From an uncultured Piscirickettsiaceae bacterium (lineage in GTDB: Bacteria > Pseudomonadota > Gammaproteobacteria > Thiomicrospirales > Thiomicrospiraceae): 64,000 nucleotides of DNA. Below are positions 1-64,000 of this stretch, piece after piece. How positions within the stretch are numbered: position 1 is the stretch's first letter; each line of letters starts with the position of its first letter. Under the pieces are notes generated by a model. The model saw nothing but the letters and a program-made list of their open reading frames with translations, made no database searches and was not told the origin of the DNA. The DNA is taken from positions 13,034 to 77,033 of the forward strand of contig CAYYIL010000006.1 of assembly GCA_964471975.1 (NCBI GenBank), in the 5' to 3' direction. Both the position numbers and the translations under genes were made by a program.

Positions 1-646
1 CCGCCGCCTCGCCCACGAGATCAAGAACCCGCTCACACCCATTCAGCTTTCCGCCGAACGGCTGGCATTCAAGCTCGCCCGCCACCTGCCCGAAAGCGAA
101 CGCAACCTGCTGGAGAAGCTGACCCAGACCATCGTCGAGCAGGTGCAGACCATGCAGGCACTGGTGGACGCCTTTACCGACTATGCCCGCGCACCGCGAC
201 CGGAGAAACAGCCGGTGGACGTCAATGCCCTGCTCGACAGCATGGCCCAGCTCTATCAACGCCCCGGCCTGTCGCTGACGCTCGACGCCGATCCCCGCTG
301 CAGCAGCCTGCACGCCGACCCCAATCGCCTGCGCCAGCTGCTGCACAACCTCATCAAAAATGCCATCGAAGTACAGGAAAATCAGGACACGGCCACCGTC
401 ACCCTGTCCACCCGCTGTGCCGACGGTGCGGTGGTCATCAGCGTGTGCGACCGCGGGCCTGGTCTGCCGCCCGATGCGGCCGGCTGGATCTTTCAGCCCT
501 ATGCCACCGGCAAGCCCAAGGGTACCGGGCTGGGGCTGGCTATTGTCAAGAAAATCGTCGAGGAGCATAATGGAACGATTGAGCTGGCCAGCGGACCGGA
601 CGGCACCTGTTTCCATATTCACCTACCGGGTCAAACGCATACATGA
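1..646 (+). CDS. ntrY: Sensor histidine kinase, C-terminal part (NtrY-like); 5' end outside window
   Basis: The frame is open from base 2 and begins RRLAHEIKNPLTPIQLSAERL (H-box). ORF 143..646 then carries the N box LHNLIKNAIE, G1 DRGPGL and G2 GTGLGLAIV. The stop overlaps the next ATG (ATGA at 643-646). Confidence 0.8.
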   Translation, partial: RRLAHEIKNPLTPIQLSAERLAFKLARHLPESERNLLEKLTQTIVEQVQTMQALVDAFTDYARAPRPEKQPVDVNALLDSMAQLYQRPGLSLTLDADPRCSSLHADPNRLRQLLHNLIKNAIEVQENQDTATVTLSTRCADGAVVISVCDRGPGLPPDAAGWIFQPYATGKPKGTGLGLAIVKKIVEEHNGTIELASGPDGTCFHIHLPGQTHT

Positions 647-1998
647 CATCACCGCGCGGGCACATTCTGGTCGTGGATGACGAGAAGGACATCCGCAGTC
701 TCATGCAGGATATCCTCGAAGATGAAGGCTACGAGGTCACCACGGCAGCCAACGGTGTACAGGCGCGCGACGCCTGGCGCAAGGGCGCGCCCGACGTGGT
801 CTTTCTCGACATCTGGATGCCTGACATCGACGGCATTACCCTGTTGCGGCAGATGAAGGAGGAGGGCCTGCTGGAACACTCCAACGTGGTGATGATTTCC
901 GGGCATGGGACCATCGAAACCGCGGTGGAAGCCACCCGCCTGGGTGCCTGGGACTTTCTGGAAAAGCCGCTGTCGCTCAACAAGCTGCTGGTGGCCACCG
1001 AACGCGCCCTGAAGCACGTACGCCTGCACCGCGCCAGCCGTCAGTTCCGCGCCCAGCAGGACTGGGACAATCAACTGGTGGGCAAGAGCCGCGCCATGCA
1101 GCAGCTGCGCGCCGATGCAGAGCGCCTTGCCCGCTACACCATGCCGGTGCTGGTGCGCGGCGAACGCGGCAGCGGCCGCCACCAGTTTGCCCGCGCAGTG
1201 CATGCCCAGTCGCCCCGGGTCAACCGACCACTTTTAGTGCTGGACGCCCAGGCGCTGAACGCAGACCCGGAGCGCTGGTTTGGCCGCGAAGCCGGTCAGG
1301 ATGTGCGTATTGGCGAGATCGAAAACGCCCGCGGCGGCAGTCTGATCATCAACGACATCGACCGCCTCGACGGCACCCTGCAAAGCACCCTGCTGGACAT
1401 CATCCAGAACGGGCAGTTTCAGCGCATTGGCGGCGACAATCCGGTCAATTTGGACGTGCGCCTGTTTGCCCTCAGCGAGCAGCCGCTGGACGTCGCCGTC
1501 GAGTCGGGGCGCATGCTGCCGCAACTGGCACAGCGCCTGCAGCTGACGGAAATCGTCATGCCGCCGCTGCGGCAGCGGCTGGATGATCTGCCCGAGCTGA
1601 TCGCCTATTTCACCGACCGACTGGCCCGTGAGCAGGGCCTGCCGTGGCGCGAGTTCACCATCGGCGCACAGAATGTGCTGCGCCAGCACACCTGGCCCGG
1701 CAACCTGATCGAACTGCAGAACCTGGTACAGCGACTGCTTCTGCAGGGCGAAGGCCCCATTGACGACACCGAAGTACGCGCCGCGCTGGAAAAACCGGCA
1801 GCGGCGCCGCAACAGGGCAGCATTGATACCCGTCTGCCGCTGAAGGAGGCCCGAGATGCCTTCGAGCGCGACTATCTGCGCCAGCTGCTGCGGGAAACCG
1901 GCGGCAATGTTTCAGAAACCGCGCAACGGGCCGGCGTGGAGCGCACCCATCTCTACCGCAAGCTCAAGCAACTGAACATCGACCCCAAGAACCCATGA
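643..1998 (+). CDS. ntrX: NtrX-like response regulator: receiver + degenerate sigma54-type AAA+ domain + Fis-type HTH
   Basis: Receiver domain: ILVVDDEKDIR...VVFLDIWMPDIDG. The AAA+ core has GERGSGRH in place of Walker A GxxGxGK, LIINDID in place of Walker B, and no GAFTGA. C-terminal HTH: GGNVSETAQRAGVERTHLYRKLK. Translationally coupled to the kinase. Confidence 0.8.
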   Translation: MTSPRGHILVVDDEKDIRSLMQDILEDEGYEVTTAANGVQARDAWRKGAPDVVFLDIWMPDIDGITLLRQMKEEGLLEHSNVVMISGHGTIETAVEATRLGAWDFLEKPLSLNKLLVATERALKHVRLHRASRQFRAQQDWDNQLVGKSRAMQQLRADAERLARYTMPVLVRGERGSGRHQFARAVHAQSPRVNRPLLVLDAQALNADPERWFGREAGQDVRIGEIENARGGSLIINDIDRLDGTLQSTLLDIIQNGQFQRIGGDNPVNLDVRLFALSEQPLDVAVESGRMLPQLAQRLQLTEIVMPPLRQRLDDLPELIAYFTDRLAREQGLPWREFTIGAQNVLRQHTWPGNLIELQNLVQRLLLQGEGPIDDTEVRAALEKPAAAPQQGSIDTRLPLKEARDAFERDYLRQLLRETGGNVSETAQRAGVERTHLYRKLKQLNIDPKNP

Positions 1999-2008
1999 GA
2001 CCCGCACC

Positions 2009-3412
2009 ATGAACATCATCATTCTGGGCGCCGGCCAGGTGGGCAGCTCGCTGGCCGCCCTGCTGTCCAAGGACCCCGACAATGACATCACGCTGGTGGA
2101 TGTGGATACCACCCACCTGCAGAAACTGCAGGACCACCTGGATATCCGCACCATCGCCGGGCACGCGTCTGACCCGGCCATTCTCGAGGAAGCGGGGCTG
2201 GAAATGGCCGACATGCTCATCGCCGTGACCCGCAGCGACGAAACCAATCTGGTGGCGTGCCAGCTGGCCTATCTGCTGCACAAAACCCCCACCAAGATCG
2301 CGCGCATCCGCAACACCGCCTATCTCAACCGCCCCGAACTGTTCGACTACCGCAGCAACCCGGACGCCATGCCGGTGGATGTGCTCATCAGCCCGGAAAA
2401 TCTGGTCACCGAGCATATCCTGCGGCTGGTGCAGTATCCGGGCGCCCTGCAGGTGGTGGACTTCGCCGACGGCAAAGTACGGCTGGTGGCCTACCGCGCC
2501 CACCGCCATGGCAAGCTGGTGGGCAAGACGGTGCAGGAGATCAAGGCCACGCTGCCTCCCGACGTGGAAACCCGCATCGTCGCCATCTACCGCCGCGACG
2601 AGGTGGTGATTCCAAGCGGAGAAACGCGTATTCAGATTGGCGACGAAGTCTTCTTTCTGGCCCGCCCCGAGCAGATCGAAACCATCGCACAGGCGCTGCG
2701 CGGCAGCAAGGCCCCCCGCTCCCGCCACATCATGATTGCCGGCGGCGGCAATATCGGCCTGGCCTTGGCGAAGGCGCTGGAAAAGGAGCACATCGTCAAG
2801 GTGATCGAGCACAATCTCAGCCGTGCCCGCTATCTGGCCGAAGAGCTGGACCAGGCCATCGTGGTGCAGGGAGACATCACCGACAAGGAACTGCTTCTGG
2901 ACGAAAACATCGACGAGGTGGGGCTGTTTATCGCCGTCACCAACCGCGACGAAGCCAACATCATCTCCAGCCTGCTGGCCAAGAAGCTGGGGGTGAAGCG
3001 CGTCATCAGCCTGATCAACAACAACACCTTCATCGACCTGCTGCACCTCAACCAGATCGACGTGGCCATCTCCGCCGACCAGATTACCACCAACCGCCTG
3101 CTGCACTATCTGCGCGCGGGCGACACCGTCCGGGCCGTCACCCTGCGCCGCGGCGCCGCCGAAGCCATGGAGGTGGTGCTGCACGGTTCGGAAAACACCT
3201 CGCAGGTGATCGGCAAGCGCCTGATCGACATCCCCTGGCCGGAAAAGGTGACCGTGGGAGCGATCGTGCGCAACGGCGAAGTCCTGTTCGCACGCAAGGA
3301 TCTGGAACTGGAGGCGGAAGATCACATCATCCTCTTTGCCGCCGATCCGAAGACGGTGGATACAGTCTATGCCCTGTTTGCACCGGAAAAACCCAGAAAA
3401 CGGTGGTTCTGA
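2009..3412 (+). CDS. trkA: Trk potassium uptake system NAD-binding protein TrkA
   Basis: Two Rossmann repeats (MNIIILGAGQVGSSLA and IMIAGGGNIGLALA) in a 467-aa protein with full-length TrkA architecture. Confidence 0.9.
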   Translation: MNIIILGAGQVGSSLAALLSKDPDNDITLVDVDTTHLQKLQDHLDIRTIAGHASDPAILEEAGLEMADMLIAVTRSDETNLVACQLAYLLHKTPTKIARIRNTAYLNRPELFDYRSNPDAMPVDVLISPENLVTEHILRLVQYPGALQVVDFADGKVRLVAYRAHRHGKLVGKTVQEIKATLPPDVETRIVAIYRRDEVVIPSGETRIQIGDEVFFLARPEQIETIAQALRGSKAPRSRHIMIAGGGNIGLALAKALEKEHIVKVIEHNLSRARYLAEELDQAIVVQGDITDKELLLDENIDEVGLFIAVTNRDEANIISSLLAKKLGVKRVISLINNNTFIDLLHLNQIDVAISADQITTNRLLHYLRAGDTVRAVTLRRGAAEAMEVVLHGSENTSQVIGKRLIDIPWPEKVTVGAIVRNGEVLFARKDLELEAEDHIILFAADPKTVDTVYALFAPEKPRKRWF

Positions 3413-4863
3413 TGCACCTGCGCATGATTTTCAAGATCATCGGCATCCTGCTTACGGCCTACAGTATCAGCCTGATCCCGCCACTTGCCGTCGCCCTTCT
3501 CTACGGCGACGGGGCGCTCTACTCCTTTGCCGCCGCGCTGCTGCTCACCGCACTGGTGGGAGGCAGCCTCTGGTATGGCCTGCGCCATGAAAAGGCCGAT
3601 CTGAAAATCAAGGACGGTTTTCTGATCGTCATTCTCTTCTGGACGGTTCTGGGGCTGGTGGGCGCCATTCCCTTTCACTTTGCCTGGCACGTACAGCTGA
3701 GCTGGACGGACGCCATCTTCGAGTCCTTTTCCGGCCTGACCACCACCGGTGCCACCGTCATCAGCGGACTGGACAGCCTGCCCCACGCCATCCTGTGGTA
3801 CCGGCAGCAGCTGCAGTGGCTCGGCGGCATGGGGATCATCGTGCTGGCGGTAGCGGTGCTGCCCATGCTGGGCATCGGTGGCATGCAGCTCTATCGCGCC
3901 GAAACACCTGGCCCCATGAAGGACAGCAAACTGGCGCCACGCATCAGCGAAACCGCACGCACGCTCTGGTTCATCTACCTGTGGCTCACCATCGCCTGTG
4001 CCGTTGCCTACAAACTGGCCGGCATGAACTGGTTCGACGCCATCGGCCACAGCTTTTCCACCGTGGCCATCGGCGGCTTTTCCACCCACGACGCCAGCAT
4101 CGGTTACTTCCACAGCGTGAACGTGGAGGTAATTGCCATGGTGTTCATGTATCTGGCCGGCATCAACTTTTCGCTGCACTTCAGCGCCTGGCGCACCCAC
4201 TCCACACGCCCCTACTGGCACGATCCGGAATTCCGCACCTACACCCTGCTGCTCACCAGCGGCATTGTGGTCAGTACGCTCTACTTGTGGCTGTCCAGCA
4301 CCTATGCCGATCCGTGGCAGGCGCTGCGCTATGCCAGCTTCCAGACCATTTCGCTGGCCACCACCACCGGCTACGCCAGTACCGACTACCTGAGCTGGCC
4401 GGCCTTCGTGCCGGTGCTGCTGGTCATCATGAGCTTTGTTGGCGGCTCGGCTGGTTCCACCGGCGGCGGCATGAAGGTGATCCGCTTTCTGCTGTTGTTC
4501 CGGCAGGGGCTGCGTGAGATCGTGCGCCTGCTCCACCCCAATGCGCTGTTTCCCCTCAAGCTGGCCGGCCGCGTGGTACCGGAGCAGGTCATCAGCGCTG
4601 TGTGGGGCTTCTTCTCCCTCTATGTGTTCATCTTTGCTGCCATTGGCCTGGCCATCATGGCCTTCGGCATCGACGCGGTCACCGCCTTTTCGGCTGCCGC
4701 CGCCACGCTCAACAACCTGGGGCCCGGACTGGGCGATGTGGGCAGCAGCTTCGCCACCATGCCGGATCCGGTAAAATGGATCTCAACCTTCGCCATGCTG
4801 CTGGGACGGCTGGAGCTGTTCACGCTGCTGGTAATCTTTACCCGCGCCTTCTGGCGCAGCTGA
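3412..4863 (+). CDS. trkH: Trk potassium uptake permease TrkH
   Basis: ATG at 3412 overlaps the trkA stop (TGATG). Polytopic membrane protein with repeated pore-loop motifs (GLTTTGAT, TVAIGGFSTHD, TTTGYAS, GGSAGSTGGGMK). The upstream part of ORF 2257..4863 is a spurious Arg/Pro/Gly-rich read-through of trkA. Confidence 0.9.
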   Translation: MHLRMIFKIIGILLTAYSISLIPPLAVALLYGDGALYSFAAALLLTALVGGSLWYGLRHEKADLKIKDGFLIVILFWTVLGLVGAIPFHFAWHVQLSWTDAIFESFSGLTTTGATVISGLDSLPHAILWYRQQLQWLGGMGIIVLAVAVLPMLGIGGMQLYRAETPGPMKDSKLAPRISETARTLWFIYLWLTIACAVAYKLAGMNWFDAIGHSFSTVAIGGFSTHDASIGYFHSVNVEVIAMVFMYLAGINFSLHFSAWRTHSTRPYWHDPEFRTYTLLLTSGIVVSTLYLWLSSTYADPWQALRYASFQTISLATTTGYASTDYLSWPAFVPVLLVIMSFVGGSAGSTGGGMKVIRFLLLFRQGLREIVRLLHPNALFPLKLAGRVVPEQVISAVWGFFSLYVFIFAAIGLAIMAFGIDAVTAFSAAAATLNNLGPGLGDVGSSFATMPDPVKWISTFAMLLGRLELFTLLVIFTRAFWRS

Positions 4864-4869
4864 GGTGCC

Positions 4870-5454
4870 ATGACTGCGAAGCAGGCTAAATGGGATGAAA
4901 AATACGCCGATGCGGCGCTGTCCACACCGGCAGAACCGGCATGGGTGCTGCAGGCTCATACCCGCCTGCTACCGCTGCGTGGACGGGCGCTCGATCTGGC
5001 CGCCGGCCTCGGCGGCAATGCCCGCTATCTGGCCCGCTGCGGCCTGCAGGTGGACGCCTGGGACATCAGCGCCACTGCCGTTGACCTGCTCAATCGCTGG
5101 GCCGCCACCTACAAACTGCCCATTCACGCCCATCAGGTGGACCTGGAACAGTATCCCTGGCCAGAAATACACTACGACGTGGTGGTGGTCAGCCGCTATC
5201 TGGATCGTGAGGCGTTTGACGCCATCAAGGCGCTGGTGAAACCGGGCGGTCGCCTGTTCTATCAGACCTTCCTCGCGCCGGTCCAGCCCAACGGGCCGCG
5301 CAACCCCGACTTCTATCTGCGCAGCGGCGAGCTGGTAGAGGCGTTGCTGCCATGGCGCATTGAAGTGCACGGCGAAGGCTGGCTACCCGACAGCGACGGG
5401 GAGAAACGCCGTTACGCCTGGGCAGTCGCCCGGCACGAGGAGGTGGCGCCATGA
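4870..5454 (+). CDS. Class I SAM-dependent methyltransferase (TehB-like size)
   Basis: Motif I ALDLAAGLGGNARYL, followed by VVVSRYL and KPGGRLFYQTF. 194 aa. Confidence 0.65.
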   Translation: MTAKQAKWDEKYADAALSTPAEPAWVLQAHTRLLPLRGRALDLAAGLGGNARYLARCGLQVDAWDISATAVDLLNRWAATYKLPIHAHQVDLEQYPWPEIHYDVVVVSRYLDREAFDAIKALVKPGGRLFYQTFLAPVQPNGPRNPDFYLRSGELVEALLPWRIEVHGEGWLPDSDGEKRRYAWAVARHEEVAP

Positions 5455-6476
5455 TCACTCTGGCCTGTCTCGATCCTGCCTGCCCCATTGAAACGCCGGC
5501 ATCGCTGGAGCAGTTCGTGGCCTTTGCACGCCAACTCATGGACTTTCAGGACATCGGCTGGTGGTGCATTCACTACGAACTGGATCCGGAGCACTTCTAC
5601 TGCAATGCGGCCATGTGTGAGATGTTCGCTCTTCCCGATGACAGCCTTCGCCATCCCATTGCAACAACCTGCCCGATTGCCGGCGATTTCAACCACCATG
5701 TAGCCGAAGTGGATCGCGCCGTGGCTGACAAGATCCTTGCCGATTACCGAGCGCTGCTCGATGGCGAAACAGAAGCCTATGACAACGTGTTCCCCTTTTC
5801 CGATCCCTGCGGTCATGTGCGCTACTTCCGCTCTCAGGCCCGTGTTCTGCAGCGGGGGAATGACGGCCAGCCGACGCTGATTCACGGCCTGCTCATGGAA
5901 ATCACTGCCGAAGTGGAGCTGCAGCATCAACTGCAGGCGGACAAGCTCCATTTCAAGCGGCTCGCACAACTGGACGGCCTGACGGGACTGTTCAATCGAA
6001 ACACCATGCTGACGCTCTGCGAGGAAGGATTGCAGCAGGCTCGACGTCATGACCGACCGCTGGCTCTGTGGTATCTGGATCTGGACCATTTCAAACAGGT
6101 CAACGATGAAGCAGGCCATGCAGAAGGCGACCGCGTCCTGCGCGATTTCTCCCGCCTGCTCAAGCAGTTCTTCAACCGCCCCGATGATCTGATCGGTCGC
6201 CTGGGGGGTGAAGAGTTTCTCGTCTGTACCCGGGGGCCGGACATGGCCGCGCTGCAGGCCATGAAACAGCGCTTTCAGGCACAGCTCCAGGCCACTGCCA
6301 TTCCCACCGGGCGAGAACAACAGCCTGCCCTGACAGTCAGCGGCGGGATCGTGTGGATGGACCCGCTGCAGATTCACTGCGATCTGGAAACACTGCTGCA
6401 GCAGGCGGACGAACTGCTTTATCAGGCCAAGAAGGAAGGCCGTAACCGTCTCAAGCTGGCGCAGGCCCGCTGTTAA
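5451..6476 (+). CDS. Diguanylate cyclase (N-terminal PAS-like sensor + GGDEF domain)
   Basis: DGLTGLFNR, an active-type RLGGEEFLV with an RPDD I-site 5 residues upstream, and C-terminal LLYQAKKEGRNR. Start overlaps the previous stop (ATGA). Confidence 0.85.
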   Translation: MITLACLDPACPIETPASLEQFVAFARQLMDFQDIGWWCIHYELDPEHFYCNAAMCEMFALPDDSLRHPIATTCPIAGDFNHHVAEVDRAVADKILADYRALLDGETEAYDNVFPFSDPCGHVRYFRSQARVLQRGNDGQPTLIHGLLMEITAEVELQHQLQADKLHFKRLAQLDGLTGLFNRNTMLTLCEEGLQQARRHDRPLALWYLDLDHFKQVNDEAGHAEGDRVLRDFSRLLKQFFNRPDDLIGRLGGEEFLVCTRGPDMAALQAMKQRFQAQLQATAIPTGREQQPALTVSGGIVWMDPLQIHCDLETLLQQADELLYQAKKEGRNRLKLAQARC

Positions 6477-6501
6477 GGCTCCGCCGAAAAAATCGGCTCT
6501 G

Positions 6502-6520
6502 AAAAAAATCGGGGACCCCC
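6502..6520 (-). repeat. Inverted 17/18 copy of the recurrent word (GGGGGTCCCCGATTTTTTT on the minus strand)
   Basis: Read directly. It lies between the convergent stops of the diguanylate cyclase (6476) and priA (6535). One C-to-T difference from the 18-mer found at five other sites. Confidence 0.85.
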
Positions 6521-6534
6521 TCTGACAGCGACAT

Positions 6535-8721
6535 TCAGTACAGGTCCACGGGGTCCACATCCAGCGACCACTGCACTGCCGAAGGAGTCTGTCGCCACAG
6601 TCCGTGCACCAGCCGGTGCAGCACCGCATGCAGCGGCTTGCGGCTCTCGCTCTGCAGCAGCAGCTGCCAGCGCCAGTAGCCCTGTCGCCGTGGCATGGGC
6701 GATGGCACCGGCCCCCAGAGGGCGACTGATCCGTCCGCCACCTGTGGCCAGGTCTGCATCGCATCGCGCAGCTGCATCAGAAAGACCTGCGCCGCCTCAC
6801 TGTGATGGCTGCGCACTCGCAGCAGCGCTTGATGGCTGAACGGCGGCAGCCCGGCCAGCTGGCGCTCCTGCAGCGCGGCCTCGGCGAAGGCCTCATAGCC
6901 TCCATCGGCCAGCGTGCGCAGCAGCGGATGATCGGGCTGATGGGTCTGCAATAGGATCTCACTGGCCTGCGCGCGCCGCCCGGCCCGCCCCGCCACCTGC
7001 ACAATCAGCTGCGCCATGCGCTCCGGCGCATGAAAATCGGGGGAAAACAGCCCCTGGTCCATCTCCAGCAGCCCCACCAGCGACACATTGGCGAAATCAT
7101 GCCCCTTGGCCAGCATCTGCGTCCCCAGCAAAATCATCGGCTCGCCCGCGTGCACCCTGGCCAGCTGTTCATCCAGTGCGCCCTTGCGCCGCGTGGTATC
7201 GCGGTCGATACGCACCACGGGCACCTCCGGAAAGGCCTCCGCCATGGCCGCTTCCAGCCGCTCGGTGCCCTGCCCCACGTGCAGCCAGTTGCCACTGCCA
7301 CACTGTGGGCAGGCAGGTGGGACCGGACGCTGATAATCGCAGTGATGGCAGTGCAGATGCTCGGGGCGCGCATGGTAGGTGAGGTGGGTGTCGCAGGCGG
7401 GGCAGTCGGCCTGCCAGCCACAATCGTGGCACATGAGCACCGGGGCAAAGCCGCGCCGGTTGAGAAACAGCAGCACCTGATGGCCCGCCTGCAGATGACG
7501 CGCCATGGCATGACGCAGCGGCGCCGATACGCCGGCCTCGATGCGTTCACCACGGATGTCCAGCAGTTTGATCCGCGGCAGGGCGCCGCCGCCTACACGT
7601 TCGGGCAGGGTCAGGTGCTGATAGCGCCCCGTCCGGGCATGGTGCAGGGTTTCCAGCGAGGGGGTGGCTGAGCCCAGCACCACGGGAATGCCCAGTTGCT
7701 GTGCTCGCCAGATGGCCATGTCGCGGGCGTGGTAGCGCACGCCCTCCTGCTGCTTGTAGGCGGGATCGTGTTCCTCATCCACGATGATGAGGCCCAGATT
7801 TTGAAAGCGGCTGAACAGTGCAGAGCGGGTACCCAGCGCCACCCGCGCCTGACCGCTGGCCAGCATCCACCAGCCGCAGTGGCGTTCGCTGTCGTTCAGG
7901 CCGGAGTGCAGCGCCACCACCGGCTCGCCCAGCCACTGCTCGAAACGGGCCACCATCTGTGGGGTCAGGGCGATTTCCGGCACTAGCACCAGCGCCTGTC
8001 TACCTGCCGCCAGCACCCGCTCCAGCAGGGCCAGATAGACCGCCGTCTTGCCGCTGCCGGTGACGCCCTGCAGCAGGTGAACACCAAATTGCCCGGTGGA
8101 CACGGCCTCGACCACCGCCTGCTGGACATCGGTCAGCCCATGCTGCTCGGCAGCGGGCACCGTGCGAGCCAGACAGGGCCGCTCCAGTGCTTCCACCCAG
8201 CCTCTCGCCTCGAAATTCCGCAATACCGAGCGCCAGTCGTCATGGATTGCCTTCAACGCCCCGGCATCGGCACGGCCCACCGCTTGTAGATGCGCCAGCA
8301 GCGTGCGCTGCCGCACCGCACGAGCAGGCAACTCCTCCACGGCCTGCTGCCGTCCGGCCTCGGTCAATTGCCACACCGGCAGGCCGGCCACTGCCATGGG
8401 CTTGCCCTGTCGCAACGCGACAGGCAGTGCCAGCTGCATCACCTCGCCCAGTGGCGCATGGTAATAGGCGGCCAGCCGCTGGACGAATGCCAGCAGCGTC
8501 TCATCCAGTACCGGTTCTTCATCCAAGACACGTTCGATCGGCTTGAGCCTGTCCGCAGACAGGGAATCGTCTGCAGGCACATCCAGCACCACGCCAATGA
8601 CCTTGCGCCGCTGCAGGGGGACTTCAACGCGCACGCCCGGTGCCACGGGGCCATCGCTGACATAGGTGAGCGCAAAGGGAAAGGGACCGGGCACGGCCAC
8701 GGCAATACGGTGTGAGGTCAT
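6535..8721 (-). CDS. priA: Primosomal protein N' (replication restart helicase PriA)
   Basis: Walker A GVTGSGKT, DEEHD box, a Cys-rich zinc-binding insert (CHDCGWQADCPACDTHLTYH...CHHCDY...CPQCGS) and helicase C-terminal motifs. 728 aa. Confidence 0.95.
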   Translation of the reverse strand: MTSHRIAVAVPGPFPFALTYVSDGPVAPGVRVEVPLQRRKVIGVVLDVPADDSLSADRLKPIERVLDEEPVLDETLLAFVQRLAAYYHAPLGEVMQLALPVALRQGKPMAVAGLPVWQLTEAGRQQAVEELPARAVRQRTLLAHLQAVGRADAGALKAIHDDWRSVLRNFEARGWVEALERPCLARTVPAAEQHGLTDVQQAVVEAVSTGQFGVHLLQGVTGSGKTAVYLALLERVLAAGRQALVLVPEIALTPQMVARFEQWLGEPVVALHSGLNDSERHCGWWMLASGQARVALGTRSALFSRFQNLGLIIVDEEHDPAYKQQEGVRYHARDMAIWRAQQLGIPVVLGSATPSLETLHHARTGRYQHLTLPERVGGGALPRIKLLDIRGERIEAGVSAPLRHAMARHLQAGHQVLLFLNRRGFAPVLMCHDCGWQADCPACDTHLTYHARPEHLHCHHCDYQRPVPPACPQCGSGNWLHVGQGTERLEAAMAEAFPEVPVVRIDRDTTRRKGALDEQLARVHAGEPMILLGTQMLAKGHDFANVSLVGLLEMDQGLFSPDFHAPERMAQLIVQVAGRAGRRAQASEILLQTHQPDHPLLRTLADGGYEAFAEAALQERQLAGLPPFSHQALLRVRSHHSEAAQVFLMQLRDAMQTWPQVADGSVALWGPVPSPMPRRQGYWRWQLLLQSESRKPLHAVLHRLVHGLWRQTPSAVQWSLDVDPVDLY

Positions 8722-8783
8722 AGCGGCTAAAATAAGCCAACTTGAAAAAATGTCAATCGCCTCAAGCCAGAGAGAAGTCCATC

Positions 8784-9347
8784 ATGCTGATCAACCTCAT
8801 TCGCTGGCACAACCGCCTGCAACAACGGCTGGGCCACGCCGTGGCCTGGCTGACACTGCTGCTGGCACTGCTGACCACGCTGGTGGTGGTGTTACGCTAC
8901 GGTTTCAATACCGGCTCCATTGCGCTGCAGGAAAGTCTCATTTACATCCACGCCACCGCCTTTATGCTGGGCGCGGCCTACACCTGGCTGCGCGACGCCC
9001 ATGTGCGCGTGGACATTTTCTATGCCCGCGCCAGTGAACGCACCCGAGCCTGGATCAATATCGCTGGCATCGTGCTGTTCGTGCTGCCCATGATGGGCTT
9101 CATCCTCTATGCCAGCTGGGATTATGTGGCGGCCAGCTGGGCCATTCACGAGCGCTCCACGGAAGACTCCGGCCTGCCGTATGTGTGGCTGCTGAAGACC
9201 CTGATTCTGATCATGCCGGTGCTGATGCTGCTGCAGGCGCTCAGCTGGCTGGGGCTGTGGTGGCTGACGCTCACGGCACCGGACAAGGCCGCACCGCTGT
9301 GGGCGGAAATTACACCCGAAAAAGATCTGGAACAGGAGGCGGTGTAA
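8784..9347 (+). CDS. TRAP transporter small permease subunit (DctQ family)
   Basis: Four predicted TM helices. ATG at 8784 follows GAGAGAAG; an upstream ATG at 8742 is also possible. The stop overlaps the large-subunit ATG (TAATG). Confidence 0.75.
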   Translation: MLINLIRWHNRLQQRLGHAVAWLTLLLALLTTLVVVLRYGFNTGSIALQESLIYIHATAFMLGAAYTWLRDAHVRVDIFYARASERTRAWINIAGIVLFVLPMMGFILYASWDYVAASWAIHERSTEDSGLPYVWLLKTLILIMPVLMLLQALSWLGLWWLTLTAPDKAAPLWAEITPEKDLEQEAV

Positions 9348-10720
9348 TGGAGTGGCTGGCGCTGTTGCTGTTCGTGGTCATCTTTTTTGCCCTGCTGCTG
9401 GGCTTTCCGGTGGCCTTTACCCTTGGCGGTGCCTCGCTGCTGTTTGCCCTGCTGGCCACGGCAGCCGGGGCGTTCGACATGGCGTTTCTGGAGAGCATTC
9501 CCAATCGCATTTTCGCCATCATGAACAACGAAACCCTGCTGGCAGTGCCGCTGTTCGTGCTCATGGGACTGATTCTGGAGAAGACGCGCATCGCCGATGA
9601 TCTGCTCACCACGCTGGGCGAAGTGCTCAACAACGTGCGTGGCGGGCTGGCACTGGCAGTCATTCTGGTGGGCATGCTGCTCGCCGCCAGCACCGGCATT
9701 GTCGGCGCCACGGTCGTGGCCATGGGGGTGCTGGCGCTCCCCGCCATGCTGCGGCAAGGCTACGATCCACGCCTCGCCAGCGGGGTGATTACAGCTTCCG
9801 GCACCCTGGGGCAGATTATCCCGCCCTCCATCGTGCTGATACTGCTGGGCGACGTCATTTCCAACGCCTATCAGCAGGCGCAGCTGGCGCAGGGCATCTT
9901 TTCCCCGGAGCCGGTGTCGGTGGGCGACCTGTTTGCCGGCGCCTTTATCCCGGGCCTGCTGCTGGTAGTGCTCTACATGGCCTATGTGGTACTGATGAGC
10001 TTTATCCGCCCCGAGCGCCTGCCGGTGCGCCACAAGATGGAGATTACCCCGACACTGATTCGCCACGTCTTTACCGCCATGCTGCCGCCGCTGGTGCTGA
10101 TCGTGGTGGTGCTGGGCTCCATTCTGGCCGGCTATGCCACGCCCACCGAGTCGGCCGCGCTGGGTGCCTTCGGTGCCCTCATTCTGGGACTCATCAAGCG
10201 GGCGCTGACACTGGAGCGCCTGCAAGCCGCCATGCGCGACACGCTCACCACCACCAGCATGATCTTCATGATCTTTATCGGCGCCGCCTTCTTCTCGCTG
10301 GTATTCCGGGGTCTGGGGGGCGACGACGTGGTGCGCGACTGGCTGCATCATCTGCCGGGGGGCGCCACTACCGCCCTGCTGGTGGTGCTGGCGCTGCTGT
10401 TTGTGCTGGGCTTCTTTCTTGATTTCATCGAAATCACCTACGTGGTGATTCCAGTGGTGGGGCCGATTCTGCTGATGATGGGGATGGATCCCGTATGGCT
10501 GGGCGTGATGATCGCCATGGTACTGCAGACCAGCTTTCTGACGCCGCCGTTTGGCTTTGCCCTGTTCTACCTGCGCGGTGTCGCCCCCAAAGAGGTCAAA
10601 ACCGAGCACATTTATGCCGGCGCGATCCCCTTTATCGGCCTGCAGTTGCTGATGCTGGTCATTCTGTGGCTGTGGCCTGAACTGGTTACTTGGTTGCCGA
10701 AGGTGCTTTACGGCGGATAA
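9347..10720 (+). CDS. TRAP transporter large permease subunit (DctM family)
   Basis: Starts MEWLALLLFVVIFFALLLGFPVAFTLGG. A 458-aa polytopic protein typical of DctM, translationally coupled to the small subunit. Confidence 0.85.
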   Translation: MEWLALLLFVVIFFALLLGFPVAFTLGGASLLFALLATAAGAFDMAFLESIPNRIFAIMNNETLLAVPLFVLMGLILEKTRIADDLLTTLGEVLNNVRGGLALAVILVGMLLAASTGIVGATVVAMGVLALPAMLRQGYDPRLASGVITASGTLGQIIPPSIVLILLGDVISNAYQQAQLAQGIFSPEPVSVGDLFAGAFIPGLLLVVLYMAYVVLMSFIRPERLPVRHKMEITPTLIRHVFTAMLPPLVLIVVVLGSILAGYATPTESAALGAFGALILGLIKRALTLERLQAAMRDTLTTTSMIFMIFIGAAFFSLVFRGLGGDDVVRDWLHHLPGGATTALLVVLALLFVLGFFLDFIEITYVVIPVVGPILLMMGMDPVWLGVMIAMVLQTSFLTPPFGFALFYLRGVAPKEVKTEHIYAGAIPFIGLQLLMLVILWLWPELVTWLPKVLYGG

Positions 10721-10721
10721 G

Positions 10722-10747
10722 AAAAAAGCCCCGTCGAAGCGGGGCTG
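10722..10747 (-). terminator. Intrinsic terminator downstream of the SCP2-like gene
   Basis: GCCCCG-tcgaag-CGGGGC hairpin, followed on the minus strand by a T-run (A-run 10722-10728 on plus). Confidence 0.6.
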
Positions 10748-10772
10748 GATCACAACAGGCTTCCCCGGGACT

Positions 10773-11171
10773 TCAGGCACCCACCTGCCCCATCACCGCG
10801 AAGGTGCGGATAAACGGCTTGGCCATGCCTGGATCTTTCAGCATGGCCGCATAATCACCGACAGGGAACTTGATTTTTCCAGTCGTAAAAGCCATCCCCA
10901 GGCCCGTCATGCCCGGCGGCTTGGCCATCCACTTGCGCCACTGGTCTTCCTTCGCCCGAATATCCCAGTTGAGGGTTTCACCGTTATAGGCACCTGCTGC
11001 CGTCACGCGGCCATTTTCCACGGTGATGACACCCCGGGGCGCATCTTCGCCGGTAAAACCGTAGCCGATCACCGAGTTGAAGCCGATCTTCTCCAGTGCA
11101 CTGGTGAGCTCACTGTCGGCATTCCATGCGTCGGCAAACCGCTGCATCCATTCGGCATTAAATAAGGTCAT
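10773..11171 (-). CDS. SCP2 sterol-binding-domain protein
   Basis: 133 aa from the ATG at 11171, preceded by GAGGAGG. MTLFNAEWMQRFADAWNAD...GMAFTTGKIKFPVGDYAAMLK resembles the SCP2 fold family. Confidence 0.6.
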   Translation of the reverse strand: MTLFNAEWMQRFADAWNADSELTSALEKIGFNSVIGYGFTGEDAPRGVITVENGRVTAAGAYNGETLNWDIRAKEDQWRKWMAKPPGMTGLGMAFTTGKIKFPVGDYAAMLKDPGMAKPFIRTFAVMGQVGA

Positions 11172-11253
11172 GGGGGATCCTCCTCTGAGACAGATTAAGT
11201 TCAACGACTTTTGATAGTAGAATATTCGCAATATACGTTCAAATAAAACGATC

Positions 11254-11973
11254 TTATATGCGTTTTAGGGAAATTTTTCCCGTCACGAAACAGTGCCGTT
11301 TTTCCTGCTTCTGCAGACAAATGCGTCCCCGGTCATCTACCCCTGCATAACGCCAGCGCTGTCCAGACTGATCCTGAACCACCTCTCCCATCGAGAACCA
11401 GTCCACAGCCGCCCATTGCGACTGAACATTCAGCCACTGAAGACGCTGATAGTTGGGCAGTTTATGCAACAGGAAAGCCGACCAGTCTGCAAGCCAGTAC
11501 TCAGGCGCATGGCCTTTCGTGACTGCATTGGCCTGCTCTGCCGTGCGGCGCCAGTTAATGCCGGTGCCCACAATCAGCCCCCTGCCCTGACGCTCTACCA
11601 GCGTGCCACTGACCTTGCCTGCCGGGTTGTAGAGATCATTGGGCCATTTGCAGGTGAGCGGTTCTTCACTGAGCGGCTGCAGAGCAGCACGCAACTGAAA
11701 GGCGAGCCAGGGTGTCAGGGTGGCGAAGTCTTCAATCCCGCTTGCATCCGGCAGCCACAGAGAAAAGACAAGATCTGCTCCAGGACGCATGGCCCAGCTC
11801 CGTCCCTGCTGGCCGTAGCCGGCCGTTTGAGCGTACGCCACCACCAGCATGGATTCTTCAGGCCGCTGGCGCTTCAGCCAGGCACTGGTGGAATCCACTT
11901 CGGGCAGAATAACGGTCTCACAGGGCAGCGTATCCCGCCACCACCTCTGCATGTCTGTATGGGTCCAATGCAT
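11254..11973 (-). CDS. birA: Biotin--[acetyl-CoA-carboxylase] ligase (BirA, no N-terminal HTH)
   Basis: EVDSTSAWL, QTAGYGQQGRSW and KWPNDLY...GKVSGTLVE motifs. ATG at 11973 lies 5 nt after GGAGGA. Confidence 0.8.
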   Translation of the reverse strand: MHWTHTDMQRWWRDTLPCETVILPEVDSTSAWLKRQRPEESMLVVAYAQTAGYGQQGRSWAMRPGADLVFSLWLPDASGIEDFATLTPWLAFQLRAALQPLSEEPLTCKWPNDLYNPAGKVSGTLVERQGRGLIVGTGINWRRTAEQANAVTKGHAPEYWLADWSAFLLHKLPNYQRLQWLNVQSQWAAVDWFSMGEVVQDQSGQRWRYAGVDDRGRICLQKQEKRHCFVTGKISLKRI

Positions 11974-11990
11974 TGTGTTCCTCCAGAAAC

Positions 11991-12015
11991 GCAAAACCCC
12001 GCCGAAGCGGGGTTT
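11991..12015 (-). terminator. Intrinsic terminator after phosphoribulokinase
   Basis: CCCCGC-cgaa-GCGGGG hairpin, followed on the minus strand by TTTTGCGTTT. Confidence 0.65.
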
Positions 12016-12041
12016 GCGGTCATGCACTCAACATGGGGGAA

Positions 12042-12980
12042 TTACTGACCCAGTGCCTTGCGCTTTTTCTCGATCAGCTGCTTGATCAGCGGGGTCAGGA
12101 TCAGATCCATGGCATCAACGAAGTACTTGCTGTTGTACACCAGGGTATCGTCGCGCTGCATCCATGCGCCCGGAATCTGCTCGGCGATTTCCGGCAGATT
12201 GAGCTGATCCTTGATGCGCACGTGGGTCACCATCAGCGAATCTTCCGGTGCCGGCACGGTGGGCAGCGTACCCTCTTCGGTGGAGAACGGATCGGAGGTA
12301 TCGATCAGGGGCACACGGTGGAAGTTGATGTGCGTGCGGTGGAACTGAGGCACGATGTAGTCCACATAGTCGGGCATGCGCTCCAGGATGACCTTGTGCA
12401 CGTCTTCCACGGTATAGGGACGCTCGCTGGTGTCGCGGTAGATCTTCTGCATCCACTCGATGTTCACCGCCGGCGCCACGCCCACACCCAGATCCACGTA
12501 CTGGGCCACGTCGTAGGGCTTCTCGCCTTCATGCACATATTTCACCTTACGCACCATGCCGTGCAGACCTTCGTAGAACAGCAGGTCGGTACCTTCCGGC
12601 AGGTCTTCCCAGGGGGTGAACTCGCCCGGCTTCAGGTTGGTACCGAGGCGCTTGTTGTGGAATTCCGCTTCTTCCTCGGAGTGGATGTAGTAGCGACGCT
12701 TGCCGGTGCCGGTTTCACGGTAGGTCTTGAACAGCTCTTCCAGCTTGTCGAACAGGTTGGCGTGCTCGGAGAAGTGGGTCAGCGGACGGCAGCCCTTTTC
12801 CTTGCTCTCCGCCACTTTCTGGCGCATGGTAGCGCGGTCGTACTTGTGGAAGCTGTCGCCTTCGATAATGGCAGGGTTCAGGCCTTCTCGCTCAAAGATG
12901 TTTTCAAAGGCCTTTTTCACAAACGAGGTGCCGGCGCCGGATGAACCGACCACGGCCACGATGGGATGTACTGCAGACAT
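12042..12980 (-). CDS. prk: Phosphoribulokinase (Calvin cycle)
   Basis: HPIVAVVGSSGAGTSFV P-loop, then EGDSFHKYDR. Full-length similarity to proteobacterial PRK/CbbP; 312 aa. Confidence 0.9.
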   Translation of the reverse strand: MSAVHPIVAVVGSSGAGTSFVKKAFENIFEREGLNPAIIEGDSFHKYDRATMRQKVAESKEKGCRPLTHFSEHANLFDKLEELFKTYRETGTGKRRYYIHSEEEAEFHNKRLGTNLKPGEFTPWEDLPEGTDLLFYEGLHGMVRKVKYVHEGEKPYDVAQYVDLGVGVAPAVNIEWMQKIYRDTSERPYTVEDVHKVILERMPDYVDYIVPQFHRTHINFHRVPLIDTSDPFSTEEGTLPTVPAPEDSLMVTHVRIKDQLNLPEIAEQIPGAWMQRDDTLVYNSKYFVDAMDLILTPLIKQLIEKKRKALGQ

Positions 12981-13033
12981 GGCTGTCTCCTTGGTTAATC
13001 GGCGGGGATCTGCGTTTTACCGCCCCTGAAGAG

Positions 13034-13052
13034 GGGGTCCCCGACTTTTTTC
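13034..13052 (+). repeat. Copy of recurrent word GGGGGTCCCCGACTTTTT(T)
   Basis: Read directly. Intergenic, 54 bp upstream of the prk start codon and downstream of gyrB. The flank CCCCT-gaag-AGGGG (13024-13037) pairs with its 5' end. Confidence 0.9.
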
Positions 13053-13179
13053 AAAAGCAGTTTTTCTGTGTTGCGCCAGAGCCGAGAGATGCTCAGGCTT
13101 TTGCTTGATTTTGCGGAAATTTGAACCATTTTACACGGTTTTGCCACCCCTTTCGATGACAGCCCCGTGACAAGCGCGT

Positions 13180-15660
<2,481 letters not shown>

Positions 15661-15663
15661 TTA

Positions 15664-16704
15664 TCATAGCTTGAGGGTGTTCGCCTGCGCCACGCCCGGC
15701 AGCAGCGCCGCATCGGTGGCGGTCACCACGTGCTGAATGCCCTGCTCGGAAAGTAGCGCCAGCAGATGGGCACGATGGACAGCATCCAGTTCGGCGGGCA
15801 GGTCATCAATGAGCATCACCACGGGACGCCCGTGACGCTGCTGAAAGGCTTCCGCCTGCGCCAGCAACAGGGCACACACGAACAGTTTCTGCTGGCCGCG
15901 CGACAGGGCCACTTCCGCCTCCACCCCGTCGAAGCGAAAACGCACATCTGCGCGGTGCGGGCCAACGGTGGTGGTGCGCTGCTCGCTGTCCCGTGGCGCA
16001 CTTTCCTGCAACGCTTCGGCCAGTGTCAGGCCCTGGCGCCAGCCGCTGCGGTAGTGTACGCTCAGCGATGCGGTCACTTCGGGCAGCAACGCGCCAACAA
16101 ACCGCTGCAGCGGCGGCAGAATCTCATCCAGATAGGTCTGACGCATCGCATCCAGTGCGGTGCCATGTTCAACCAACAGGCCGTCCCAGATTCGCACTGC
16201 TTCCAGCGCCTGACCCTGACGCAACGCCTGATTGCGCTGCTTGAGGGCGCGTCGCCACGGGCGCCAGTGGGCCATGAAGTCGCTGAAGTGATAGAAGCCG
16301 CCCCAGTCCAGATACTGGCGGCGCAGTCGCGGCCCTTCCTCCAGCAGACGATGGGATTCGGGGGTCAACAGCTGCAGGGGGAGTTTTTCACTGAGCTGAG
16401 CCTGGGTCTCTACCGTCTGGCCATCCAGGCGCAGGTTGGTGGTCTGCAGGGTGCGCGACCAGCCAAGCCTGTGGCCATCCACCTGTGCAAACACGACCGC
16501 CTGATTCTGCTGATGACGAATGACCTGATTGAGGCGCGCGGTGCGGAAGGAACGCCCCGTGGCCAACAGCCACAGGGCTTCGACGATGGCTGTCTTGCCA
16601 CCAGCATTGGCGCCAAGCACCGCATTGAAACCGGGCGCAAGCGTCCAGTTCAGTTGCTCGAAGCAACGAAAGTTGGTCAGCGTCAGCTGTTCAAGACGCG
16701 CCAC
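15664..16704 (-). CDS. recF: DNA replication and repair protein RecF
   Basis: LTNFRCF, Walker A GANAGGKTAIVEAL, signature SRGQQK and Walker B VMLIDDLPAELD. Confidence 0.95.
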   Translation of the reverse strand: MARLEQLTLTNFRCFEQLNWTLAPGFNAVLGANAGGKTAIVEALWLLATGRSFRTARLNQVIRHQQNQAVVFAQVDGHRLGWSRTLQTTNLRLDGQTVETQAQLSEKLPLQLLTPESHRLLEEGPRLRRQYLDWGGFYHFSDFMAHWRPWRRALKQRNQALRQGQALEAVRIWDGLLVEHGTALDAMRQTYLDEILPPLQRFVGALLPEVTASLSVHYRSGWRQGLTLAEALQESAPRDSEQRTTTVGPHRADVRFRFDGVEAEVALSRGQQKLFVCALLLAQAEAFQQRHGRPVVMLIDDLPAELDAVHRAHLLALLSEQGIQHVVTATDAALLPGVAQANTLKL

Positions 16705-16718
16705 GTGTCAACGGGGCA

Positions 16719-17831
16719 TCAGAGCCGCATGGGCATGATGACGTGCTGGCAATGGGCCAGTTCGCCCTGCTCCTCGATGAGCAGCGCCGAGGTGGCATCC
16801 TTGAAGGCAAGGGTGACAAAGTCGTCCTGACTGGTATTGAGCACGTCCAGCAGATACTGCACATTGAAGGCAATCTCGAACTCGGGCCCGTCATATTCCA
16901 CCACCAGTTCTTCGTAGGCCTCGTCCTGTTCGCTGTTGTGGGCGGTAACGGTCAGCAGGCCCGGCTTGAGCGCCAGTCGCACCGACTTGAAGCGATCGCT
17001 GGAGAGGATGGTGGCGCGCTGCAGAATTGCCTTGAGCAGATTGCGGTCCGCCTTGAGCAGCAGCTCGTTGGCGGTGGGCAGCACGCGGCGATAGTCGGGG
17101 AAGCGCCCTTCGATCAGCTTGGAGGTAAAGGTCACGCCCTCCATCTGCACGGTCATCATGTTGCTGGCCAGACCCAGCTGCACCAGATCGTCGCTGTCGT
17201 GAACCAGCTTGATCAGCTCCAGCGCGCCCTTGCGCGGCAGAATGGCTTCCGTATGCGGCAGATTGTCGGTATCCAGCTGGGTTTCACAGGTGGAAAGACG
17301 GTGTCCATCGGTCGCCACCACGCGCAGCGCATGGTCATTGATATCGAACAGCATGCCGTTGAGATAGTAGCGCACGTCCTGCTGCGCCATGGCGAAATGG
17401 GTGTGTGAGAGAATGTGGCGCAGGCGGTTCTGCGGCACACTGAGGGTGACCGTCGCCTGAGTGAGATCCAGCAGCGGGAACTCATCGGCCGGCAGGGTGG
17501 ACAGCTTGAAGCGTGAACGCCCCGCACTGAGGGTGCAGCGCCCGCTTTCGTCAAAGCTGAGCTGAATCACCACGCCTTCCGGCAACGCGCGCACAATATT
17601 GAGCAGCTTGACCGCCGGCAGCGTGGTGGCGAACTGAGGCTGGTCGGCACTGTCCACCAGCACCTGGGCGCGTACCTCGATTTCCAGATCGGTGGCCGTC
17701 ACCGTCAGTGTCTGGTCCTGCAGCTGCAGCAGCACATTGCCCAGAATCACCTTGGTCTGACGTTTCTCTACCACCCCTGCAACGGTTTGCAGCGCCTTGA
17801 GCAACGTGTCCCGGCTGATGGTCAGGTTCAT
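16719..17831 (-). CDS. dnaN: DNA polymerase III beta sliding clamp
   Basis: 370 aa with MNLTISRDTLLKALQTV...ATDGHRL...VIMPMRL. Canonical dnaA-dnaN-recF-gyrB order. Confidence 0.97.
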   Translation of the reverse strand: MNLTISRDTLLKALQTVAGVVEKRQTKVILGNVLLQLQDQTLTVTATDLEIEVRAQVLVDSADQPQFATTLPAVKLLNIVRALPEGVVIQLSFDESGRCTLSAGRSRFKLSTLPADEFPLLDLTQATVTLSVPQNRLRHILSHTHFAMAQQDVRYYLNGMLFDINDHALRVVATDGHRLSTCETQLDTDNLPHTEAILPRKGALELIKLVHDSDDLVQLGLASNMMTVQMEGVTFTSKLIEGRFPDYRRVLPTANELLLKADRNLLKAILQRATILSSDRFKSVRLALKPGLLTVTAHNSEQDEAYEELVVEYDGPEFEIAFNVQYLLDVLNTSQDDFVTLAFKDATSALLIEEQGELAHCQHVIMPMRL

Positions 17832-17842
17832 GCAGTCTCCCC

Positions 17843-19198
17843 TCAGTTGGTCAGTATCTTGATCAAATTATTGAAGTCTTCTTCCAGGCGTGCATCTTCG
17901 CTGCGCAGTTTTTTCATCTGCCGCACCGCATGCAGCACGGTGGTGTGATCACGACCGCCAAAGGCGTCACCGATTTCGGGCAGGCTGTGGCTGGTGAGCT
18001 CCTTCGCCAGTGCCATGGCCATCTGCCGGGGGCGGGCCACGTTGCGGCTGCGCCGCTTGGAGAGCAGCTCACGCACCGGCAGCTTGTAGTAGTCCGCCAC
18101 CGTTTTCTGAATGTTCTCAAGGGTAATGCGCTTTTCCTGGATGCGCAACAGGTCCTTGAGCGCCTCCTTGGTGAGCTCCAGCGTAATCGGCTGCTGGGTG
18201 AACTGGGCGTAGGCAATCACGCGCTTGAGGGCCCCTTCCAGATCGCGCACATTGCCGCGCAGGCGCTTGGCGATAAAAAACGCCACCTCTTCCGGCAGAC
18301 GCACATCGGCTTCGGCGGCCTTCTGCAGCAGAATGGCCACGCGCATTTCGAATTCGGGCGGCTCCACCTGAATGGTCAGCCCCCACCCAAAGCGGGACTT
18401 GAGGCGATCCTCCAGCCCGTCCACCTCCTTGGGGAAACGGTCGGAGGTGAGGATGACCTGCTTGTTGCCTTCGAGCAGGGTATTGAAGGTGTGGAAGAAC
18501 TCTTCCTGCGACTGCTCCTTGTTGGCGAAGAACTGGATGTCATCGATCAGCAGGGCGTCCAGCGAACGGTAAAAGCGCTTGAACTGGTCGATCTTGTTGT
18601 GGCGCAGAGCATTGACCATGTCCGCCACAAAACGCTCGGAGTGCAGATAGACCACCCGTGCATCGGGGTTGTTCTTCAGCATGGCATTGCCGATGGCGTG
18701 CATCAGGTGCGTCTTACCCAGCCCGACGCCGCCATAGATGAAGAAGGGGTTGTAGCTGCCGCCGGGGTTTTCTGCCACCTGCCGCGCGGCTGCGGCTGCG
18801 AGCTGGTTGGCCTTGCCTTCCACAAAATTCTCGAATGTGAATGCAGGATTGAGATTGTGGCGAATGCCGGCCGTCTTGGGCTTCTCCACCTCCACCACAG
18901 CCGCCTCGCCGGCAGGCCGCGCCTCCGCCTTCGGCGCCGGTTCAGCCACCAGGTTGTAATCGCCACCTACTTCCACCACCACCTCTGGCGTGTTCTGCGG
19001 CTTCACCTGCGCCACGGCAGCGCGAATCTGCGGCAACAGCTTGCGATTGATCCAGTCCTGCATGTGGGAGGTGGGCGCGATAAGTCGCAGGGTATTGCCC
19101 TCCTCCTTCACCTCCAGCGGCCGGATCCAGGTGAAGAACTGCATTTCATTGAGCTGATCCTGCAGAAGCGAAAGGCTTTGGTTCCATGTGGTGCTCAA
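17843..19198 (-). CDS. dnaA: Chromosomal replication initiator DnaA
   Basis: AAA+ [24 protein letters not shown], and the domain [10 protein letters not shown] DnaA-box-binding signature. 451 aa. Confidence 0.98.
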
Positions 19199-19329
19199 TG
19201 TCGTGATCCTCTGATCTGGTGGCGACAGCCGCAGGCTGAGCCGCGCCCCTCAGCGGTGAAAGGCAGAGGTGTCCAGCGGTGCCGCCGTTTTATTTGGCAA
19301 TGGGTCATACGATGTACAGCCATTATAGC

Positions 19330-19392
19330 TGTGTATAACTGCAAAAAACAAAGCCGCCCTGTGGATAACTTTTGCACAAACCCTGTGGACAA
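19330..19392. promoter_or_regulatory. Cluster of three co-oriented DnaA boxes upstream of dnaA
   Basis: TGTGTATAA (19330-19338, 8/9), TGTGGATAA (19360-19368, perfect reverse complement of TTATCCACA) and TGTGGACAA (19384-19392, 8/9). Three GATC sites lie in the same 235-bp spacer. Confidence 0.75.
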
Positions 19393-19433
19393 CCTGCGGG
19401 AAAAAGCGCCAATCCCATGATCTGACAGCGGTT

Positions 19434-20231
19434 TTATCCGTGCGTAAAGAAGATCATCTTCACGGCGAGAATGAGCAGAAACACCCCCAGCGCACGCTTG
19501 AGCGGTTTTGGAGGCAGGCGATGCGCCAGACGGGCGCCAAACTTCGCCGTCAGACTGCTTGCTACCACAATGCCGAGAAAGGCGGGCCAGTAGATATAGC
19601 CGGTGGCCAGCGGTGGCAGATCTGCAGCGTGGATCCCCCCCAGCAGATACCCCAGTGTGCCGGCGGCCGCCACGGGAAGGCTACAGGCCGCCGACGTGGC
19701 AATGGCTTCGTGCAGCGAGACGTTGTGCCAGACCAGATAGGGGGTGGTCAGCGTGCCGCCGCCAATGCCCACCAGGGAAGCCAGAAAGCCGATTGCCAGC
19801 CCGGCGAAGAAATTGCCCACCGGCCCGGGCAGGGTGCGGTGGGGCTTGGGCTGCAATGCAAGGATGAAATTGATGGCAATGAGCATTTCCATCACGGCGA
19901 AAACAATGGCCAGATCCTTCGAAGGCACAAACTGCGACCCCCACCCACCGAGAAACCCGCCGAGGAAGATCCCTGCGGAAAGTTGCTTCACCAGATCCCA
20001 GCGCACGGCCCCATGGCCGTGGTGTGCTCTGACCGAGGCCAGTGATGTCACCAGAATGGTGGCCAGCGAAGTGCCAATGGCAAGATGAACGATGTGGGGC
20101 GTGTCCAAGTACCATGCGAAAACGGTGGTGAGCACCGGCACGACAATCAGCCCGCCGCCAACCCCAAACAGACCGGCCATGAAGCCGACCACGGCGCCGG
20201 TCAGCAGATAGACACCAAACTCGATCAGCAC
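19434..20231 (-). CDS. TauE/SafE family sulfite/anion exporter (YfcA-like membrane protein)
   Basis: GTG at 20231 lies 4 nt after AAGGAGG. VLIEFGVYLLTGAVVGFMAGLFGVGGG is repeated later as GLAIGFLASLVGIGGG. The upstream part of ORF 19434..20939 is not called. Confidence 0.75.
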   Translation of the reverse strand: MLIEFGVYLLTGAVVGFMAGLFGVGGGLIVVPVLTTVFAWYLDTPHIVHLAIGTSLATILVTSLASVRAHHGHGAVRWDLVKQLSAGIFLGGFLGGWGSQFVPSKDLAIVFAVMEMLIAINFILALQPKPHRTLPGPVGNFFAGLAIGFLASLVGIGGGTLTTPYLVWHNVSLHEAIATSAACSLPVAAAGTLGYLLGGIHAADLPPLATGYIYWPAFLGIVVASSLTAKFGARLAHRLPPKPLKRALGVFLLILAVKMIFFTHG

Positions 20232-20276
20232 AACGCCTCCTTGTAATCCCTTAATGTTGCACGCATTATACGCGCC

Positions 20277-20954
20277 ATGGCGTATGCACTGATTACCCTC
20301 ATCATTCTGGCGCTGCTGGCCCAGCTCCCCGGCTGGTGGGCGGACTGGACACTGAAACGATACAACGCACCTGCCAATCTGCCGGGCAGTGGTGCGGACT
20401 TTGCGGCCTGGCTGATCCGCGAGAAAAATCTCCCTGTCCGATTGGAGCAGGGCGACAGCGACCACTACGACCCCACCACGCGCACCGTCCGCCTGAGCGT
20501 GCCCTTTTACGGCACGGCTTCCCTGGCCGCGGTGGCCGTTGCCGCTCACGAAGTAGCCCATGCCCAGCAGCACGCCGAACACCATGAAGGGTTCATGCTG
20601 CGGCTCCAACTGATCCAACACGCCCAGTGGCTGCAGACATTCAGTGCCGGCGCACTGCTGGCTGCACCGGTGCTCATCCCACTGACGCACGGCTTCGTGG
20701 CGCCTCTGCTCGCCTTCACGGCCGGTTTTGTAGCCCAAGGCGTGCCCGTGCTGATACACCTGCAGACGCTTAACGTGGAGTGGGATGCCAGCTTCAATCG
20801 CGCCCTGCCCTGGCTGGAGGAAAGCGGGCACTTCACCCCGGCCCAGCTCCGTGTCATGCGTCGCGTGCTGCGGGCCTGTGCCCTGACCTATGTGGCCCAG
20901 TCCCTGGGCAGCCTGTTCAACGTGCTGCGCTGGCTGCACGCCTCACGCCGCTGA
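20277..20954 (+). CDS. Membrane zinc metallopeptidase (YugP / Zn_peptidase_2-like)
   Basis: N-terminal TM, DHYDP...VRLS, HEVAHAQQH zinc motif and C-terminal TM helices. Confidence 0.7.
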   Translation: MAYALITLIILALLAQLPGWWADWTLKRYNAPANLPGSGADFAAWLIREKNLPVRLEQGDSDHYDPTTRTVRLSVPFYGTASLAAVAVAAHEVAHAQQHAEHHEGFMLRLQLIQHAQWLQTFSAGALLAAPVLIPLTHGFVAPLLAFTAGFVAQGVPVLIHLQTLNVEWDASFNRALPWLEESGHFTPAQLRVMRRVLRACALTYVAQSLGSLFNVLRWLHASRR

Positions 20955-21016
20955 AGGTGCATCCACCGCCTGCCGGCCGTATAATCCGAATAACCCATCA
21001 AGAACGAGTGGATACC

Positions 21017-22234
21017 ATGGATCGACATATCTTTTGCATCAAACAGCCCATCCTCGATGCCGAGCAAAAGCTGCACAGCTACAGCTATACCCTGCAGGCA
21101 ATCGGCAACAGGACACTTACCGATCAGGCCTGGGAAGATGAAGCACGTTCACTTTTTGCCGACCTGCAGAAGGACGACAGCCTCGAGGCCCTCGCCGGCC
21201 CCAATTACTGTTTCTACCGCGTACCTTACGTGCTGCTCAAGCCCGATGTACTGCCCCCGGTTGCCGATCGCACGCGCCTGATTATCGAAATTGATCGCGA
21301 CATCATTGGCAACCGCGATGCGCTGGCCTACCTCAAGGCCCTGCACAGCGATGGTCTGCAGATTGCCCTGCACGACTATCGGGACGAGGAAGAGTATGCC
21401 AAGCTGCTGAACGTTGCCCACTTTGTCAAACTCAACCTGAAAACCCTGGGTGAAGAGACAGTCCTTGCCCTCTATCGCCGCCTCAGGGACACCCATACCC
21501 CTATCGTCACCCACGTGGAGGACGAAGCCCAGTTCCAGCGCCTGAAAGCAGAAGGGGTGGAACTCTTCCAGGGCTACTACTTTGTGAATCCGGTCATCAG
21601 TGCCGATCAGGAGCTTGGTCCCAACGAGGCCGCCCTGCTGCAACTGGTCGCCGAGCTGAACAATGACGACACCGACTTTGATCGGCTTGCGGAAATCATC
21701 TCCACCGATGTGGCCCTGACGCACCAGCTGCTGGCCGCCATCAACCACCCCAGCAATGACCTGCCGCGGGAAGTGACCAGCATCGAGGATGCCGTGCAGC
21801 TGATGGGCCTCAAGCGCCTCAAGTTCTGGGTCACCATCATGCTGCTCAGCCGGGCGGAAGGCGTGCCGGCAGAGCTGCTCAAGACGGCGCTCACGCGCGG
21901 CAAGTTCATGGAAACCCTCGCTGCGCACGTGCCGGCGCATGAGCGAGAAAAGGACGCCTACTTCCTGGTGGGCCTGTTCTCTACCCTCAATGCCTTCTTC
22001 CACCTGCCCATGCAGGATCTGGTGGATCAGCTGCCGCTGGCCGAACCGCTGAAAAAGGCGTTGACTGACTATGAAGGCAGCATGGGACAGGCGCTGCGCA
22101 TTGCCAAGGCGCTGGAACAGGGCAGTACCGACCTGATGAGCCTGCGATTTGAGCAGATGGACATTATGAGCATTTCGACCTTCTACCTCACCGCTTCAAC
22201 GTGGGCCACCAACATCCTTCAATCTGCGGGATAA
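21017..22234 (+). CDS. EAL-like (degenerate) + HDOD domain signalling protein
   Basis: N-terminal QPILDAEQKLHSYSYTLQA sits where EAL proteins have QPI...gyEaLlR. C-terminal HDOD-type region (VALTHQLLAAINHP...LMGLKRLKFWV). Paralogue of 51846..53069. Confidence 0.7.
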   Translation: MDRHIFCIKQPILDAEQKLHSYSYTLQAIGNRTLTDQAWEDEARSLFADLQKDDSLEALAGPNYCFYRVPYVLLKPDVLPPVADRTRLIIEIDRDIIGNRDALAYLKALHSDGLQIALHDYRDEEEYAKLLNVAHFVKLNLKTLGEETVLALYRRLRDTHTPIVTHVEDEAQFQRLKAEGVELFQGYYFVNPVISADQELGPNEAALLQLVAELNNDDTDFDRLAEIISTDVALTHQLLAAINHPSNDLPREVTSIEDAVQLMGLKRLKFWVTIMLLSRAEGVPAELLKTALTRGKFMETLAAHVPAHEREKDAYFLVGLFSTLNAFFHLPMQDLVDQLPLAEPLKKALTDYEGSMGQALRIAKALEQGSTDLMSLRFEQMDIMSISTFYLTASTWATNILQSAG

Positions 22235-22264
22235 CCTGAAGCCTTTCCCCATAAAAAGAAGAAA

Positions 22265-22287
22265 AGCGCCTCTGGGCGCTTTTTTTG
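22265..22287 (+). terminator. Intrinsic terminator
   Basis: AGCGCC-tctg-GGCGCT followed by TTTTTTT. Confidence 0.8.
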
Positions 22288-22362
22288 TCGTGCCCCCATC
22301 CATAACTGACAGGTCACCCCGGCAGGCCGCCTCCAGACCACAGTTGTTGCTGACAACCAGGC

Positions 22363-22390
22363 ACAAAAAAGCCCGCCGGAAGGCGGGCTT
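22363..22390 (-). terminator. Intrinsic terminator after soxD
   Basis: AAGCCCGCC-ggaa-GGCGGGCTT, with a T-run on the minus strand. Confidence 0.8.
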
Positions 22391-22429
22391 TGACACGGTT
22401 CAGGCAATCAAAGTCAGGATTAAGTTAAC

Positions 22430-23503
22430 TTAGAAGCCTTTGTGACCAACGCCTGGTGCAGAATCATGATAACGCTGCGGTACGTTGTACTGCAGTTCAC
22501 CATTCGGCAGGCGGCGAGCCTGACGGAAGTGGTGGATATCACCCGCACCGTCGCCAACCAGGTAGTCCGGGCAGTCCTTCATGCACCGCTTGTTGTGCGT
22601 AATCGGACGGTGATCACAGAAGAAGTTGCCCTGGTTCTTCATGTACTTATTGGCCGCGATAATGACCTGCGGAGTCGCCTTATCGCTGTCATCCAGCTCG
22701 GTACCCTTATCATCGATGGGGATGCCGTTAGACTGGATCAGGTAGGCCGCAATGCCCAGATAGCCCTTGTCACCGATGGCCGGAGACTGGGGTGACCAGA
22801 AGGGCATGGCCCGACGGCTGTAGTCGAAGATGGTGATTGCATACGGCCAGTAGTTGCCAATGGTCTTCATGGGTGCCGGATCGCGGAAGTCGGAGGTCAC
22901 CAGATCTTCATCCACCGCCAGCGGCAGGTAGCCCTTGGCCCCTTCACCGAACTCACCGTGACACATGCCGCAGAACTGCACGTAGATGTTGCCACCCTTT
23001 TCAACGGTGACCGCTTCGTCTGCTGAAATCTTCGGGAAGCCGTTGCCGTCACCATCCACATCGATCATCCACGGCTTGATGGCGGATTCGGCAATCGGCT
23101 TGCCATAACCGTACGCGACATAGTCTGATTTCTCATGCTTCTCGGCGCTGTCCCATACTTCGACCCACGCCTTCGGCACCTTACACTGACTGTTGCCGTG
23201 CGGGCCACCGTCGATGGCGTCGTCCACCTCAAAGGAGTAGGGGTTGTTGGGATCCAGCTTGGCACGCAGGGAGTTCACATCCGGACCAAGGATCTTTTCC
23301 ATCACCTCACGGTCCAGATACTTGCCACCGTTCGCCTTGATGATTTCGCGGTAGTTGGCAGCCCACTTGCCTTCAATCTTGCCCGCCTGTGCGGCCGTCT
23401 TGCCGCCCTTGTCGCTGCTGCTCATGGCAAAGGCTGAACCGGCTGCCATGGCGGCAACCACTGCAGCGGCGATCAGAGATTTCTTAGTATTGAACATTTT
23501 CAA
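22430..23503 (-). CDS. soxD: SoxD-like c-type cytochrome subunit of sulfite/sulfane dehydrogenase
   Basis: Signal peptide KKSLIAAAVVAAMAAGSAFA, a single CGMCH heme site, and NYWPYAITIFDYSRRAMPFWSP. TTG start at 23503 lies 5 nt after GGAGG (alternative ATG at 23497). Overlaps the soxC stop by 20 nt. Confidence 0.75.
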   Translation of the reverse strand: MKMFNTKKSLIAAAVVAAMAAGSAFAMSSSDKGGKTAAQAGKIEGKWAANYREIIKANGGKYLDREVMEKILGPDVNSLRAKLDPNNPYSFEVDDAIDGGPHGNSQCKVPKAWVEVWDSAEKHEKSDYVAYGYGKPIAESAIKPWMIDVDGDGNGFPKISADEAVTVEKGGNIYVQFCGMCHGEFGEGAKGYLPLAVDEDLVTSDFRDPAPMKTIGNYWPYAITIFDYSRRAMPFWSPQSPAIGDKGYLGIAAYLIQSNGIPIDDKGTELDDSDKATPQVIIAANKYMKNQGNFFCDHRPITHNKRCMKDCPDYLVGDGAGDIHHFRQARRLPNGELQYNVPQRYHDSAPGVGHKGF

Positions 23504-24836
23504 TCAAGCCTCCGTTTTTGCTATCCCAGGCATGTACGCGCCATGTCACCATCGCGGTGCGGTGGTAAACGTTGTTGGTGCCTTCGATGGCACGCATCTG
23601 CGGCATCGGCGGCTGTACGTAGCCGGTTTCGTCGGTGACGCGGCTCATCAGGAAGGCTTCCTTGCCGTCCCAATCCCATTCGATTTCGAAACGGGTCCAC
23701 GCCTTGTCCAGTACCGGCGAAGTGAAGTGCGCTTCGTGCCAGTTCTTGCCGCCGTCGAAGGTGACGTCCACATGGGCCACCTTGCCGCGACCGGACCAGG
23801 CCAGCCCCTTAACCACATAGCGACCCGGCCCCTGCATGCGGTAGTCCGGAGACGGATAGGTAATGACGGAGTTGGGCTCCATGTACCAGGAGAAGCGCTG
23901 TGCGGTTCCGTCCGGCATCAGCTCGGTGTACTTGGAGGTCTCTTCGCGGTGCTGCAGCGGCACATCGGAAACCTTGATGCGGCGCAGGTACTTCACCCAC
24001 ATGTTGGCTTCACAGCCCGGGACCACCAGACGGATCGGATAGCCCTGCTCGCGACGCAGCGCTTCACCGTTCTGCGCATAGGCGACAAAGCAGTCGTCCA
24101 TGGCGATTTCCAGCGGGATGGAACGGGACATGCCGGAAGCGTCATCGCCTTCAGGAATGATCCAGCGCGCCTTGTCCAGCTTAATGCCGGCTTCCTTCAA
24201 CAGATCAGACAGACGTACACCGGTGTATTCCACGCAGGACATCATGCCGTGGGTCCACTGTACGGAGTTCAGCTGCACGCCCTTCCATTCCATCGCGCCG
24301 TTGGCGGGACACTCGATGAAGTGAATGCGGGAGATGGAGGGGAAGCGCTTCAGATCATCAACGGTGAAAATCAGCGGACGCTCGACCAGACCGTGAATCA
24401 CCAGGCGGTGTTTTTTGGGATCGATGTCTGCCGCCCCGCCGTGGAAGCGCTCAAAGTGCAGACCATTGGGGGTGATGATACCGTGCAGGCTCTGAATGGG
24501 GGTCATGGTGATGGACGCGTAGGTGTCCGGCGTCAGCCATTCCAGCGTACGGCGTACCACGTCCTTCTCGTAGGGCGAGGGCACACCGTAGGGGTATTTC
24601 ATGACACCGAAGCCCAGACGATGACGCATTGCGCCATCCTTCACAGGCTCAGTAATCTCCTTCTGGCCCGCGTAAGGCGCCACAGCCTTCTTGGGGTCAT
24701 AGTCGGCGGAGGCGGCCTTGGTAAACAGCACGCCACCGGCGACGGCCGCAGTACCCTTCAGAAAGGCGCGGCGGCTCTGGCTGCGGCTCTCCTCGGATTG
24801 CACTGCAACCTTTTCTTCAACGCGATTATCAGTCAT
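23484..24836 (-). CDS. soxC: SoxC-like molybdopterin sulfite/sulfane dehydrogenase
   Basis: Tat signal SRRAFLKGTAAVAGG and a sulfite-oxidase-family Moco domain (HGLVERPLIFTVDDLKRFP...FIECPANG). ATG at 24836 follows AAGGAG. Confidence 0.8.
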   Translation of the reverse strand: MTDNRVEEKVAVQSEESRSQSRRAFLKGTAAVAGGVLFTKAASADYDPKKAVAPYAGQKEITEPVKDGAMRHRLGFGVMKYPYGVPSPYEKDVVRRTLEWLTPDTYASITMTPIQSLHGIITPNGLHFERFHGGAADIDPKKHRLVIHGLVERPLIFTVDDLKRFPSISRIHFIECPANGAMEWKGVQLNSVQWTHGMMSCVEYTGVRLSDLLKEAGIKLDKARWIIPEGDDASGMSRSIPLEIAMDDCFVAYAQNGEALRREQGYPIRLVVPGCEANMWVKYLRRIKVSDVPLQHREETSKYTELMPDGTAQRFSWYMEPNSVITYPSPDYRMQGPGRYVVKGLAWSGRGKVAHVDVTFDGGKNWHEAHFTSPVLDKAWTRFEIEWDWDGKEAFLMSRVTDETGYVQPPMPQMRAIEGTNNVYHRTAMVTWRVHAWDSKNGGLIENVQY

Positions 24837-25082
24837 TGATAGTGCTCCTTGATTGGTATTCTTGCTCGGTAACACCAACAGTCAGTGCCTGCACTTAAGG
24901 CACCTCCACAGTGTGCCTGCAGCACAAGCGGTTGTGTTGGCCTGTCCGTTCAACTACAAGCGGACAGGTCGCACAAGCGTGTCCTGCAATCTTAACGTGG
25001 CAATAGAAAGCGGCGCAAGATAACGAATTCAAAAAATCATTAAATCCTGATATAAATTTTTTATGAGGGCGGCAACCCCCTT

Positions 25083-25514
25083 CTATGAGTCGAGATGCCC
25101 TTCACGACGCATCACTTCACAGACGGTGCCTCCGCCATTGGGGTCCTCAATGGCGCGCGCCACATCGTGCATGAACTGGTTCAGCTCCTCGACTGTAAAA
25201 ACGCTTAGCAGCCGATTCATAATTTCCGGCGGCAGCAGCACGGTGGTATAGCTGCCGTCCTTGAGCTGAATCTGCATGCCGGTCATGGCAATGCTTTCGT
25301 CCTCGGCCTCCACCATATCCGCCTGGTCGCCAAAAAAGAGTTCGTCATACAGCGCTTCCGCCGCTTCGGCCAGTGCATCGCCCACCGTACCGGTGAGGCG
25401 CACCACCACGCCGTCGGGCTGCTCGACGATTTCGGTGCCCGCCCCTTCCGCCTCGCACCCACGGGCAAAGCGTTCAGCCAGACCGTGATCAAAAAAGAGA
25501 TATTCGTATTCCAT
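25083..25514 (-). CDS. Hypothetical acidic protein (144 aa)
   Basis: ATG at 25514 follows GGGGAGGG. The ORF has coding-like composition, but I recognise no family. Confidence 0.4.
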   Translation of the reverse strand: MEYEYLFFDHGLAERFARGCEAEGAGTEIVEQPDGVVVRLTGTVGDALAEAAEALYDELFFGDQADMVEAEDESIAMTGMQIQLKDGSYTTVLLPPEIMNRLLSVFTVEELNQFMHDVARAIEDPNGGGTVCEVMRREGHLDS

Positions 25515-25567
25515 TGCACCCTCCCCGTTTGTGCGTATCATTTGAAAGCATTGCTTCCGCATTGTAA

Positions 25568-27423
<1,856 letters not shown>

Positions 27424-27440
27424 TCAGCCCGAGTTTCAAG

Positions 27441-27465
27441 AAAAACAAAGACGCCGCAGGGCGTC
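27441..27465 (-). terminator. Intrinsic terminator after the degenerate-GGDEF gene
   Basis: GACGCC-gcag-GGCGTC, with TTTGTTTTT on the minus strand. Confidence 0.65.
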
Positions 27466-27513
27466 ATACCACGGCGAGCCCCTGCTTTTCACGGGGCGAG
27501 AGGGGCAGGCTGC

Positions 27514-28611
27514 TCAATGGGCATTCATATAGGCCGCCTGCATCAGCGCCTCGAGCGCAGCGCGATCTTGCGGGTCATCCACTTGGGCCTCATAAAAGCC
27601 AAATCCCAGTCGGAAGGTGAGATAGCGTCCCTTCTCCTCCACATAGTAGGGCTGCTCCAGCGCTTCGCGCTCGCCCAGCAGCGCCGCCTGGACCGCCTCG
27701 CTGCGGTCGGCAACCACCACCACAAAGTTGTCTCCCACCAGCCGTCCCACACAGATGGCCTGATCGTGCCCCTCGATCCAGCGCTGCAGCCGTTCTGCAA
27801 TCGCAACCAGCACCTGATCCCCCACAGCCACCGACTCGTTCAGGTTGATGCGGCGCAAGTCCACCACGTCAATCACTGCGAAAGTCACCTGACTGCCCGC
27901 TGCCAGCCGCCCGCTGCACTGCTTGAGCACGCCATGGCGATTGGGCAGACCGGTCAGGACGTCTTCGTGCTGCAGGCGGCTGAACAGACGCTTGATCTCG
28001 ATCTGCTCGGTAATGTCGTGCAGCACGCAACGGCACATGCGCATGCCGTGAAAGCTGAAGCAGCTCACCTGATGGCGGACCCATATCAGGCCCCGATGCG
28101 GGGTTCGCAGCCGAAACTCATACGTGTGCGCCAGCGGCACTTCACGCTGATTCCAAATCTCCGCCTGGTAACGGCGCCAGGCCGCCACATCCTCCGGATG
28201 AATCAACGCCTCGAAAAACTCGGGCGAAAGGCGAAAGACGTCGGCGTCGTAACCAGTCAGTGCCTTGATCTGCGGCGAGATATACCAGAAGCGCCCCTCC
28301 TCGCGCAGAATGAGCACATCGTGGGCATCGCCCACCAGATGGGCCAGCAGCTCCGCTTCCCACTCCAGGCGCGTCTTCAATGCGGAAATGACGCTCCAGA
28401 GCAGGCCAAACAGCACCCCGACCACCGTTGGCACAATCCAGAAGGTCCATTGGTGGATATCAGCCGTAGAATGATCGATCCTTACCCGCTGAATGGTTGC
28501 GGCCACATAGACAAGCGCCATGGCCAGCGGCAGACGCCACAGCCTGGTCAGCAGAATGCGCCAGAACAGACGGTCCAGCACATCGGGGCGTTGTTCAGTT
28601 TCCGTGCGCAT
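27514..28611 (-). CDS. Membrane PAS + degenerate GGDEF-domain protein
   Basis: Two N-terminal TM helices, a PAS-like middle and DVLTGLPNR. The signature reads RLVGDNFVVVV (VGDNF instead of GGDEF). Confidence 0.75.
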   Translation of the reverse strand: MRTETEQRPDVLDRLFWRILLTRLWRLPLAMALVYVAATIQRVRIDHSTADIHQWTFWIVPTVVGVLFGLLWSVISALKTRLEWEAELLAHLVGDAHDVLILREEGRFWYISPQIKALTGYDADVFRLSPEFFEALIHPEDVAAWRRYQAEIWNQREVPLAHTYEFRLRTPHRGLIWVRHQVSCFSFHGMRMCRCVLHDITEQIEIKRLFSRLQHEDVLTGLPNRHGVLKQCSGRLAAGSQVTFAVIDVVDLRRINLNESVAVGDQVLVAIAERLQRWIEGHDQAICVGRLVGDNFVVVVADRSEAVQAALLGEREALEQPYYVEEKGRYLTFRLGFGFYEAQVDDPQDRAALEALMQAAYMNAH

Positions 28612-29125
28612 GCCTCGCCTTCAGGGCCACATAGTGTGCGGCGGAGTATTTGAAAAAGGCCTTTTCTTCATCGGTGAGCGGCCGCGCCTTCTTGACCGGT
28701 GCGCCTACATAGAGCCAGCCGCTTTCCAGCACCTTGCCCGGTGGGACCAGCGCATGGGCGCCAATAATGGTGTGTCGCGGCACCACCGCACCATCGAGCA
28801 CGACAGCATTCATGCCGATCAGCACCTCATCCTCGATGGTGCAGCCGTGCAGTGTCGCATTGTGGCCCACGGTCACATCGGCACCGACGCGCGTGGGCGC
28901 CCCCGGGCTCCATTCACTTTCGTGGGTGACATGGACCACCACGCCGTCCTGAATATTGGTGCGCGGGCCGATATCGATCCGGTTCACATCCCCCCGCAGC
29001 ACCGCCATGGGCCAGATGCTGACGTCTTCCGCCAGGGTGCACCGCCCCAGCACCAGTGCTTCCTCGGCAACCCAGGCGCCCGGCGCCAGCTGCGGCATGT
29101 AATCTTCAAACGCTCTGATGGTCAT
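28595..29125 (-). CDS. Gamma-carbonic-anhydrase-like hexapeptide-repeat protein (YrdA/PaaY family)
   Basis: Left-handed beta-helix repeats: SIWPMAVLRGDVNRIDIGPRTNIQDGVVVH and VGHNATLHGCTIEDEVLIGMNAVVLDGA. Confidence 0.8.
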   Translation of the reverse strand: MTIRAFEDYMPQLAPGAWVAEEALVLGRCTLAEDVSIWPMAVLRGDVNRIDIGPRTNIQDGVVVHVTHESEWSPGAPTRVGADVTVGHNATLHGCTIEDEVLIGMNAVVLDGAVVPRHTIIGAHALVPPGKVLESGWLYVGAPVKKARPLTDEEKAFFKYSAAHYVALKARHAHGN

Positions 29126-29171
29126 GGGGCCCTTACTTTGCTATCCATTCTGAAAAAACTCACAAAAGGGG

Positions 29172-29199
29172 TTTACAAGCGTCCGGTTATCTCTATAAT
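29172..29199 (+). promoter_or_regulatory. Sigma70-type promoter for tRNA-Leu
   Basis: TTTACA (29172-29177), a 16-nt spacer, then TATAAT (29194-29199), about 21 nt upstream of the tRNA 5' end. Confidence 0.6.
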
Positions 29200-29220
29200 A
29201 CGCCGTCATCTATCCAGTGT

Positions 29221-29307
29221 GCGGATGTGGCGGAACTGGTAGACGCGCAGGGTTCAGGTCTCTGTGGGGTAAAACCCGTGTGAGTTCGACTCTCACCATC
29301 CGCACCA
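29221..29307 (+). tRNA. tRNA-Leu (anticodon CAG), CCA encoded
   Basis: Acceptor stem GCGGATG/CATCCGC, anticodon stem CAGGG/CTCTG with loop TTCAGGT, a long variable arm, T-arm GAGTTCGACTCTC and a 3' CCA. Confidence 0.9.
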
Positions 29308-29460
29308 ATCTTCTCCATCTCTCTCCAATCCCCGATACCTCATTTTTGCAAAGGTTAATGCAACATTATCCTCGCTTTTGCCTCGACCACAAGGCCACTT
29401 TCTGCTTTAATCTTTCCTCATGACCAGACGATATAGACAAAAAATATTCGAGGAGGAAGC

Positions 29461-29796
29461 ATGACACCCGAAGAACGCCGCGCCCATGCCCGCGTACCCG
29501 TCAACCGTCCCATCATTATCAAAATGCCCAACGACCACACTGTCTTCGGCACTACCAGCGACCTGTCTCTCAAGGGCGTGGGACTGTTCAGTGAGGAACC
29601 GGTTCCTGAAGGGGCTCAGCTGGAAGTGCGCTTCGAGGTGGAAGACAACCAGGATCATCGCTTTCATGACTACCGCTTTACCGGGGTGGTGCGTCACTGC
29701 ATCGACACCATGGAGCAGGCCTATCACGTAGGGGTGGAACTGAAAGAAACCAATCAGGATTACGAACAGGTGTTCGACCATCTTATCAGTGCATAA
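29461..29796 (+). CDS. PilZ-domain c-di-GMP binding protein
   Basis: RRAHAR (RxxxR) followed by DLSLKG (DxSxxG). 111 aa. Confidence 0.75.
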   Translation: MTPEERRAHARVPVNRPIIIKMPNDHTVFGTTSDLSLKGVGLFSEEPVPEGAQLEVRFEVEDNQDHRFHDYRFTGVVRHCIDTMEQAYHVGVELKETNQDYEQVFDHLISA

Positions 29797-29820
29797 GCCC
29801 TGCCCTTGAGCGACAGAAAC

Positions 29821-29850
29821 AAAAAGCCCGCCGGTTCTGGCGGGCTTTTT
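29821..29850. terminator. Bidirectional intrinsic terminator between the convergent PilZ and Pro-rich genes
   Basis: AAAAAGCCCGCC-ggttct-GGCGGGCTTTTT. Confidence 0.8.
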
Positions 29851-29861
29851 GATGCAACGCG

Positions 29862-30296
29862 TTAGCGTGCTGGCGGTCCGTAGCCGGGCGGCGGCGGTGG
29901 AGGCATGGCCCCGGGGCCAAAGCCGGGAGGGGGTGGCGGCGGCGCATAACCCGGTGGAGGGGGTGGCGGCGCGTAGCCCTGCGGTGGCTGAGGGGGTGCA
30001 TAACCCGGAGGCGGTCCGTAGCCGGGCGGTGGTCCATAGGCAGGTGGCGCACCGTAATAGGCCGGCGGCGGCGGAGGCGGATAACCACCATACGCCCACG
30101 GCGGCGGACCATAATAGTCGTCATCGTCATCGAAATCGTCCGCAAACTCCTCCATCCAATACATGGGCGTCCATTCCGGCCAGTCGTTATCATCCCACGG
30201 GTCGTCCTTGCCAAAGCCACAGCAGCCAGCACTTGCCTGCTGCGCACTCAATCCCATGAACCCGGCCACAAACAGTGCCAGAAGCGTTTTCTTCAT
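29862..30296 (-). CDS. Secreted Pro/Gly/Tyr-rich low-complexity protein with an acidic N-terminal segment
   Basis: Sec signal MKKTLLALFVAGFMGLSAQQASA, an acidic block DDFDDDDDYY, then about 80 aa of PPPGY/PPPPPP repeats. Flanked by terminators, with an AT-rich upstream spacer. Confidence 0.6.
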   Translation of the reverse strand: MKKTLLALFVAGFMGLSAQQASAGCCGFGKDDPWDDNDWPEWTPMYWMEEFADDFDDDDDYYGPPPWAYGGYPPPPPPAYYGAPPAYGPPPGYGPPPGYAPPQPPQGYAPPPPPPGYAPPPPPPGFGPGAMPPPPPPGYGPPAR

Positions 30297-30443
30297 GGTG
30301 TCATCCTCTGTTGTCGTTTTGCTTGATGCACCTTCATCTTAAAAACGCCTGAAGGGAAAGGGAAATAAAAATAATCTTTTGCCGATAAACCGCACTCATA
30401 TCATGCCTCCATGAAACCGACCGCATCCCATACAGACGGCCGA

Positions 30444-30474
30444 AACAAAAAACGGCGCCGACAGTGCGGCGCCG
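30444..30474 (-). terminator. Intrinsic terminator after the TRAP solute-binding gene
   Basis: CGGCGCCG-acagtg-CGGCGCCG, with TTTTTTGTTT on the minus strand. Confidence 0.7.
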
Positions 30475-30501
30475 CCCAAAAAGGTAAATCGGCGGAACGA
30501 C

Positions 30502-31626
30502 TTACATTTCGTCGCGCGCCTTGAGGTAGCTCAGTTCGGACAGGTCCGTCCACTTGCGCACCTGTGCCAGGAACGCCTTCTGCGACGCCCAGACCTTGGC
30601 GGCCATGGGGTCACTGTTGGTGACATCGGCGATCACCTCAAGTGTCAGCTCGCGAAATTTCTTCAGCACGTCATCCGGGAAGCGACGCAGCTGCACGCCA
30701 TGTTTTTCCACCAGGGTCTGCAGTGCCTGCTGGTTACGGGCGGTGTATTCCGCAAGCATCTCCAAGTTGACGATCTTGCAGGCGTTTTCCACGATCAGCT
30801 GCAAATCCTTGGGCAGCCTGGCGAAGGCTTCTGCATTGACAATCGCCTCCATGGCACTGCCCGGCTCGTGCCAACCCGGTGTGTAATAGTACCTGGCCAC
30901 CTTGTAGAAACCGAACGCCAGATCATTGTAGGGGCCCACCCACTCGGTGGCATCGATGGCTCCAGACTGCATGGCCTGGAACAGCTCGCCACCCGGCAGG
31001 GTCACGGGAATGCCGCCGGCACGTTTGAGCACTTCTCCGCCGAACCCGGGGATACGCATCTTCAGCCCCTTGATGTCTTCAAGGCTGTTGATCTCCTTGT
31101 TGAACCAGCCGCCCATCTGCGGACCGGTATTGCCTGCCGGGAAGGGAATCAGGCCGAACGGCTTGTAGGCCTCGTGCCACAGCTTGACGCCGTCCGCCTT
31201 GTAGAACCACGCATTGATTTCGTCCGGGGTAAAACCAAAGGGAATCGCGGAGAAAAACGGCGCTGCCGGAATCTTGCCTTTCCAGTAATAGGCCCCGCCA
31301 TGACCGATCTGCGCCGTGCCACGGGAGACAGCATCGAATGCCTCAAAGGCACCGACCAGCTCGCCGGCACCATACACCTTGACCCGGATGCGACCACCGG
31401 AAAGCTGTTCGATCAACTCTGCCAGGCGGTTGGCGCCGGTACCCAGCCCGGGAAAGTTCTTCGGCCAGGTGGTCACCATTTTCCAGTGAAAGGTTTCACT
31501 GGACTGCACCGGCGGCTGCACGCCCTTGGGCGCTTCCTCATTCTTGCCACAGGCGCTCAGCGCCGTGGCAGCCGCTGTCCCGGCCACTGCCCCCAAAAGC
31601 TCCCGTCGTTTCATGCGCTCACTCAT
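30502..31626 (-). CDS. TRAP transporter solute-binding protein (DctP family) with Tat/lipoprotein-like signal
   Basis: RRELLGAVAGTAAATALSAC signal, then WKMVTTWPKNFPGLGTGANRLAE...GAYYW typical of DctP-type receptors. No permease genes adjacent. Confidence 0.75.
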   Translation of the reverse strand: MSERMKRRELLGAVAGTAAATALSACGKNEEAPKGVQPPVQSSETFHWKMVTTWPKNFPGLGTGANRLAELIEQLSGGRIRVKVYGAGELVGAFEAFDAVSRGTAQIGHGGAYYWKGKIPAAPFFSAIPFGFTPDEINAWFYKADGVKLWHEAYKPFGLIPFPAGNTGPQMGGWFNKEINSLEDIKGLKMRIPGFGGEVLKRAGGIPVTLPGGELFQAMQSGAIDATEWVGPYNDLAFGFYKVARYYYTPGWHEPGSAMEAIVNAEAFARLPKDLQLIVENACKIVNLEMLAEYTARNQQALQTLVEKHGVQLRRFPDDVLKKFRELTLEVIADVTNSDPMAAKVWASQKAFLAQVRKWTDLSELSYLKARDEM

Positions 31627-31871
31627 GACAACACCATCCTCCTGTTTTATTGAAATGCGACCTTTTGCATTCTAACGCGACCGCTTTTTGATTGAAACGC
31701 TGGCCAAGCATCCCCATGAATCTAAAGAATGCGCGGCAAATACCAAGGCATATGCGTGCGGCAGAATGCCCCGCAACATGGTCGGCCTCCCGATCAGTCA
31801 GTGGGCAAAGCCGGTGCCGCGGCCGCTTTCCGGTCCGTGTATCGAGACATTCAAGGAAAGGAGGGATCACC

Positions 31872-32525
31872 ATGCATTTTGAAGACCGTCGCCACGCCGG
31901 TGCCGCTCTGGCAGCATGGCTGCAACCCTATGCCCAGGCAGCGGACACCCTGATTCTGGCGTTGCCACGCGGCGGCGTGCCCGTGGCAGCAGAAATTGCG
32001 CGGGCGCTCAACCTGCCCATGGACATTGTGCTGGTACGCAAGCTGGGCGTACCGGGCAACGAAGAAGTCGCCATGGGCGCCATTGCCATCGAAGATGTGC
32101 TGCTGCTGAATGAACCCTTTATCGCCCGGCTGGGTCTGCCTGCCGCGGCGGTGGCTGCCGTCATCGAAAAGGAACGGGCAGAACTGCAGCGCCGCCTGCA
32201 CGCCTATCGTGGCGACCGTCCTTTTCCCGACCTGCACGGCAAGCGCGTCATTCTGGTGGATGACGGCATTGCCACCGGAGCCACCATGCGCGCCGCCATT
32301 GAAGCGGTACAGCGCCTGGGCGCGAAGGAGATCATTGTGGCTGCACCGGTAGCACCACCCGAAGTGGTCAGCATGCTGCAGCAGGAAGCGGACAGCGTCA
32401 TTGTGCCGCTGCAGCCGCTGGATTTCCGCGCCGTAGGTCAGTGGTATGCTGTCTTCGACCAGACAGATGACGACACCGTGCGCCAGCTGCTTGCCGAAAA
32501 CGGGCAACAGCACGACGCAACCTGA
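31872..32525 (+). CDS. Phosphoribosyltransferase-family protein
   Basis: ATG at 31872 follows AAGGAAAGGAGGG. PRPP-binding loop VILVDDGIATGATMRAA. 218 aa. Confidence 0.7.
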   Translation: MHFEDRRHAGAALAAWLQPYAQAADTLILALPRGGVPVAAEIARALNLPMDIVLVRKLGVPGNEEVAMGAIAIEDVLLLNEPFIARLGLPAAAVAAVIEKERAELQRRLHAYRGDRPFPDLHGKRVILVDDGIATGATMRAAIEAVQRLGAKEIIVAAPVAPPEVVSMLQQEADSVIVPLQPLDFRAVGQWYAVFDQTDDDTVRQLLAENGQQHDAT

Positions 32526-33848
32526 TCAGGCAGCCTGTTTCAACAGGCTGCGCTGGCTATACAGGTATTCCAGCGCCGCAATGCCCACATAGAAGGCAAT
32601 GAGCCACTTGACCGCCTCGGGCTGATGGCGGGAGAGATAGAGCATCAGCGCCACCCAGGCACTCAGCGAAAACAGTGCGCCCAGCAGTGGCCAACCCCAC
32701 CACAGGCCGATTTCCCGCCACAGCTTCAGTGCCGCAAGATTCACGGCAAAAAACAGCAGCAGAAAGGTTGAGCTGGCAAAGGAGGCGATCAGATCCAGAT
32801 TGGCCAGATTGACGAACAGCAGCGTCACACCCGTAATGGCCAGCAGCGCCGCCCAGGGAATGTTCTTGCGCGACTTCAGCGTAAAGGCATGCGGCAGCTC
32901 CTTTTCCTTCGCCATCACATAGCTGAGTCGCGCCGTGCCAAACAGGGTGGCATTGATCGCTGACGCCGTGGAAAACAGCGCCGCAATACCAATGAGCACA
33001 AAGCCCGCCTGTCCCAGCAGCGGCTGCGCAGCCACCGCCAGCGCATATTCCCCATATTTGCGGATCTGCTCGGGTGTCAGGTTGCCCACCGCCACCAACG
33101 ACACCAGCACATACACCGCCGTGGTGAGCAGGATCGCCGTGATGATGCTGCGCGCCAGATCCCGCTGCGGATCCGCCATGTCGTTGATGGCGTTAGGGAT
33201 CAGCTCAAACCCTTCATAGGCCACAAAGATCAGCGCGCCCCCCAGCGCCACCCCCAGCAGACCATGATTGAAAAAGGGTTCAAGCTTGTCCAGATCCAGC
33301 GTATAGAAGCCGATTACGGCAAAACCGGCGAGAATCACCAGCTTGATAAAGACGATCAGATCCTCGGTGTGGCCGCTGGCGGACACACCCCACAGATTGA
33401 TCCCCAGGAAGCTGAGCAGCACCACGCTTTCCAGCAGGTGGTGCATGTAGGAATTTTCCTGCCCGCCGCCCAGCAAGGCGGCACCATAGGCGCCGAAGGT
33501 ATAGCTGTAGAGCGCCATGGTGCCCACGTAGCCCACCAGCAGCAGCCAGCCGCTCAGTGCGGCAATGCGTCGGCTGCGGAAGGCCTTTTCCAGATAGGTA
33601 AAACTGCCCCCGGCGCTGCGGTAGCGCAGTCCCAGCCGTGCGTAGGACAAACCGGTGAGCAGCGCAATGATGCCGCCCAAAAGAAAGGCCAGGGGCGCGG
33701 CATGACCGGCTTCGGCGATGGACAGCCCCAGCACCGAAAAGATGCCGCCGCCGATCATGCCGCCCACGCCCATGGCCACCAGCTCCCAGAAGCCCAGCTT
33801 TTCATCCATCAGCTGCCGCTGCAGCACCGGTTTTTTCATTGCAAGCAC
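32526..33848 (-). CDS. APC-superfamily amino acid permease
   Basis: About 12 TM helices. N-terminal WELVAMGVGGMIGGGIFSVLG is typical of the APC family. Alternative start at 33839. Confidence 0.8.
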   Translation of the reverse strand: MLAMKKPVLQRQLMDEKLGFWELVAMGVGGMIGGGIFSVLGLSIAEAGHAAPLAFLLGGIIALLTGLSYARLGLRYRSAGGSFTYLEKAFRSRRIAALSGWLLLVGYVGTMALYSYTFGAYGAALLGGGQENSYMHHLLESVVLLSFLGINLWGVSASGHTEDLIVFIKLVILAGFAVIGFYTLDLDKLEPFFNHGLLGVALGGALIFVAYEGFELIPNAINDMADPQRDLARSIITAILLTTAVYVLVSLVAVGNLTPEQIRKYGEYALAVAAQPLLGQAGFVLIGIAALFSTASAINATLFGTARLSYVMAKEKELPHAFTLKSRKNIPWAALLAITGVTLLFVNLANLDLIASFASSTFLLLFFAVNLAALKLWREIGLWWGWPLLGALFSLSAWVALMLYLSRHQPEAVKWLIAFYVGIAALEYLYSQRSLLKQAA

Positions 33849-33882
33849 CTCATGCCAAAGGGGTCAAACGGGACGCCCCAAA

Positions 33883-33901
33883 GGGGGTCCCCGACTTTTT
33901 T
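33883..33901 (+). repeat. Copy of recurrent word GGGGGTCCCCGACTTTTT(T)
   Basis: Read directly. Intergenic, 35 bp upstream of the permease start. The flank 33870-33879 pairs with it: 9 bp with one bulge and an AAA loop. Confidence 0.9.
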
Positions 33902-33933
33902 ACAGCCACGTTTTTCACGATTTTTCGCACGCA

Positions 33934-33958
33934 CAAAAAAGCCCGCCAAAAGCGGGCT
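33934..33958 (-). terminator. Intrinsic terminator after cbpA
   Basis: AGCCCGC-caaaa-GCGGGCT, with TTTTTTGTG on the minus strand. Confidence 0.75.
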
Positions 33959-33971
33959 GAAAGGGGTTCTA

Positions 33972-34919
33972 TCAGCTTGGGAAGTGCGCCCGCGGGTTGA
34001 AGGGCATTTTCTTCGCCATTTCTTCGTAGAACGCCTTTTTCCCGTCGGTGTCGGCCGGCGGGGTATGAATCTGCAACACCACATACTGGTCCCCCGGGAT
34101 CTTGCCCAGTCCACGCCCCTTGATGCGCAGCTTCTTGCCGGACTGACTGCCGGGCGGGATCTTCAGCGCCACCTTGCCCTTGAGGGTGGGCACTTCCACC
34201 CTGGCGCCGAGGGCAGCTTCCCACGGCGTGATGGGCAGATCCAGGTAGATATCGTCGCCCCTCACCTTGTAAAGCGGGTGATTCTGCAACTCTACCTCGA
34301 GATAGAGGTCGCCGTTGGGGCCGCCACCGATACCCGGGCTACCCTGTCCAGCCAGACGGATGCGCTGGCCTTCACGGATCCCTGCCGGGACCTTCACCTT
34401 GATCTGCCGCGTCCTGTGGGTGACGCGGCCGTATTCATCCGCCTCCGGCACCTGCAGCGTCAGGGTACGCTCGGCACCGTTGACGGCGTCTTCCAGCGGC
34501 ACCAGAATCTTGACCACCTGATCCTGACCGCGGGCGCGATAGCCACCCTGACCACCGCCAAAACCGCCCCGGCGGAAGCCGCCACCAAACAAGTTTTCGA
34601 AAAAGTCGCTGAAATCATGGGCGCCCCCCCCGGCGTGCCCCCCGCCAAAGCCGCCGAAACCACCGCCGAACATCTCTTCGAACTGACTGGGGTCAAACTG
34701 CTGCCCCTGCTGCCAGTTGGCGCCCAGCTGATCATACATCTTGCGCTTTTCCGGATCGCCGAGCACCTCGTAGGCCTCATTGATCTCCTTGAACTTGGCC
34801 TCGTCACCACCCTTGTCGGGGTGATATTTGGCGGCCAGGCGGCGGAACGCCTTCTTGATCTCGGCTTCGCTGGCGTCGCGGCTGACACCGAGTATGTCGT
34901 AGTAATCCTTGTATTCCAT
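33972..34919 (-). CDS. cbpA: Curved-DNA-binding DnaJ-class co-chaperone (CbpA type, no zinc finger)
   Basis: J domain with [31 protein letters not shown], a G/F-rich linker, no CxxCxGxG repeats and DnaJ C-terminal domains. Confidence 0.85.
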
Positions 34920-34973
34920 AAGGTCTGGCCACTCCTGCTATGCGGCTGCGCCGCGATGTATCAAATTATCGAG

Positions 34974-35000
34974 AACAAAAAGCCGGCGTACGCCGGCTTT
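34974..35000 (-). terminator. Intrinsic terminator after hsp20
   Basis: AAAGCCGGCG-ta-CGCCGGCTTT, with TTTTTGTT on the minus strand. Confidence 0.7.
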
Positions 35001-35020
35001 CAGCGGGGTTCTGAGCCGGA

Positions 35021-35461
35021 TCAGCTTTCACCCTCTTCCACCGCGATCTTGCGCGGCTTGGCCACGGACTTCTTCGGCACCACAATAGTGAGCACGCCAT
35101 GGTCGGTCTTCGCCTTGATGTTTTCCACATCGGCGGTTTCAGGCAGGCGGAAGCTGCGGTAGAACTTGCCGAACACGCGCTCGAAGCGGCGCACGCCGCG
35201 CTCTTCCACTTCCTTCTCCAGCTTGCGCTCGCCGGAGATTTCCAACAGGCCGTTTTCCACGTTGATTTCAATGTCCTTGGCCGGAACGCCCGGCACATCC
35301 GCGTGGATGACATAGGCCTCCGGTGTTTCTTCGATGTCCACCGCAGGCACCCACTGCGCCTGCTTCAGCTCACCTTGCGGCTCGGCCACCTGGCCGACAA
35401 ACTGTTCCAGCTCACGGTTGAGTTGATTCAAAATGCTCCAAGGTTGAATCATTCTGCTCAT
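35021..35461 (-). CDS. Small heat-shock protein (Hsp20/IbpA family)
   Basis: Alpha-crystallin domain: WVPAVDIEETPEAYVIHADVPGV...GVLTIVVPK. Confidence 0.9.
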   Translation of the reverse strand: MSRMIQPWSILNQLNRELEQFVGQVAEPQGELKQAQWVPAVDIEETPEAYVIHADVPGVPAKDIEINVENGLLEISGERKLEKEVEERGVRRFERVFGKFYRSFRLPETADVENIKAKTDHGVLTIVVPKKSVAKPRKIAVEEGES

Positions 35462-35522
35462 ACACCACCTCCTTGTTCCATCGTTTTCTCACACCTGCTA
35501 TATGGCGCCGGTGGAAAAATTT

Positions 35523-36329
35523 TCAAGGGGTGTGCAGCACGTCGAGACGCAGGCGTGCCCGCGCGTCGAACAGCCGCCGCTGCCCCAGCCGAACAGCTAC
35601 CACCGACCCCAGCGACGTGGAGACCGCAATCAGCAGAATGATCATAATCTGATACTTCACCGCCTCCATGGGATCTGCCCCTGCGAGGATCTGACCGGTC
35701 ATCATCCCCGGCAGCGAGACCACACCGGCGGCGGCAAGCATGTTGACGATGGGGATTAGCGCCGTGTGCAGCGCCTGCTCGCGCACAAATGCCATCGCCT
35801 TCTGCGGCGATTCGCCCAGTGCCAGCTGTGCCTCGATGGCCGCCCGTTGCGTCACCGCCAGCCGGGTTACCTGATCCAGCGCCAGCCCCACCGCGGTCAT
35901 GCTGTTGCCCAGCACCATGCCCAGCAGCGGAATGGCATACTGCGGCGCGTACCACGGTTCGGGCCGGATCACCAGCGTCAGGGTGAGCACCATCAGCACC
36001 AGCGCTGTCATGGAAAGCGCCAGCAGCCCGATCAGCACACTGCCGCCGCGCTTGAGCGGATACTTCTGCCGCTTGTGAATCTCGTAGCCGGCAAACAGCA
36101 GCATGATCGCCGCCACCACACTGACCCAGAACAGCGTGCCCTGCGCGAACACCCAGGCGAGCCACACACCCATGAGCGACAGCTGCAGCACCATGCGCAC
36201 CGCGTTGATCAACAATGTGCGCGTTTCACTGAAGCCATTGAGCCACAGCAATGCACTGGCCAGCAGCAGCCAGGTGGCCATGAAGGCCAGATCCTGCCAG
36301 CTGAGCAGTATCATCTGTGTGTCATGCAT
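35523..36329 (-). CDS. fetB: FetB/YbbM-family (UPF0014) ABC-type iron-export permease
   Basis: A 268-aa polytopic protein with end-to-end resemblance to YbbM/FetB. Its usual ATPase partner gene lies 5.5 kb away, at 41818..42399. Confidence 0.7.
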   Translation of the reverse strand: MHDTQMILLSWQDLAFMATWLLLASALLWLNGFSETRTLLINAVRMVLQLSLMGVWLAWVFAQGTLFWVSVVAAIMLLFAGYEIHKRQKYPLKRGGSVLIGLLALSMTALVLMVLTLTLVIRPEPWYAPQYAIPLLGMVLGNSMTAVGLALDQVTRLAVTQRAAIEAQLALGESPQKAMAFVREQALHTALIPIVNMLAAAGVVSLPGMMTGQILAGADPMEAVKYQIMIILLIAVSTSLGSVVAVRLGQRRLFDARARLRLDVLHTP

Positions 36330-36718
36330 TGGTCATCACACCTTCAAAAACCCTTGTCATAATAAAGGGCGACCAAAGGGGTTAGGGCAATTTTGCCTCA
36401 CTCCGGGCCGCAACATTCAGGCTGTGCTCGCCGCGAGATGTGGCGCGGGGGTGGTGACAGTTGGCGAAGGCGCGGGAAAACGGCTTGGGCGGCAGGAGAC
36501 ACCACAATTTTCAAGCACCGTCTCTACGACAGTCCTCTGACGCCCTATGCTGCCCTGCAGGGTGACAGCTGCAAGCCGTCCGCGCCAAGCCTTACTGTCA
36601 CCCCGCCGCAGAACCCTGAGCGCGCCGCACGGTCTGGACCGAAACGCGATACACGAAGCACTCCCTTTCAACCTTTAAACAATATCGAGCTGATACGCAC
36701 CATGCAGGGTATTAAACC

Positions 36719-38446
36719 ATGATCGATATCGAACACCATCTGCGCACCCGACTGGGAGACAGCATCGACCGGCCCGCCGGCCAGCTGATGGTGAAGGTGC
36801 TGCGCGCCCTGCTGCACGAGGATGAAATCAACCAGTTCATCATGGAAAACCGCCACCTGCGCGGCTTCGCCTTTCTGGAGCGGGTGCTGGACTATTTCGA
36901 CTTCGATTTCGTGGTCAGCCCCGAGCAGCTCAACGCCATCCCGCCGCAGGGTCGCCTCATCATCGTCGCCAATCACCCCATCGGCTCGCTGGACGGGCTG
37001 GCGCTACTGAAGCTGGTGCGCATGGTACGCCCGGATGTGCGCATCGTCGCCAACGAGCTGCTCAGCCTGATCGAGCCGCTGGATGACCTGTTCATCCCGG
37101 TGGACAACATGCGCGAGCGCGGCGCCGGCTACAAGTCCCAGTACAAGGCCATGCTGGCCGCCCTGAAGCGTGAAGAGGCGATCATAATCTTTCCCGCAGG
37201 GGAAGTCTCGCGTATTCGTCCCCACGGCGTGCGCGACGGCCGTTGGAAAAGCGGCTTCATCAAGCTGGCGGAAAAGACAGGCGCACCGGTGCAGCCCATC
37301 TATGTGGACGCGCGCAACTCCTCGCTCTTTTACAGCCTCTCCGCCGTATACAAGCCGCTGGGCACGCTCATGCTGGCGCAGGAGATGTTCAACAAGGCCC
37401 ATCAGACCATCCGCTTCCACGTCAGCCTGCCCATTCCGGCACGGGCGCTGCGCGAAAGCACGCTGCCGCGCAAGCAGCTGGCGCAGCAGATGCGCCGCTA
37501 CACCTACCTGCTGCGCAAGCCGAAAAAGCTGCGCAAGAAGGCACTGTTTCCCACGCTGGAAGCCATCGCCCCCGCCGTGGACCGAACCGAACTGCACGAT
37601 GCGCTGCAGCAGGCACAGCGTCTGGGCGAAACCGCAGACGGCAAGCAGATTCTGTTGCTGGACTATGCCGACGACAGCCCGGTGATGCAGGAGATCGGCC
37701 GCCTCCGCGAGCTGACCTTCCGCAGTGTGGAAGAAGGCACCGGCAAACAGCTGGATCTGGACGAGTACGACCGCCTGTACCAGCATCTGGTGCTGTGGGA
37801 TGAAAAGGAGCGCAAGATTGTCGGCGCCTACCGCATCGGCCACGGCCCATCCCTGCTGGAAAAGGCCGGTGAAAGCGGCTTCTACAGCCGTACCCTGTTT
37901 GAATTCGAGCCGGCACTGCAGGCACGCCTGCCGCAGAGCATCGAGCTGGGACGCAGCTTTGTGCAGCCGCGCTACTGGGGCCGGCGCAGTCTCGATTATC
38001 TCTGGTACGGCATCGGGGCCTACCTGAAGGCGCACCCGGAAATCCGCTACATGCACGGCCCGGTGAGCCTGAGCAATGCCTATCCGCCCACCGCAAAGGC
38101 GCTGATTGCGCTGTTCTACAGCCTGCAGTTTCCGCCGCAGGCGCCGCTGGTGCGCCCCACCCTGCCGTTCGTGGTCCCCGAGGCCATCCGACTGCAGTGG
38201 GGCGAGGCCTTCAGCGGCGACTATGCCAGTGCGCTGAAGCAACTCAACCGGGCGCTGGCCCAGCTGGGGGTCAAGCTGCCCACGCTCTACAAGCAGTATG
38301 GGGAGATCGCCGCACCCGGCGGCTGTGAATACGCCGGTTTCAATATCGATCCGGCGTTCAATCACTGCGTGGATGGCTTCGTGATGGTGGACACCCACCG
38401 TCTGGATTCGCGCAAGCGGGCCCGCTACATGGGCGCCGACGCCTGA
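36719..38446 (+). CDS. Bifunctional acyltransferase: N-terminal PlsC-like O-acyltransferase + C-terminal OlsB-like GNAT N-acyltransferase (OlsF-like)
   Basis: N-terminal IIVANHPIGSLDG and FPAGEVSR acyltransferase blocks. The C-terminal half (LRELTFRSVEEGTGKQLDLDEYD..HLVLWD...IVGAYRIG) is typical of ornithine-lipid N-acyltransferases. 575 aa. Confidence 0.65.
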   Translation: MIDIEHHLRTRLGDSIDRPAGQLMVKVLRALLHEDEINQFIMENRHLRGFAFLERVLDYFDFDFVVSPEQLNAIPPQGRLIIVANHPIGSLDGLALLKLVRMVRPDVRIVANELLSLIEPLDDLFIPVDNMRERGAGYKSQYKAMLAALKREEAIIIFPAGEVSRIRPHGVRDGRWKSGFIKLAEKTGAPVQPIYVDARNSSLFYSLSAVYKPLGTLMLAQEMFNKAHQTIRFHVSLPIPARALRESTLPRKQLAQQMRRYTYLLRKPKKLRKKALFPTLEAIAPAVDRTELHDALQQAQRLGETADGKQILLLDYADDSPVMQEIGRLRELTFRSVEEGTGKQLDLDEYDRLYQHLVLWDEKERKIVGAYRIGHGPSLLEKAGESGFYSRTLFEFEPALQARLPQSIELGRSFVQPRYWGRRSLDYLWYGIGAYLKAHPEIRYMHGPVSLSNAYPPTAKALIALFYSLQFPPQAPLVRPTLPFVVPEAIRLQWGEAFSGDYASALKQLNRALAQLGVKLPTLYKQYGEIAAPGGCEYAGFNIDPAFNHCVDGFVMVDTHRLDSRKRARYMGADA

Positions 38447-40842
38447 CCACAACCCTGATTACAGCAGGGATCGGGCTCAAAGGTCGCCGCCTCATCCAGC
38501 GGCATGGGCCGCGCATAGACGAAGCCCTGAACATGGCTGGCCACCTCGCTGAAGCGGCGACACATGGCACCATCCTCAATGCCCTCGAACACCACATCGT
38601 AGCCCAGCTCACGCAGGGAGCGTGCCAGCCCGACGATGAGCTCGCCACTGCGCGCATCCCCATGGGCCGCCAGCACCAGTGCGCGGTCGAACTTGATGAT
38701 ATCGGCACTCAGGTGCGCAAGATAGGAAATGGACGAATAGCCGCTGCCGAAATCGTCGATGGCTACCTTGAAGCCCATGGCGCGCAGATCGCCGAGGGTT
38801 TTCTGAGCCGTGGAAAGGTCCTGCACCAGCGTGGTCTCGGTCACTTCCAGCACAATCTTGTGATCGGTCGTGTAGGGGGCCAGATCACGCAGCCAGTCTT
38901 TCAGGTCGGGATGCTGCAGCGCCTCCGCACTCAGGTTAATGGAAAAGCCGCGATTGCAGGGGCTGGCCTGCAGCCGTGCGGTCATCTGCTCGATGACGCG
39001 CTGATCAAACGCCGCCTGCAGATGCAGTCGCTCCACCAGCGGTAGAAAAACAGCCGGTGAAATGGTGCGCCCTTCCACAGACATGCGCGCCAGAATCTCG
39101 CAATACTCCACCCGCTCATCCGCGGTGCGCACCACAGGCTGGGCCACCAGTTCCAGCCCGGTGCCGTCACGCACCATCTGCGCCACTGCCTGCGCATCGG
39201 CATAGTCCAGCGGCGCCTGATCGCCATGCACCGCCGGCTGATAGCGCTGCACCTTGCGGTCCAGTGCATGCTTGGCAGCGCGCATGGCCATGTCCGCCTG
39301 CTTCAGCGCCTCGCTCAGCGTTACCGGCACACGTAGATCGAGCCAGCTCCAGCCGATGCTGATGGACAGCCGCGCCGTCATACCGAGATTTTCCGGCGGA
39401 TAGTCGTACAGCACGTGGAGGAACTTCTCCAGACAGTGCTCGAACTGCTGCGGCGTCATGTCCATGGCCACAATGGCAAACTCATCGCCAGAGAGACGGT
39501 AAACGGTGGCCCCCTTCTGCCGCAGCGACTCCAGTGTGGCAGCCACATGCATCAGCACGTGGTTGCCCACCTCGCCACCGTAGGTTTCGTTGATCTCGTG
39601 GAAAAAATCGATGTCCAGGATAGCCACGCCCGCTTCATCGTGCACCCTGATCAGCTCGGGCCAGCGTTCTTCCAGCGCCAGACGGTTGGGCAGGTGGGTG
39701 AGCGCATCCTCAAACGCCCGCTTGCGCAGGGCACGATGGGCGCGCTCCAGTGCCTGAGTGCGTTCGGCCACGCGCTGTTCCAGCTGGGCATTCAGGCTTT
39801 CCAGCGCTGCCTGCTTGTGCTGCACCGTCTGCAGCAGCGCATTGGTCTGCTCCACCACGGTGGCCACTTCATCCACGGCGCCCGGCAGCAGCGTCACTGC
39901 ACCCTGCCCGCCGCCACACACGCCGTGCACCGAATCGGACGCCACCTGCAACGGCTTGATAACCTTGCGCCAGAGCACCCGTCCCAGCCCCAGCATGAGC
40001 CCTAGCAGCAGTAGCAACGGCACGGCAATGGTTTCCAGCGCCAGCTGCAACGCTTTCTGCAACAGAGCGGCTGATTGCACTATGACAAAACCGGACGCGC
40101 CATGATTGAAGACATAGGCTGGCGTGGGCAGCCACAGCTGCACCTGCCCTGTCTCGAGCACCTGCCACCACAGAGAGTGGTGCAGCCGGGCCTGTACCAT
40201 TGGCGGAGGCTGCAGATAAAAGGTGACCAGTCGGCTGTGCAGCAATCCCTGCAGATAGGGGGCCGGCTCACCATGCGACACCAGTTTGCGGATCAGATAG
40301 AGGTCGCCCGCACGATCACCGATGTCGTACCGCACGGGAATACGCACCAGCTGATACAGACCCGGCCGGGCAAATATCTGCCGCCATGGGGCTTGCGCGA
40401 AGCCATCGTTGATCAGGTGAAAAAGCGTGCGCTGCGGAGGCAGACGGGTGAGTACCGCCGGCAGATGGTTCAGGAACTGATGTCCGTCCGGCGTGTAGAG
40501 GCGCCCATCCTCACCCATGAAGACCACGCCATGCAGATTGAACTGACGCTTAATCTGATACAGCAGCGCACTGAGTGCAGCGGGGCGCTCCGTCTCTTCC
40601 GCCGCCGCGATGGGCGCCTTGAAAAAGCCTACCGCCCTGCTGATCAGCGCAAACTTCTGCGCCTCGCTGACCAGCCACAGATGCAGTTCGCCCTGAATCT
40701 CGATCTGTACCTGTTCGGATTCTCGCTGTGCCACCCCCTGCGCCATCCACAGCTGAAAGGCCCCCACCGCCAGTACACTGACGATCACACCAATCATTAC
40801 GGCGCGGAAATAGCGCAACAGCGAAATGCGTGCAGTCGCCAC
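38425..40842 (-). CDS. Membrane sensor with periplasmic domain + GGDEF + EAL domains
   Basis: TM1 near residue 15 and TM2 near residue 280, a coiled linker, DALTHLPNR...RLSGDEFAIV, then an EAL domain (CEILARM, DDFGSGYSS). The GTG start overlaps the rhodanese stop (TAGTG). Confidence 0.85.
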   Translation of the reverse strand: MATARISLLRYFRAVMIGVIVSVLAVGAFQLWMAQGVAQRESEQVQIEIQGELHLWLVSEAQKFALISRAVGFFKAPIAAAEETERPAALSALLYQIKRQFNLHGVVFMGEDGRLYTPDGHQFLNHLPAVLTRLPPQRTLFHLINDGFAQAPWRQIFARPGLYQLVRIPVRYDIGDRAGDLYLIRKLVSHGEPAPYLQGLLHSRLVTFYLQPPPMVQARLHHSLWWQVLETGQVQLWLPTPAYVFNHGASGFVIVQSAALLQKALQLALETIAVPLLLLLGLMLGLGRVLWRKVIKPLQVASDSVHGVCGGGQGAVTLLPGAVDEVATVVEQTNALLQTVQHKQAALESLNAQLEQRVAERTQALERAHRALRKRAFEDALTHLPNRLALEERWPELIRVHDEAGVAILDIDFFHEINETYGGEVGNHVLMHVAATLESLRQKGATVYRLSGDEFAIVAMDMTPQQFEHCLEKFLHVLYDYPPENLGMTARLSISIGWSWLDLRVPVTLSEALKQADMAMRAAKHALDRKVQRYQPAVHGDQAPLDYADAQAVAQMVRDGTGLELVAQPVVRTADERVEYCEILARMSVEGRTISPAVFLPLVERLHLQAAFDQRVIEQMTARLQASPCNRGFSINLSAEALQHPDLKDWLRDLAPYTTDHKIVLEVTETTLVQDLSTAQKTLGDLRAMGFKVAIDDFGSGYSSISYLAHLSADIIKFDRALVLAAHGDARSGELIVGLARSLRELGYDVVFEGIEDGAMCRRFSEVASHVQGFVYARPMPLDEAATFEPDPCCNQGCGQASAPM

Positions 40843-41654
40843 TACTTCCGCCCTCCACCGCTTAAGTCAGCCCCCGTCCCCATTGCACCCAGCAGACGAG
40901 CCGGTTTTGCCTCCAACCCTGCACAGCCGCGCGTGCGCGCCCCCTGCAGGCCGCCGCGCACCACACCCCGCACATCAAAGCCCTTGTGAATAAGGTACTT
41001 GCCCACCACCACCGACTGGCGCATGGCCACATCGGCAATCAGAATCGGCCGATTCCTGGGCAACGTGTCCAGCAGTCGGTCGAGCGCATAGGTGGGAATC
41101 TGCACACTGCCCGGCAGGAACCATTGCGGCGAAGCCAGCCAGTCAGGCCGCACATCCAGCACAAAAGGGCGGCTGGCCGGTGGCCGCTTCAGCAGCGTCT
41201 GCACCTCGGCACAGCCCAGTTTGTGCACGCGGAGACCGGCATAGAGCGAATTCACCCACAGGGGGTAGTCGAACTGGCGCCATTCGGGAATGCCGCCGCG
41301 AAACCAGACCACCTGCGTATAACCGCGCTTGAGGGCCGCTTCGACCGCAAAGCGGCTGTAATTGCACTTGAGCCCCATGCAGTAGAACACAAGCGGTGCG
41401 TCCTTGCGCGGCGGCAGCTGCTCCGTAGTCGCCACTTCATTGGCCGGGATATTGATGCTGCCCGGAATATGCTGACTGGCAAACTCGATGCGACTAAGAG
41501 CATTAATAAGAAGCGGGTGCTGGGGCGACTGCAGCCAGCGCCACAGCTCCGGCGCGGTAATGACGCGCACACGCTGCTCCAACGGCATGACAGCGTCCGC
41601 CTGAGCAAGAGCGGCAAACAGGGCGGCGAAAACCAGCAAAAAAATTTTGGGCAT
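40842..41654 (-). CDS. Periplasmic tandem rhodanese-domain protein
   Basis: Signal peptide MPKIFLLVFAALFAALAQADA. The first domain has the active-site loop FYCMGLKCN. The second rhodanese-like domain has no Cys at that position (ADVAMRQS). Confidence 0.7.
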   Translation of the reverse strand: MPKIFLLVFAALFAALAQADAVMPLEQRVRVITAPELWRWLQSPQHPLLINALSRIEFASQHIPGSINIPANEVATTEQLPPRKDAPLVFYCMGLKCNYSRFAVEAALKRGYTQVVWFRGGIPEWRQFDYPLWVNSLYAGLRVHKLGCAEVQTLLKRPPASRPFVLDVRPDWLASPQWFLPGSVQIPTYALDRLLDTLPRNRPILIADVAMRQSVVVGKYLIHKGFDVRGVVRGGLQGARTRGCAGLEAKPARLLGAMGTGADLSGGGRK

Positions 41655-41817
41655 GCAAACGGATCATCTGGAAACTATCCGCACCATCCTACGCCAGACA
41701 GCCAAAGTAAGTTATCAACATTTTTGAAGAGGGCATGATTTTAGTTTATCCTCTCTACTGACTATCCTCTATGCAGCACTGCCGCGCGCTCTCCCGCATG
41801 CCTCAAGATCGCAGCCT

Positions 41818-42399
41818 TCAGGCGCGCAACTGCACTGTGCAAGACGCCTTCAGCCGGGCCGCCTGCGCCGCGCTGTGGCTCACCCACACCGCCCCCCGCC
41901 CTGGCGCCGCAGCCAGATACTCCTGCAGCAGAGATTCAACCCGGATGGCTGTGGCGTCATCCAGATTGGCCGTGGGCTCGTCCAGAAGCAGAATGCGCGG
42001 CTGACGCACCAGCCCGCGCAGCAGCGCCAGCCGCTGCTGTTCGCCACTGGAGAGCATGGCAATGGGCTTTTCCAGTAGCTCGGGCGCAAGCTCCAGCGCC
42101 GCCAGCCAGTCTGGGGACGGCGGAGACATAAAGTGCTGCGCCGCCGTGTCACGCCACCAGGCCGGCTGTGCCGGAAAGTACATCACCGCGGCCCGCCAGT
42201 CGCACGGCTTCCACCGTTGCTGTGGCATATCATCCAGCAGAATGTTACCTTCGTGCGGGTCCAGATCCGCCAGCGCGCGCAGCAGGCGCGACTTGCCGCT
42301 GCCGGACGGTCCCTGCACCAGCAAGATCTCGCCCGTCTGCAGCGCCAGATCCACTGGTGCGGCCATACCCGCACTGAACACGCGTGATGCTCGGAACAC
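41818..42399 (-). CDS. fetA: FetA/YbbL-like ABC transporter ATP-binding protein
   Basis: Walker A GPSGSGKS, signature LSSGEQQR and Walker B ILLLDEPT. GTG start at 42399. Short (193 aa), like YbbL-type ATPases. Confidence 0.65.
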   Translation of the reverse strand: MFRASRVFSAGMAAPVDLALQTGEILLVQGPSGSGKSRLLRALADLDPHEGNILLDDMPQQRWKPCDWRAAVMYFPAQPAWWRDTAAQHFMSPPSPDWLAALELAPELLEKPIAMLSSGEQQRLALLRGLVRQPRILLLDEPTANLDDATAIRVESLLQEYLAAAPGRGAVWVSHSAAQAARLKASCTVQLRA

Positions 42400-42487
42400 G
42401 TCTTTACCTTCATCGAGAGACTAAAAACAAGGGCGCGCCCGGCCTGTGCCGTGACGCGCCCCAAAAAGCTTTTTGACCTTGGTCAGC

Positions 42488-43186
42488 TTAACACATGACC
42501 TGCATGGCGCTGTAGTCCTTGCCACCGGTCACAACACTCTGACCGGAAACCGCCTGTTTGTAGGCCCGGCGACCGTATTCCTTTTTCAGCTTGCGCTTGT
42601 AGGCGCGGAAAAATGCCTTGAGGGGATCATGCCCGTACAATCCTTCTGCCCAGTAGGTATCCGTGGCCTTGTCCCACGCCAGCTTAACCGCCATCAGCGG
42701 ATCGGGCGCCGGCCCCTTGGTGACCTTGCCGCCCTGCAGGGGATCATAAACGCTGTTGTGGGCACAGCAGACGATCTGACCTGCGCCGCCGGCCACCTCG
42801 CTCTTGCCCGGATTGTAGTTCATCATGCTCAGCTGCCTGCTGGGGTACTGCAGCTGATGCTGACAGATGGCCAGAAATGCCACCACCGACTGCTGCGGTC
42901 CCACACCGCCCAGCCACTGGTATTGGCTGCCGTCCTCTTCGCTCAGCTCCACGCCGCCCTTGACCGGCTGCCCAAGATCGATCAGAAAGCAGGGTGTCGA
43001 ACGATAGGGATAGGCGAACACGTATTCGGTACGAGGCTGAATCGCCTTGCTGGTCAATGGCTTGCCATCCGCCCCTACAAGCTGGACCCGCTCGAAATCG
43101 AGCGTAGCGGCATAGGTGAGAAATTGCGGCACCGCCGCAGCAGCTACCCCCGCTGCACAGGTCTTGATGAATGCACGTCGCTTCAT
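42488..43186 (-). CDS. Tat-exported Rieske-type [2Fe-2S]-like protein, partner of the FccB-like flavoprotein
   Basis: Tat motif KRRAFIK. Ligand pattern C-Q-H, 29 residues, then C-C-A-H-NSVYDP..GGKV.KGPAPDPL. No CXXCH heme site. Confidence 0.55.
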   Translation of the reverse strand: MKRRAFIKTCAAGVAAAAVPQFLTYAATLDFERVQLVGADGKPLTSKAIQPRTEYVFAYPYRSTPCFLIDLGQPVKGGVELSEEDGSQYQWLGGVGPQQSVVAFLAICQHQLQYPSRQLSMMNYNPGKSEVAGGAGQIVCCAHNSVYDPLQGGKVTKGPAPDPLMAVKLAWDKATDTYWAEGLYGHDPLKAFFRAYKRKLKKEYGRRAYKQAVSGQSVVTGGKDYSAMQVMC

Positions 43187-43250
43187 GCTGATTTCCTCCT
43201 TGAAAAAAGGGCGCCGCAGCGCCCCAACGAACCGCCTTTTGCACCGCGAT

Positions 43251-44636
43251 TCAGTTGATCATGTCGTTGTACATGCCTTCTGCCCAGGCGAGATTGGCCT
43301 GTCCCAGCTGCGGGCTCCACTGTTCCTTGAGGATGACGTCGGTAAAGCCAGCCAGCTGACGACCCTTGTATTTGTATTTGGCATCCACCATGATGGATTC
43401 GAGCGGGTCGGTCTTGACCGCCGAATAGCAGATGGTATGCGGGCTTTCCCATTTGGGCAACGGCTTGCCCTGGGCGTGCGCTGCCACCACCTTGGCCACA
43501 TAGTGCGCCTCGGAGTTGGACGTGTTGCCCGACTTGGAGTACCCCATGGGACGCGCGTCACCGGTCACATAGACGTGCTCGTCGCCCTTGGCCTGATAGG
43601 TGAACGGATCGATATCCGCTTCAAACTGTGTGCCCGGCTTGACCAGATCCATCATTTCGATCAGCTTGGCGCCGCGCACCGGCGGATAGATGGCCGCATC
43701 GGCGAAATCGTAGGTATCCCTGAAGCCTTCGGTTTCGGCGATCACCTGCTGCTTCTCGGCATCCACACCCACGATATTGACGCCCGGCACGTATTCCACA
43801 TAGTCCTTGTAAAGGGTATCGTAAGCATGGTGGAAGCCGTCGCGCTTGATGGTAATGTCCGGGTTCATATCCAGCACGACAACCTTGCCCTTGATCTTGT
43901 TCTTCTTGAAGTAATCGGCCACCAGACAGGCGCGCTCATAAGGCCCCGGCAGACAGCGGTAGTTGCCGGAAGGCACCGTCTGAATAAAGATGCCACCGTC
44001 AAAGTCTTCCAGCTTGCCGCGCAGGGTCAGGTGCTCGGACCCCGGCATGAATCCGGCCGGGAACTTCTTGCGCAGAATCCATTCATGATCCACATCCACG
44101 CCGATCTTGCGGTAGTTGTAGTCGATGCCGGGGGCGACCACCAGGTAGTCATACTTGATGGCACCACGGTCGGTATAGAGGATGCGGCTGTCCCGATCTG
44201 CGGTAATGGCCGTGGCGTTATAGAAGATATAGCCGTTGTTGCGCGCGGCGTCATCATAGGAGTGCAGCAGGAAGTCCGTGTCCACCGCGCCGGCCAGCCA
44301 GATATTGCTGATGGGGCAGGACATGAACATGCTGTTCTTTTCCACCAGCACCACATCGAACTTGTCGTAGTATTTCTTCAGATATTTGGCCATGGTCAGC
44401 CCCGACCAGCCGCCGCCGATCACCACTGCACGCGGCCCCTTGGGCTTGGGCAGGTCGGCTGGACTGCTGATCAGTGCGGGTGCATGCCCGCCCGCCGTCT
44501 CTGCCTTGGTGGGGTTTGACTGACAGGCACCCATCATGGCGGCGCCGGCACCGGCCGCCGCTCCGCCCATGAATTTCAGCACCCCGCGACGGGAGACTCT
44601 GGCTTTGCTGTTGTCATCCATATGCTTTCTCCTCAT
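43251..44636 (-). CDS. FccB/SoxF-like periplasmic FAD-dependent sulfide dehydrogenase flavoprotein
   Basis: Tat motif SRRGVLKF, dinucleotide fold AVVIGGGWSGLTMAKYLKK, then FMSCPISNIWLAG, resembling the FCSD redox-Cys region. Alternative start at 44621. Confidence 0.7.
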   Translation of the reverse strand: MRRKHMDDNSKARVSRRGVLKFMGGAAAGAGAAMMGACQSNPTKAETAGGHAPALISSPADLPKPKGPRAVVIGGGWSGLTMAKYLKKYYDKFDVVLVEKNSMFMSCPISNIWLAGAVDTDFLLHSYDDAARNNGYIFYNATAITADRDSRILYTDRGAIKYDYLVVAPGIDYNYRKIGVDVDHEWILRKKFPAGFMPGSEHLTLRGKLEDFDGGIFIQTVPSGNYRCLPGPYERACLVADYFKKNKIKGKVVVLDMNPDITIKRDGFHHAYDTLYKDYVEYVPGVNIVGVDAEKQQVIAETEGFRDTYDFADAAIYPPVRGAKLIEMMDLVKPGTQFEADIDPFTYQAKGDEHVYVTGDARPMGYSKSGNTSNSEAHYVAKVVAAHAQGKPLPKWESPHTICYSAVKTDPLESIMVDAKYKYKGRQLAGFTDVILKEQWSPQLGQANLAWAEGMYNDMIN

Positions 44637-45161
44637 GAAGGCTTTGTCATAACGCCATCCACTGAAGGTGACGGCCTATTTTCAAATGCAGTGCCGCATT
44701 GCCACGACGCTGCATATCAGGCATGAACAGCATAAATAAAAACAACCTGTTGCGGCATTCAAAAAAAATATAAAACCCTTTCAAAATACAATAATATAAT
44801 TAACAGCCAATATAAACAAAACATCTTATAATTCAATGTAATGGGAAAACTTGCTCAATTAAAGAATGATGTTTATACCAAGAAGTGGATAAACTTTTTA
44901 TATAAAAAACATGAAATGAACGGATAAAAAGAAACCTGTTCTGCCAGCCAAGCCAGTAAAAATATAGAGAGGAGAAAGGAGAAGATGTCTATGCAGCGCT
45001 CGTAAACATGGGCACCTCCGCAAAACCTATGAATGCGCTCGCGTTGCAGGCGCGATGGCAGCAGATTCAAGGCGCGCGGCGCAGCCTTTGGTGGCGCCAA
45101 AGGCAAGACGTGCAACACAGAAGATGCTGCCATCCCGCCGCAACCCGAAGGGACAGGCCCG

Positions 45162-45193
45162 CACCCTGCCACCCTGCCACCCTGCCACCCTGC
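45162..45193. repeat. Perfect tandem repeat (CACCCTGC)x4
   Basis: Read directly. Lies in the 646-bp spacer between the uvrD stop and the fccB-like start. Confidence 0.9.
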
Positions 45194-45282
45194 CAGGGAC
45201 AATTTTGCTAATGCCAAAGGCTGCCCGAACCAGCCATCAGCGTGCCCACGAATGCATACCACGATTTGGAAAGCAGCCTCAG

Positions 45283-47478
45283 TTACAGGCGGATCAGTTT
45301 CGCCACCGCCAGCATGAGCCACTTGCTGCCATGCTCATCGAAATGCACCTGCACCCGTGCCTGTGGACCATCCCCTTCCAGTCCGATGACAATACCCTCA
45401 CCGAAACGGTCGTGCAGCACGCGGTCGCCGATGGCGAAAGGGGGGTCCCCGACTTTTTGCAAGCCGCTTTTCCGGCCGCCGGCGCCAAAACCGCCTCCAA
45501 GCGCGCCTGCAGGGCGTACGGAGGCTTTAGGACGGATTTCTTCCACGCAGTCTGGCGGCAGTTCACTCAAAAAGCGCGACGGCAGTGGAAAGCGCTCCTG
45601 CCCGTGCCAGCGGCGCTTCTCGCACCAGGTCATCACCAGTTCTTCCCGCGCACGGGTAATGCCCACGTAGGCGAGACGACGCTCTTCTTCCAGCCGTGCC
45701 GGGTCGTCGATGGACTGCTGCGACGGGAACAGCCCCTCTTCCATGCCGGTCATGATCACCAGCGGAAACTCCAGCCCCTTGGCGGCGTGCAGGGTCATCA
45801 CCTGGACGCAGCTCTCCCACTGCGCCGCCTGATGCTCGCCCGCCTCCAGTGCCGCCTGATTGAGGAACGCCTGCAGGGGCGTTTCGGCGGCGGCGCCCTC
45901 ATCGGGACGGAACTGCGCCGCGGCATTGATCAGTTCGTCCAGGTTCTCCAGCTTGGACTGCGCCTGCTCGCTCTTGTGCTTGTCCTTTTCCAGGTGCGCC
46001 TGCAGGCCGGAGCGACTGATGACGGTCATCACCTGCTGGTCCAGCGGCATGTCGGCGGTGTCGGCCGCCAGCTGGTCGATCAAATCGAGAAAGCCTTTCA
46101 CTGCCCCGGCCGCTCGAGCGGTGAGGCGGCCGCTTTCCAGCAGCCGCTGCGCCGCCTGCCACAGGGAGGTGCCCTGCGCCAGTGCTTCGGCGCGCAGGGT
46201 TTCCAGCGTACGCGCGCCGATGCCGCGTGGCGGGTTGTTGATGACGCGGTCGAAGCTGGCATCATCGTCGCGGTTGAGCAGCAGGCGCAGGTAGGCGAGC
46301 ACGTCCTTGATTTCCGCACGCTCGTAAAAGCGCAAACCGCCATAGACACGATAGGGAATACCGGCGCGCAGCAGCGCCTGTTCCAGCACCCGCGACTGGG
46401 CGTTGGAGCGGTACAGCACCGCCACGTCATACCGGCTGCCGCCACGTTCGAGCCAGCGCTCCACCTGGCGCACAACAAAATCCGCCTCCTCCAGTTCGTT
46501 GAAGGCGCGATAGATGCGGATGGGCTCGCCCTGCTCACCAGCGGTCCACAGGTTCTTGCCCATGCGGCCGCTGTTGTGGGCAATCAGCGTATTGGCGGCC
46601 CTGAGAATGGTGGCGGTGGAGCGGTAGTTCTGCTCCAGCCGGATCACGCGCACGTCTGCAAAGTCGTCGCTGAAACGGTGCACATGCTCCACGCGTGCGC
46701 CGCGCCAGCCATAGATGGACTGGTCGTCGTCGCCCACCACGAACAGCCGCCCGGTGCCGCCGGCCAGCACCCGCAGCCAGGCATACTGCAGCGCATTGGT
46801 GTCCTGAAACTCGTCCACGAGGATGTGCTGAAAGCGCTGTTGGTAGTGCGCCAGCAGCTGCGGGTTTTTCAGCCACAGTTCATGGGCACGCAGCAGCAGT
46901 TCGGCAAAATCCACCAGCCCGTTCTGCTGGCACTGCTGCTCATAGGCGTGGTACACGCGCAGCAGGGTTTCCACATAGGGGTTGTGCTGCGGATCGATAT
47001 GGGCAGCGCGCAGTCCCTCTTCCTTGTTTCCGTTGATGAAGCCCTGCACCTGACGCACCGGCCACTGCTGCTCGTCCAGCTCCAGATCACGCAACAGGCG
47101 CTTGAGCAGGCGCTTCTGGTCATCACTGTCGATCACCTGAAAATTCTGCGCCAGCCCGGCCTCGCGCCAGTGCTGGCGCAGCAGGCGGTAGGCGATGCCG
47201 TGAAAGGTGCCCAGCGTGAGGCCTTCCGCCTTGCCGCCGATCAGCTCGAAGGAGCGCCCGCGCATTTCGCTGGCGGCCTTGTTGGTAAAGGTAACCGCAA
47301 GGATGTTGTAGGGCGACACGCCCAGCGCCTCCACCAGCCAGCCAATGCGGTGCACCAGCACGCGCGTCTTGCCGGAGCCGGCCCCGGCGAGCACCAGCGC
47401 GTGGCAGTCCACCGACAAAGTGACCGCCTCGCGCTGGGCATCATTGAGATCATTAAGGAGAAAAGAGATGTCGTCCAT
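45283..47478 (-). CDS. uvrD: DNA helicase II (UvrD)
   Basis: LNDAQREAV, Walker A AGAGSGKTRVL, VDEFQDTN, and the C-terminal GDRVLHDRFGEGIVIGLEG. ATG at 47478 gives 732 aa. Confidence 0.9.
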   Translation of the reverse strand: MDDISFLLNDLNDAQREAVTLSVDCHALVLAGAGSGKTRVLVHRIGWLVEALGVSPYNILAVTFTNKAASEMRGRSFELIGGKAEGLTLGTFHGIAYRLLRQHWREAGLAQNFQVIDSDDQKRLLKRLLRDLELDEQQWPVRQVQGFINGNKEEGLRAAHIDPQHNPYVETLLRVYHAYEQQCQQNGLVDFAELLLRAHELWLKNPQLLAHYQQRFQHILVDEFQDTNALQYAWLRVLAGGTGRLFVVGDDDQSIYGWRGARVEHVHRFSDDFADVRVIRLEQNYRSTATILRAANTLIAHNSGRMGKNLWTAGEQGEPIRIYRAFNELEEADFVVRQVERWLERGGSRYDVAVLYRSNAQSRVLEQALLRAGIPYRVYGGLRFYERAEIKDVLAYLRLLLNRDDDASFDRVINNPPRGIGARTLETLRAEALAQGTSLWQAAQRLLESGRLTARAAGAVKGFLDLIDQLAADTADMPLDQQVMTVISRSGLQAHLEKDKHKSEQAQSKLENLDELINAAAQFRPDEGAAAETPLQAFLNQAALEAGEHQAAQWESCVQVMTLHAAKGLEFPLVIMTGMEEGLFPSQQSIDDPARLEEERRLAYVGITRAREELVMTWCEKRRWHGQERFPLPSRFLSELPPDCVEEIRPKASVRPAGALGGGFGAGGRKSGLQKVGDPPFAIGDRVLHDRFGEGIVIGLEGDGPQARVQVHFDEHGSKWLMLAVAKLIRL
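45440..45458 (+). repeat. Copy of recurrent word (G)GGGGGTCCCCGACTTTTT inside uvrD
   Basis: Read directly. On the coding (minus) strand it is read as K-V-G-D-P-P, in the linker before the conserved UvrD C-terminal motif. Confidence 0.9.
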
Positions 47479-47704
47479 GCACGTTCCATTAAGTTTTGAT
47501 GAATTCTGCTGCCAGAAGGAGGAATTTTCTTGCAATCGGAGGGGGCTTTGTGATAAAAAGCGATCCATTAACGATTAACTGGCCCGCAAATCGCGCGAGC
47601 AGCTAGTATACCCCGCTCTGAATCCCTTTCCCGATCGATGCGCACAGCAGTTTCTGATCCTGCCGATTCAGGGGTAGCCATATCAAAAACAGGAGGAGTT
47701 TCCC

Positions 47705-48031
47705 ATGAGCGAACACATTGTAAACGTGAGCGACGAAACCTTTGAGAGCGAAGTGCTGCAGGCCGACCAGCCGGTGCTGGTGGACTTCTGGGCCGAGTGG
47801 TGCGGTCCCTGCAAGATGATCGCGCCCATTCTGGACGAAATCGCGCAGGAATATGCCGGCAAACTGAAAGTGGCCAAGCTGAACATCGACGACAACCCGG
47901 CCACCCCACCCAAGTACGGCGTGCGCGGCATTCCAACACTCATGCTGTTTGCAAACGGCGAAGTCAAGGCCACCCAGGTGGGTGCGCTGTCCAAGTCGCA
48001 GCTGAGCGAATTCCTGAACAGCAACCTGTAA
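47705..48031 (+). CDS. trxA: Thioredoxin 1
   Basis: [13 protein letters not shown] active site. 108 aa. RBS AGGAGG. Confidence 0.97.
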
Positions 48032-48044
48032 ATCTGCCTTCTGC

Positions 48045-48066
48045 GGATGCGGCCCCGGCCGCATCC
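48045..48066 (+). promoter_or_regulatory. GC-rich stem-loop in the trxA-rho spacer (rho leader region)
   Basis: GGATGCGGC-cccg-GCCGCATCC with no T-run. The position matches the leader in which rho is autoregulated in enterobacteria. Its function here is inferred only. Confidence 0.35.
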
Positions 48067-48146
48067 CGCCCTCTTCGCCGTCCGGCAGCGCACTTTCCCG
48101 ACAACCAACGATACAACCATCCGAACACCCAAGGACAACAACCTGT

Positions 48147-49412
48147 ATGAACCTGGCAGACCTCAAGAAAAAGTCCGTCGCGGAACTTCTGAAAATCGCC
48201 GAGGAACTCGGCCTGGAAAACCTGGCGCGACTGCGCAAGCAGGACATCATCTTTTCCATCCTCAAGGCCAAGGCGTCCCGTGGCGAAGACATCTACGGCG
48301 AAGGGGTGCTGGAAATCCTGCCGGACGGCTTCGGTTTCCTGCGTTCCGCCGACAGCTCCTATCTGGCCGGACCGGACGACCTGTACGTCTCCCCCAACCA
48401 GATCCGCCGCTTCGGCCTGCGCACCGGTGACACCATTCAGGGCAAGATCCGCCCGCCCAAGGAGGGCGAAAAATACTTCGCCCTGCTGAAGGTGGAGAAG
48501 GTCAACTTCGAAGACCCCGAAGTGGCGCGCCGCAAGATCGCCTTCGAGAACCTCACCCCGCTGCACCCTACCCGCCGCATCAAGCTGGAGCTGGGCAACG
48601 GCACCACCGAAGACATCACCCCGCGCATTATCGATCTAGCCGCCCCGGTGGGCTTCGGCCAGCGCGGCCTCATCGTGGCGCCGCCCAAGTCGGGCAAGAC
48701 GGTCATTCTGCAGAACATTGCCCACTCCATCGAGCACAACTACCCGGATGCACACCTGATCGTGCTGCTGATCGATGAGCGCCCGGAAGAGGTGACCGAA
48801 ATGGAGCGCACCGTGCGCGGGGAAGTGGTCGCCTCCACCTTCGACGAGCCGGCCACGCGCCATGTGCAGGTAGCGGAAATGGTGATCGAAAAGGCCAAGC
48901 GGCTGGTGGAGCACAAGAAAGACGTAATCATTCTGCTCGACTCCATCACCCGTCTCGCCCGCGCCTACAACACGGTGGTGCCCGCCTCCGGCAAGATCCT
49001 CACCGGCGGTGTGGACGCCAACGCCCTGCACCGTCCCAAGCGCTTCTTCGGCGCGGCGCGCAACATTGAGGAAGGCGGCAGCCTCACCATCCTCGCCACC
49101 GCGCTGGTGGACACCGGCTCCAAGATGGACGAGGTGATCTTTGAAGAGTTCAAGGGCACCGGCAACATGGAGCTGCACCTGTCGCGCCATCTGGCTGAAA
49201 AGCGCCTCTTCCCGGCGATCAACATTCCCAAGTCGGGCACGCGCAAGGAAGAACTGCTGCTCAAGCCGGACGAACTGCAGGCCGCCTGGGTGCTGCGCCG
49301 CTTCCTCGGCAACATGGAAGAGAGCGAAGCCCTGCAGACGCTCATCGACCAGATGAAGCACACCAAGACCAACGAAGAACTCTTCATGGCGATGAAAAAC
49401 CACGCCAAGTAG
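48147..49412 (+). CDS. rho: Transcription termination factor Rho
   Basis: [22 protein letters not shown], the RNA-binding domain FGFLR, Walker A PPKSGKT and the full 421-aa architecture. Confidence 0.98.
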
Positions 49413-49489
49413 TTGAAAGCCGGCAGCGAGGCTTCTATAATGCCCCGTTTCCGGGAAAACCCCTTATAAACGATTGCAGGAACACAGCT

Positions 49490-49738
49490 ATGAAACCAGG
49501 TATTCACCCAGAGTACAGAGAAGTCGCGTTTCAGGACATCGCCACCGGCGACATCTTCCTGACCCGCTCCACAGCCAAGACCTCTGGCGATACCATCGAA
49601 ATCGACGGCAAGGAAATCCCCGTAATCCGCGTGGAAATTTCCAGTGCTTCCCACCCCTTCTACACCGGCAAGCAGACCCTGGTGGATACCGAAGGGCGCG
49701 TGGAAAAGTTCCGTCAGAAGTATGGTATGCGCAAGTAA
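49490..49738 (+). CDS. rpmE2: 50S ribosomal protein L31, type B (no zinc-binding cysteines)
   Basis: [12 protein letters not shown]...SHPFYTGKQ. There is no Cys anywhere in the 82 aa. Confidence 0.9.
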
Positions 49739-49763
49739 GCATCGCTTGGCATGCATTGAAAGG

Positions 49764-49784
49764 GGCCGCATCTGCGGCCTTTTT
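49764..49784 (+). terminator. Intrinsic terminator after rpmE2
   Basis: GGCCGCA-tct-GCGGCC followed by TTTTT. Confidence 0.75.
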
Positions 49785-49839
49785 CATATCTGCGCATCAG
49801 ACATGCGTCATCGGCACGAAACATGCTAACGTTTTCACC

Positions 49840-50679
49840 ATGAAACGACTGCTGACCCTTCTGATCACCCTGACCCTTTCAGCGCCCCTGCTGGCGGCAG
49901 ATGACTGCCTGCCCGCCAAGCCCGAGGCGCTCAAGTGGCGCACGGTGCAGTATGTGGTGCGCGGCGATCTGATCACCGCCGACAACATCAATATCGTGCT
50001 CGAGGGCGTGGTGGCGCCACGGCCGGCACGCCCCAACAAGTGGTATCAGCGCGAGGACGAACCGCTGGCCAAACAGGCAAAGCTGTTCCTGCTCAAGCTG
50101 TTCGCCAACCACGACATGAAGGTGGGGGTGGAGTATGACACCGTCAAGGTGGACCGTTTCCTGCGCGAAGTGGGGCACCTGTATTACCGCGACAAGCAGG
50201 GCCGCATCCGCTCTGTCCAGCAGGCACTTCTGCAGGCCGGCCTGGCACTGGCCGCCACCAACCCGCCCAATCTCAAGCACCAGAAATGCTACTACCGCGC
50301 CGAAAAGTCGGCCCGTGAGCGGGGTATCGGCATCTGGGGTGTGGCGAAAAAGTATCCGGCCCTGCACTACCCCATCATTCCCAGCAACAAGATTACCGCA
50401 CAGGATACCGGCTACCGCATCGTCAAGGGCCCGGTAAAGCGTATCGTCCCCATCCATGGCTTTGAGGCGGTCAATCTGGACACCACCGGCATCCGCATCC
50501 CCGAAAAGGACTTCAAGCACTACTGGAAACCCCGTGAGCTGCAGGCGCTCAAAGGCAAGACCATTGAAGTGCGTGGCCGCCCCTACTACTACAAGGGCCA
50601 CATGTACATGATTGTGCGCCACCCGTGGAGCATCGACCGCCTCAACCCCGTGTACGTCGCAACCCAGCTGGTAGAATAG
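49840..50679 (+). CDS. Secreted thermonuclease (SNase)-family protein
   Basis: ATG at 49840 with signal peptide [19 protein letters not shown]. SNase-like core: [19 protein letters not shown]...[11 protein letters not shown]...ALLQAGLA...[13 protein letters not shown]. Confidence 0.7.
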
Positions 50680-50704
50680 TCTTTTTACCTGCTGGAACCG
50701 CGCC

Positions 50705-51775
50705 ATGACCCAACTGAAGAACGATCGTTTTCTCCGTGCTCTGCTCAAGCAACCCGTTGACCGCACCCCCGTGTGGATGATGCGCCAGGCCGGCCGCTAC
50801 CTGCCTGAATACCGCGAGGTGCGCAAACAGGCCGGCTCCTTCATGGACCTGTGCCGCAACACCGAGCTGGCCACTGAAGTCACCCTGCAGCCCCTGCGCC
50901 GTTTTCCCATCGATGCTGCCATCCTCTTTTCGGACATTCTCACCATTCCGGATGCCATGGGACTGGGGCTGCGCTTTGAAGCCGGCGAAGGCCCCGTCTT
51001 CGATCACCCTGTGCGCAGTGCAGCGGACGTGGCCCGGCTGGGTGTGCCGGACATGGAGCAGGACCTTGGTTATGTGATGGATGCCGTGCGCAGCATCCGC
51101 AAGGCGCTGGATGGTCAGGTGCCACTCATCGGTTTTTCCGGCAGCCCGTGGACGCTGGCCACCTATATGGTGGAAGGTGGCAGCTCCAAGACCTTCGGCA
51201 AGGTCAAGGCAATGATCTACGACGATCCAGCCACCGCCCACAAGCTGCTTGAAATCCTCGCAGATGCGGTCACCGAGTACCTCAATGCCCAGATCCGTGC
51301 CGGGGCGCAGGCGGTGCAGATCTTCGACACCTGGGGCGGCGTGCTCACCCCGCGGGATTTTCAGGAATTCTCGCTTGCATATATGGAGCGCATTATTGAA
51401 GGACTGATTCGCGAACATGAGGGTCGGCAGGTACCCGTCATTCTGTTCACCAAGGGCGGCGGCCAGTGGCTTGAAGTCATGGCGGAAAGCGGTGCCGATG
51501 CCCTGGGGCTTGACTGGACCACCGATATCGGCGAAGCGCGCCAGCGCGTGGGCAACCAGGTGGCACTGCAGGGCAATATGGACCCGTCCATGCTGTACGC
51601 CTCTCCCGAGCGTATCGAAGAGGAGGTGCGCCTGATCCTCACCAGCTACGGACAGGGCTCCGGCCACGTCATGAATCTGGGCCACGGCATTCATCCCGAT
51701 GTACCGGTAGAGCATGCGCAGGCCTTTGTGGAAGCCGTGGTGCGCCACAGCCCGGCCTTCCATCAAGCTGACTGA
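50705..51775 (+). CDS. hemE: Uroporphyrinogen decarboxylase
   Basis: [34 protein letters not shown] signature. 356 aa. Confidence 0.97.
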
Positions 51776-51793
51776 CCCTTTTTTCACGCCTCA

Positions 51794-51825
51794 CAAAAAA
51801 ACCGCGCCGAGGCGCGGTTTTTTTA
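51794..51825. terminator. Bidirectional intrinsic terminator between hemE and the convergent EAL-like/HDOD gene
   Basis: AAAAAAACCGCGCC-ga-GGCGCGGTTTTTTT. Confidence 0.8.
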
Positions 51826-51845
51826 TGCAGCCTTACAGCGAAACA

Positions 51846-53069
51846 TCAGAGTTCACTGGTGCGCATGATTTCATCGGCATACGCCAGCGCTTCTGTATAG
51901 CAGGCACGCACCTGCACCGGCGAAACCCCGGGTGGCAACACAAAGTTCACTTCGCCCTTTTCCAGGGACTGAATAATCCGCAGGGCCGCACCAGCGTGCC
52001 CAGCGTGCTCCAGCAGCGCCAGCTGCAACTCCTTCTGCAGCTTCAATTCACGCACGATTTCCGACAGCGGGCGATCCAGCACCACGTCAAGCAGTGAGAA
52101 CAGGCCAACCGTATAGAACATGTCCCGATCCCCCTGCACGATTTCGCCGATGCAGGCGCAGAACTGTGCCCGCACCAGCGCCGTCCGCGCCAGCTCAGGC
52201 AGCTCCTCGCCCAGTTCAGTCATCATGTAGGTCTGCACCCAGAGCTTGAGCCGCTCCAGTCCTAGACGCCGCACCGCATCCAGAATGGAGTGCAGATACC
52301 CTTCTCCCTCCAGCAGGAAGCGATTGGCCATGCGCACCACCTGCTCGCTCATGGCCACATCCTGCTCCAGCAGATAGGTCAATTCGTTCAGATTCAGCTT
52401 GGGGTCTTCCAGCTTGCGCAGCACCTGCAATACCTTGACCTGCGAGGGCTTGAGCGGCTTTTCCTCTTCCAGTTTTGGCTTGAGATAGAAGGGCCCGGTA
52501 AAGAACTTGAAGCCGTGATAGCGACAGAACAGGAACTGCTTGTGTGTAGCCACATTGCCGGCAATCCAGCTGGTGCGGTCGCGCACGCCGGGAAACATGG
52601 AAATGATGGTATTGGGCCCGCCCGCCGGCAGATCCGCCCGCACGTAACGGATGGCAAAATCGTCAAACGGCAGCGAACTGCTGAAATCGTAACGGGTGAC
52701 GCCCACCAGAAAGTGGTAGATATTGATCAGCTGATAGAGCTCTTCCCAATAGGGTTTGTGCACCGCGCGCCAGTCTGTGGCAACAATGACACCGGTGGAG
52801 AGCAGGGGGATCTTCTCCAGTACCGCATCCTGAATCAGGCGCGGCGGCAGCTCGATAAACAGCGGCTCGTGGTTGGCAATCTTTTCCCAGCCCAGTTCAT
52901 CGAGAAAAGCGAGAAAGTTCTGCAGCTCCTTCTCCGGCAGCGCGCCTTCGTCTTCAGACAGATCGAAATGGTTGGCACGAAACAGCAGCTGATAGGCCTT
53001 TACCTTCAGCTGTGGCGAAAAAATGGGCTGCCGGATGAAATAGAACGTATCACTCACCGCTACCGCCAT
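51846..53069 (-). CDS. EAL-like (degenerate) + HDOD domain signalling protein
   Basis: N-terminal FIRQPIFSPQLKVKAYQLLFR (QLL in place of EAL) and a C-terminal HDOD-type region. Same architecture and length as 21017..22234. Confidence 0.7.
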   Translation of the reverse strand: MAVAVSDTFYFIRQPIFSPQLKVKAYQLLFRANHFDLSEDEGALPEKELQNFLAFLDELGWEKIANHEPLFIELPPRLIQDAVLEKIPLLSTGVIVATDWRAVHKPYWEELYQLINIYHFLVGVTRYDFSSSLPFDDFAIRYVRADLPAGGPNTIISMFPGVRDRTSWIAGNVATHKQFLFCRYHGFKFFTGPFYLKPKLEEEKPLKPSQVKVLQVLRKLEDPKLNLNELTYLLEQDVAMSEQVVRMANRFLLEGEGYLHSILDAVRRLGLERLKLWVQTYMMTELGEELPELARTALVRAQFCACIGEIVQGDRDMFYTVGLFSLLDVVLDRPLSEIVRELKLQKELQLALLEHAGHAGAALRIIQSLEKGEVNFVLPPGVSPVQVRACYTEALAYADEIMRTSEL

Positions 53070-53116
53070 GGCCGTGCCTTACTCCTCATACTGCACCACA
53101 AATATATTCCCGCCTA

Positions 53117-53392
53117 TCAGGACTCCACCGGCTTGTATTCGTCCGGCAACTGCACGTCCTGATCGCCAAACAGAAACTTCTCCATCTCCTCCATCAGAAA
53201 CTTGCGCGCCTTGGGGTCGAGGCTGGAAAGGCGGTATTCGTTGATCAGCACCGTCTGATGCTGCAGCCACTGCTTCCACGCCTCCTTGGAGACATGTTCA
53301 TAAATCTTCTGACCCAGCGGGCCCGGAAACGGTGGATGATCCAGCCCTTCCAGTTCCTGCTTCAGCTTGACGCAATGCACCTTCCGACTCAT
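53117..53392 (-). CDS. yggX: Fe(2+)-trafficking / oxidative-damage protection protein YggX
   Basis: [18 protein letters not shown]...[32 protein letters not shown] matches the YggX family along its full length. Confidence 0.9.
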
Positions 53393-54410
53393 CTTGAACC
53401 TCCATCAATAGCTTTTTCACCGGCGCGGGCACGGGCAGCGCCATGGCGTCCTGCAGCGGCCACCATGCGCCCGCATCCGGTGTCGGTTGTGTCTCGTGAG
53501 TGTGCCACAGATACGGCGCAATATCCAGATGAAAGTGGCTGAAGGTATGGCGAAAGGGCTTCAACGGTACACCACGAGGTGATTCCACCAGCGGAAAGCC
53601 ATGCAGCCCGCCCCACAGTCCCGTCGCCTCATTGGACACCAACCACACCTGCCCCTCGCGCAGGCAAATCTGCCAGATGGCCTCACGCACCGGCAAGGTC
53701 CTGCGGGGACGCGGCGTGGGCAGCTGCGCCGTGCGACCGGTGCGCACCGCCACGCAGTCCGCCCGAAACGGACAGGCATCACAATCAGGCCTTGTGCGCG
53801 TACACACCGTTGCCCCCAGATCCATCTGCGCCTGCGTATAGTCGGCCATGACCGCAGTGTCCTGCGGCAGCAACTGTTCGGCCAGCTGCCACAGCCGGAT
53901 TTCCACAGCGCGCTCGCCCGGCCAGCCCTCGATTCCGAACACGCGACACAATACCCGCTTCACATTGCCGTCCAAGATGGCCTCACGCTGGCCATAGGCC
54001 TGCGCCACAATGGCTGCTGCGGTGGAGCGCCCGACCCCCGGCAAGGCTTCCCAGCCAGCCCGATCCGTGGGAAAGCCGCCCTGCGTCACAATCTGCTGCG
54101 CCGCCCGGTGCAGATTACGACCGCGGGCGTAGTAGCCCAGCCCACTCCACAACGCCAGCACCTTGGACACATCGGCCGCAGCCAGCGCCTCCACGTCCGC
54201 AAAGCGCGCCATGAAACGCTCAAAATAAGGGATCACCGTCTGCACCTGCGTCTGCTGCAGCATCACCTCCGCCACCCACACTCGGTAGGGCGTGCGTGGG
54301 TGCTGCCATGGCAAATCATGGCGGCCGTGCCGCCGGTGCCACGCCAGCAGCCGCTGGGCAAAGCTCTTAACAGGGGGGTCCCCGACTTTTTCAGAATCGA
54401 TTTTTTTCAT
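53298..54410 (-). CDS. mutY: A/G-specific adenine glycosylase MutY
   Basis: [16 protein letters not shown], Hh[13 protein letters not shown], the Fe-S cluster loop [17 protein letters not shown] and the NUDIX-like C-terminal [12 protein letters not shown]. The 3' tail overlaps yggX by 95 nt. Confidence 0.9.
54373..54391 (+). repeat. Copy of recurrent word (G)GGGGGTCCCCGACTTTTT inside the first codons of mutY
   Basis: Read directly. On the coding strand it is read as K-V-G-D-P-P within the non-conserved N-terminal extension. Confidence 0.9.
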
Positions 54411-54485
54411 TCGCCGCGCTGCACTTCAGCAAACCCTTAAATCCGCTATACTATAGTGATTCACGCACCCACTGACACGAATTCC

Positions 54486-54686
54486 ATGCAGATTATTCTC
54501 AACGGCGAACCCTACGAACTGAAAGATGGCGCCACCGCCGCGGAGCTGGTGCAGCAGCTGGAACTGACTGGCAAGCGCATCGCCATGGAGCGCAATGAAA
54601 CCATCGTGCCGCGCAGCCAGTATGAACAGACCGTGCTGCAGCCGGGCGACCGCATCGAAATCATTCACGCCGTCGGCGGCGGCTGA
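54486..54686 (+). CDS. thiS: Thiamine biosynthesis sulfur-carrier protein ThiS
   Basis: MQIILNGEPYEL...IEIIHAVGGG with the C-terminal GG. 66 aa from the ATG at 54486. Confidence 0.9.
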   Translation: MQIILNGEPYELKDGATAAELVQQLELTGKRIAMERNETIVPRSQYEQTVLQPGDRIEIIHAVGGG

Positions 54687-54707
54687 TCACAATCCAAGAG
54701 AGTCAAC

Positions 54708-55505
54708 ATGAACGATACCTTTGAACTGGCAGGCAAGACCTACTCCTCCCGTTTGCTGGTGGGCACCGGCAAATACAAGGATCTGATGGAAACCAAGGCG
54801 GCCATCGAAGCCTCGGGCGCGGAAATCGTCACCGTGGCCATCCGCCGCACCAATATCGGCCAGAACCCCAATGAGCCCTCCCTGCTGGAGGTGATTCCGC
54901 CGGAAAAATACACCCTGCTGCCCAACACCGCCGGCTGCTTCGACGCCGAGTCTGCCGTGCGCACCTGCCAGCTGGCCCGTGAACTGCTGGACGGCCACAG
55001 TCTGGTAAAACTGGAAGTCCTCGGCGACCCGGAAACCCTCTACCCCAATGTACTGGAAACCCTCAAGGCGGCGCGCACGCTCATCGATGACGGCTTCCAG
55101 ATCATGGTCTACACCTCCGATGACCCGATTATCGCCAAGGAGTTCGAGGACATGGGCTGCGTGGCCGTCATGCCGCTGGGCTCCCTGATCGGCTCCGGCA
55201 TGGGCATCGTCAACCCCTACAACATTCGCATGATCAAGGAACGCCTCACCGTGCCCGTGCTGGTGGACGCCGGTGTGGGCACCGCCTCCGATGCGGCCGT
55301 GGCCATGGAGCTGGGCTGTGACGGTGTGCTGATGAATACCGCCATTGCTGCCGCGAAAGATCCGGTGCTGATGGCCTCCGCGATGAAAAAGGCGGTGCAG
55401 GCCGGGCGCGAAGCTTATCTGGCGGGGCGCATGCCGCAGCGCATCTACACCGCCAGCCCGTCATCACCAGACGAAGGCATCTTCTTCGACAAGCCCGCTT
55501 CATGA
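54708..55505 (+). CDS. thiG: Thiazole synthase ThiG
   Basis: [10 protein letters not shown]...TVAIRR...LPNTAGC...[12 protein letters not shown] motifs. 265 aa. Confidence 0.95.
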
Positions 55506-56206
55506 GCGAACAGGGGCAGACGCCGGGCGAAATCTTTCGCCGCGGCATCAAATCCTTCGTGCTGCGCCAGGGGCGCATGACCAAGGGACAGCAGCGGGCT
55601 TACGACCTGCTCTGGCCCCGCTATGGTGTGCCCTATTCGCCCGAGCCGCTCGATCTTGCCAAACTATTTGGCAACGACCACCCCGTGTGGCTGGAGATCG
55701 GTTTCGGCATGGGCCAGAGTCTCGCGCAGATGGCGGAAAACCGCGCCGAGGAAAACTTCTTCGGCGTGGAAGTGCACAAGCCGGGGGTGGGTGCGCTGCT
55801 GATGGAGGTGGAAAAGCGCGGCCTGACCAATGTGCGCGTCAGCAATCACGATGCGGTGGAGGTGGTGCGCGACCAGCTGCCGCCTGAAAGCCTGGCCGGC
55901 ATCATGGTGTTCTTTCCCGACCCGTGGCACAAGAAGCGCCACCACAAGCGTCGCCTGATCCAGCCCCCCTTTGTGGAACTGCTCGCTTCGCGCCTGCAGC
56001 CGGACGGCCTGCTGCACCTGGCTACCGACTGGGAAGACTACGCCGAGCAGATGCTTGAGGTGTGCGAAGCCGAACCGTCGCTGGAAAATGTGGCCGGCCC
56101 TGGTCAATATCATCCCCGCCCCGACTGGCGTCCGCTCACCAAATTTGAACAGCGCGGCCAGCGCCTCGGCCATGGCGTGTGGGATCTGCTCTACCGCAAG
56201 CGTTAA
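55502..56206 (+). CDS. trmB: tRNA (guanine-N7)-methyltransferase
   Basis: [27 protein letters not shown] and ATDWEDY. Start overlaps the thiG stop. Confidence 0.92.
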
Positions 56207-57354
56207 AGAAACGCCTCGATCACATCATTGAGAAACGCCTGGCCCTGCTTGGTGAGGATCCACGCATCATCCTCCTGCACCAATAGCCCCTTTTCATGCA
56301 GGGCGTTCAATGTCGGCAGGACGACCTCTCGCGACACGCCCGTCACCGCCTCAAATTCGTCCAGAGCAAACGGCTCGAACAGCCGCAGGCGATTGAGCAT
56401 GTATTCAAACGGCCGCTCTGCCAGCGCCACACTGTGCTGCCGCCCCATGCCGCCGCGCTCGATTTCGGCCACATAGGCGCCGGGACTGGCCGGCATCTGC
56501 GTGCGCAGGATTTCATTGCGCTCCGCCAGCGTCAGCTTGCCATGGGCGCCTGCCCCCAGCCCGATATAGTCGCCGTAGCGCCAGTAGTTGAGGTTATGAC
56601 GGCAGGTCCTGCCCAGGTGCGCCCACGCAGAAACTTCATAGTGCTCGAATCCCGCCGCCTGCAGCCGCGCGGCACACGCCTGCTGAATGTCCGTGGCCAC
56701 ATCATCGTCCGGCAGACCCGACGGCGGCTGGCGGTAGAACGGCGTATTGGGCTCCAGCGTCAGCTGATAATGGGAGAGATGAGTGGGTTCATGGGTCAGG
56801 GCCGCCTCGATATCAGCCAGCGCAGCGCCTACCGTCTGCCCGGGCAACGCGAACATCAGGTCAATATTGAAATTGTCGAAGCCGGCCTCACGTGCCATCT
56901 CCAGCGCTGCGTGCGCCTCGGCCGCAGTGTGTATGCGCCCGAGGGTCTGCAGCTGCCGGTCGTCAAAACTCTGCACACCCACCGACAGGCGATTGACGCC
57001 CGCCGCGCGGAATGCCGCGAACTTTTCCGCCTCGGCCGTGCCCGGGTTGGCCTCCAGCGTCACCTCCACCTCGGCACCAAAGCCCAGCAACGCACGCGCC
57101 TGGGACAGAAACTCTGCCAGCACCTCGGGTGGCATGAGGCTGGGCGTGCCGCCGCCAAAAAATATGGCATGAATGCGCCGCCCCCAGATCAGTGGCAGCG
57201 TCTGCTCCAACTGGCGCAGCAGCGCAGCGAAATAGGCTGCGTCGTCCACACTCCGTTGGGTATGGGAATTGAAGTCGCAATAGGGACACTTGCGCACGCA
57301 CCACGGATAGTGCACATAGAGCGTCAGCGGCGGGGGAATCAGTGGGGCGCTCAA
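56203..57354 (-). CDS. hemW: Radical SAM heme chaperone HemW (YggW; oxygen-independent coproporphyrinogen oxidase-like)
   Basis: [17 protein letters not shown] radical-SAM cluster motif, then FFGGGTPS. 383 aa. Sits in the rph-rdgB-hemW arrangement. Confidence 0.9.
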
Positions 57355-57965
57355 ACCTTGAGCAGCCCCTGCTGTTGCAGTGTGCGAATCTGGTCCACCA
57401 GACTGTGCAGCGCCTGGGCGCGGTGGCTCAGCTGATGCTTGCGCTCAGGCGGCAACTCGGCGGCGCTGCACCCTTCGGAGGGCACATAGAACACCGGATC
57501 ATAGCCGAAACCGCCTTCGCCGCGCGGCGCCTCGAGAATCTCGCCATTCCAGCGCCCCAGCGCAATCACCGGCGTGGGATCCTCCGCGTGGCGCAGAAAC
57601 ACCATGGCACAGTAAAAGCTGGCCTGTCGCTCGCCCGCTGGTACGTCGGCCAGCTCCGCCAGCAGCTTGTCGATATTGCTGCTGTCAGTGGCCTCCGGCC
57701 CGGCAAATCGGGAGGAGTAGATGCCGGGCGCCCCGCCCAGCGCGGCCACTTCCAGTCCGGAGTCATCGCCAATGGCCGGCAGGCCGGTGCGCATGCACGC
57801 ATGGCGTGCCTTGAGCAGCGCGTTTTCCACAAAGGTGAGGCCGGTCTCGTCCGCCTCGTCGTCAAAGAGATCCGTCTGAGGAATCACTGTCCAGTCGAGC
57901 GGCGCCAGCATTTCGCCTACTTCGCGCACCTTGCCGGCATTGCCGCTGGCAAAGACCACTTTCAT
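57351..57965 (-). CDS. rdgB: Non-canonical purine NTP pyrophosphatase (RdgB/ITPase)
   Basis: [20 protein letters not shown] and FGYDPVF motifs. Confidence 0.93.
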
Positions 57966-58699
57966 GCCACCGCCTCCAGCACCGCTTTCTGCAGCGCGAT
58001 CAGCTCGGCAATGCCCTGCGCCCCCAGAGCCAGCATGGTATCCAGCTCATCGCGACTGAAAGGCGCGCCCTCCGCAGTGCCCTGCACCTCGATAAAGCGG
58101 CTGTCATCGGTCATGACCAGATTCATGTCGGTTTCGGCAATGGAGTCTTCGCAATATTCCAGATCGAGGATCGGGTGCCCGTCCAAAATGCCCACCGACG
58201 TGGCGGCCACGTAATGGCGCAGCGGATCCTCGGCCAGCGTGCCCTCGCGTTGCAGGCTTTGCAGGGCCAGTGCCAGCGCCACAAAACCGCCGGTAATCGC
58301 TGCCGTACGGGTGCCCCCGTCCGCCTGCAGCACGTCACAGTCCACGGTAATGGTGCGTTCACCCAGCTTGGTCAGGTCCACGCCCGCACGCAACGCGCGG
58401 CCAATCAGGCGCTGAATTTCCACCGTACGCCCGCCCTGCTTGCCGGCACTGGCCTCGCGGCGCATGCGCGTGCCGGTAGAACGGGGCAGCATGCCGTATT
58501 CGGCTGTAATCCAGCCCTGACCCTGTCCCTGCAGAAACGGCGGCACCCGATCTTCCACACTGGCATTGCACAGCACGCGGGTATCGCCCACACTGATCAG
58601 CACGGAGCCCTCCGCATACTTGGTATAGCCCGGCTCAATCTGCACCGGCCGCATCTCATCCGGCGCGCGCTCGGAAGGGCGTTGCCACTGCTCGCTCAT
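57962..58699 (-). CDS. rph: Ribonuclease PH
   Basis: [13 protein letters not shown]...[14 protein letters not shown]...[15 protein letters not shown]. 245 aa. Confidence 0.96.
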
Positions 58700-58756
58700 G
58701 TCTCACCTCGGTTCGATATAGAATGAACGCAATTATAACGAGGGACCCCGCACGCC

Positions 58757-59617
58757 ATGAAAAGCATGACCGCCTTTGACCGCATCCAGTGCAGCTACGA
58801 CTGGGGGCAGGCTACCTGGGAGATCAAATCTGTCAATCACCGCTATCTGGAGCTGCATTTTCGTCTGCCGGAAGGCTGGCGCGAGCTGGAAATGGCATTG
58901 CGCGAGCGCGCCAAACAGCAGCTGGCCCGCGGCAAGGTGGAGTTCGCCCTCACCCTTACGCTGGATGCCGGCCTGCAGACCCCCAGCCTCAATGAGGCGG
59001 TCCTGGACGGCCTGATTGAAGTCATTCGCGACGTGCGCCTGCGCCTGCCTGCGGCCAGCCACCTGAATGCACTGGAAATCCTCAAATGGCCCGGTGTCAT
59101 TGCCGAACCACAGCTGAACCGTGAACAGATGCTGGCAGATCTGACCGCCTGTGCCGAGCAGGCACTGCAACAGCTCAATGCTGCCCGTGAGCGCGAAGGC
59201 GCAGCACTGAAGGCCCTGATCGAGCAGCGCCTCGATGCCATGGAAAAACTGATCGAGCCCTTGACCGATGTGGTGCCCGAAGCGGTGCAGAGCTACGAAA
59301 CCCGCCTGCGGGAACGCATCGCGCAGCTGCAGGCCGACGTGGACGAACAGCGGCTGGCACAGGAGGTGGCGCTGATGGCGCAGAAGCTGGACGTGGCCGA
59401 AGAGCTCGACCGCCTGCGCACCAATATCAAGCTGGTGCGCGAGGCGCTCCAGCAGGAAGGCCCCATCGGCCGCCGGCTGGACTTTCTCATGCAGGAACTG
59501 AACCGCGAGGCCAACACCCTCGGCTCCAAGGCCAGCGACATGCGCCTGACCGAAGCAGCCGTGGAGCTGAAGGTGCTGATCGAACAGATGCGCGAACAGG
59601 TGCAGAACATCGAATAG
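58757..59617 (+). CDS. yicC: YicC-family stress-induced protein
   Basis: MKSMTAFDR...WEIKSVNHRYLE and the C-terminal DFLMQELNREANTLGSKA...KVLIEQMREQVQNIE. Confidence 0.9.
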   Translation: MKSMTAFDRIQCSYDWGQATWEIKSVNHRYLELHFRLPEGWRELEMALRERAKQQLARGKVEFALTLTLDAGLQTPSLNEAVLDGLIEVIRDVRLRLPAASHLNALEILKWPGVIAEPQLNREQMLADLTACAEQALQQLNAAREREGAALKALIEQRLDAMEKLIEPLTDVVPEAVQSYETRLRERIAQLQADVDEQRLAQEVALMAQKLDVAEELDRLRTNIKLVREALQQEGPIGRRLDFLMQELNREANTLGSKASDMRLTEAAVELKVLIEQMREQVQNIE

Positions 59618-59736
59618 TCCCCAGGATCAGGGCATAAATTGACCTGCATCAACTTTTGCAACGGTTTTTATTTGCAAACCGCCCGCGCCATCGTTAACAT
59701 TTTGCTCAAGAATCCAATAGAGCGCCCCCGGGCGCC

Positions 59737-59976
59737 ATGAGCAACTCAACTGGAGAGCGTGTCATGAAAGAGTTCATCAACTTCCTGCTGGTGGTTCTGG
59801 TTACCGTCATCATTCCCTATCTGACCATCTGGTTCGTCTATTTCGGTATTCTGCCCGAATCACTGGAAGTGATCATTACCCAGATCGCCGTGGCCGCAGC
59901 CATTGTCATTATTGTGGGCGGCAATCTGATGCTGATGTATTCCGACATCAAGACCAAGCGCTACAGCAAGAGCTGA
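59737..59976 (+). CDS. Small hypothetical membrane protein (two TM helices)
   Basis: The hydrophobic ORF is followed by a terminator. The ATG at 59764 (GGAGAG 8 nt upstream) may be the true start. I recognise no family. Confidence 0.4.
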   Translation: MSNSTGERVMKEFINFLLVVLVTVIIPYLTIWFVYFGILPESLEVIITQIAVAAAIVIIVGGNLMLMYSDIKTKRYSKS

Positions 59977-60001
59977 TCGCGATCCCATTATCGTGGTTCC
60001 C

Positions 60002-60027
60002 AACGCCCGGCTCTGCCGGGCGTTTTG
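60002..60027 (+). terminator. Intrinsic terminator
   Basis: AACGCCCGG-ctctg-CCGGGCGTT followed by TTG. Confidence 0.65.
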
Positions 60028-60096
60028 CGTTGCGGGCTTGTCATCCCTCAACTAACCCGTTAATATCGTGCCGTTTTTCTGCATGCAGGCACGCCC

Positions 60097-62550
60097 GTGA
60101 CCGAACCGACTCAATCACCGCTGCTGGACGACGCCACCGGCGAAACACCGCCGCCAGCCCCCTCTGAAAAACCGACCCAAAAGCCTGCGCGCAAGAAACG
60201 GCGCTGGCTGTGGCTGACCGCGCTCGTCCTGTTCGTTCTCCTTCCTGCTTCGCTGGTGGGCTGGTACGCCGTCACCATCTACCCCACCCTGCCGGACGCC
60301 TCGGAACTCAAGGATGTGCGCTATCAGGTCCCCCTGCGCATCCTGACCCGCGACGGCAAACTGATCAGTGAGATCGGTACCCAGAAACGCATCCCGCTCA
60401 GCTACGACCAGATTCCGCAGCGCATGACCCAGGCGATCATCGCCGCCGAAGACGAAAACTTCTTCTCCCACCCCGGCATCGACCCCAAGGGGCTGGCCCG
60501 TGCCGTCTATCAACTGATTACCACCGGGCACAAGAAGTCGGGCGGCTCCACCATTACCATGCAGGTGGCGCGCAACTTCTTCCTGTCGCGCAAGAAGACC
60601 TTTCTGCGCAAGCTCAACGAAATCGTGCTGGCGCTGAAAATCGAGCACCAGCTGTCCAAGCCGGAAATTCTCGCCCTCTATCTCAACAAGATTTTCCTCG
60701 GCCACCGCAGCTACGGTGTCGCCGCCGCCGCGCAGACCTATTACGGCAAGGACATTCACGATCTGACGCTGGACGAATACGCCATGCTGGCCGGCCTGCC
60801 CAAGGCGCCGTCCGCCTACAATCCCATCAACAATCCCACCCGCGCCAAGCTGCGGCGCAACTATGTGCTGCGGCGCATGCACGAACTGGGCTTTATCAGC
60901 GAAGCCGAAATGCGCGAGGCGATGGCAAAGCCGGTGCACGCCAAACTCTCCGGCGCACGCATCGAAGTGGAAGCCGGCTATGTGGCTGAAATGGCACGCG
61001 CCTGGGCGGAAGCACGTTATGGCCAGAAGGCACTGGAGATGGGCCTGACCATCATCACCAGTCTTGACAGCCACCTGCAGCAGGCGGCCAATGACGCAGT
61101 GCGCCGCGGCCTGCTCGACTACGAACGCCGCCACGGCTATCGCGGCCCTGCCGGTCATCTTGCCCCCGCCGAAATGGTGGATGATGAGGCCGTTCAAAAG
61201 GCACTGGATGCCATGCCGGCCCCCGGCCACCTCAAGCCGGCCGTGGTTGTCGAGGTCAACAAGAAAGCAGCGCGCGCCCGCCTGGCTGACGGCACCGAGG
61301 TGACGCTGCCTTTTGATCCTGCCCTCAACTGGGCCGCCCCCTTTATTGACGTCAATCACAAGGGGCGCCCGCCCGCCTCCCCCTTCGAAGTGGTCAAGGT
61401 GGGCGATCTGATCTACGTGGAGCACCGTGATGATCAGTGGCTGCTGGCGCAGCTCCCCAAAGTGCAGGGCGCGCTGGTGTCCATCGACACCCATGATGGC
61501 CGTGTGCTGGCGCTGGTAGGCGGCTTTGACTACTTTGCCAGCAAATTCAACCGCGCGGTGCAAGGCATGCGCCAGATCGGCTCCAATATCAAGCCGTTCC
61601 TCTATTCGGCTGCGCTGGACAAGGGCTACACCGCCGCCACCATCATCAACGATGCACCGGTGGTCTTCCACGACAAGGCGCTGGAAGACGTATGGCGCCC
61701 GGAAAACGACTCCGGCCGCTTCTATGGCCCGACACGCCTGCGCGTAGCGCTGACCCACAGCCGCAACCTCGTGTCGATCCGCATTCTGCAGGACATCGGC
61801 ATCAAGTACGCCATCGACTACATCAGCCGCTTCGGCTTTCCCAGGGAGGAACTGCTGCGCCACGCCGACCTGTCGCTGGCGCTGGGCACGCCCCAGTTCA
61901 GCCCATGGCAGGTGGTGCGCGGCTACAGCACCTTTGCCAATGGCGGCTACCTCATCGAGCCGTGGTTGATCCAGACGGTAAAGGACTTCAATGGCAAGCC
62001 CGACTATGAAGCCCAGCCCAAGACTGCCTGCTCGCCGGAAGCCCCCTGTCTCGCCGACGACCCGCTGGCGGCCCCACAGGTCATCTCGCCCCAGAACGCC
62101 TATATCATGACCACCATCATGCAGGACGTTATCCGCCATGGCACCGGCCGGCGCGCGCGGGTGCTCAAGCGCAACGACATTGCCGGCAAGACCGGCACCA
62201 CCAATGACCAGAAGGACGCCTGGTTCTCCGGCTTCAATCCCAAAATCGCCACCACCGTCTGGGTCGGCTATGACGAACCGGCCCCACTGGGTCGCCGTGA
62301 ATTCGGCAGCCGCGCTGCCCTGCCCATCTGGATCGACTACATGCGCGTCGCACTGGCCGACCTGCCCGAACTGCCGTTCCCCAAGCCCACGGGACTGGTG
62401 GAAGTGCCCATCGATCCCAAGACCGGCAAGGCGCTGCCCCCGGGCACGCCCGGCGCCAAGCTTGAAATCTTCCGTGAAGCCTTTGCGCCCAAGGTACCGG
62501 ACGCCAACCAGCAGGAGATGGAAAACTCCATTAACGAACTGTTCCAGTAA
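60097..62550 (+). CDS. mrcA: Penicillin-binding protein 1A (bifunctional glycosyltransferase/transpeptidase)
   Basis: GT51 motifs EDENFFSHPGID, GGSTITMQVARN and RKLNE. Transpeptidase motifs SNIKP, SRN and KTGTTND. GTG start, then an N-terminal TM. Confidence 0.93.
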   Translation: MTEPTQSPLLDDATGETPPPAPSEKPTQKPARKKRRWLWLTALVLFVLLPASLVGWYAVTIYPTLPDASELKDVRYQVPLRILTRDGKLISEIGTQKRIPLSYDQIPQRMTQAIIAAEDENFFSHPGIDPKGLARAVYQLITTGHKKSGGSTITMQVARNFFLSRKKTFLRKLNEIVLALKIEHQLSKPEILALYLNKIFLGHRSYGVAAAAQTYYGKDIHDLTLDEYAMLAGLPKAPSAYNPINNPTRAKLRRNYVLRRMHELGFISEAEMREAMAKPVHAKLSGARIEVEAGYVAEMARAWAEARYGQKALEMGLTIITSLDSHLQQAANDAVRRGLLDYERRHGYRGPAGHLAPAEMVDDEAVQKALDAMPAPGHLKPAVVVEVNKKAARARLADGTEVTLPFDPALNWAAPFIDVNHKGRPPASPFEVVKVGDLIYVEHRDDQWLLAQLPKVQGALVSIDTHDGRVLALVGGFDYFASKFNRAVQGMRQIGSNIKPFLYSAALDKGYTAATIINDAPVVFHDKALEDVWRPENDSGRFYGPTRLRVALTHSRNLVSIRILQDIGIKYAIDYISRFGFPREELLRHADLSLALGTPQFSPWQVVRGYSTFANGGYLIEPWLIQTVKDFNGKPDYEAQPKTACSPEAPCLADDPLAAPQVISPQNAYIMTTIMQDVIRHGTGRRARVLKRNDIAGKTGTTNDQKDAWFSGFNPKIATTVWVGYDEPAPLGRREFGSRAALPIWIDYMRVALADLPELPFPKPTGLVEVPIDPKTGKALPPGTPGAKLEIFREAFAPKVPDANQQEMENSINELFQ

Positions 62551-62718
62551 CCGCACCGTCACCGTTTTGGCGCTACAATCCTTCTGGAACGCTGCAAGGC
62601 AACCGCGCACGCCAGGCTCTGCGTGAGTTGCCCATGCACTGTCCACCGTACCTGCAATGCATTGGATCGGCACGGGAAGGGCGGTGTTGCAACGTCGTCA
62701 TCATCATGGGAGAAAACC

Positions 62719-63600
62719 ATGGACTGGAAGGCACTGCTCAAGGCCGTCGTCGAAGCAGGCGGCCCGACACTCACCCTGATTTCCGCACAACCGGTGGGTG
62801 GTGGCGACATCCACGACGCTTGGCGCCTGCACTGCGAGGAGGGTGACTACTTCCTCAAGACCAACCGACCCGCCAGCCTGCCCCTGTTCCGCTGCGAAGC
62901 CCACGCTCTGAAGGTAATTCACGCCACCCATACCATCCGCTGCCCCCGCCCCTTTGCCTACGGCGAAGGGGCCGGCCGCGCCTTTCTGCTGATGGAATAC
63001 CTCCCGCTGGGCACCCGCGGCAGCGAGCGGGACCGCGGTCGCGCCCTGGCGCACATGCACCACCACCTGAGCGAGGACGGGCGTTTCGGCTGGTTTGAAG
63101 ACAACTACATCGGTCATACGCTGCAACCCAACGGCTGGGATGCCGACTGGGTGAATTTCTACGGAGAGAAGCGCCTGCACCATCAGCTGAGGCTGGCCCA
63201 GGCCGCAGGCGGGGGTCCCCGACTTTTTGAAAAGGGCGAAAAACTGATCGACGCACTGCCTGCCTTTTTCAGCACCTATACGCCCAAACCGAGCCTGCTG
63301 CACGGCGATCTGTGGGGCGGCAACAGCGCCTTCACCGAGGATGGCGAACCGGTTATTTACGATCCGGCCAGCTATTACGGCGACCACGAAGCCGACATCG
63401 CCATGACAGAACTGTTCGGCGGCTTTGGCAGCGACTTCTATGCCGCCTACCGCGAAGTCTTCCCGCTGGATGACGGCTATCGCGTGCGCCGCGACCTCTA
63501 CAACCTCTATCACCTGCTCAATCACTTCAACCTGTTCGGTGGGGGCTACGCCCGCAGTGCCGAACGCACCATAGACACTCTGCTCGCGGAGGTGCTATGA
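62719..63600 (+). CDS. Fructosamine/ketosamine-3-kinase family protein
   Basis: ATG at 62719. FLKTN, PSLLHGDLWGGN and the C-terminal YNLYHLLNHFNLFGGGY are typical of the family. Confidence 0.85.
   Translation: MDWKALLKAVVEAGGPTLTLISAQPVGGGDIHDAWRLHCEEGDYFLKTNRPASLPLFRCEAHALKVIHATHTIRCPRPFAYGEGAGRAFLLMEYLPLGTRGSERDRGRALAHMHHHLSEDGRFGWFEDNYIGHTLQPNGWDADWVNFYGEKRLHHQLRLAQAAGGGPRLFEKGEKLIDALPAFFSTYTPKPSLLHGDLWGGNSAFTEDGEPVIYDPASYYGDHEADIAMTELFGGFGSDFYAAYREVFPLDDGYRVRRDLYNLYHLLNHFNLFGGGYARSAERTIDTLLAEVL
63211..63228 (+). repeat. Copy of recurrent word GGGGGTCCCCGACTTTTT inside the fructosamine-kinase gene
   Basis: Read directly. Translated on the + strand as G-G-P-R-L-F in a variable loop. Confidence 0.9.
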
Positions 63601-64000
63601 ACACCTATGCGCTGGCCATCACCGGCTCCGGCGGCGCAGGCGTAGTCACGGCGGGCACCCTGTTGCTCAACGCCGCCGCCCGCGCCGGCTATTACGGCTG
63701 GATGCTCAAGTCCTTCGGTCCGCAGATTCGCGGCGGCGAGTCCTCGGTCATGCTCTATCTGAGCGATGCGCCCATCGAACGGGTGCTGGACCGTTTTGAT
63801 CTGCTGCTGGGGCTGGACTGGAAGGGGTTCGAGCGTTTTGCCGACGAGGTCCCGCTCCACGAGGACGCTGTCGTGTGGCATGACAGCCACAGCTACCCGC
63901 CCGACCTGCTGCAGGGATGCAACCAACGTGCCCTGCCGCTTAACGACACCGCCAAGACCTTTGACAAGGGCCGTCTCAATATGGTCGCCACTGGCGCCCT
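63597..64000 (+). CDS. 2-oxoacid:ferredoxin oxidoreductase subunit (KorA/gamma-alpha type), N-terminal part; 3' end outside window
   Basis: My own translation from the ATG at 63597 (ATGA overlap with the previous stop) reads MNTYALAITGSGGAGVVTAGTLLLNAAARAGYYGWMLKSFGPQIRGGES. This is the typical OFOR gamma-domain signature. The frame stays open to the window end. Confidence 0.7.
   Translation, partial: MNTYALAITGSGGAGVVTAGTLLLNAAARAGYYGWMLKSFGPQIRGGESSVMLYLSDAPIERVLDRFDLLLGLDWKGFERFADEVPLHEDAVVWHDSHSYPPDLLQGCNQRALPLNDTAKTFDKGRLNMVATGA

Follow-up and report, generated by a model that had tools for sequence, protein, structure and literature searches.

The word and its copies in the window

The window, i.e. 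the whole stretch of 64,000 nucleotides analysed here, carries the 18-mer GGGGGTCCCCGACTTTTT in five exact copies on the plus strand and in one copy with a single mismatch on the minus strand (Table 1). A sequence-only reading had already reported these sites, and our window scan found all five exact copies as well as the near-copy again; the first exact copy, which had been placed at 13034-13051, is shifted by one nucleotide. With up to three mismatches allowed, the scan returned no site beyond these six. Their density is 1 per 10.7 kb. The expectation derived from dinucleotide shuffles is 0.03 copies per window, and none of 100 shuffles attained six.

The copy at 6503 shares the orientation of priA and is located between the convergent priA and GGDEF genes, with its arm overlapping the 3' end of the latter. 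At 13033, the copy lies upstream of prk, 52 nt away from the start codon, and the arm occupies the spacer as far as the gyrB stop codon. The copy at 33883 has the terminator of a cbpA/dnaJ-like gene on one side and an amino-acid permease gene on the other. It is kept in Sulfurivirga caldicuralii DSM 17737 (L053), and a segment of about 75 nt holding it is missing from three more distant relatives.

The remaining three copies reside inside genes, as had been stated, namely in uvrD, in mutY and in a fructosamine-kinase-like gene. In uvrD, the word covers approximately codons 704-710 of the listed ORF, within the variable linker preceding the C-terminal tudor domain, and the codons concerned align without indel across six lineages. 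The mutY codons are numbered from the sole plausible ATG, at 54410. The peptide GGPRLF of the kinase gene aligns gap-free to GDSAIY of the plant homologue 6oid, and the second tract of this copy, GAAAAA, encodes E-K. In the case of the USS of Pasteurellaceae, such a gap test separates point mutation from insertion in coding copies (PMC1626085). Applied here to two genes, uvrD and the kinase gene, it demonstrates that the coding copies arose by substitution and not by insertion.

Table 1. Word copies and adjoining phased A/T-tract arms in the window.
Feature	Position	Strand	Remarks
Word, one mismatch (GGGGGTCCCCGATTTTTT; GAT for GAC)	6503..6520	-	14 nt past priA stop codon
Phased A/T-tract arm of 6503 copy	6373..6502	-	+19..+130 word-wise; arm correlation 0.31
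Exact word, gyrB-prk spacer	13033..13050	+	antisense to gyrB and prk
Phased arm of 13033 copy	13051..13180	+	arm correlation 0.35
Exact word, intergenic	33883..33900	+	antisense to both flanking genes
Phased arm of 33883 copy	33901..34030	+	arm correlation 0.19
Exact word in uvrD	45441..45458	+	antisense; translated K-V-G-D-P-P
Phased arm of 45441 copy	45459..45588	+	wholly uvrD coding; arm correlation 0.27
Exact word in mutY	54374..54391	+	antisense; codons 7-13
Phased arm of 54374 copy	54392..54521	+	extends into mutY-thiS divergent spacer; arm correlation 0.16
Exact word in fructosamine-kinase-like gene	63211..63228	+	sense frame GGPRLF; codons 197-202
Phased arm of 63211 copy	63229..63358	+	coding; arm correlation 0.11

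Abundance, sharpness and orientation

Counting the 18-mer in a relative had been proposed as a check on the window. S. caldicuralii DSM 17737 holds at least 69 copies, distributed over 60 of approximately 208 tiles of 8 kb, which corresponds to about one copy per 15-24 kb at the copies listed. The fraction of tiles with the word is similar over five DSM 17737 contigs (0.20-0.35, among the matches listed). The remaining genomes gave single chance matches only, among the matches listed, and the word was not found in 2.9 million viral contigs. Its bearers are a group of hot-spring sulfur bacteria. Conservation of the word is all-or-none: 480 kb of scanned DNA contained 68 perfect copies, three copies with one mismatch and none with two. 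The word is no assembly or adaptor artefact: independent assemblies carry it at orthologous sites, and it is translated in frame.

Five of the six window copies occupy one strand, and the word had been likened to polar signals such as Chi or KOPS. This 5:1 bias is a sampling effect. Among the copies listed for DSM 17737, 32 are in plus and 37 in minus orientation, with no link to GC skew: tiles of positive skew hold 20 plus and 22 minus copies, those of negative skew 12 and 15 (Fisher p=0.81). Since orientation is independent of GC skew, the reading as a replication- or repair-polar word (Chi, KOPS or Ter) is refuted, and we give it next to no chance. Moreover, an 18-bp word with an arm is unlike any polar word of 5-8 nt.

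A one-sided, bend-prone arm

According to the sequence-only reading, the flanks of the copies resemble each other over 2-3 nt only. This does not hold: the whole element spans positions -4 to about +130 relative to the word (approximately 135 bp) and is far longer than the 18-mer. It starts with a flank consensus, aAAG at -4..-1 and tAAAgnC at +19..25, followed by a second T/A tract at +29..33. Past this tract, about nine further A/T tracts, each 10-10.5 bases apart, extend to about +130. In all, some 110 bases of bend-prone DNA follow the word. The resulting arm is an alternation of the form (A/T)3-4 N (G/C)4-5 at 10-10.5 bp, sustained for about ten helical turns; the flanks have no sequence similarity, and what they have in common is the pattern of A/T versus G/C only.

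The arm is phased in 73 of 74 copies, whether these lie in coding or in non-coding DNA, and also at the dialect copies of relatives described below. It lies strictly on the T-tract side of the word, with a correlation of 0.29 downstream versus 0.03 upstream. The signal content amounts to 8.7 bits at +19..33 and to another 8.7 bits at +34..130. Information content is zero past +131, with no second distal motif beyond the arm, and 810 control T5 sites are flat and show no phased array. A wedge model predicts a median curvature of 43 degrees, versus 23 degrees in the controls. An RNA-level explanation was not substantiated: dialect A forms no stable hairpin (folding z-scores of -0.85 to +0.98), and an Rfam scan gave one tRNA only and no match at the word sites. 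We thus rejected the word as a structured RNA.

The alternation over about ten turns is classic for protein-wrapped DNA, and together with the predicted curvature it brings in the main rival explanation. The element may serve an intracellular chromosomal protein (for instance a nucleoid-associated protein, a topoisomerase or a condensin loader) as an anchored wrapping site; the protein would read the 18-bp word and impose a bend or wrap on the neighbouring 110 bp, at around 100 fixed points per chromosome. The copy number of at least 69 in DSM 17737 is similar to the per-genome numbers of Noc, SlmA or RIP sites, the positions are stable over long divergence, and the near-absence of decayed copies fits purifying selection at each site. 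On the other hand, the word lacks the symmetry of parS, Noc, SlmA and matS sites, and the copies are spread roughly uniformly over the contigs. For its asymmetry, and since it is not confined to a chromosomal region, a site of the parS/Noc/SlmA/matS type was rejected. In addition, an intracellular protein normally has a degenerate set of sites (PMC1626085). Overall, we regard a wrapping site as somewhat doubtful; two further points that speak against it arise from the dialects and the gene context.

Clade dialects at orthologous sites

The word exists in several versions. Version A is confined to the window and DSM 17737 (77 copies), while version B, GGGGTCTCCCC, and version C, GGGTCCCCC-GAAATTTT, are restricted to other clades (approximately 75% nucleotide identity). 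The versions are mutually exclusive between clades, with relatives supplying 2-5 copies per lineage. A comparison of orthologous positions, as had been suggested, located versions of the word at the same sites in relatives, namely uvrD, the 5' end of mutY, the gyrB-prk spacer and the 3' sides of priA and moaC. The gyrB-prk spacer carries a dialect word at the orthologous site in all five relatives examined, uvrD carries dialect words in the same codons in four relatives, and the 5' end of mutY has orthologous dialect words in L068 and L071. In L074, the dialect-C word is tandemly duplicated after priA. Dialect B reads GGGG-TCT-CCCC followed by T7, such that a 4-bp stem is possible. Scanning metagenomes for dialect B yielded at least 14 single matches, most of them on contigs of very different G+C content, and most of these matches resemble small terminators.

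Concerted, clade-specific changes of the word would demand rapid co-evolution of protein specificity from the wrapping-site explanation. Nucleoid proteins with housekeeping roles rarely evolve in this way; in self/non-self systems it is typical. A variant of the explanation is a novel kind of chromosomal architectural unit in which a fast-evolving, clade-specific protein would read the 18-bp anchor and wrap some 110 bp one-sidedly at about 100 positions per genome, essential genes included. We judge this variant unlikely.

The dialects also bear on the question whether the word is a selfish repeat, i.e. a REP/REPIN-like element or a MITE relic that is spread by a dedicated enzyme and conserved in its 18-bp end only. 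Copied elements typically have a very sharp consensus (PMC1626085), as is the case here. The approximately 75-nt segment around the 33883 copy is missing from outgroups, and the tandem dialect-C word in L074 points in the same direction. Furthermore, we take the start of dialect B, GGGGTCT, to resemble the ends of the Tn3 family. However, copy-and-paste spread does not predict a concerted change of the word at orthologous sites. There is no hairpin, the flanks are dissimilar in sequence, a third of the copies lie in genes without indels, and viral contigs are free of the word. The sequence-only reading had seen neither a target duplication nor a transposase, and Pfam scans of the ORFs examined revealed no transposase either. 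We thus consider a selfish repeat very improbable. The earlier statement that the word is neither REP nor MITE stands, given the missing hairpin, the lack of a conserved interior and coding copies that are not insertions. The MITE was rejected for want of flank similarity or a conserved interior and of any indel at uvrD or the kinase gene, REP/REPIN-RAYT for want of a stable fold, for 26 of 69 copies in ORFs and for merely two inverted pairs.

Gene context

Approximately 38% of the copies (26 of 69) are located inside ORFs, near gene ends or in variable loops. These favour one orientation and frame, with 17 antisense and nine sense copies. At least 20 copies in sense orientation start 0-34 nt past a stop codon, 14 of them within 5 nt, and 5' regions hold no fewer than 16 in antisense. 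Among the copies listed, two inverted pairs are situated between convergent genes. Context was called with a codon-usage gene caller, and strict rules left 27 of 74 copies unclassified; as the caller is crude and missed mutY, the context counts are conservative lower bounds.

The copies behind stop codons raise the possibility of an unusual 3'-end element or transcription terminator, in which the word and its T tract would end or stabilise transcripts. The two inverted pairs between convergent genes would suit this, and dialect B as well as its unrelated metagenome matches resemble a mini intrinsic terminator. Contrary to this, more than a third of the copies are in ORFs, some of them in frame on the sense strand, and others are antisense in 5' regions. 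Dialect A has no stable hairpin, Rfam has no match at the sites, and the 110-bp arm is a property of double-stranded DNA that is present in coding DNA too. A terminator is hence very improbable, and an intrinsic one was rejected on account of the missing hairpin of dialect A and the many intragenic and antisense copies.

Seven of the 28 genes hosting a copy serve genome maintenance: uvrD, mutY, mutS, uvrC, lexA, dnaX and a mutT-like gene. Under assumed baselines of 6-10%, this is an enrichment with a binomial p of 0.001-0.02. In addition, recN and priA are directly upstream of other copies. A chromosomal wrapping site offers no obvious rationale for an enrichment in repair genes.

A candidate DNA uptake signal

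The sequence-only reading had proposed either an uptake sequence or an architectural word. Its architectural half is reduced to a possible nucleoid-protein site, with the polar words gone, whereas the likeness to uptake signals is strengthened by five features: the few mismatched copies, the dialects, the frame preference, the phased tracts and the genome-maintenance enrichment. By analogy with the USS of Haemophilus, we tentatively prefer to read the element as a possible self-DNA uptake signal for natural transformation.

In such a system, the word would be bound at the cell surface by a receptor belonging to the type IV pilus or to the competence machinery. The phased tracts would bend the adjoining DNA in one plane, such that a loop could be drawn through the outer-membrane pore; the arm would thereby assist DNA passage. 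Preferential uptake combined with homologous recombination would let perfect copies build up wherever the genome tolerates them, and drive, rather than selection at each site, would presumably maintain them. Should the specificity of the receptor drift, the words at existing sites would follow by point mutation, which we propose as the origin of the clade-specific dialects.

Several observations speak against an uptake signal. With approximately 1 copy per 10-24 kb, the word is sparser than USS and DUS, which occur about once every 1.2 kb (PMC2817400), so that many DNA fragments would lack a signal. Known uptake cores are at most half as long as the word. Fewer mismatched copies exist than in known systems, which could mean strong selection at each site, and arrays phased over about ten turns are not known from USS or DUS and are seen more typically in protein-wrapped DNA. 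Likewise, the segment around the 33883 copy has the look of an insertion when compared with outgroups. As to competence-linked genes of the clade, dprA and one pilin-like ORF were detected in L063 and a secretin cluster in L069; dprA and pilins occur so widely that they do not separate the explanations. No competence-machinery gene was found among the window ORFs, and literature searches on Sulfurivirga and Thiomicrospira turned up no work on repeats or transformation.

To our knowledge, only two bacterial families have a documented sequence-specific DNA uptake. The signals of the two arose independently of each other, and for one of them the receptor is a matter of debate. If the uptake reading is true, a third, unrelated system exists, and self-DNA watermarks are more widespread than thought. 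Its hosts would be free-living thermophilic sulfur oxidisers with several dialects already present, and with its unusually explicit bent-DNA arm one could test directly whether DNA has to be folded to enter the uptake pore. If the element is instead a wrapping site of an unknown chromosomal protein, it would add a new class to the signals that organise bacterial chromosomes. In both cases, the all-or-none 18-mer can serve in practice as a marker, both for binning and for following recombination within the group.

Comparison with known systems

REP and BIME elements occur in tens to hundreds of copies, often downstream of genes, and are tied to DNA-bending or DNA-wrapping proteins. The word resembles these sites of gyrase, IHF and RAYT in copy number and downstream location. 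REPs differ, as they are imperfect palindromes which form hairpins, are strictly extragenic and mostly paired, while the word has no fold, is intragenic in about 38% of its copies and forms two pairs. Strong gyrase sites and nucleosome-positioning DNA share the alternation of A/T and G/C at the helical repeat over some 100 bp. However, this DNA is symmetric around the site and has no exact 18-bp anchor, whereas the array of the word is one-sided.

Closer parallels are offered by the two uptake systems, apart from their abundance: they have a copy roughly every kb and make up as much as 1% of the genome, a level which the word does not reach. The USS, Hin-type AAGTGCGGT and Apl-type ACAAGCGGT, combine a specific core with one-sided helical AT tracts, as the word does, phased after the core (PMC1626085, PMC7811141). 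Perfect USS copies outnumber singly mismatched ones, and the Hin and Apl types are clade-specific cores (PMC1626085). Few mismatched copies, coding copies due to point mutation, core types, frame preference and missing strand polarity are common to both. USS and DUS alike prefer one orientation and frame and lie near gene ends or in variable loops (PMC2817400, PMC2346458). Differences concern the USS core, which has 9 bp of unrelated sequence compared to the 18-bp word; the tracts, two in USS versus about ten reaching +130; the density, which is 10-20 times higher in USS; and the hosts, Pasteurellaceae on the one side and a thermophilic sulfur oxidiser close to S. caldicuralii on the other.

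The DUS of Neisseriaceae, read by the minor pilin ComP, come in dialects (PMC3630211) that are uniform per lineage and congruent with phylogeny, similar to those of the word. As with the word, roughly one in three DUS lies within an ORF (34.5% in N. meningitidis), intergenic copies form inverted pairs, and an enrichment in genome-maintenance genes has been reported (PMC3630211, PMC2817400). In contrast to the word, DUS have 10-12 bp, no phased AT arm, approximately 1,900 copies per genome and a shared CTG core that is absent here. The word shares neither the Neisseriaceae core GCCGTCTGAA nor the Pasteurellaceae core AAGTGCGGT, and if it is an uptake signal, it would be an independent third family.

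Copies of the word in the window and in a related genome

The recurrence of an 18-nt word, noted in the sequence-only reading, is real, and the finding is richer than described there. Five exact copies and one with a single mismatch lie in the window (see table), against a chance expectation of 0.03 from shuffles. No further site was found in the 64 kb at up to three mismatches, and the 9-mer GGGGTCCCC is confined to these six copies. The positions first reported hold for all copies except one, which was off by one base. The window is ~90% identical to Sulfurivirga caldicuralii DSM 17737 across overlapping parts; it is thus distinct from that strain and probably belongs to a different Sulfurivirga species. 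A scan sampling one genome per species supplied the genome-wide count in a relative that had been proposed as a check: DSM 17737 (1.67 Mb, five contigs) carries at least 69 copies in at least 60 eight-kb tiles. Among the matches listed, 9 of 60 tiles hold two copies, in agreement with a Poisson density of ~0.3 per tile, and single matches occur in five unrelated metagenome-assembled genomes. No match was found among 2.9 million viral contigs. In 480 kb of DSM 17737, we count 68 perfect, three one-mismatch and no two-mismatch copies.

The 5:1 strand bias of the window had brought polar words such as Chi or KOPS into consideration. The at least 69 copies in DSM 17737 are split into 32 plus and 37 minus, and their orientation is unrelated to tile GC skew (Fisher p=0.81; tile skew is clearly bimodal). 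The bias is thus attributed to chance; polarity of the Chi or KOPS kind is ruled out, and a polar word is given practically no credence.

Features of the window, orthologous sites of the word and its clade-specific versions
Feature	Window position	Strand	Evidence or occurrence
Exact word GGGGGTCCCCGACTTTTT (version A)	starts 13033, 33883, 45441, 54374, 63211	+	exact match
Word with one mismatch (GAT)	6503-6520	-	mismatch search of window
dnaA-dnaN-recF-gyrB	13180-19198	-	Pfam landmark
priA, uvrD, mutY			Pfam landmarks
tRNA gene	29221-29304	+	sole Rfam match in window
Amino-acid permease gene	32526-33848		intact
TATACTATAGTGATTCAC	54425-54450		mutY-thiS spacer
yicC-like gene	58757-59617		before mrcA
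PBP1A gene (mrcA)	60097-62550		
Site: uvrD linker codons			word in window and 4 of 5 relative lineages
Site: mutY start			word in window and fetched sequences L068, L071
Site: gyrB-prk spacer			word in window and 5 of 5 relatives examined, same orientation; four dialect, L034 word A
Site: after priA			word in window and L074 (GCA_015661715.1)
Site: after moaC			word in three dialect-B genomes
Version GGGGGTCTCCCC-NN-TTTTTTCAAA			ERR14788555, four copies
Version agaaGGGGTCTCCCCCTTTTTTT			BRAZ22 and GCA_054025775, five copies
Version CAACGGGGYCTCCCCCATTTTTGCC			JOHN19, two copies
Version GGGTCCCCC(Y)RAAATTT			GCA_015661715 and GCA_054027095

Conserved flanks and a phased arm

A flank profile built from 75 copies (first base of the word as +1) exhibits conserved aAAG at -4..-1, tAAAgnC at +19..25 and, at +29..33, a second tract (T5 in ~70% and A5 in ~22% of copies). 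A/T-rich peaks follow near +45, 56, 67, 77, 87, 97, 108, 118 and 128, i.e., 10-10.5 bases apart, with G/C-rich troughs between. This phased array, the arm, is restricted to the T-tract side. When each copy is compared over +34..+130 with the mean A/T profile of the others (leave-one-out), the correlation is positive for 73 of 74 and has a mean of 0.29, against 0.03 on the opposite side. The array occurs both in copies running through coding sequence and in the remaining ones; it is absent from 810 other T5 sites of the same DNA, used as a control, and from a chance match in an unrelated genome. The word accounts for 34.7 bits of information, positions -4..-1 for 2.2 bits, and +19..33 and +34..130 for 8.7 bits each; further out the content is zero.

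The peaks are occupied by A tracts as well as T tracts, and flanks share no pairwise sequence similarity except for true orthologues and two inverted pairs. Since the A/T versus G/C pattern is kept without the sequence being kept, the arm reflects selection on a physical property of the DNA; descent from a common ancestral sequence is ruled out on the same grounds. A wedge model yields a predicted median arm bend of 43 degrees versus 23 for upstream flanks and random 120-mers (p=2e-12). The element is best described as a putative composite signal of ~135 bp.

Location relative to genes and reading frames

Gene contexts were counted by conservative rules, and the figures are minima. At least 20 copies follow a gene of their own orientation, starting 0-34 nt 3' of its stop codon (14 of them within 5 nt), and at least 16 are found in 5' regions, their GGGGG end pointing to the start codon; the spacer holds the arm in both arrangements. 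A terminator-like element, considered for such post-stop copies, is quite improbable. Rfam gives no RNA family at the copies and the six window copies have no common fold (folding z-scores -0.85 to +0.98), for which reasons a structured RNA or hairpin was rejected.

Approximately 38% (26 out of 69) of the DSM 17737 copies lie within stop-to-stop open frames, 17 antisense and 9 sense. The dominant frame, AAA GTC GGG GAC CCC, is translated K-V-G-D-P. In the window, the uvrD copy reads KVGDPP in a hypervariable linker N-terminal to the tudor domain; this peptide recurs in the mutY copy, at codons 7-13 of that gene, and the kinase copy (63211) has the sense frame GGPRLF. The uvrD codon alignment, which covers six lineages, is free of indels at the word, and GGPRLF aligns gap-free to GDSAIY in 6oid, the Arabidopsis homologue, at a loop that varies among other homologues. 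Because of these gap-free alignments, the coding copies are judged not to be insertions. It was by the same gap test that insertion was excluded for USS, the Pasteurellaceae uptake signal sequences (PMC1626085). The intergenic 33883 copy, common to window and DSM 17737, lies in a ~75-nt segment missing from three more distant relatives. Its neighbouring permease gene has lost ~1.1 kb in DSM 17737 and carries an in-frame TAG near the start (L053 about 4380-4651), and is broken into two ORFs in two relatives (L068 17134-18292; L069 20354-21653), which suggests that this gene has decayed repeatedly.

Genome-maintenance genes make up 7 of 28 copy-containing genes (uvrD, mutY, mutS, uvrC, lexA, dnaX and a mutT-like NUDIX gene), with recN and priA directly upstream of further copies; the binomial p is 0.001-0.018 if a baseline of 6-10% is assumed. 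A similar bias was reported for USS and for DUS, the Neisseriaceae DNA uptake sequences, and has been discussed and questioned (PMC2817400).

DSM 17737 has two inverted pairs (18+25+18 nt), each placed between convergent genes (L019 7557-7617; L023 1886-1946). They are without phased arms, and the 25-nt centre of one is related to that of the other (a 29-nt match at 93%, reaching into the second word). Elsewhere in this genome (L063 2476-7560), dprA and topA are clustered with a short ORF, a word copy that comes after this ORF and, in convergent orientation, a type IV pilin-like gene with an N-terminal methylation motif.

Clade-specific versions at orthologous sites

Relatives were collected via UvrD and GyrB homologues. 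They share about 71-80% DNA identity with the window, and none has its word; related words occur at the same places, namely the uvrD, mutY, gyrB-prk, priA and moaC sites, which answers the earlier proposal to inspect orthologous positions. The versions (dialects A, B and C) are mutually exclusive: the A clade has 77 A and no B or C, and other clades the reverse. The phased arm persists in most dialect copies (correlations 0.25-0.52 versus a null 99th percentile of 0.25). Word positions that vary between clades are invariant inside each clade, and thus the inferred recognising factor must differ between clades, the sites having presumably followed it. The element evolves in the manner of a self-recognition sequence read by a putative clade-specific factor. 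A copy-and-paste element does not predict dialects fixed within clades at orthologous sites, and a selfish repeat is very improbable.

The dialect-C word is doubled in tandem after priA (L074 about 18580-18640: TAAGGGTCCCCCGAAT TAAGGGTCCCCCGAAATTTTT), the only tandem case seen. L034 (JALSZZ010000430.1, 1632 nt) matches window 12388-14025 at 85.8% identity; its assignment to a Mariprofundaceae MAG is probably a binning error, with a Sulfurivirga relative as the likely source. GCA_015661715.1, labelled S. caldicuralii, carries dialect C, as opposed to dialect A in the type strain DSM 17737, with only ~75% DNA identity to the window; the species label looks too broad.

Other features of the window

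GC skew is negative over all 64 kb, the 16-20 kb bin alone reaching +0.01, and does not reverse in a sustained way at dnaA; the replication origin is probably not adjacent to dnaA in this genome. TATACTATAGTGATTCAC bears what we take to be a faint resemblance to the ends of neisserial Correia elements, probably a coincidence. In related bacteria, mrcA often has the pilMNOPQ operon as its divergent neighbour; here the operon is absent from that place.

Comparison with known uptake sequences

A putative USS-like uptake signal is our favoured, if tentative, reading. Judged by its sequence, the word belongs to neither the DUS nor the USS family. Evidence of competence is confined to dprA, a secretin cluster and one pilin-like gene, all three widespread; the library of papers searched contained nothing on such a repeat, or on transformation, in this bacterial group. 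The differences are substantial: the core has 18 bp versus 9-12 bp in USS and DUS, copies are ten to twenty times sparser, and the phased array covers ten turns versus two tracts in known uptake signals. A wrapping site for a putative chromosomal protein is the serious rival, albeit a rather unlikely one. The remaining probability falls to something outside the readings named.

For the uptake signal, USS and DUS as described in the literature agree with the word point by point, by analogy. Both show a very strong consensus and an origin of copies by point mutation, and in USS, too, perfect copies exceed mismatched ones (PMC1626085). Clade-specific versions have their counterpart in two USS subclade types (PMC1626085) and eight DUS dialects (PMC3630211). 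As in the word, AT-rich segments about one helical turn apart follow the USS core, where they are thought to assist bending or kinking in uptake (PMC1626085, PMC7811141). Preferred frames and orientations are likewise shared, USS and DUS favouring the ends of genes and residues of low conservation (PMC2817400, PMC2346458). Finally, 34-65% of USS and DUS copies lie in ORFs, and inverted pairs occur at gene ends, as do the two pairs of the word between convergent genes (PMC1626085, PMC3630211, PMC2817400, PMC2346458, PMC7811141).

Follow-up and report, generated by a model that had tools for sequence, protein, structure and literature searches.

The window analysed here is a stretch of 64,000 nucleotides from the genome of an uncultured Piscirickettsiaceae bacterium, and its source is a hot-spring sulfur bacterium. 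The sequencing runs listed for it are DNA runs from a single hot-spring metagenome study, with no RNA among them. Two adjacent genes on its minus strand, P0001 and P0002, had been described in the original prediction as an FccB-like flavoprotein partnered with a Tat-exported Rieske-type protein instead of a c-type cytochrome. The genes and the features surrounding them, in the order of transcription, are the following:

44637..45000, minus strand: AT-rich upstream region; its sole promoter-like hexamer pair on this strand (44836-44809, TTGAAT-16-TATATT) is a consensus match only
43251..44636, minus strand: P0001, gene of an FCSD/FccB-type flavoprotein of 461 aa, counted from the first ATG
43208..43225, minus strand: intergenic GC hairpin with a 7-bp stem (6 GC); a T-run comes next, and the AGGAGG Shine-Dalgarno sequence of the Rieske gene stands close behind
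42488..43186, minus strand: P0002, gene of a Rieske-type [2Fe-2S] protein of 232 aa
42423..42462, minus strand: intrinsic-terminator-like hairpin with a U-run, directly after the Rieske stop codon and before a FetA-like ABC ATPase gene

The Rieske gene lies downstream of the flavoprotein gene, and the gap between them is 64 bp (43187-43250), as had been stated. The hairpin within this gap might work as an attenuator inside the operon or stabilise the mRNA; its function is unproven because its folding energy is ordinary (z -0.55), no better than that of shuffled sequence. The hairpin that follows the Rieske gene folds at -33.6 kcal/mol (z -4.1), and none of 200 shuffled sequences folds as well. 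Judged from these sequence features, P0001 and P0002 form a putative two-gene unit closed by a strong terminator-like hairpin. The rhodanese-domain gene reported downstream is present at 40842-41654; however, it stands outside the unit, and its membership in the operon is ruled out by the strong terminator and the ABC ATPase gene that intervene. The soxCD genes announced elsewhere in the window were also recovered, as soxC at 23484-24878 (TIGR04555, 597 bits, cut-off 420) and a soxD-like monohaem ORF at 22430-23503. The latter, about 19 kb away, is the nearest real CXXCH ORF in the window, and none lies near the pair.

P0001 carries all three of the motifs attributed to it, namely the Tat motif SRRGVLKF (residues 15-22), the dinucleotide-fold sequence GGGWSG (residues 72-77) and the FCSD-like SCPISN (residues 106-111). 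Inspection for Shine-Dalgarno sequences indicates that translation probably starts at the second ATG (44621, Met6), which has GAGGAG 7 nt ahead of it. With the Tat model TIGR01409 the protein scores 15.9 bits, slightly below the cut-off of 16.7, with the SRRGVLKF motif present; its RR pair is invariant in 20 flavoprotein orthologues, and a lipobox-like MMGAC follows the signal. The FCSD_central domain (7e-24, 84.6 bits, cut-off 27) and Pyr_redox_2 (3.9e-11) were found by HMM search, and the model of the C-terminal FCSD flavin-binding domain, PF09242, gave 20.8 bits (E 5e-4), below its cut-off of 26. The best solved relatives are FccB chains (5n1t, 3e-46; 3vrd, 7e-41; 1fcd, 9e-39), whereas SQR structures are matched at 4e-12 or worse, and the best NCBIfam SQR model gives 76 bits against a cut-off of 525, so that P0001 does not fall within an SQR type by sequence. 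Cys42 of FCSD, which binds FAD covalently (8-alpha-S-cysteinyl), aligns with Cys107 of P0001, the redox pair Cys161/Cys337 with Cys228/Cys403, and the active-site Glu167 with Glu234; in 20 orthologues none of the three cysteines varies. The flavoprotein is thus of the FCSD kind, far nearer to FccB than to SQR and with the FCSD catalytic residues kept, in line with the original prediction.

P0002 begins with the expected Tat motif KRRAFIK (residues 2-8) and passes the Tat model TIGR01409 with 19.8 bits (cut-off 16.7); among 20 Rieske orthologues the first Arg of the motif never varies, and the second position holds Arg in at least 90%. The proposed ligand pattern is likewise in place: CQH (108-110), 29 residues, CCAH (140-143) and then NSVYDP..GGKV.KGPAPDPL, and no C-x-x-C-H motif occurs in the protein. 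The cluster ligands, Cys108/His110 (box I) and Cys140/His143 (box II), are all invariant in the 20 orthologues, and in the wider set of relatives C108 is kept in 203 and H110 in 202 of 204. The Pfam Rieske model is matched with 21.0 bits, barely above its cut-off of 20.3, and, like the domains of P0001, agrees with the original prediction. More specific models give SoxL2 (TIGR03171) at 2e-22 (79.5 bits, cut-off 582) and AioB (TIGR02694) at 8e-15 (54.9 bits, cut-off 95.65), and searches by sequence against structures give 1jm1 at 5e-14 and AioB at 2e-6.

The AlphaFold2 model of P0002 has a mean pLDDT of 80.4. Its best Foldseek matches are AioB chains (E 5e-9, TM 0.80 on the target), with Sulfolobus SoxF also near, and all matches with E <= 0.001 are Rieske proteins. 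The claim that the small protein adopts a Rieske fold is thus borne out by the model, the AioB match and the four invariant ligands. Look-alikes of the protein in the ESM Atlas comprise generic Rieske and hypothetical clusters, nothing more. That P0002 is a stray aioB copy can be ruled out, as its AioB score fails the cut-off and a true AioB (188.5 bits) is encoded alongside AioA (1255 bits) elsewhere in the genome, on a different contig. P0002 belongs to an uncharacterised family marked by the terminal-cysteine hallmark described below; clustering at 90% identity divides this family into at least 439 clusters, and about 5% of the gammaproteobacterial genomes sampled contain a member.

The flavoprotein-Rieske gene order was found at no fewer than 28 loci, in Piscirickettsiaceae/Thiomicrorhabdus, Gallionellaceae, Thiobacillaceae and Hydrogenophilales. 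The order is repeated in numerous genomes whose flanking genes are unrelated, so that the pairing goes beyond chance. Order, strand and short spacing are kept across 39-78% identity. The flavoprotein gene lies directly upstream on the same strand at 21 of 21 genome loci retrieved with a Rieske profile, a figure biased because this pattern search was seeded on paired sequences, and the same holds for the metagenome loci L001-L003. An even class sample contains the pair in 3 genomes; of the 9 clade flavoproteins in this sample only 3 are paired, as are only 3 of its 21 Rieske-family genes. At betaproteobacterial loci, the genes next to the pair encode a SulP-STAS-Usp transporter and a two-component system. 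Fused flavoprotein-Rieske forms were absent among longer proteins, which is weak evidence, and the longer matches P0139, P0098, P0094 and P0058 were rejected as fusions, being chimeric or over-extended gene calls.

Pairing is obligatory for neither family. Four genomes with a clade flavoprotein (50-54% identity) contain no Rieske-family member anywhere, and a fifth genome has a dihaem cytochrome c gene upstream instead. On the other side, one 12-member Rieske clade never adjoins the flavoprotein gene, an FdhC/FdnI-like cytochrome b gene accompanies the sister Rieske clade, and family members without the flavoprotein sit beside other redox genes. In the flavoprotein tree, the P0001 clade is split from cytochrome-c-linked FccB by a branch of 2.12 changes per site (UFBoot/aLRT 100/100), and the partner gene differs cleanly between the two. 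Canonical FccB homologues have an upstream CXXCH ORF in 18 of 22 cases and a Rieske gene in none of the 22; flavoproteins of the P0001 clade have the Rieske gene downstream in 23 of 28. The Rieske gene and the upstream cytochrome c gene are thus complementary.

Physical association of P0001 and P0002 is weakly supported by complex prediction. The pair obtained an ipSAE of 0.48 (runs of 0.48, 0.48 and 0.60), the best of three controls scored 0.00, the runs share at least 95% of contacts, and partner pLDDT is at least 89. In a benchmark of 80 solved complexes and 110 mismatched pairs, 58 of the former and 2 of the latter attain the mark applied to this score; passing scores of 0.60 or lower belong to only 7 of the solved complexes and to both of these mismatches. 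The two-subunit oxidoreductase originally proposed is supported by the conserved pair and the clean difference in partner, with the qualifications that physical association has weak support and that the link is not obligatory.

With a confidence slightly above even, we favour the reading that the pair is a periplasmic, FCSD-type sulfide dehydrogenase whose electron acceptor is a Rieske [2Fe-2S] subunit and not FccA. Alternatively, the two proteins may be co-regulated neighbours and not subunits: a monomeric sulfide dehydrogenase like SoxF or DhsU1 would reduce soluble cytochrome c directly, and a separate periplasmic Rieske carrier would serve several donors and acceptors. The unpaired members of both families and the weak complex support speak for this account, as do monomeric FCSD-type flavoproteins that are active with cytochrome c in vitro (PMC3504083). 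However, it leaves the strict conservation of order, strand and spacing among loci of differing flanks to be explained, along with the bicistronic unit with its own terminator, the complementarity of Rieske and cytochrome c genes between clades and the score of 0.00 in every complex control; we regard it as unlikely, if still credible.

In the favoured subunit reading, folding and cofactor insertion would take place in the cytoplasm for both proteins, followed by export through the Tat system; the flavoprotein would probably be lipid-anchored through the Cys following its signal peptide. Sulfide would attack the Cys228-Cys403 disulfide beside the FAD covalently held by Cys107, yielding persulfide or polysulfide and reduced FAD. 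The Rieske cluster would then receive the two FAD electrons singly and release them to cytochrome c, HiPIP or another such soluble acceptor of high potential, from which they would reach the oxidase, in a manner comparable to that of the AioB Rieske in arsenite oxidase.

The substrate, which the original prediction had left unassigned, can be narrowed, with sulfide the most likely. A flavo-Rieske oxidoreductase acting on another substrate, such as polysulfide, thiosulfate, an organic thiol or persulfide, or a protein-bound persulfide, would make the long branch to canonical FccB the mark of a change in specificity. The Rieske-linked group has about 49 invariant columns that are found in at most 20% of canonical FccB sequences; with so many clade-invariant residues rare in canonical FccB, a changed substrate is possible. 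The same genome additionally encodes a conventional pair of cytochrome c (1 CXXCH) and FccB paralogue, which leaves room for functional divergence, and the transporter and two-component system beside betaproteobacterial pairs could point in the same direction. Set against this are the complete invariance of the catalytic set Cys107, Cys228, Glu234 and Cys403, the named hosts in the records, all of which belong to lineages of sulfur or iron oxidisers, and a recombinant FCSD-type flavoprotein from a cluster with a Rieske ORF, which proved sulfide-specific and did not use sulfur, sulfite or thiosulfate (PMC3504083). A non-sulfide substrate is, in our estimation, quite unlikely.

Another possibility concerns the Rieske protein itself, which might be membrane-anchored by an uncleaved Tat signal, as is the Rieske protein of bc1, and exchange electrons with a membrane cytochrome b or the quinone pool, making the unit a sulfide:quinone-type module. 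The sister clade linked to a cytochrome b gene would fit this idea, and so would Cys10, which lies within the signal peptide and is conserved in 176 of 204 relatives, an odd feature for a peptide that is removed. Yet a single protein query found no homologue of the FdhC-like cytochrome b in the genome, no membrane-protein gene lies in or beside the unit at paired loci, and the nearest structural relatives are soluble AioB subunits. We give this arrangement hardly any credence.

A further feature of the Rieske family concerns its cysteines. The classical Rieske disulfide cysteines (C-x-H-x-G-C ... C-x-C-H) are absent, box I having no second Cys and box II reading C-C-A-H. P0002 has a family-specific C-terminal extension of about 50 aa that ends in Cys232, its last residue; the last residue of the family is nearly always Cys, and an extra Cys (Cys141) adjoins a cluster ligand. 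The two traits go together: 174 sequences have the CC motif and a terminal or near-terminal Cys, 8 have neither, 15 have the CC motif alone and 1 the terminal Cys alone. This terminal-Cys hallmark, co-varying with the extra Cys beside the ligand, is new in this analysis. The pattern suggests that Cys141 and Cys232 are an alternative disulfide pair, which in the sulfide dehydrogenase mechanism would probably stand in place of the missing classical one. The tail bearing Cys232 has low confidence in the AlphaFold2 model and is apparently flexible.

More speculatively, the Rieske subunit could be more than an electron wire. Cys141 and Cys232 would then form a redox-active dithiol/disulfide or a persulfide "swinging arm" that takes sulfane sulfur from the active-site persulfide of the flavoprotein while the cluster takes the electrons; its parallels would be SoxY and DsrC, whose Cys arms are likewise C-terminal. 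We give this idea little credence; if true, one small subunit would couple sulfur transfer with electron transfer, and the family would do likewise with other partners in the flavoprotein-free clade.

Compared with known systems, P0001-P0002 most closely resembles FccAB of Allochromatium vinosum (1FCD), Thermochromatium tepidum (3VRD) and Thioalkalivibrio paradoxus (5N1T), with which it shares the flavoprotein domains, Tat signal, FAD Cys, redox Cys pair and Glu; FccAB is a periplasmic two-gene unit, as P0001-P0002 is predicted to be. In FccAB, however, the partner is a mono- or dihaem cytochrome c encoded upstream, whereas the partner of P0001 is a Rieske protein encoded downstream. P0001 is only about 30-35% identical to the FccAB flavoproteins, falls in its separate clade and has a probable lipoprotein anchor. 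SoxF of Paracoccus pantotrophus and DhsU1 of a Sulfurihydrogenibium-like bacterium (PMC3504083) are FCSD-type proteins that oxidise sulfide without a bound cytochrome subunit; the studies on them used the monomer together with horse-heart cytochrome c, and no role was ever given to the Rieske ORF of the DhsU1 cluster. That ORF, a possible counterpart of P0002, was drawn without comment between dhsU1 and dhsU2 of an Aquificae bacterium in the 2012 paper (PMC3504083).

AioB, the nearest structural relative of P0002, is the Tat-exported subunit through which electrons leave a periplasmic oxidase, AioAB, for soluble cytochrome c or azurin. Like P0002, some AioB proteins lack the Rieske disulfide. 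In contrast, the catalytic partner of AioB is the molybdopterin/[3Fe-4S] protein AioA, while the neighbour of P0002 is a flavoprotein, and P0002 is about 100 aa longer, with the CC-x-H box and the extension ending in Cys. The best sequence matches to its Rieske core are Sulfolobus Rieske protein II SoxF (1JM1) and SoxL2, which are archaeal respiratory-complex subunits that retain the classical disulfide and are not partnered by a flavoprotein.

In a full-text literature search, the flavoprotein-Rieske pair was nowhere described as an enzyme. Lacking a specific NCBIfam or Pfam model and bearing generic public names, it is claimed by no characterised family in these sources. None of the three outcomes that would have refuted the original prediction was observed. 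According to PMC3504083 and the solved FccB structures, sulfide dehydrogenases of the FCSD family come in two forms, a heterodimer of flavoprotein and cytochrome c or a flavoprotein by itself; a flavoprotein-Rieske version, if true, would be a third architecture for a central sulfur-oxidation enzyme. The electron-exit subunit would be exchangeable within the family, with cytochrome c, Rieske or none occurring within one clade, and the AioB-type design of a Rieske protein as exit subunit would extend from molybdenum enzymes to a flavoenzyme. The reading of metagenomes would also change, as fccB-like genes are now taken as markers of sulfide oxidation regardless of partner. The cultured hosts Thiomicrorhabdus heinhorstiae and Sulfuriferula plumbiphila make the question directly testable. 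In addition, because the Rieske gene is automatically named "arsenite oxidase small subunit", arsenic metabolism could be overcounted.

We lean towards reading the gene pair formed by P0001, an FCSD/FccB-type flavoprotein, and P0002, a Rieske-type protein, as a periplasmic, probably membrane-tethered sulfide dehydrogenase with the AioB-like Rieske protein as its electron-accepting subunit. The original prediction of an FccB-like flavoprotein with a Rieske partner describes a real arrangement, its interpretation holds, and every motif quoted for the two ORFs was found in their sequences. The features concerned are located in the window as follows:

43251-44636, (-) strand: P0001 flavoprotein gene, 461 aa
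42488-43186, (-) strand: P0002 Rieske gene, 232 aa, 64 bp downstream of the P0001 gene
41818-42399, (-) strand: FetA-like ABC ATPase gene
22430-24878, (-) strand: soxC (TIGR04555, 597 bits), then a soxD-like ORF

The N-terminus of P0001 carries a twin-arginine signal, and the expected domains were recovered (Pfam Pyr_redox_2 and FCSD_central, the latter at 7e-24). Its nearest solved structures are FCSD flavoprotein chains (5n1t, 3e-46; 3vrd, 7e-41; 1fcd, 9e-39), with sulfide:quinone reductase (SQR) structures at 4e-12 or worse. FCSD Cys42, the site of covalent FAD attachment, aligns to Cys107, the redox pair Cys161/Cys337 to Cys228/Cys403, and Glu167 to Glu234, all at conserved positions. The signal peptide terminates in MMGAC, with the Cys present in most orthologues, which would fit a lipoprotein box. 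A membrane- or quinone-linked module seems very improbable. The second ATG of the ORF (44621), preceded by GAGGAG at 7 nt, is a likelier start than the first.

P0002 likewise bears a Tat motif (TIGR01409 at 19.8 bits; cut-off 16.7) and scores narrowly above the Pfam Rieske cut-off (21.0 vs 20.3). Nearest to it among the models are SoxL2 (2e-22) and AioB (8e-15), both well under their own cut-offs, and its sequence matches to structures are Sulfolobus SoxF (1jm1, 5e-14) and AioB (2e-6). The predicted Rieske fold was borne out by an AF2 model from 20 orthologues (mean pLDDT 80, core confident, residues 3-26 and tail 226-232 of low confidence), with which Foldseek returned Rieske proteins alone at E <= 0.001, AioB chains at the top (E 5e-9, TM 0.80 on target). 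The cluster ligands are Cys108-x-His110 and Cys140-Cys-Ala-His143. Of 204 full-length family members, 176 retain a Cys at position 10, within the Tat signal peptide (RRxF[IVL]KxC), which is unexpected if the peptide is merely cleaved off.

The 64-bp spacer between the genes holds a hairpin, of folding energy that is not unusual, and a T-run directly 5' of a strong AGGAGG ribosome-binding site. The region 5' of the P0001 gene is AT-rich with one promoter-like site, and the P0002 stop codon is followed by a strong terminator-like hairpin and U-run (-33.6 kcal/mol, z -4.1); this closes the pair off as a two-gene unit. The rhodanese gene noted originally is indeed downstream; it lies outside the unit, past the terminator, as does the FetA-like ABC ATPase gene. 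This adjacency may recur, since P0094, a chimeric gene call on an unrelated contig, runs a Rieske-family protein and an ABC ATPase together. Of the soxCD genes predicted elsewhere in the window, soxC and a soxD-like ORF are present, and the soxD-like ORF (357 aa, signal peptide, one CXXCH) is the sole CXXCH ORF in the 64 kb, barring one likely spurious ORF inside uvrD.

Unlike flavocytochrome c (FccAB), the pair has no cytochrome subunit; since this is a defining feature, FccAB is the wrong label for it. Its mode of working is most likely that of FccAB, the exit subunit apart. A 400-genome sample gave 22 canonical FccB homologues, a paralogue in the organism's own genome among them. Upstream of 18 lies a small ORF carrying one or two CXXCH motifs, and none has a Rieske gene, whereas a Rieske gene lies downstream in 23/28 members of the P0001 clade. 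A careful maximum-likelihood tree, unrooted since it took in neither SQRs nor proven SoxF, sets this clade apart from canonical FccB, one of the comparisons originally suggested for placing P0001, by a branch measuring 2.12 changes per site (UFBoot/SH-aLRT 100/100).

The organism's genome (1.78 Mb, from a hot-spring metagenome) encodes related systems on its contig C1:

L032, 6060-7247 and 4766-6154, (-) strand: upstream cytochrome c gene and second FccB-like gene
L033, 3440-4117, (+) strand: AioB (TIGR02694, 188.5 bits)
L033, 4136-6607, (+) strand: AioA (TIGR02693, 1255 bits)
L033, 2551-3408, (-) strand: divergent phosphonate-binding-type (AioX-like) periplasmic protein gene

The cytochrome c, directly upstream of the second FccB-like gene, is a 395-aa lipoprotein that has Asp-rich repeats of the DGDGIPN type and, at its C-terminus, a single haem motif (CAQCH). 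Given this locus, P0002 is no stand-in for a missing FccA; given the true arsenite oxidase genes, it is not the organism's AioB either. Owing to aioBA, this small-genome hot-spring sulfur oxidiser is probably an arsenite oxidiser too. The L032 FccB paralogue has Pro in place of the FAD-binding Cys42 (YYTPILSNE), and its tree branch is very long (2.7).

A word-indexed search with P0002 gave few relatives; one, from Thiomicrorhabdus, bears just the name 'Rieske 2Fe-2S domain-containing protein'. An FCSD_central flavoprotein gene stands immediately upstream both in that genome and on a metagenome contig unrelated to it, with differing flanks. A pattern scan (one genome per species) yielded 21 loci in Piscirickettsiaceae, Thiomicrorhabdus heinhorstiae, Gallionellaceae, Thiobacillaceae and Hydrogenophilales, and a P0001 homologue (47-78% identity) was directly upstream on the same strand in 21/21, a count biased because the patterns were derived from paired sequences. 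At several betaproteobacterial loci, an OmpR-type two-component system and a SulP-STAS-Usp transporter adjoin the pair and are candidates for its regulator and transporter. The response regulator and HAMP-HisKA kinase flank it at L002, L003, L010, L015, L018, L020, L021 and L023, and the fusion transporter is frequent. At L010 (Gallionellaceae), a second, divergent Rieske copy (6956-7684, (+) strand; 38% identity to P0002) directly follows the first, giving the order flavoprotein, Rieske, Rieske.

The complex prediction took as input the two alignments, FAD and a [2Fe-2S] cluster. The ipSAE was 0.48 (runs 0.48, 0.48, 0.60; best of three controls 0.00), in a benchmark where 58/80 solved complexes and 2/110 mismatched pairs attain the mark, the passes at 0.60 or under comprising 7/80 solved complexes and both passing mismatches. 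The runs agreed in at least 95% of contacts, with partner pLDDT at least 89. This model weakly suggests that P0001 binds P0002. Leu229 and several positions of the 366-374 loop (Ser367, Asn371, Thr372) are invariant in Rieske-linked flavoproteins and variable in Rieske-less clade members, making them candidate interface residues. A search among longer proteins found no fused flavoprotein-Rieske form.

An unbiased sample, in which 400 genomes were spread evenly over the class, contained a full-length Rieske-family member in 21 other genomes, a P0001-type flavoprotein (>450 bits; next best score 241) in nine, and an adjacent pair in three only. In four genomes, the clade flavoprotein (50-54% identity) has no comparable neighbour, and a Rieske-family gene is absent genome-wide; in a fifth, a gene for a dihaem cytochrome c immediately precedes it. 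For twelve Rieske-family genes, 33-42% identical to P0002, the flanks examined (eight to about ±8 kb, four to about ±1.5 kb) lack a flavoprotein gene. That P0001 and P0002 are co-regulated yet separate proteins, a reading for which these unpaired members and the weak complex prediction speak, is unlikely. Next to the twelve (L036, L038-L050) lie two further genes, one convergent and coding for ankyrin repeats, the other for an FdhC/FdnI-like cytochrome b extended by 130 aa at its N-terminus; 3-4 loci add a formate-dehydrogenase-like Mo enzyme with a 4Fe-4S subunit. Together these may form another uncharacterised redox module. In a quick tree with AioB as long-branch outgroup, the twelve form one clade (SH-aLRT 99) nested among flavoprotein-linked lineages.

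Among the papers covered by full-text searching, none describes an enzyme formed by this pair. In a Sulfurihydrogenibium-like hot-spring bacterium, a Rieske ORF is drawn between the FCSD-type genes dhsU1 and dhsU2 and assigned no role (PMC3504083, 2012). Recombinant DhsU1 alone, with horse cytochrome c, oxidised sulfide and not sulfur, sulfite or thiosulfate (PMC3504083). Action of our pair on a changed substrate, a reading against which this activity and the conserved FCSD residues of P0001 speak, appears improbable; sulfide dehydrogenation remains our preferred reading.

The Rieske family comprises at least 439 clusters at 90% identity by word-indexed search and 556 representatives at 50% identity by exhaustive profile search, 112 of them scoring below 1e-30. 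Clusters are named 'arsenite oxidase small subunit', 'Rieske Fe-S protein' or hypothetical, and one comes from cultured Sulfuriferula plumbiphila. Aligned to known Rieske proteins, P0002 has neither cysteine of the classical disulfide. Cys is the last residue in 166/204 full-length relatives and co-varies with the extra Cys adjoining the box-II ligand: the box-II 'CC' and a terminal or near-terminal Cys occur together in 174 sequences, 'CC' alone in 15 (many apparently mis-called C-termini), neither in 8 (clean double losses being perhaps one or two events only) and the terminal Cys alone in 1. The simplest reading would be a Cys141-Cys232 disulfide replacing the absent one; a redox or sulfur-relay role is possible. 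The terminal Cys occurs in the flavoprotein-free clade too, which argues that it serves the Rieske protein itself and not the flavoprotein specifically. Distant members (P0042, P0044, P0056, P0065, P0077, P0082, P0087 and others) have Asp/Glu at the second His ligand position, with His one residue later in some (CCAEH) and absent in others (CCSDGS, CCSEGS), which hints at a differently ligated cluster.
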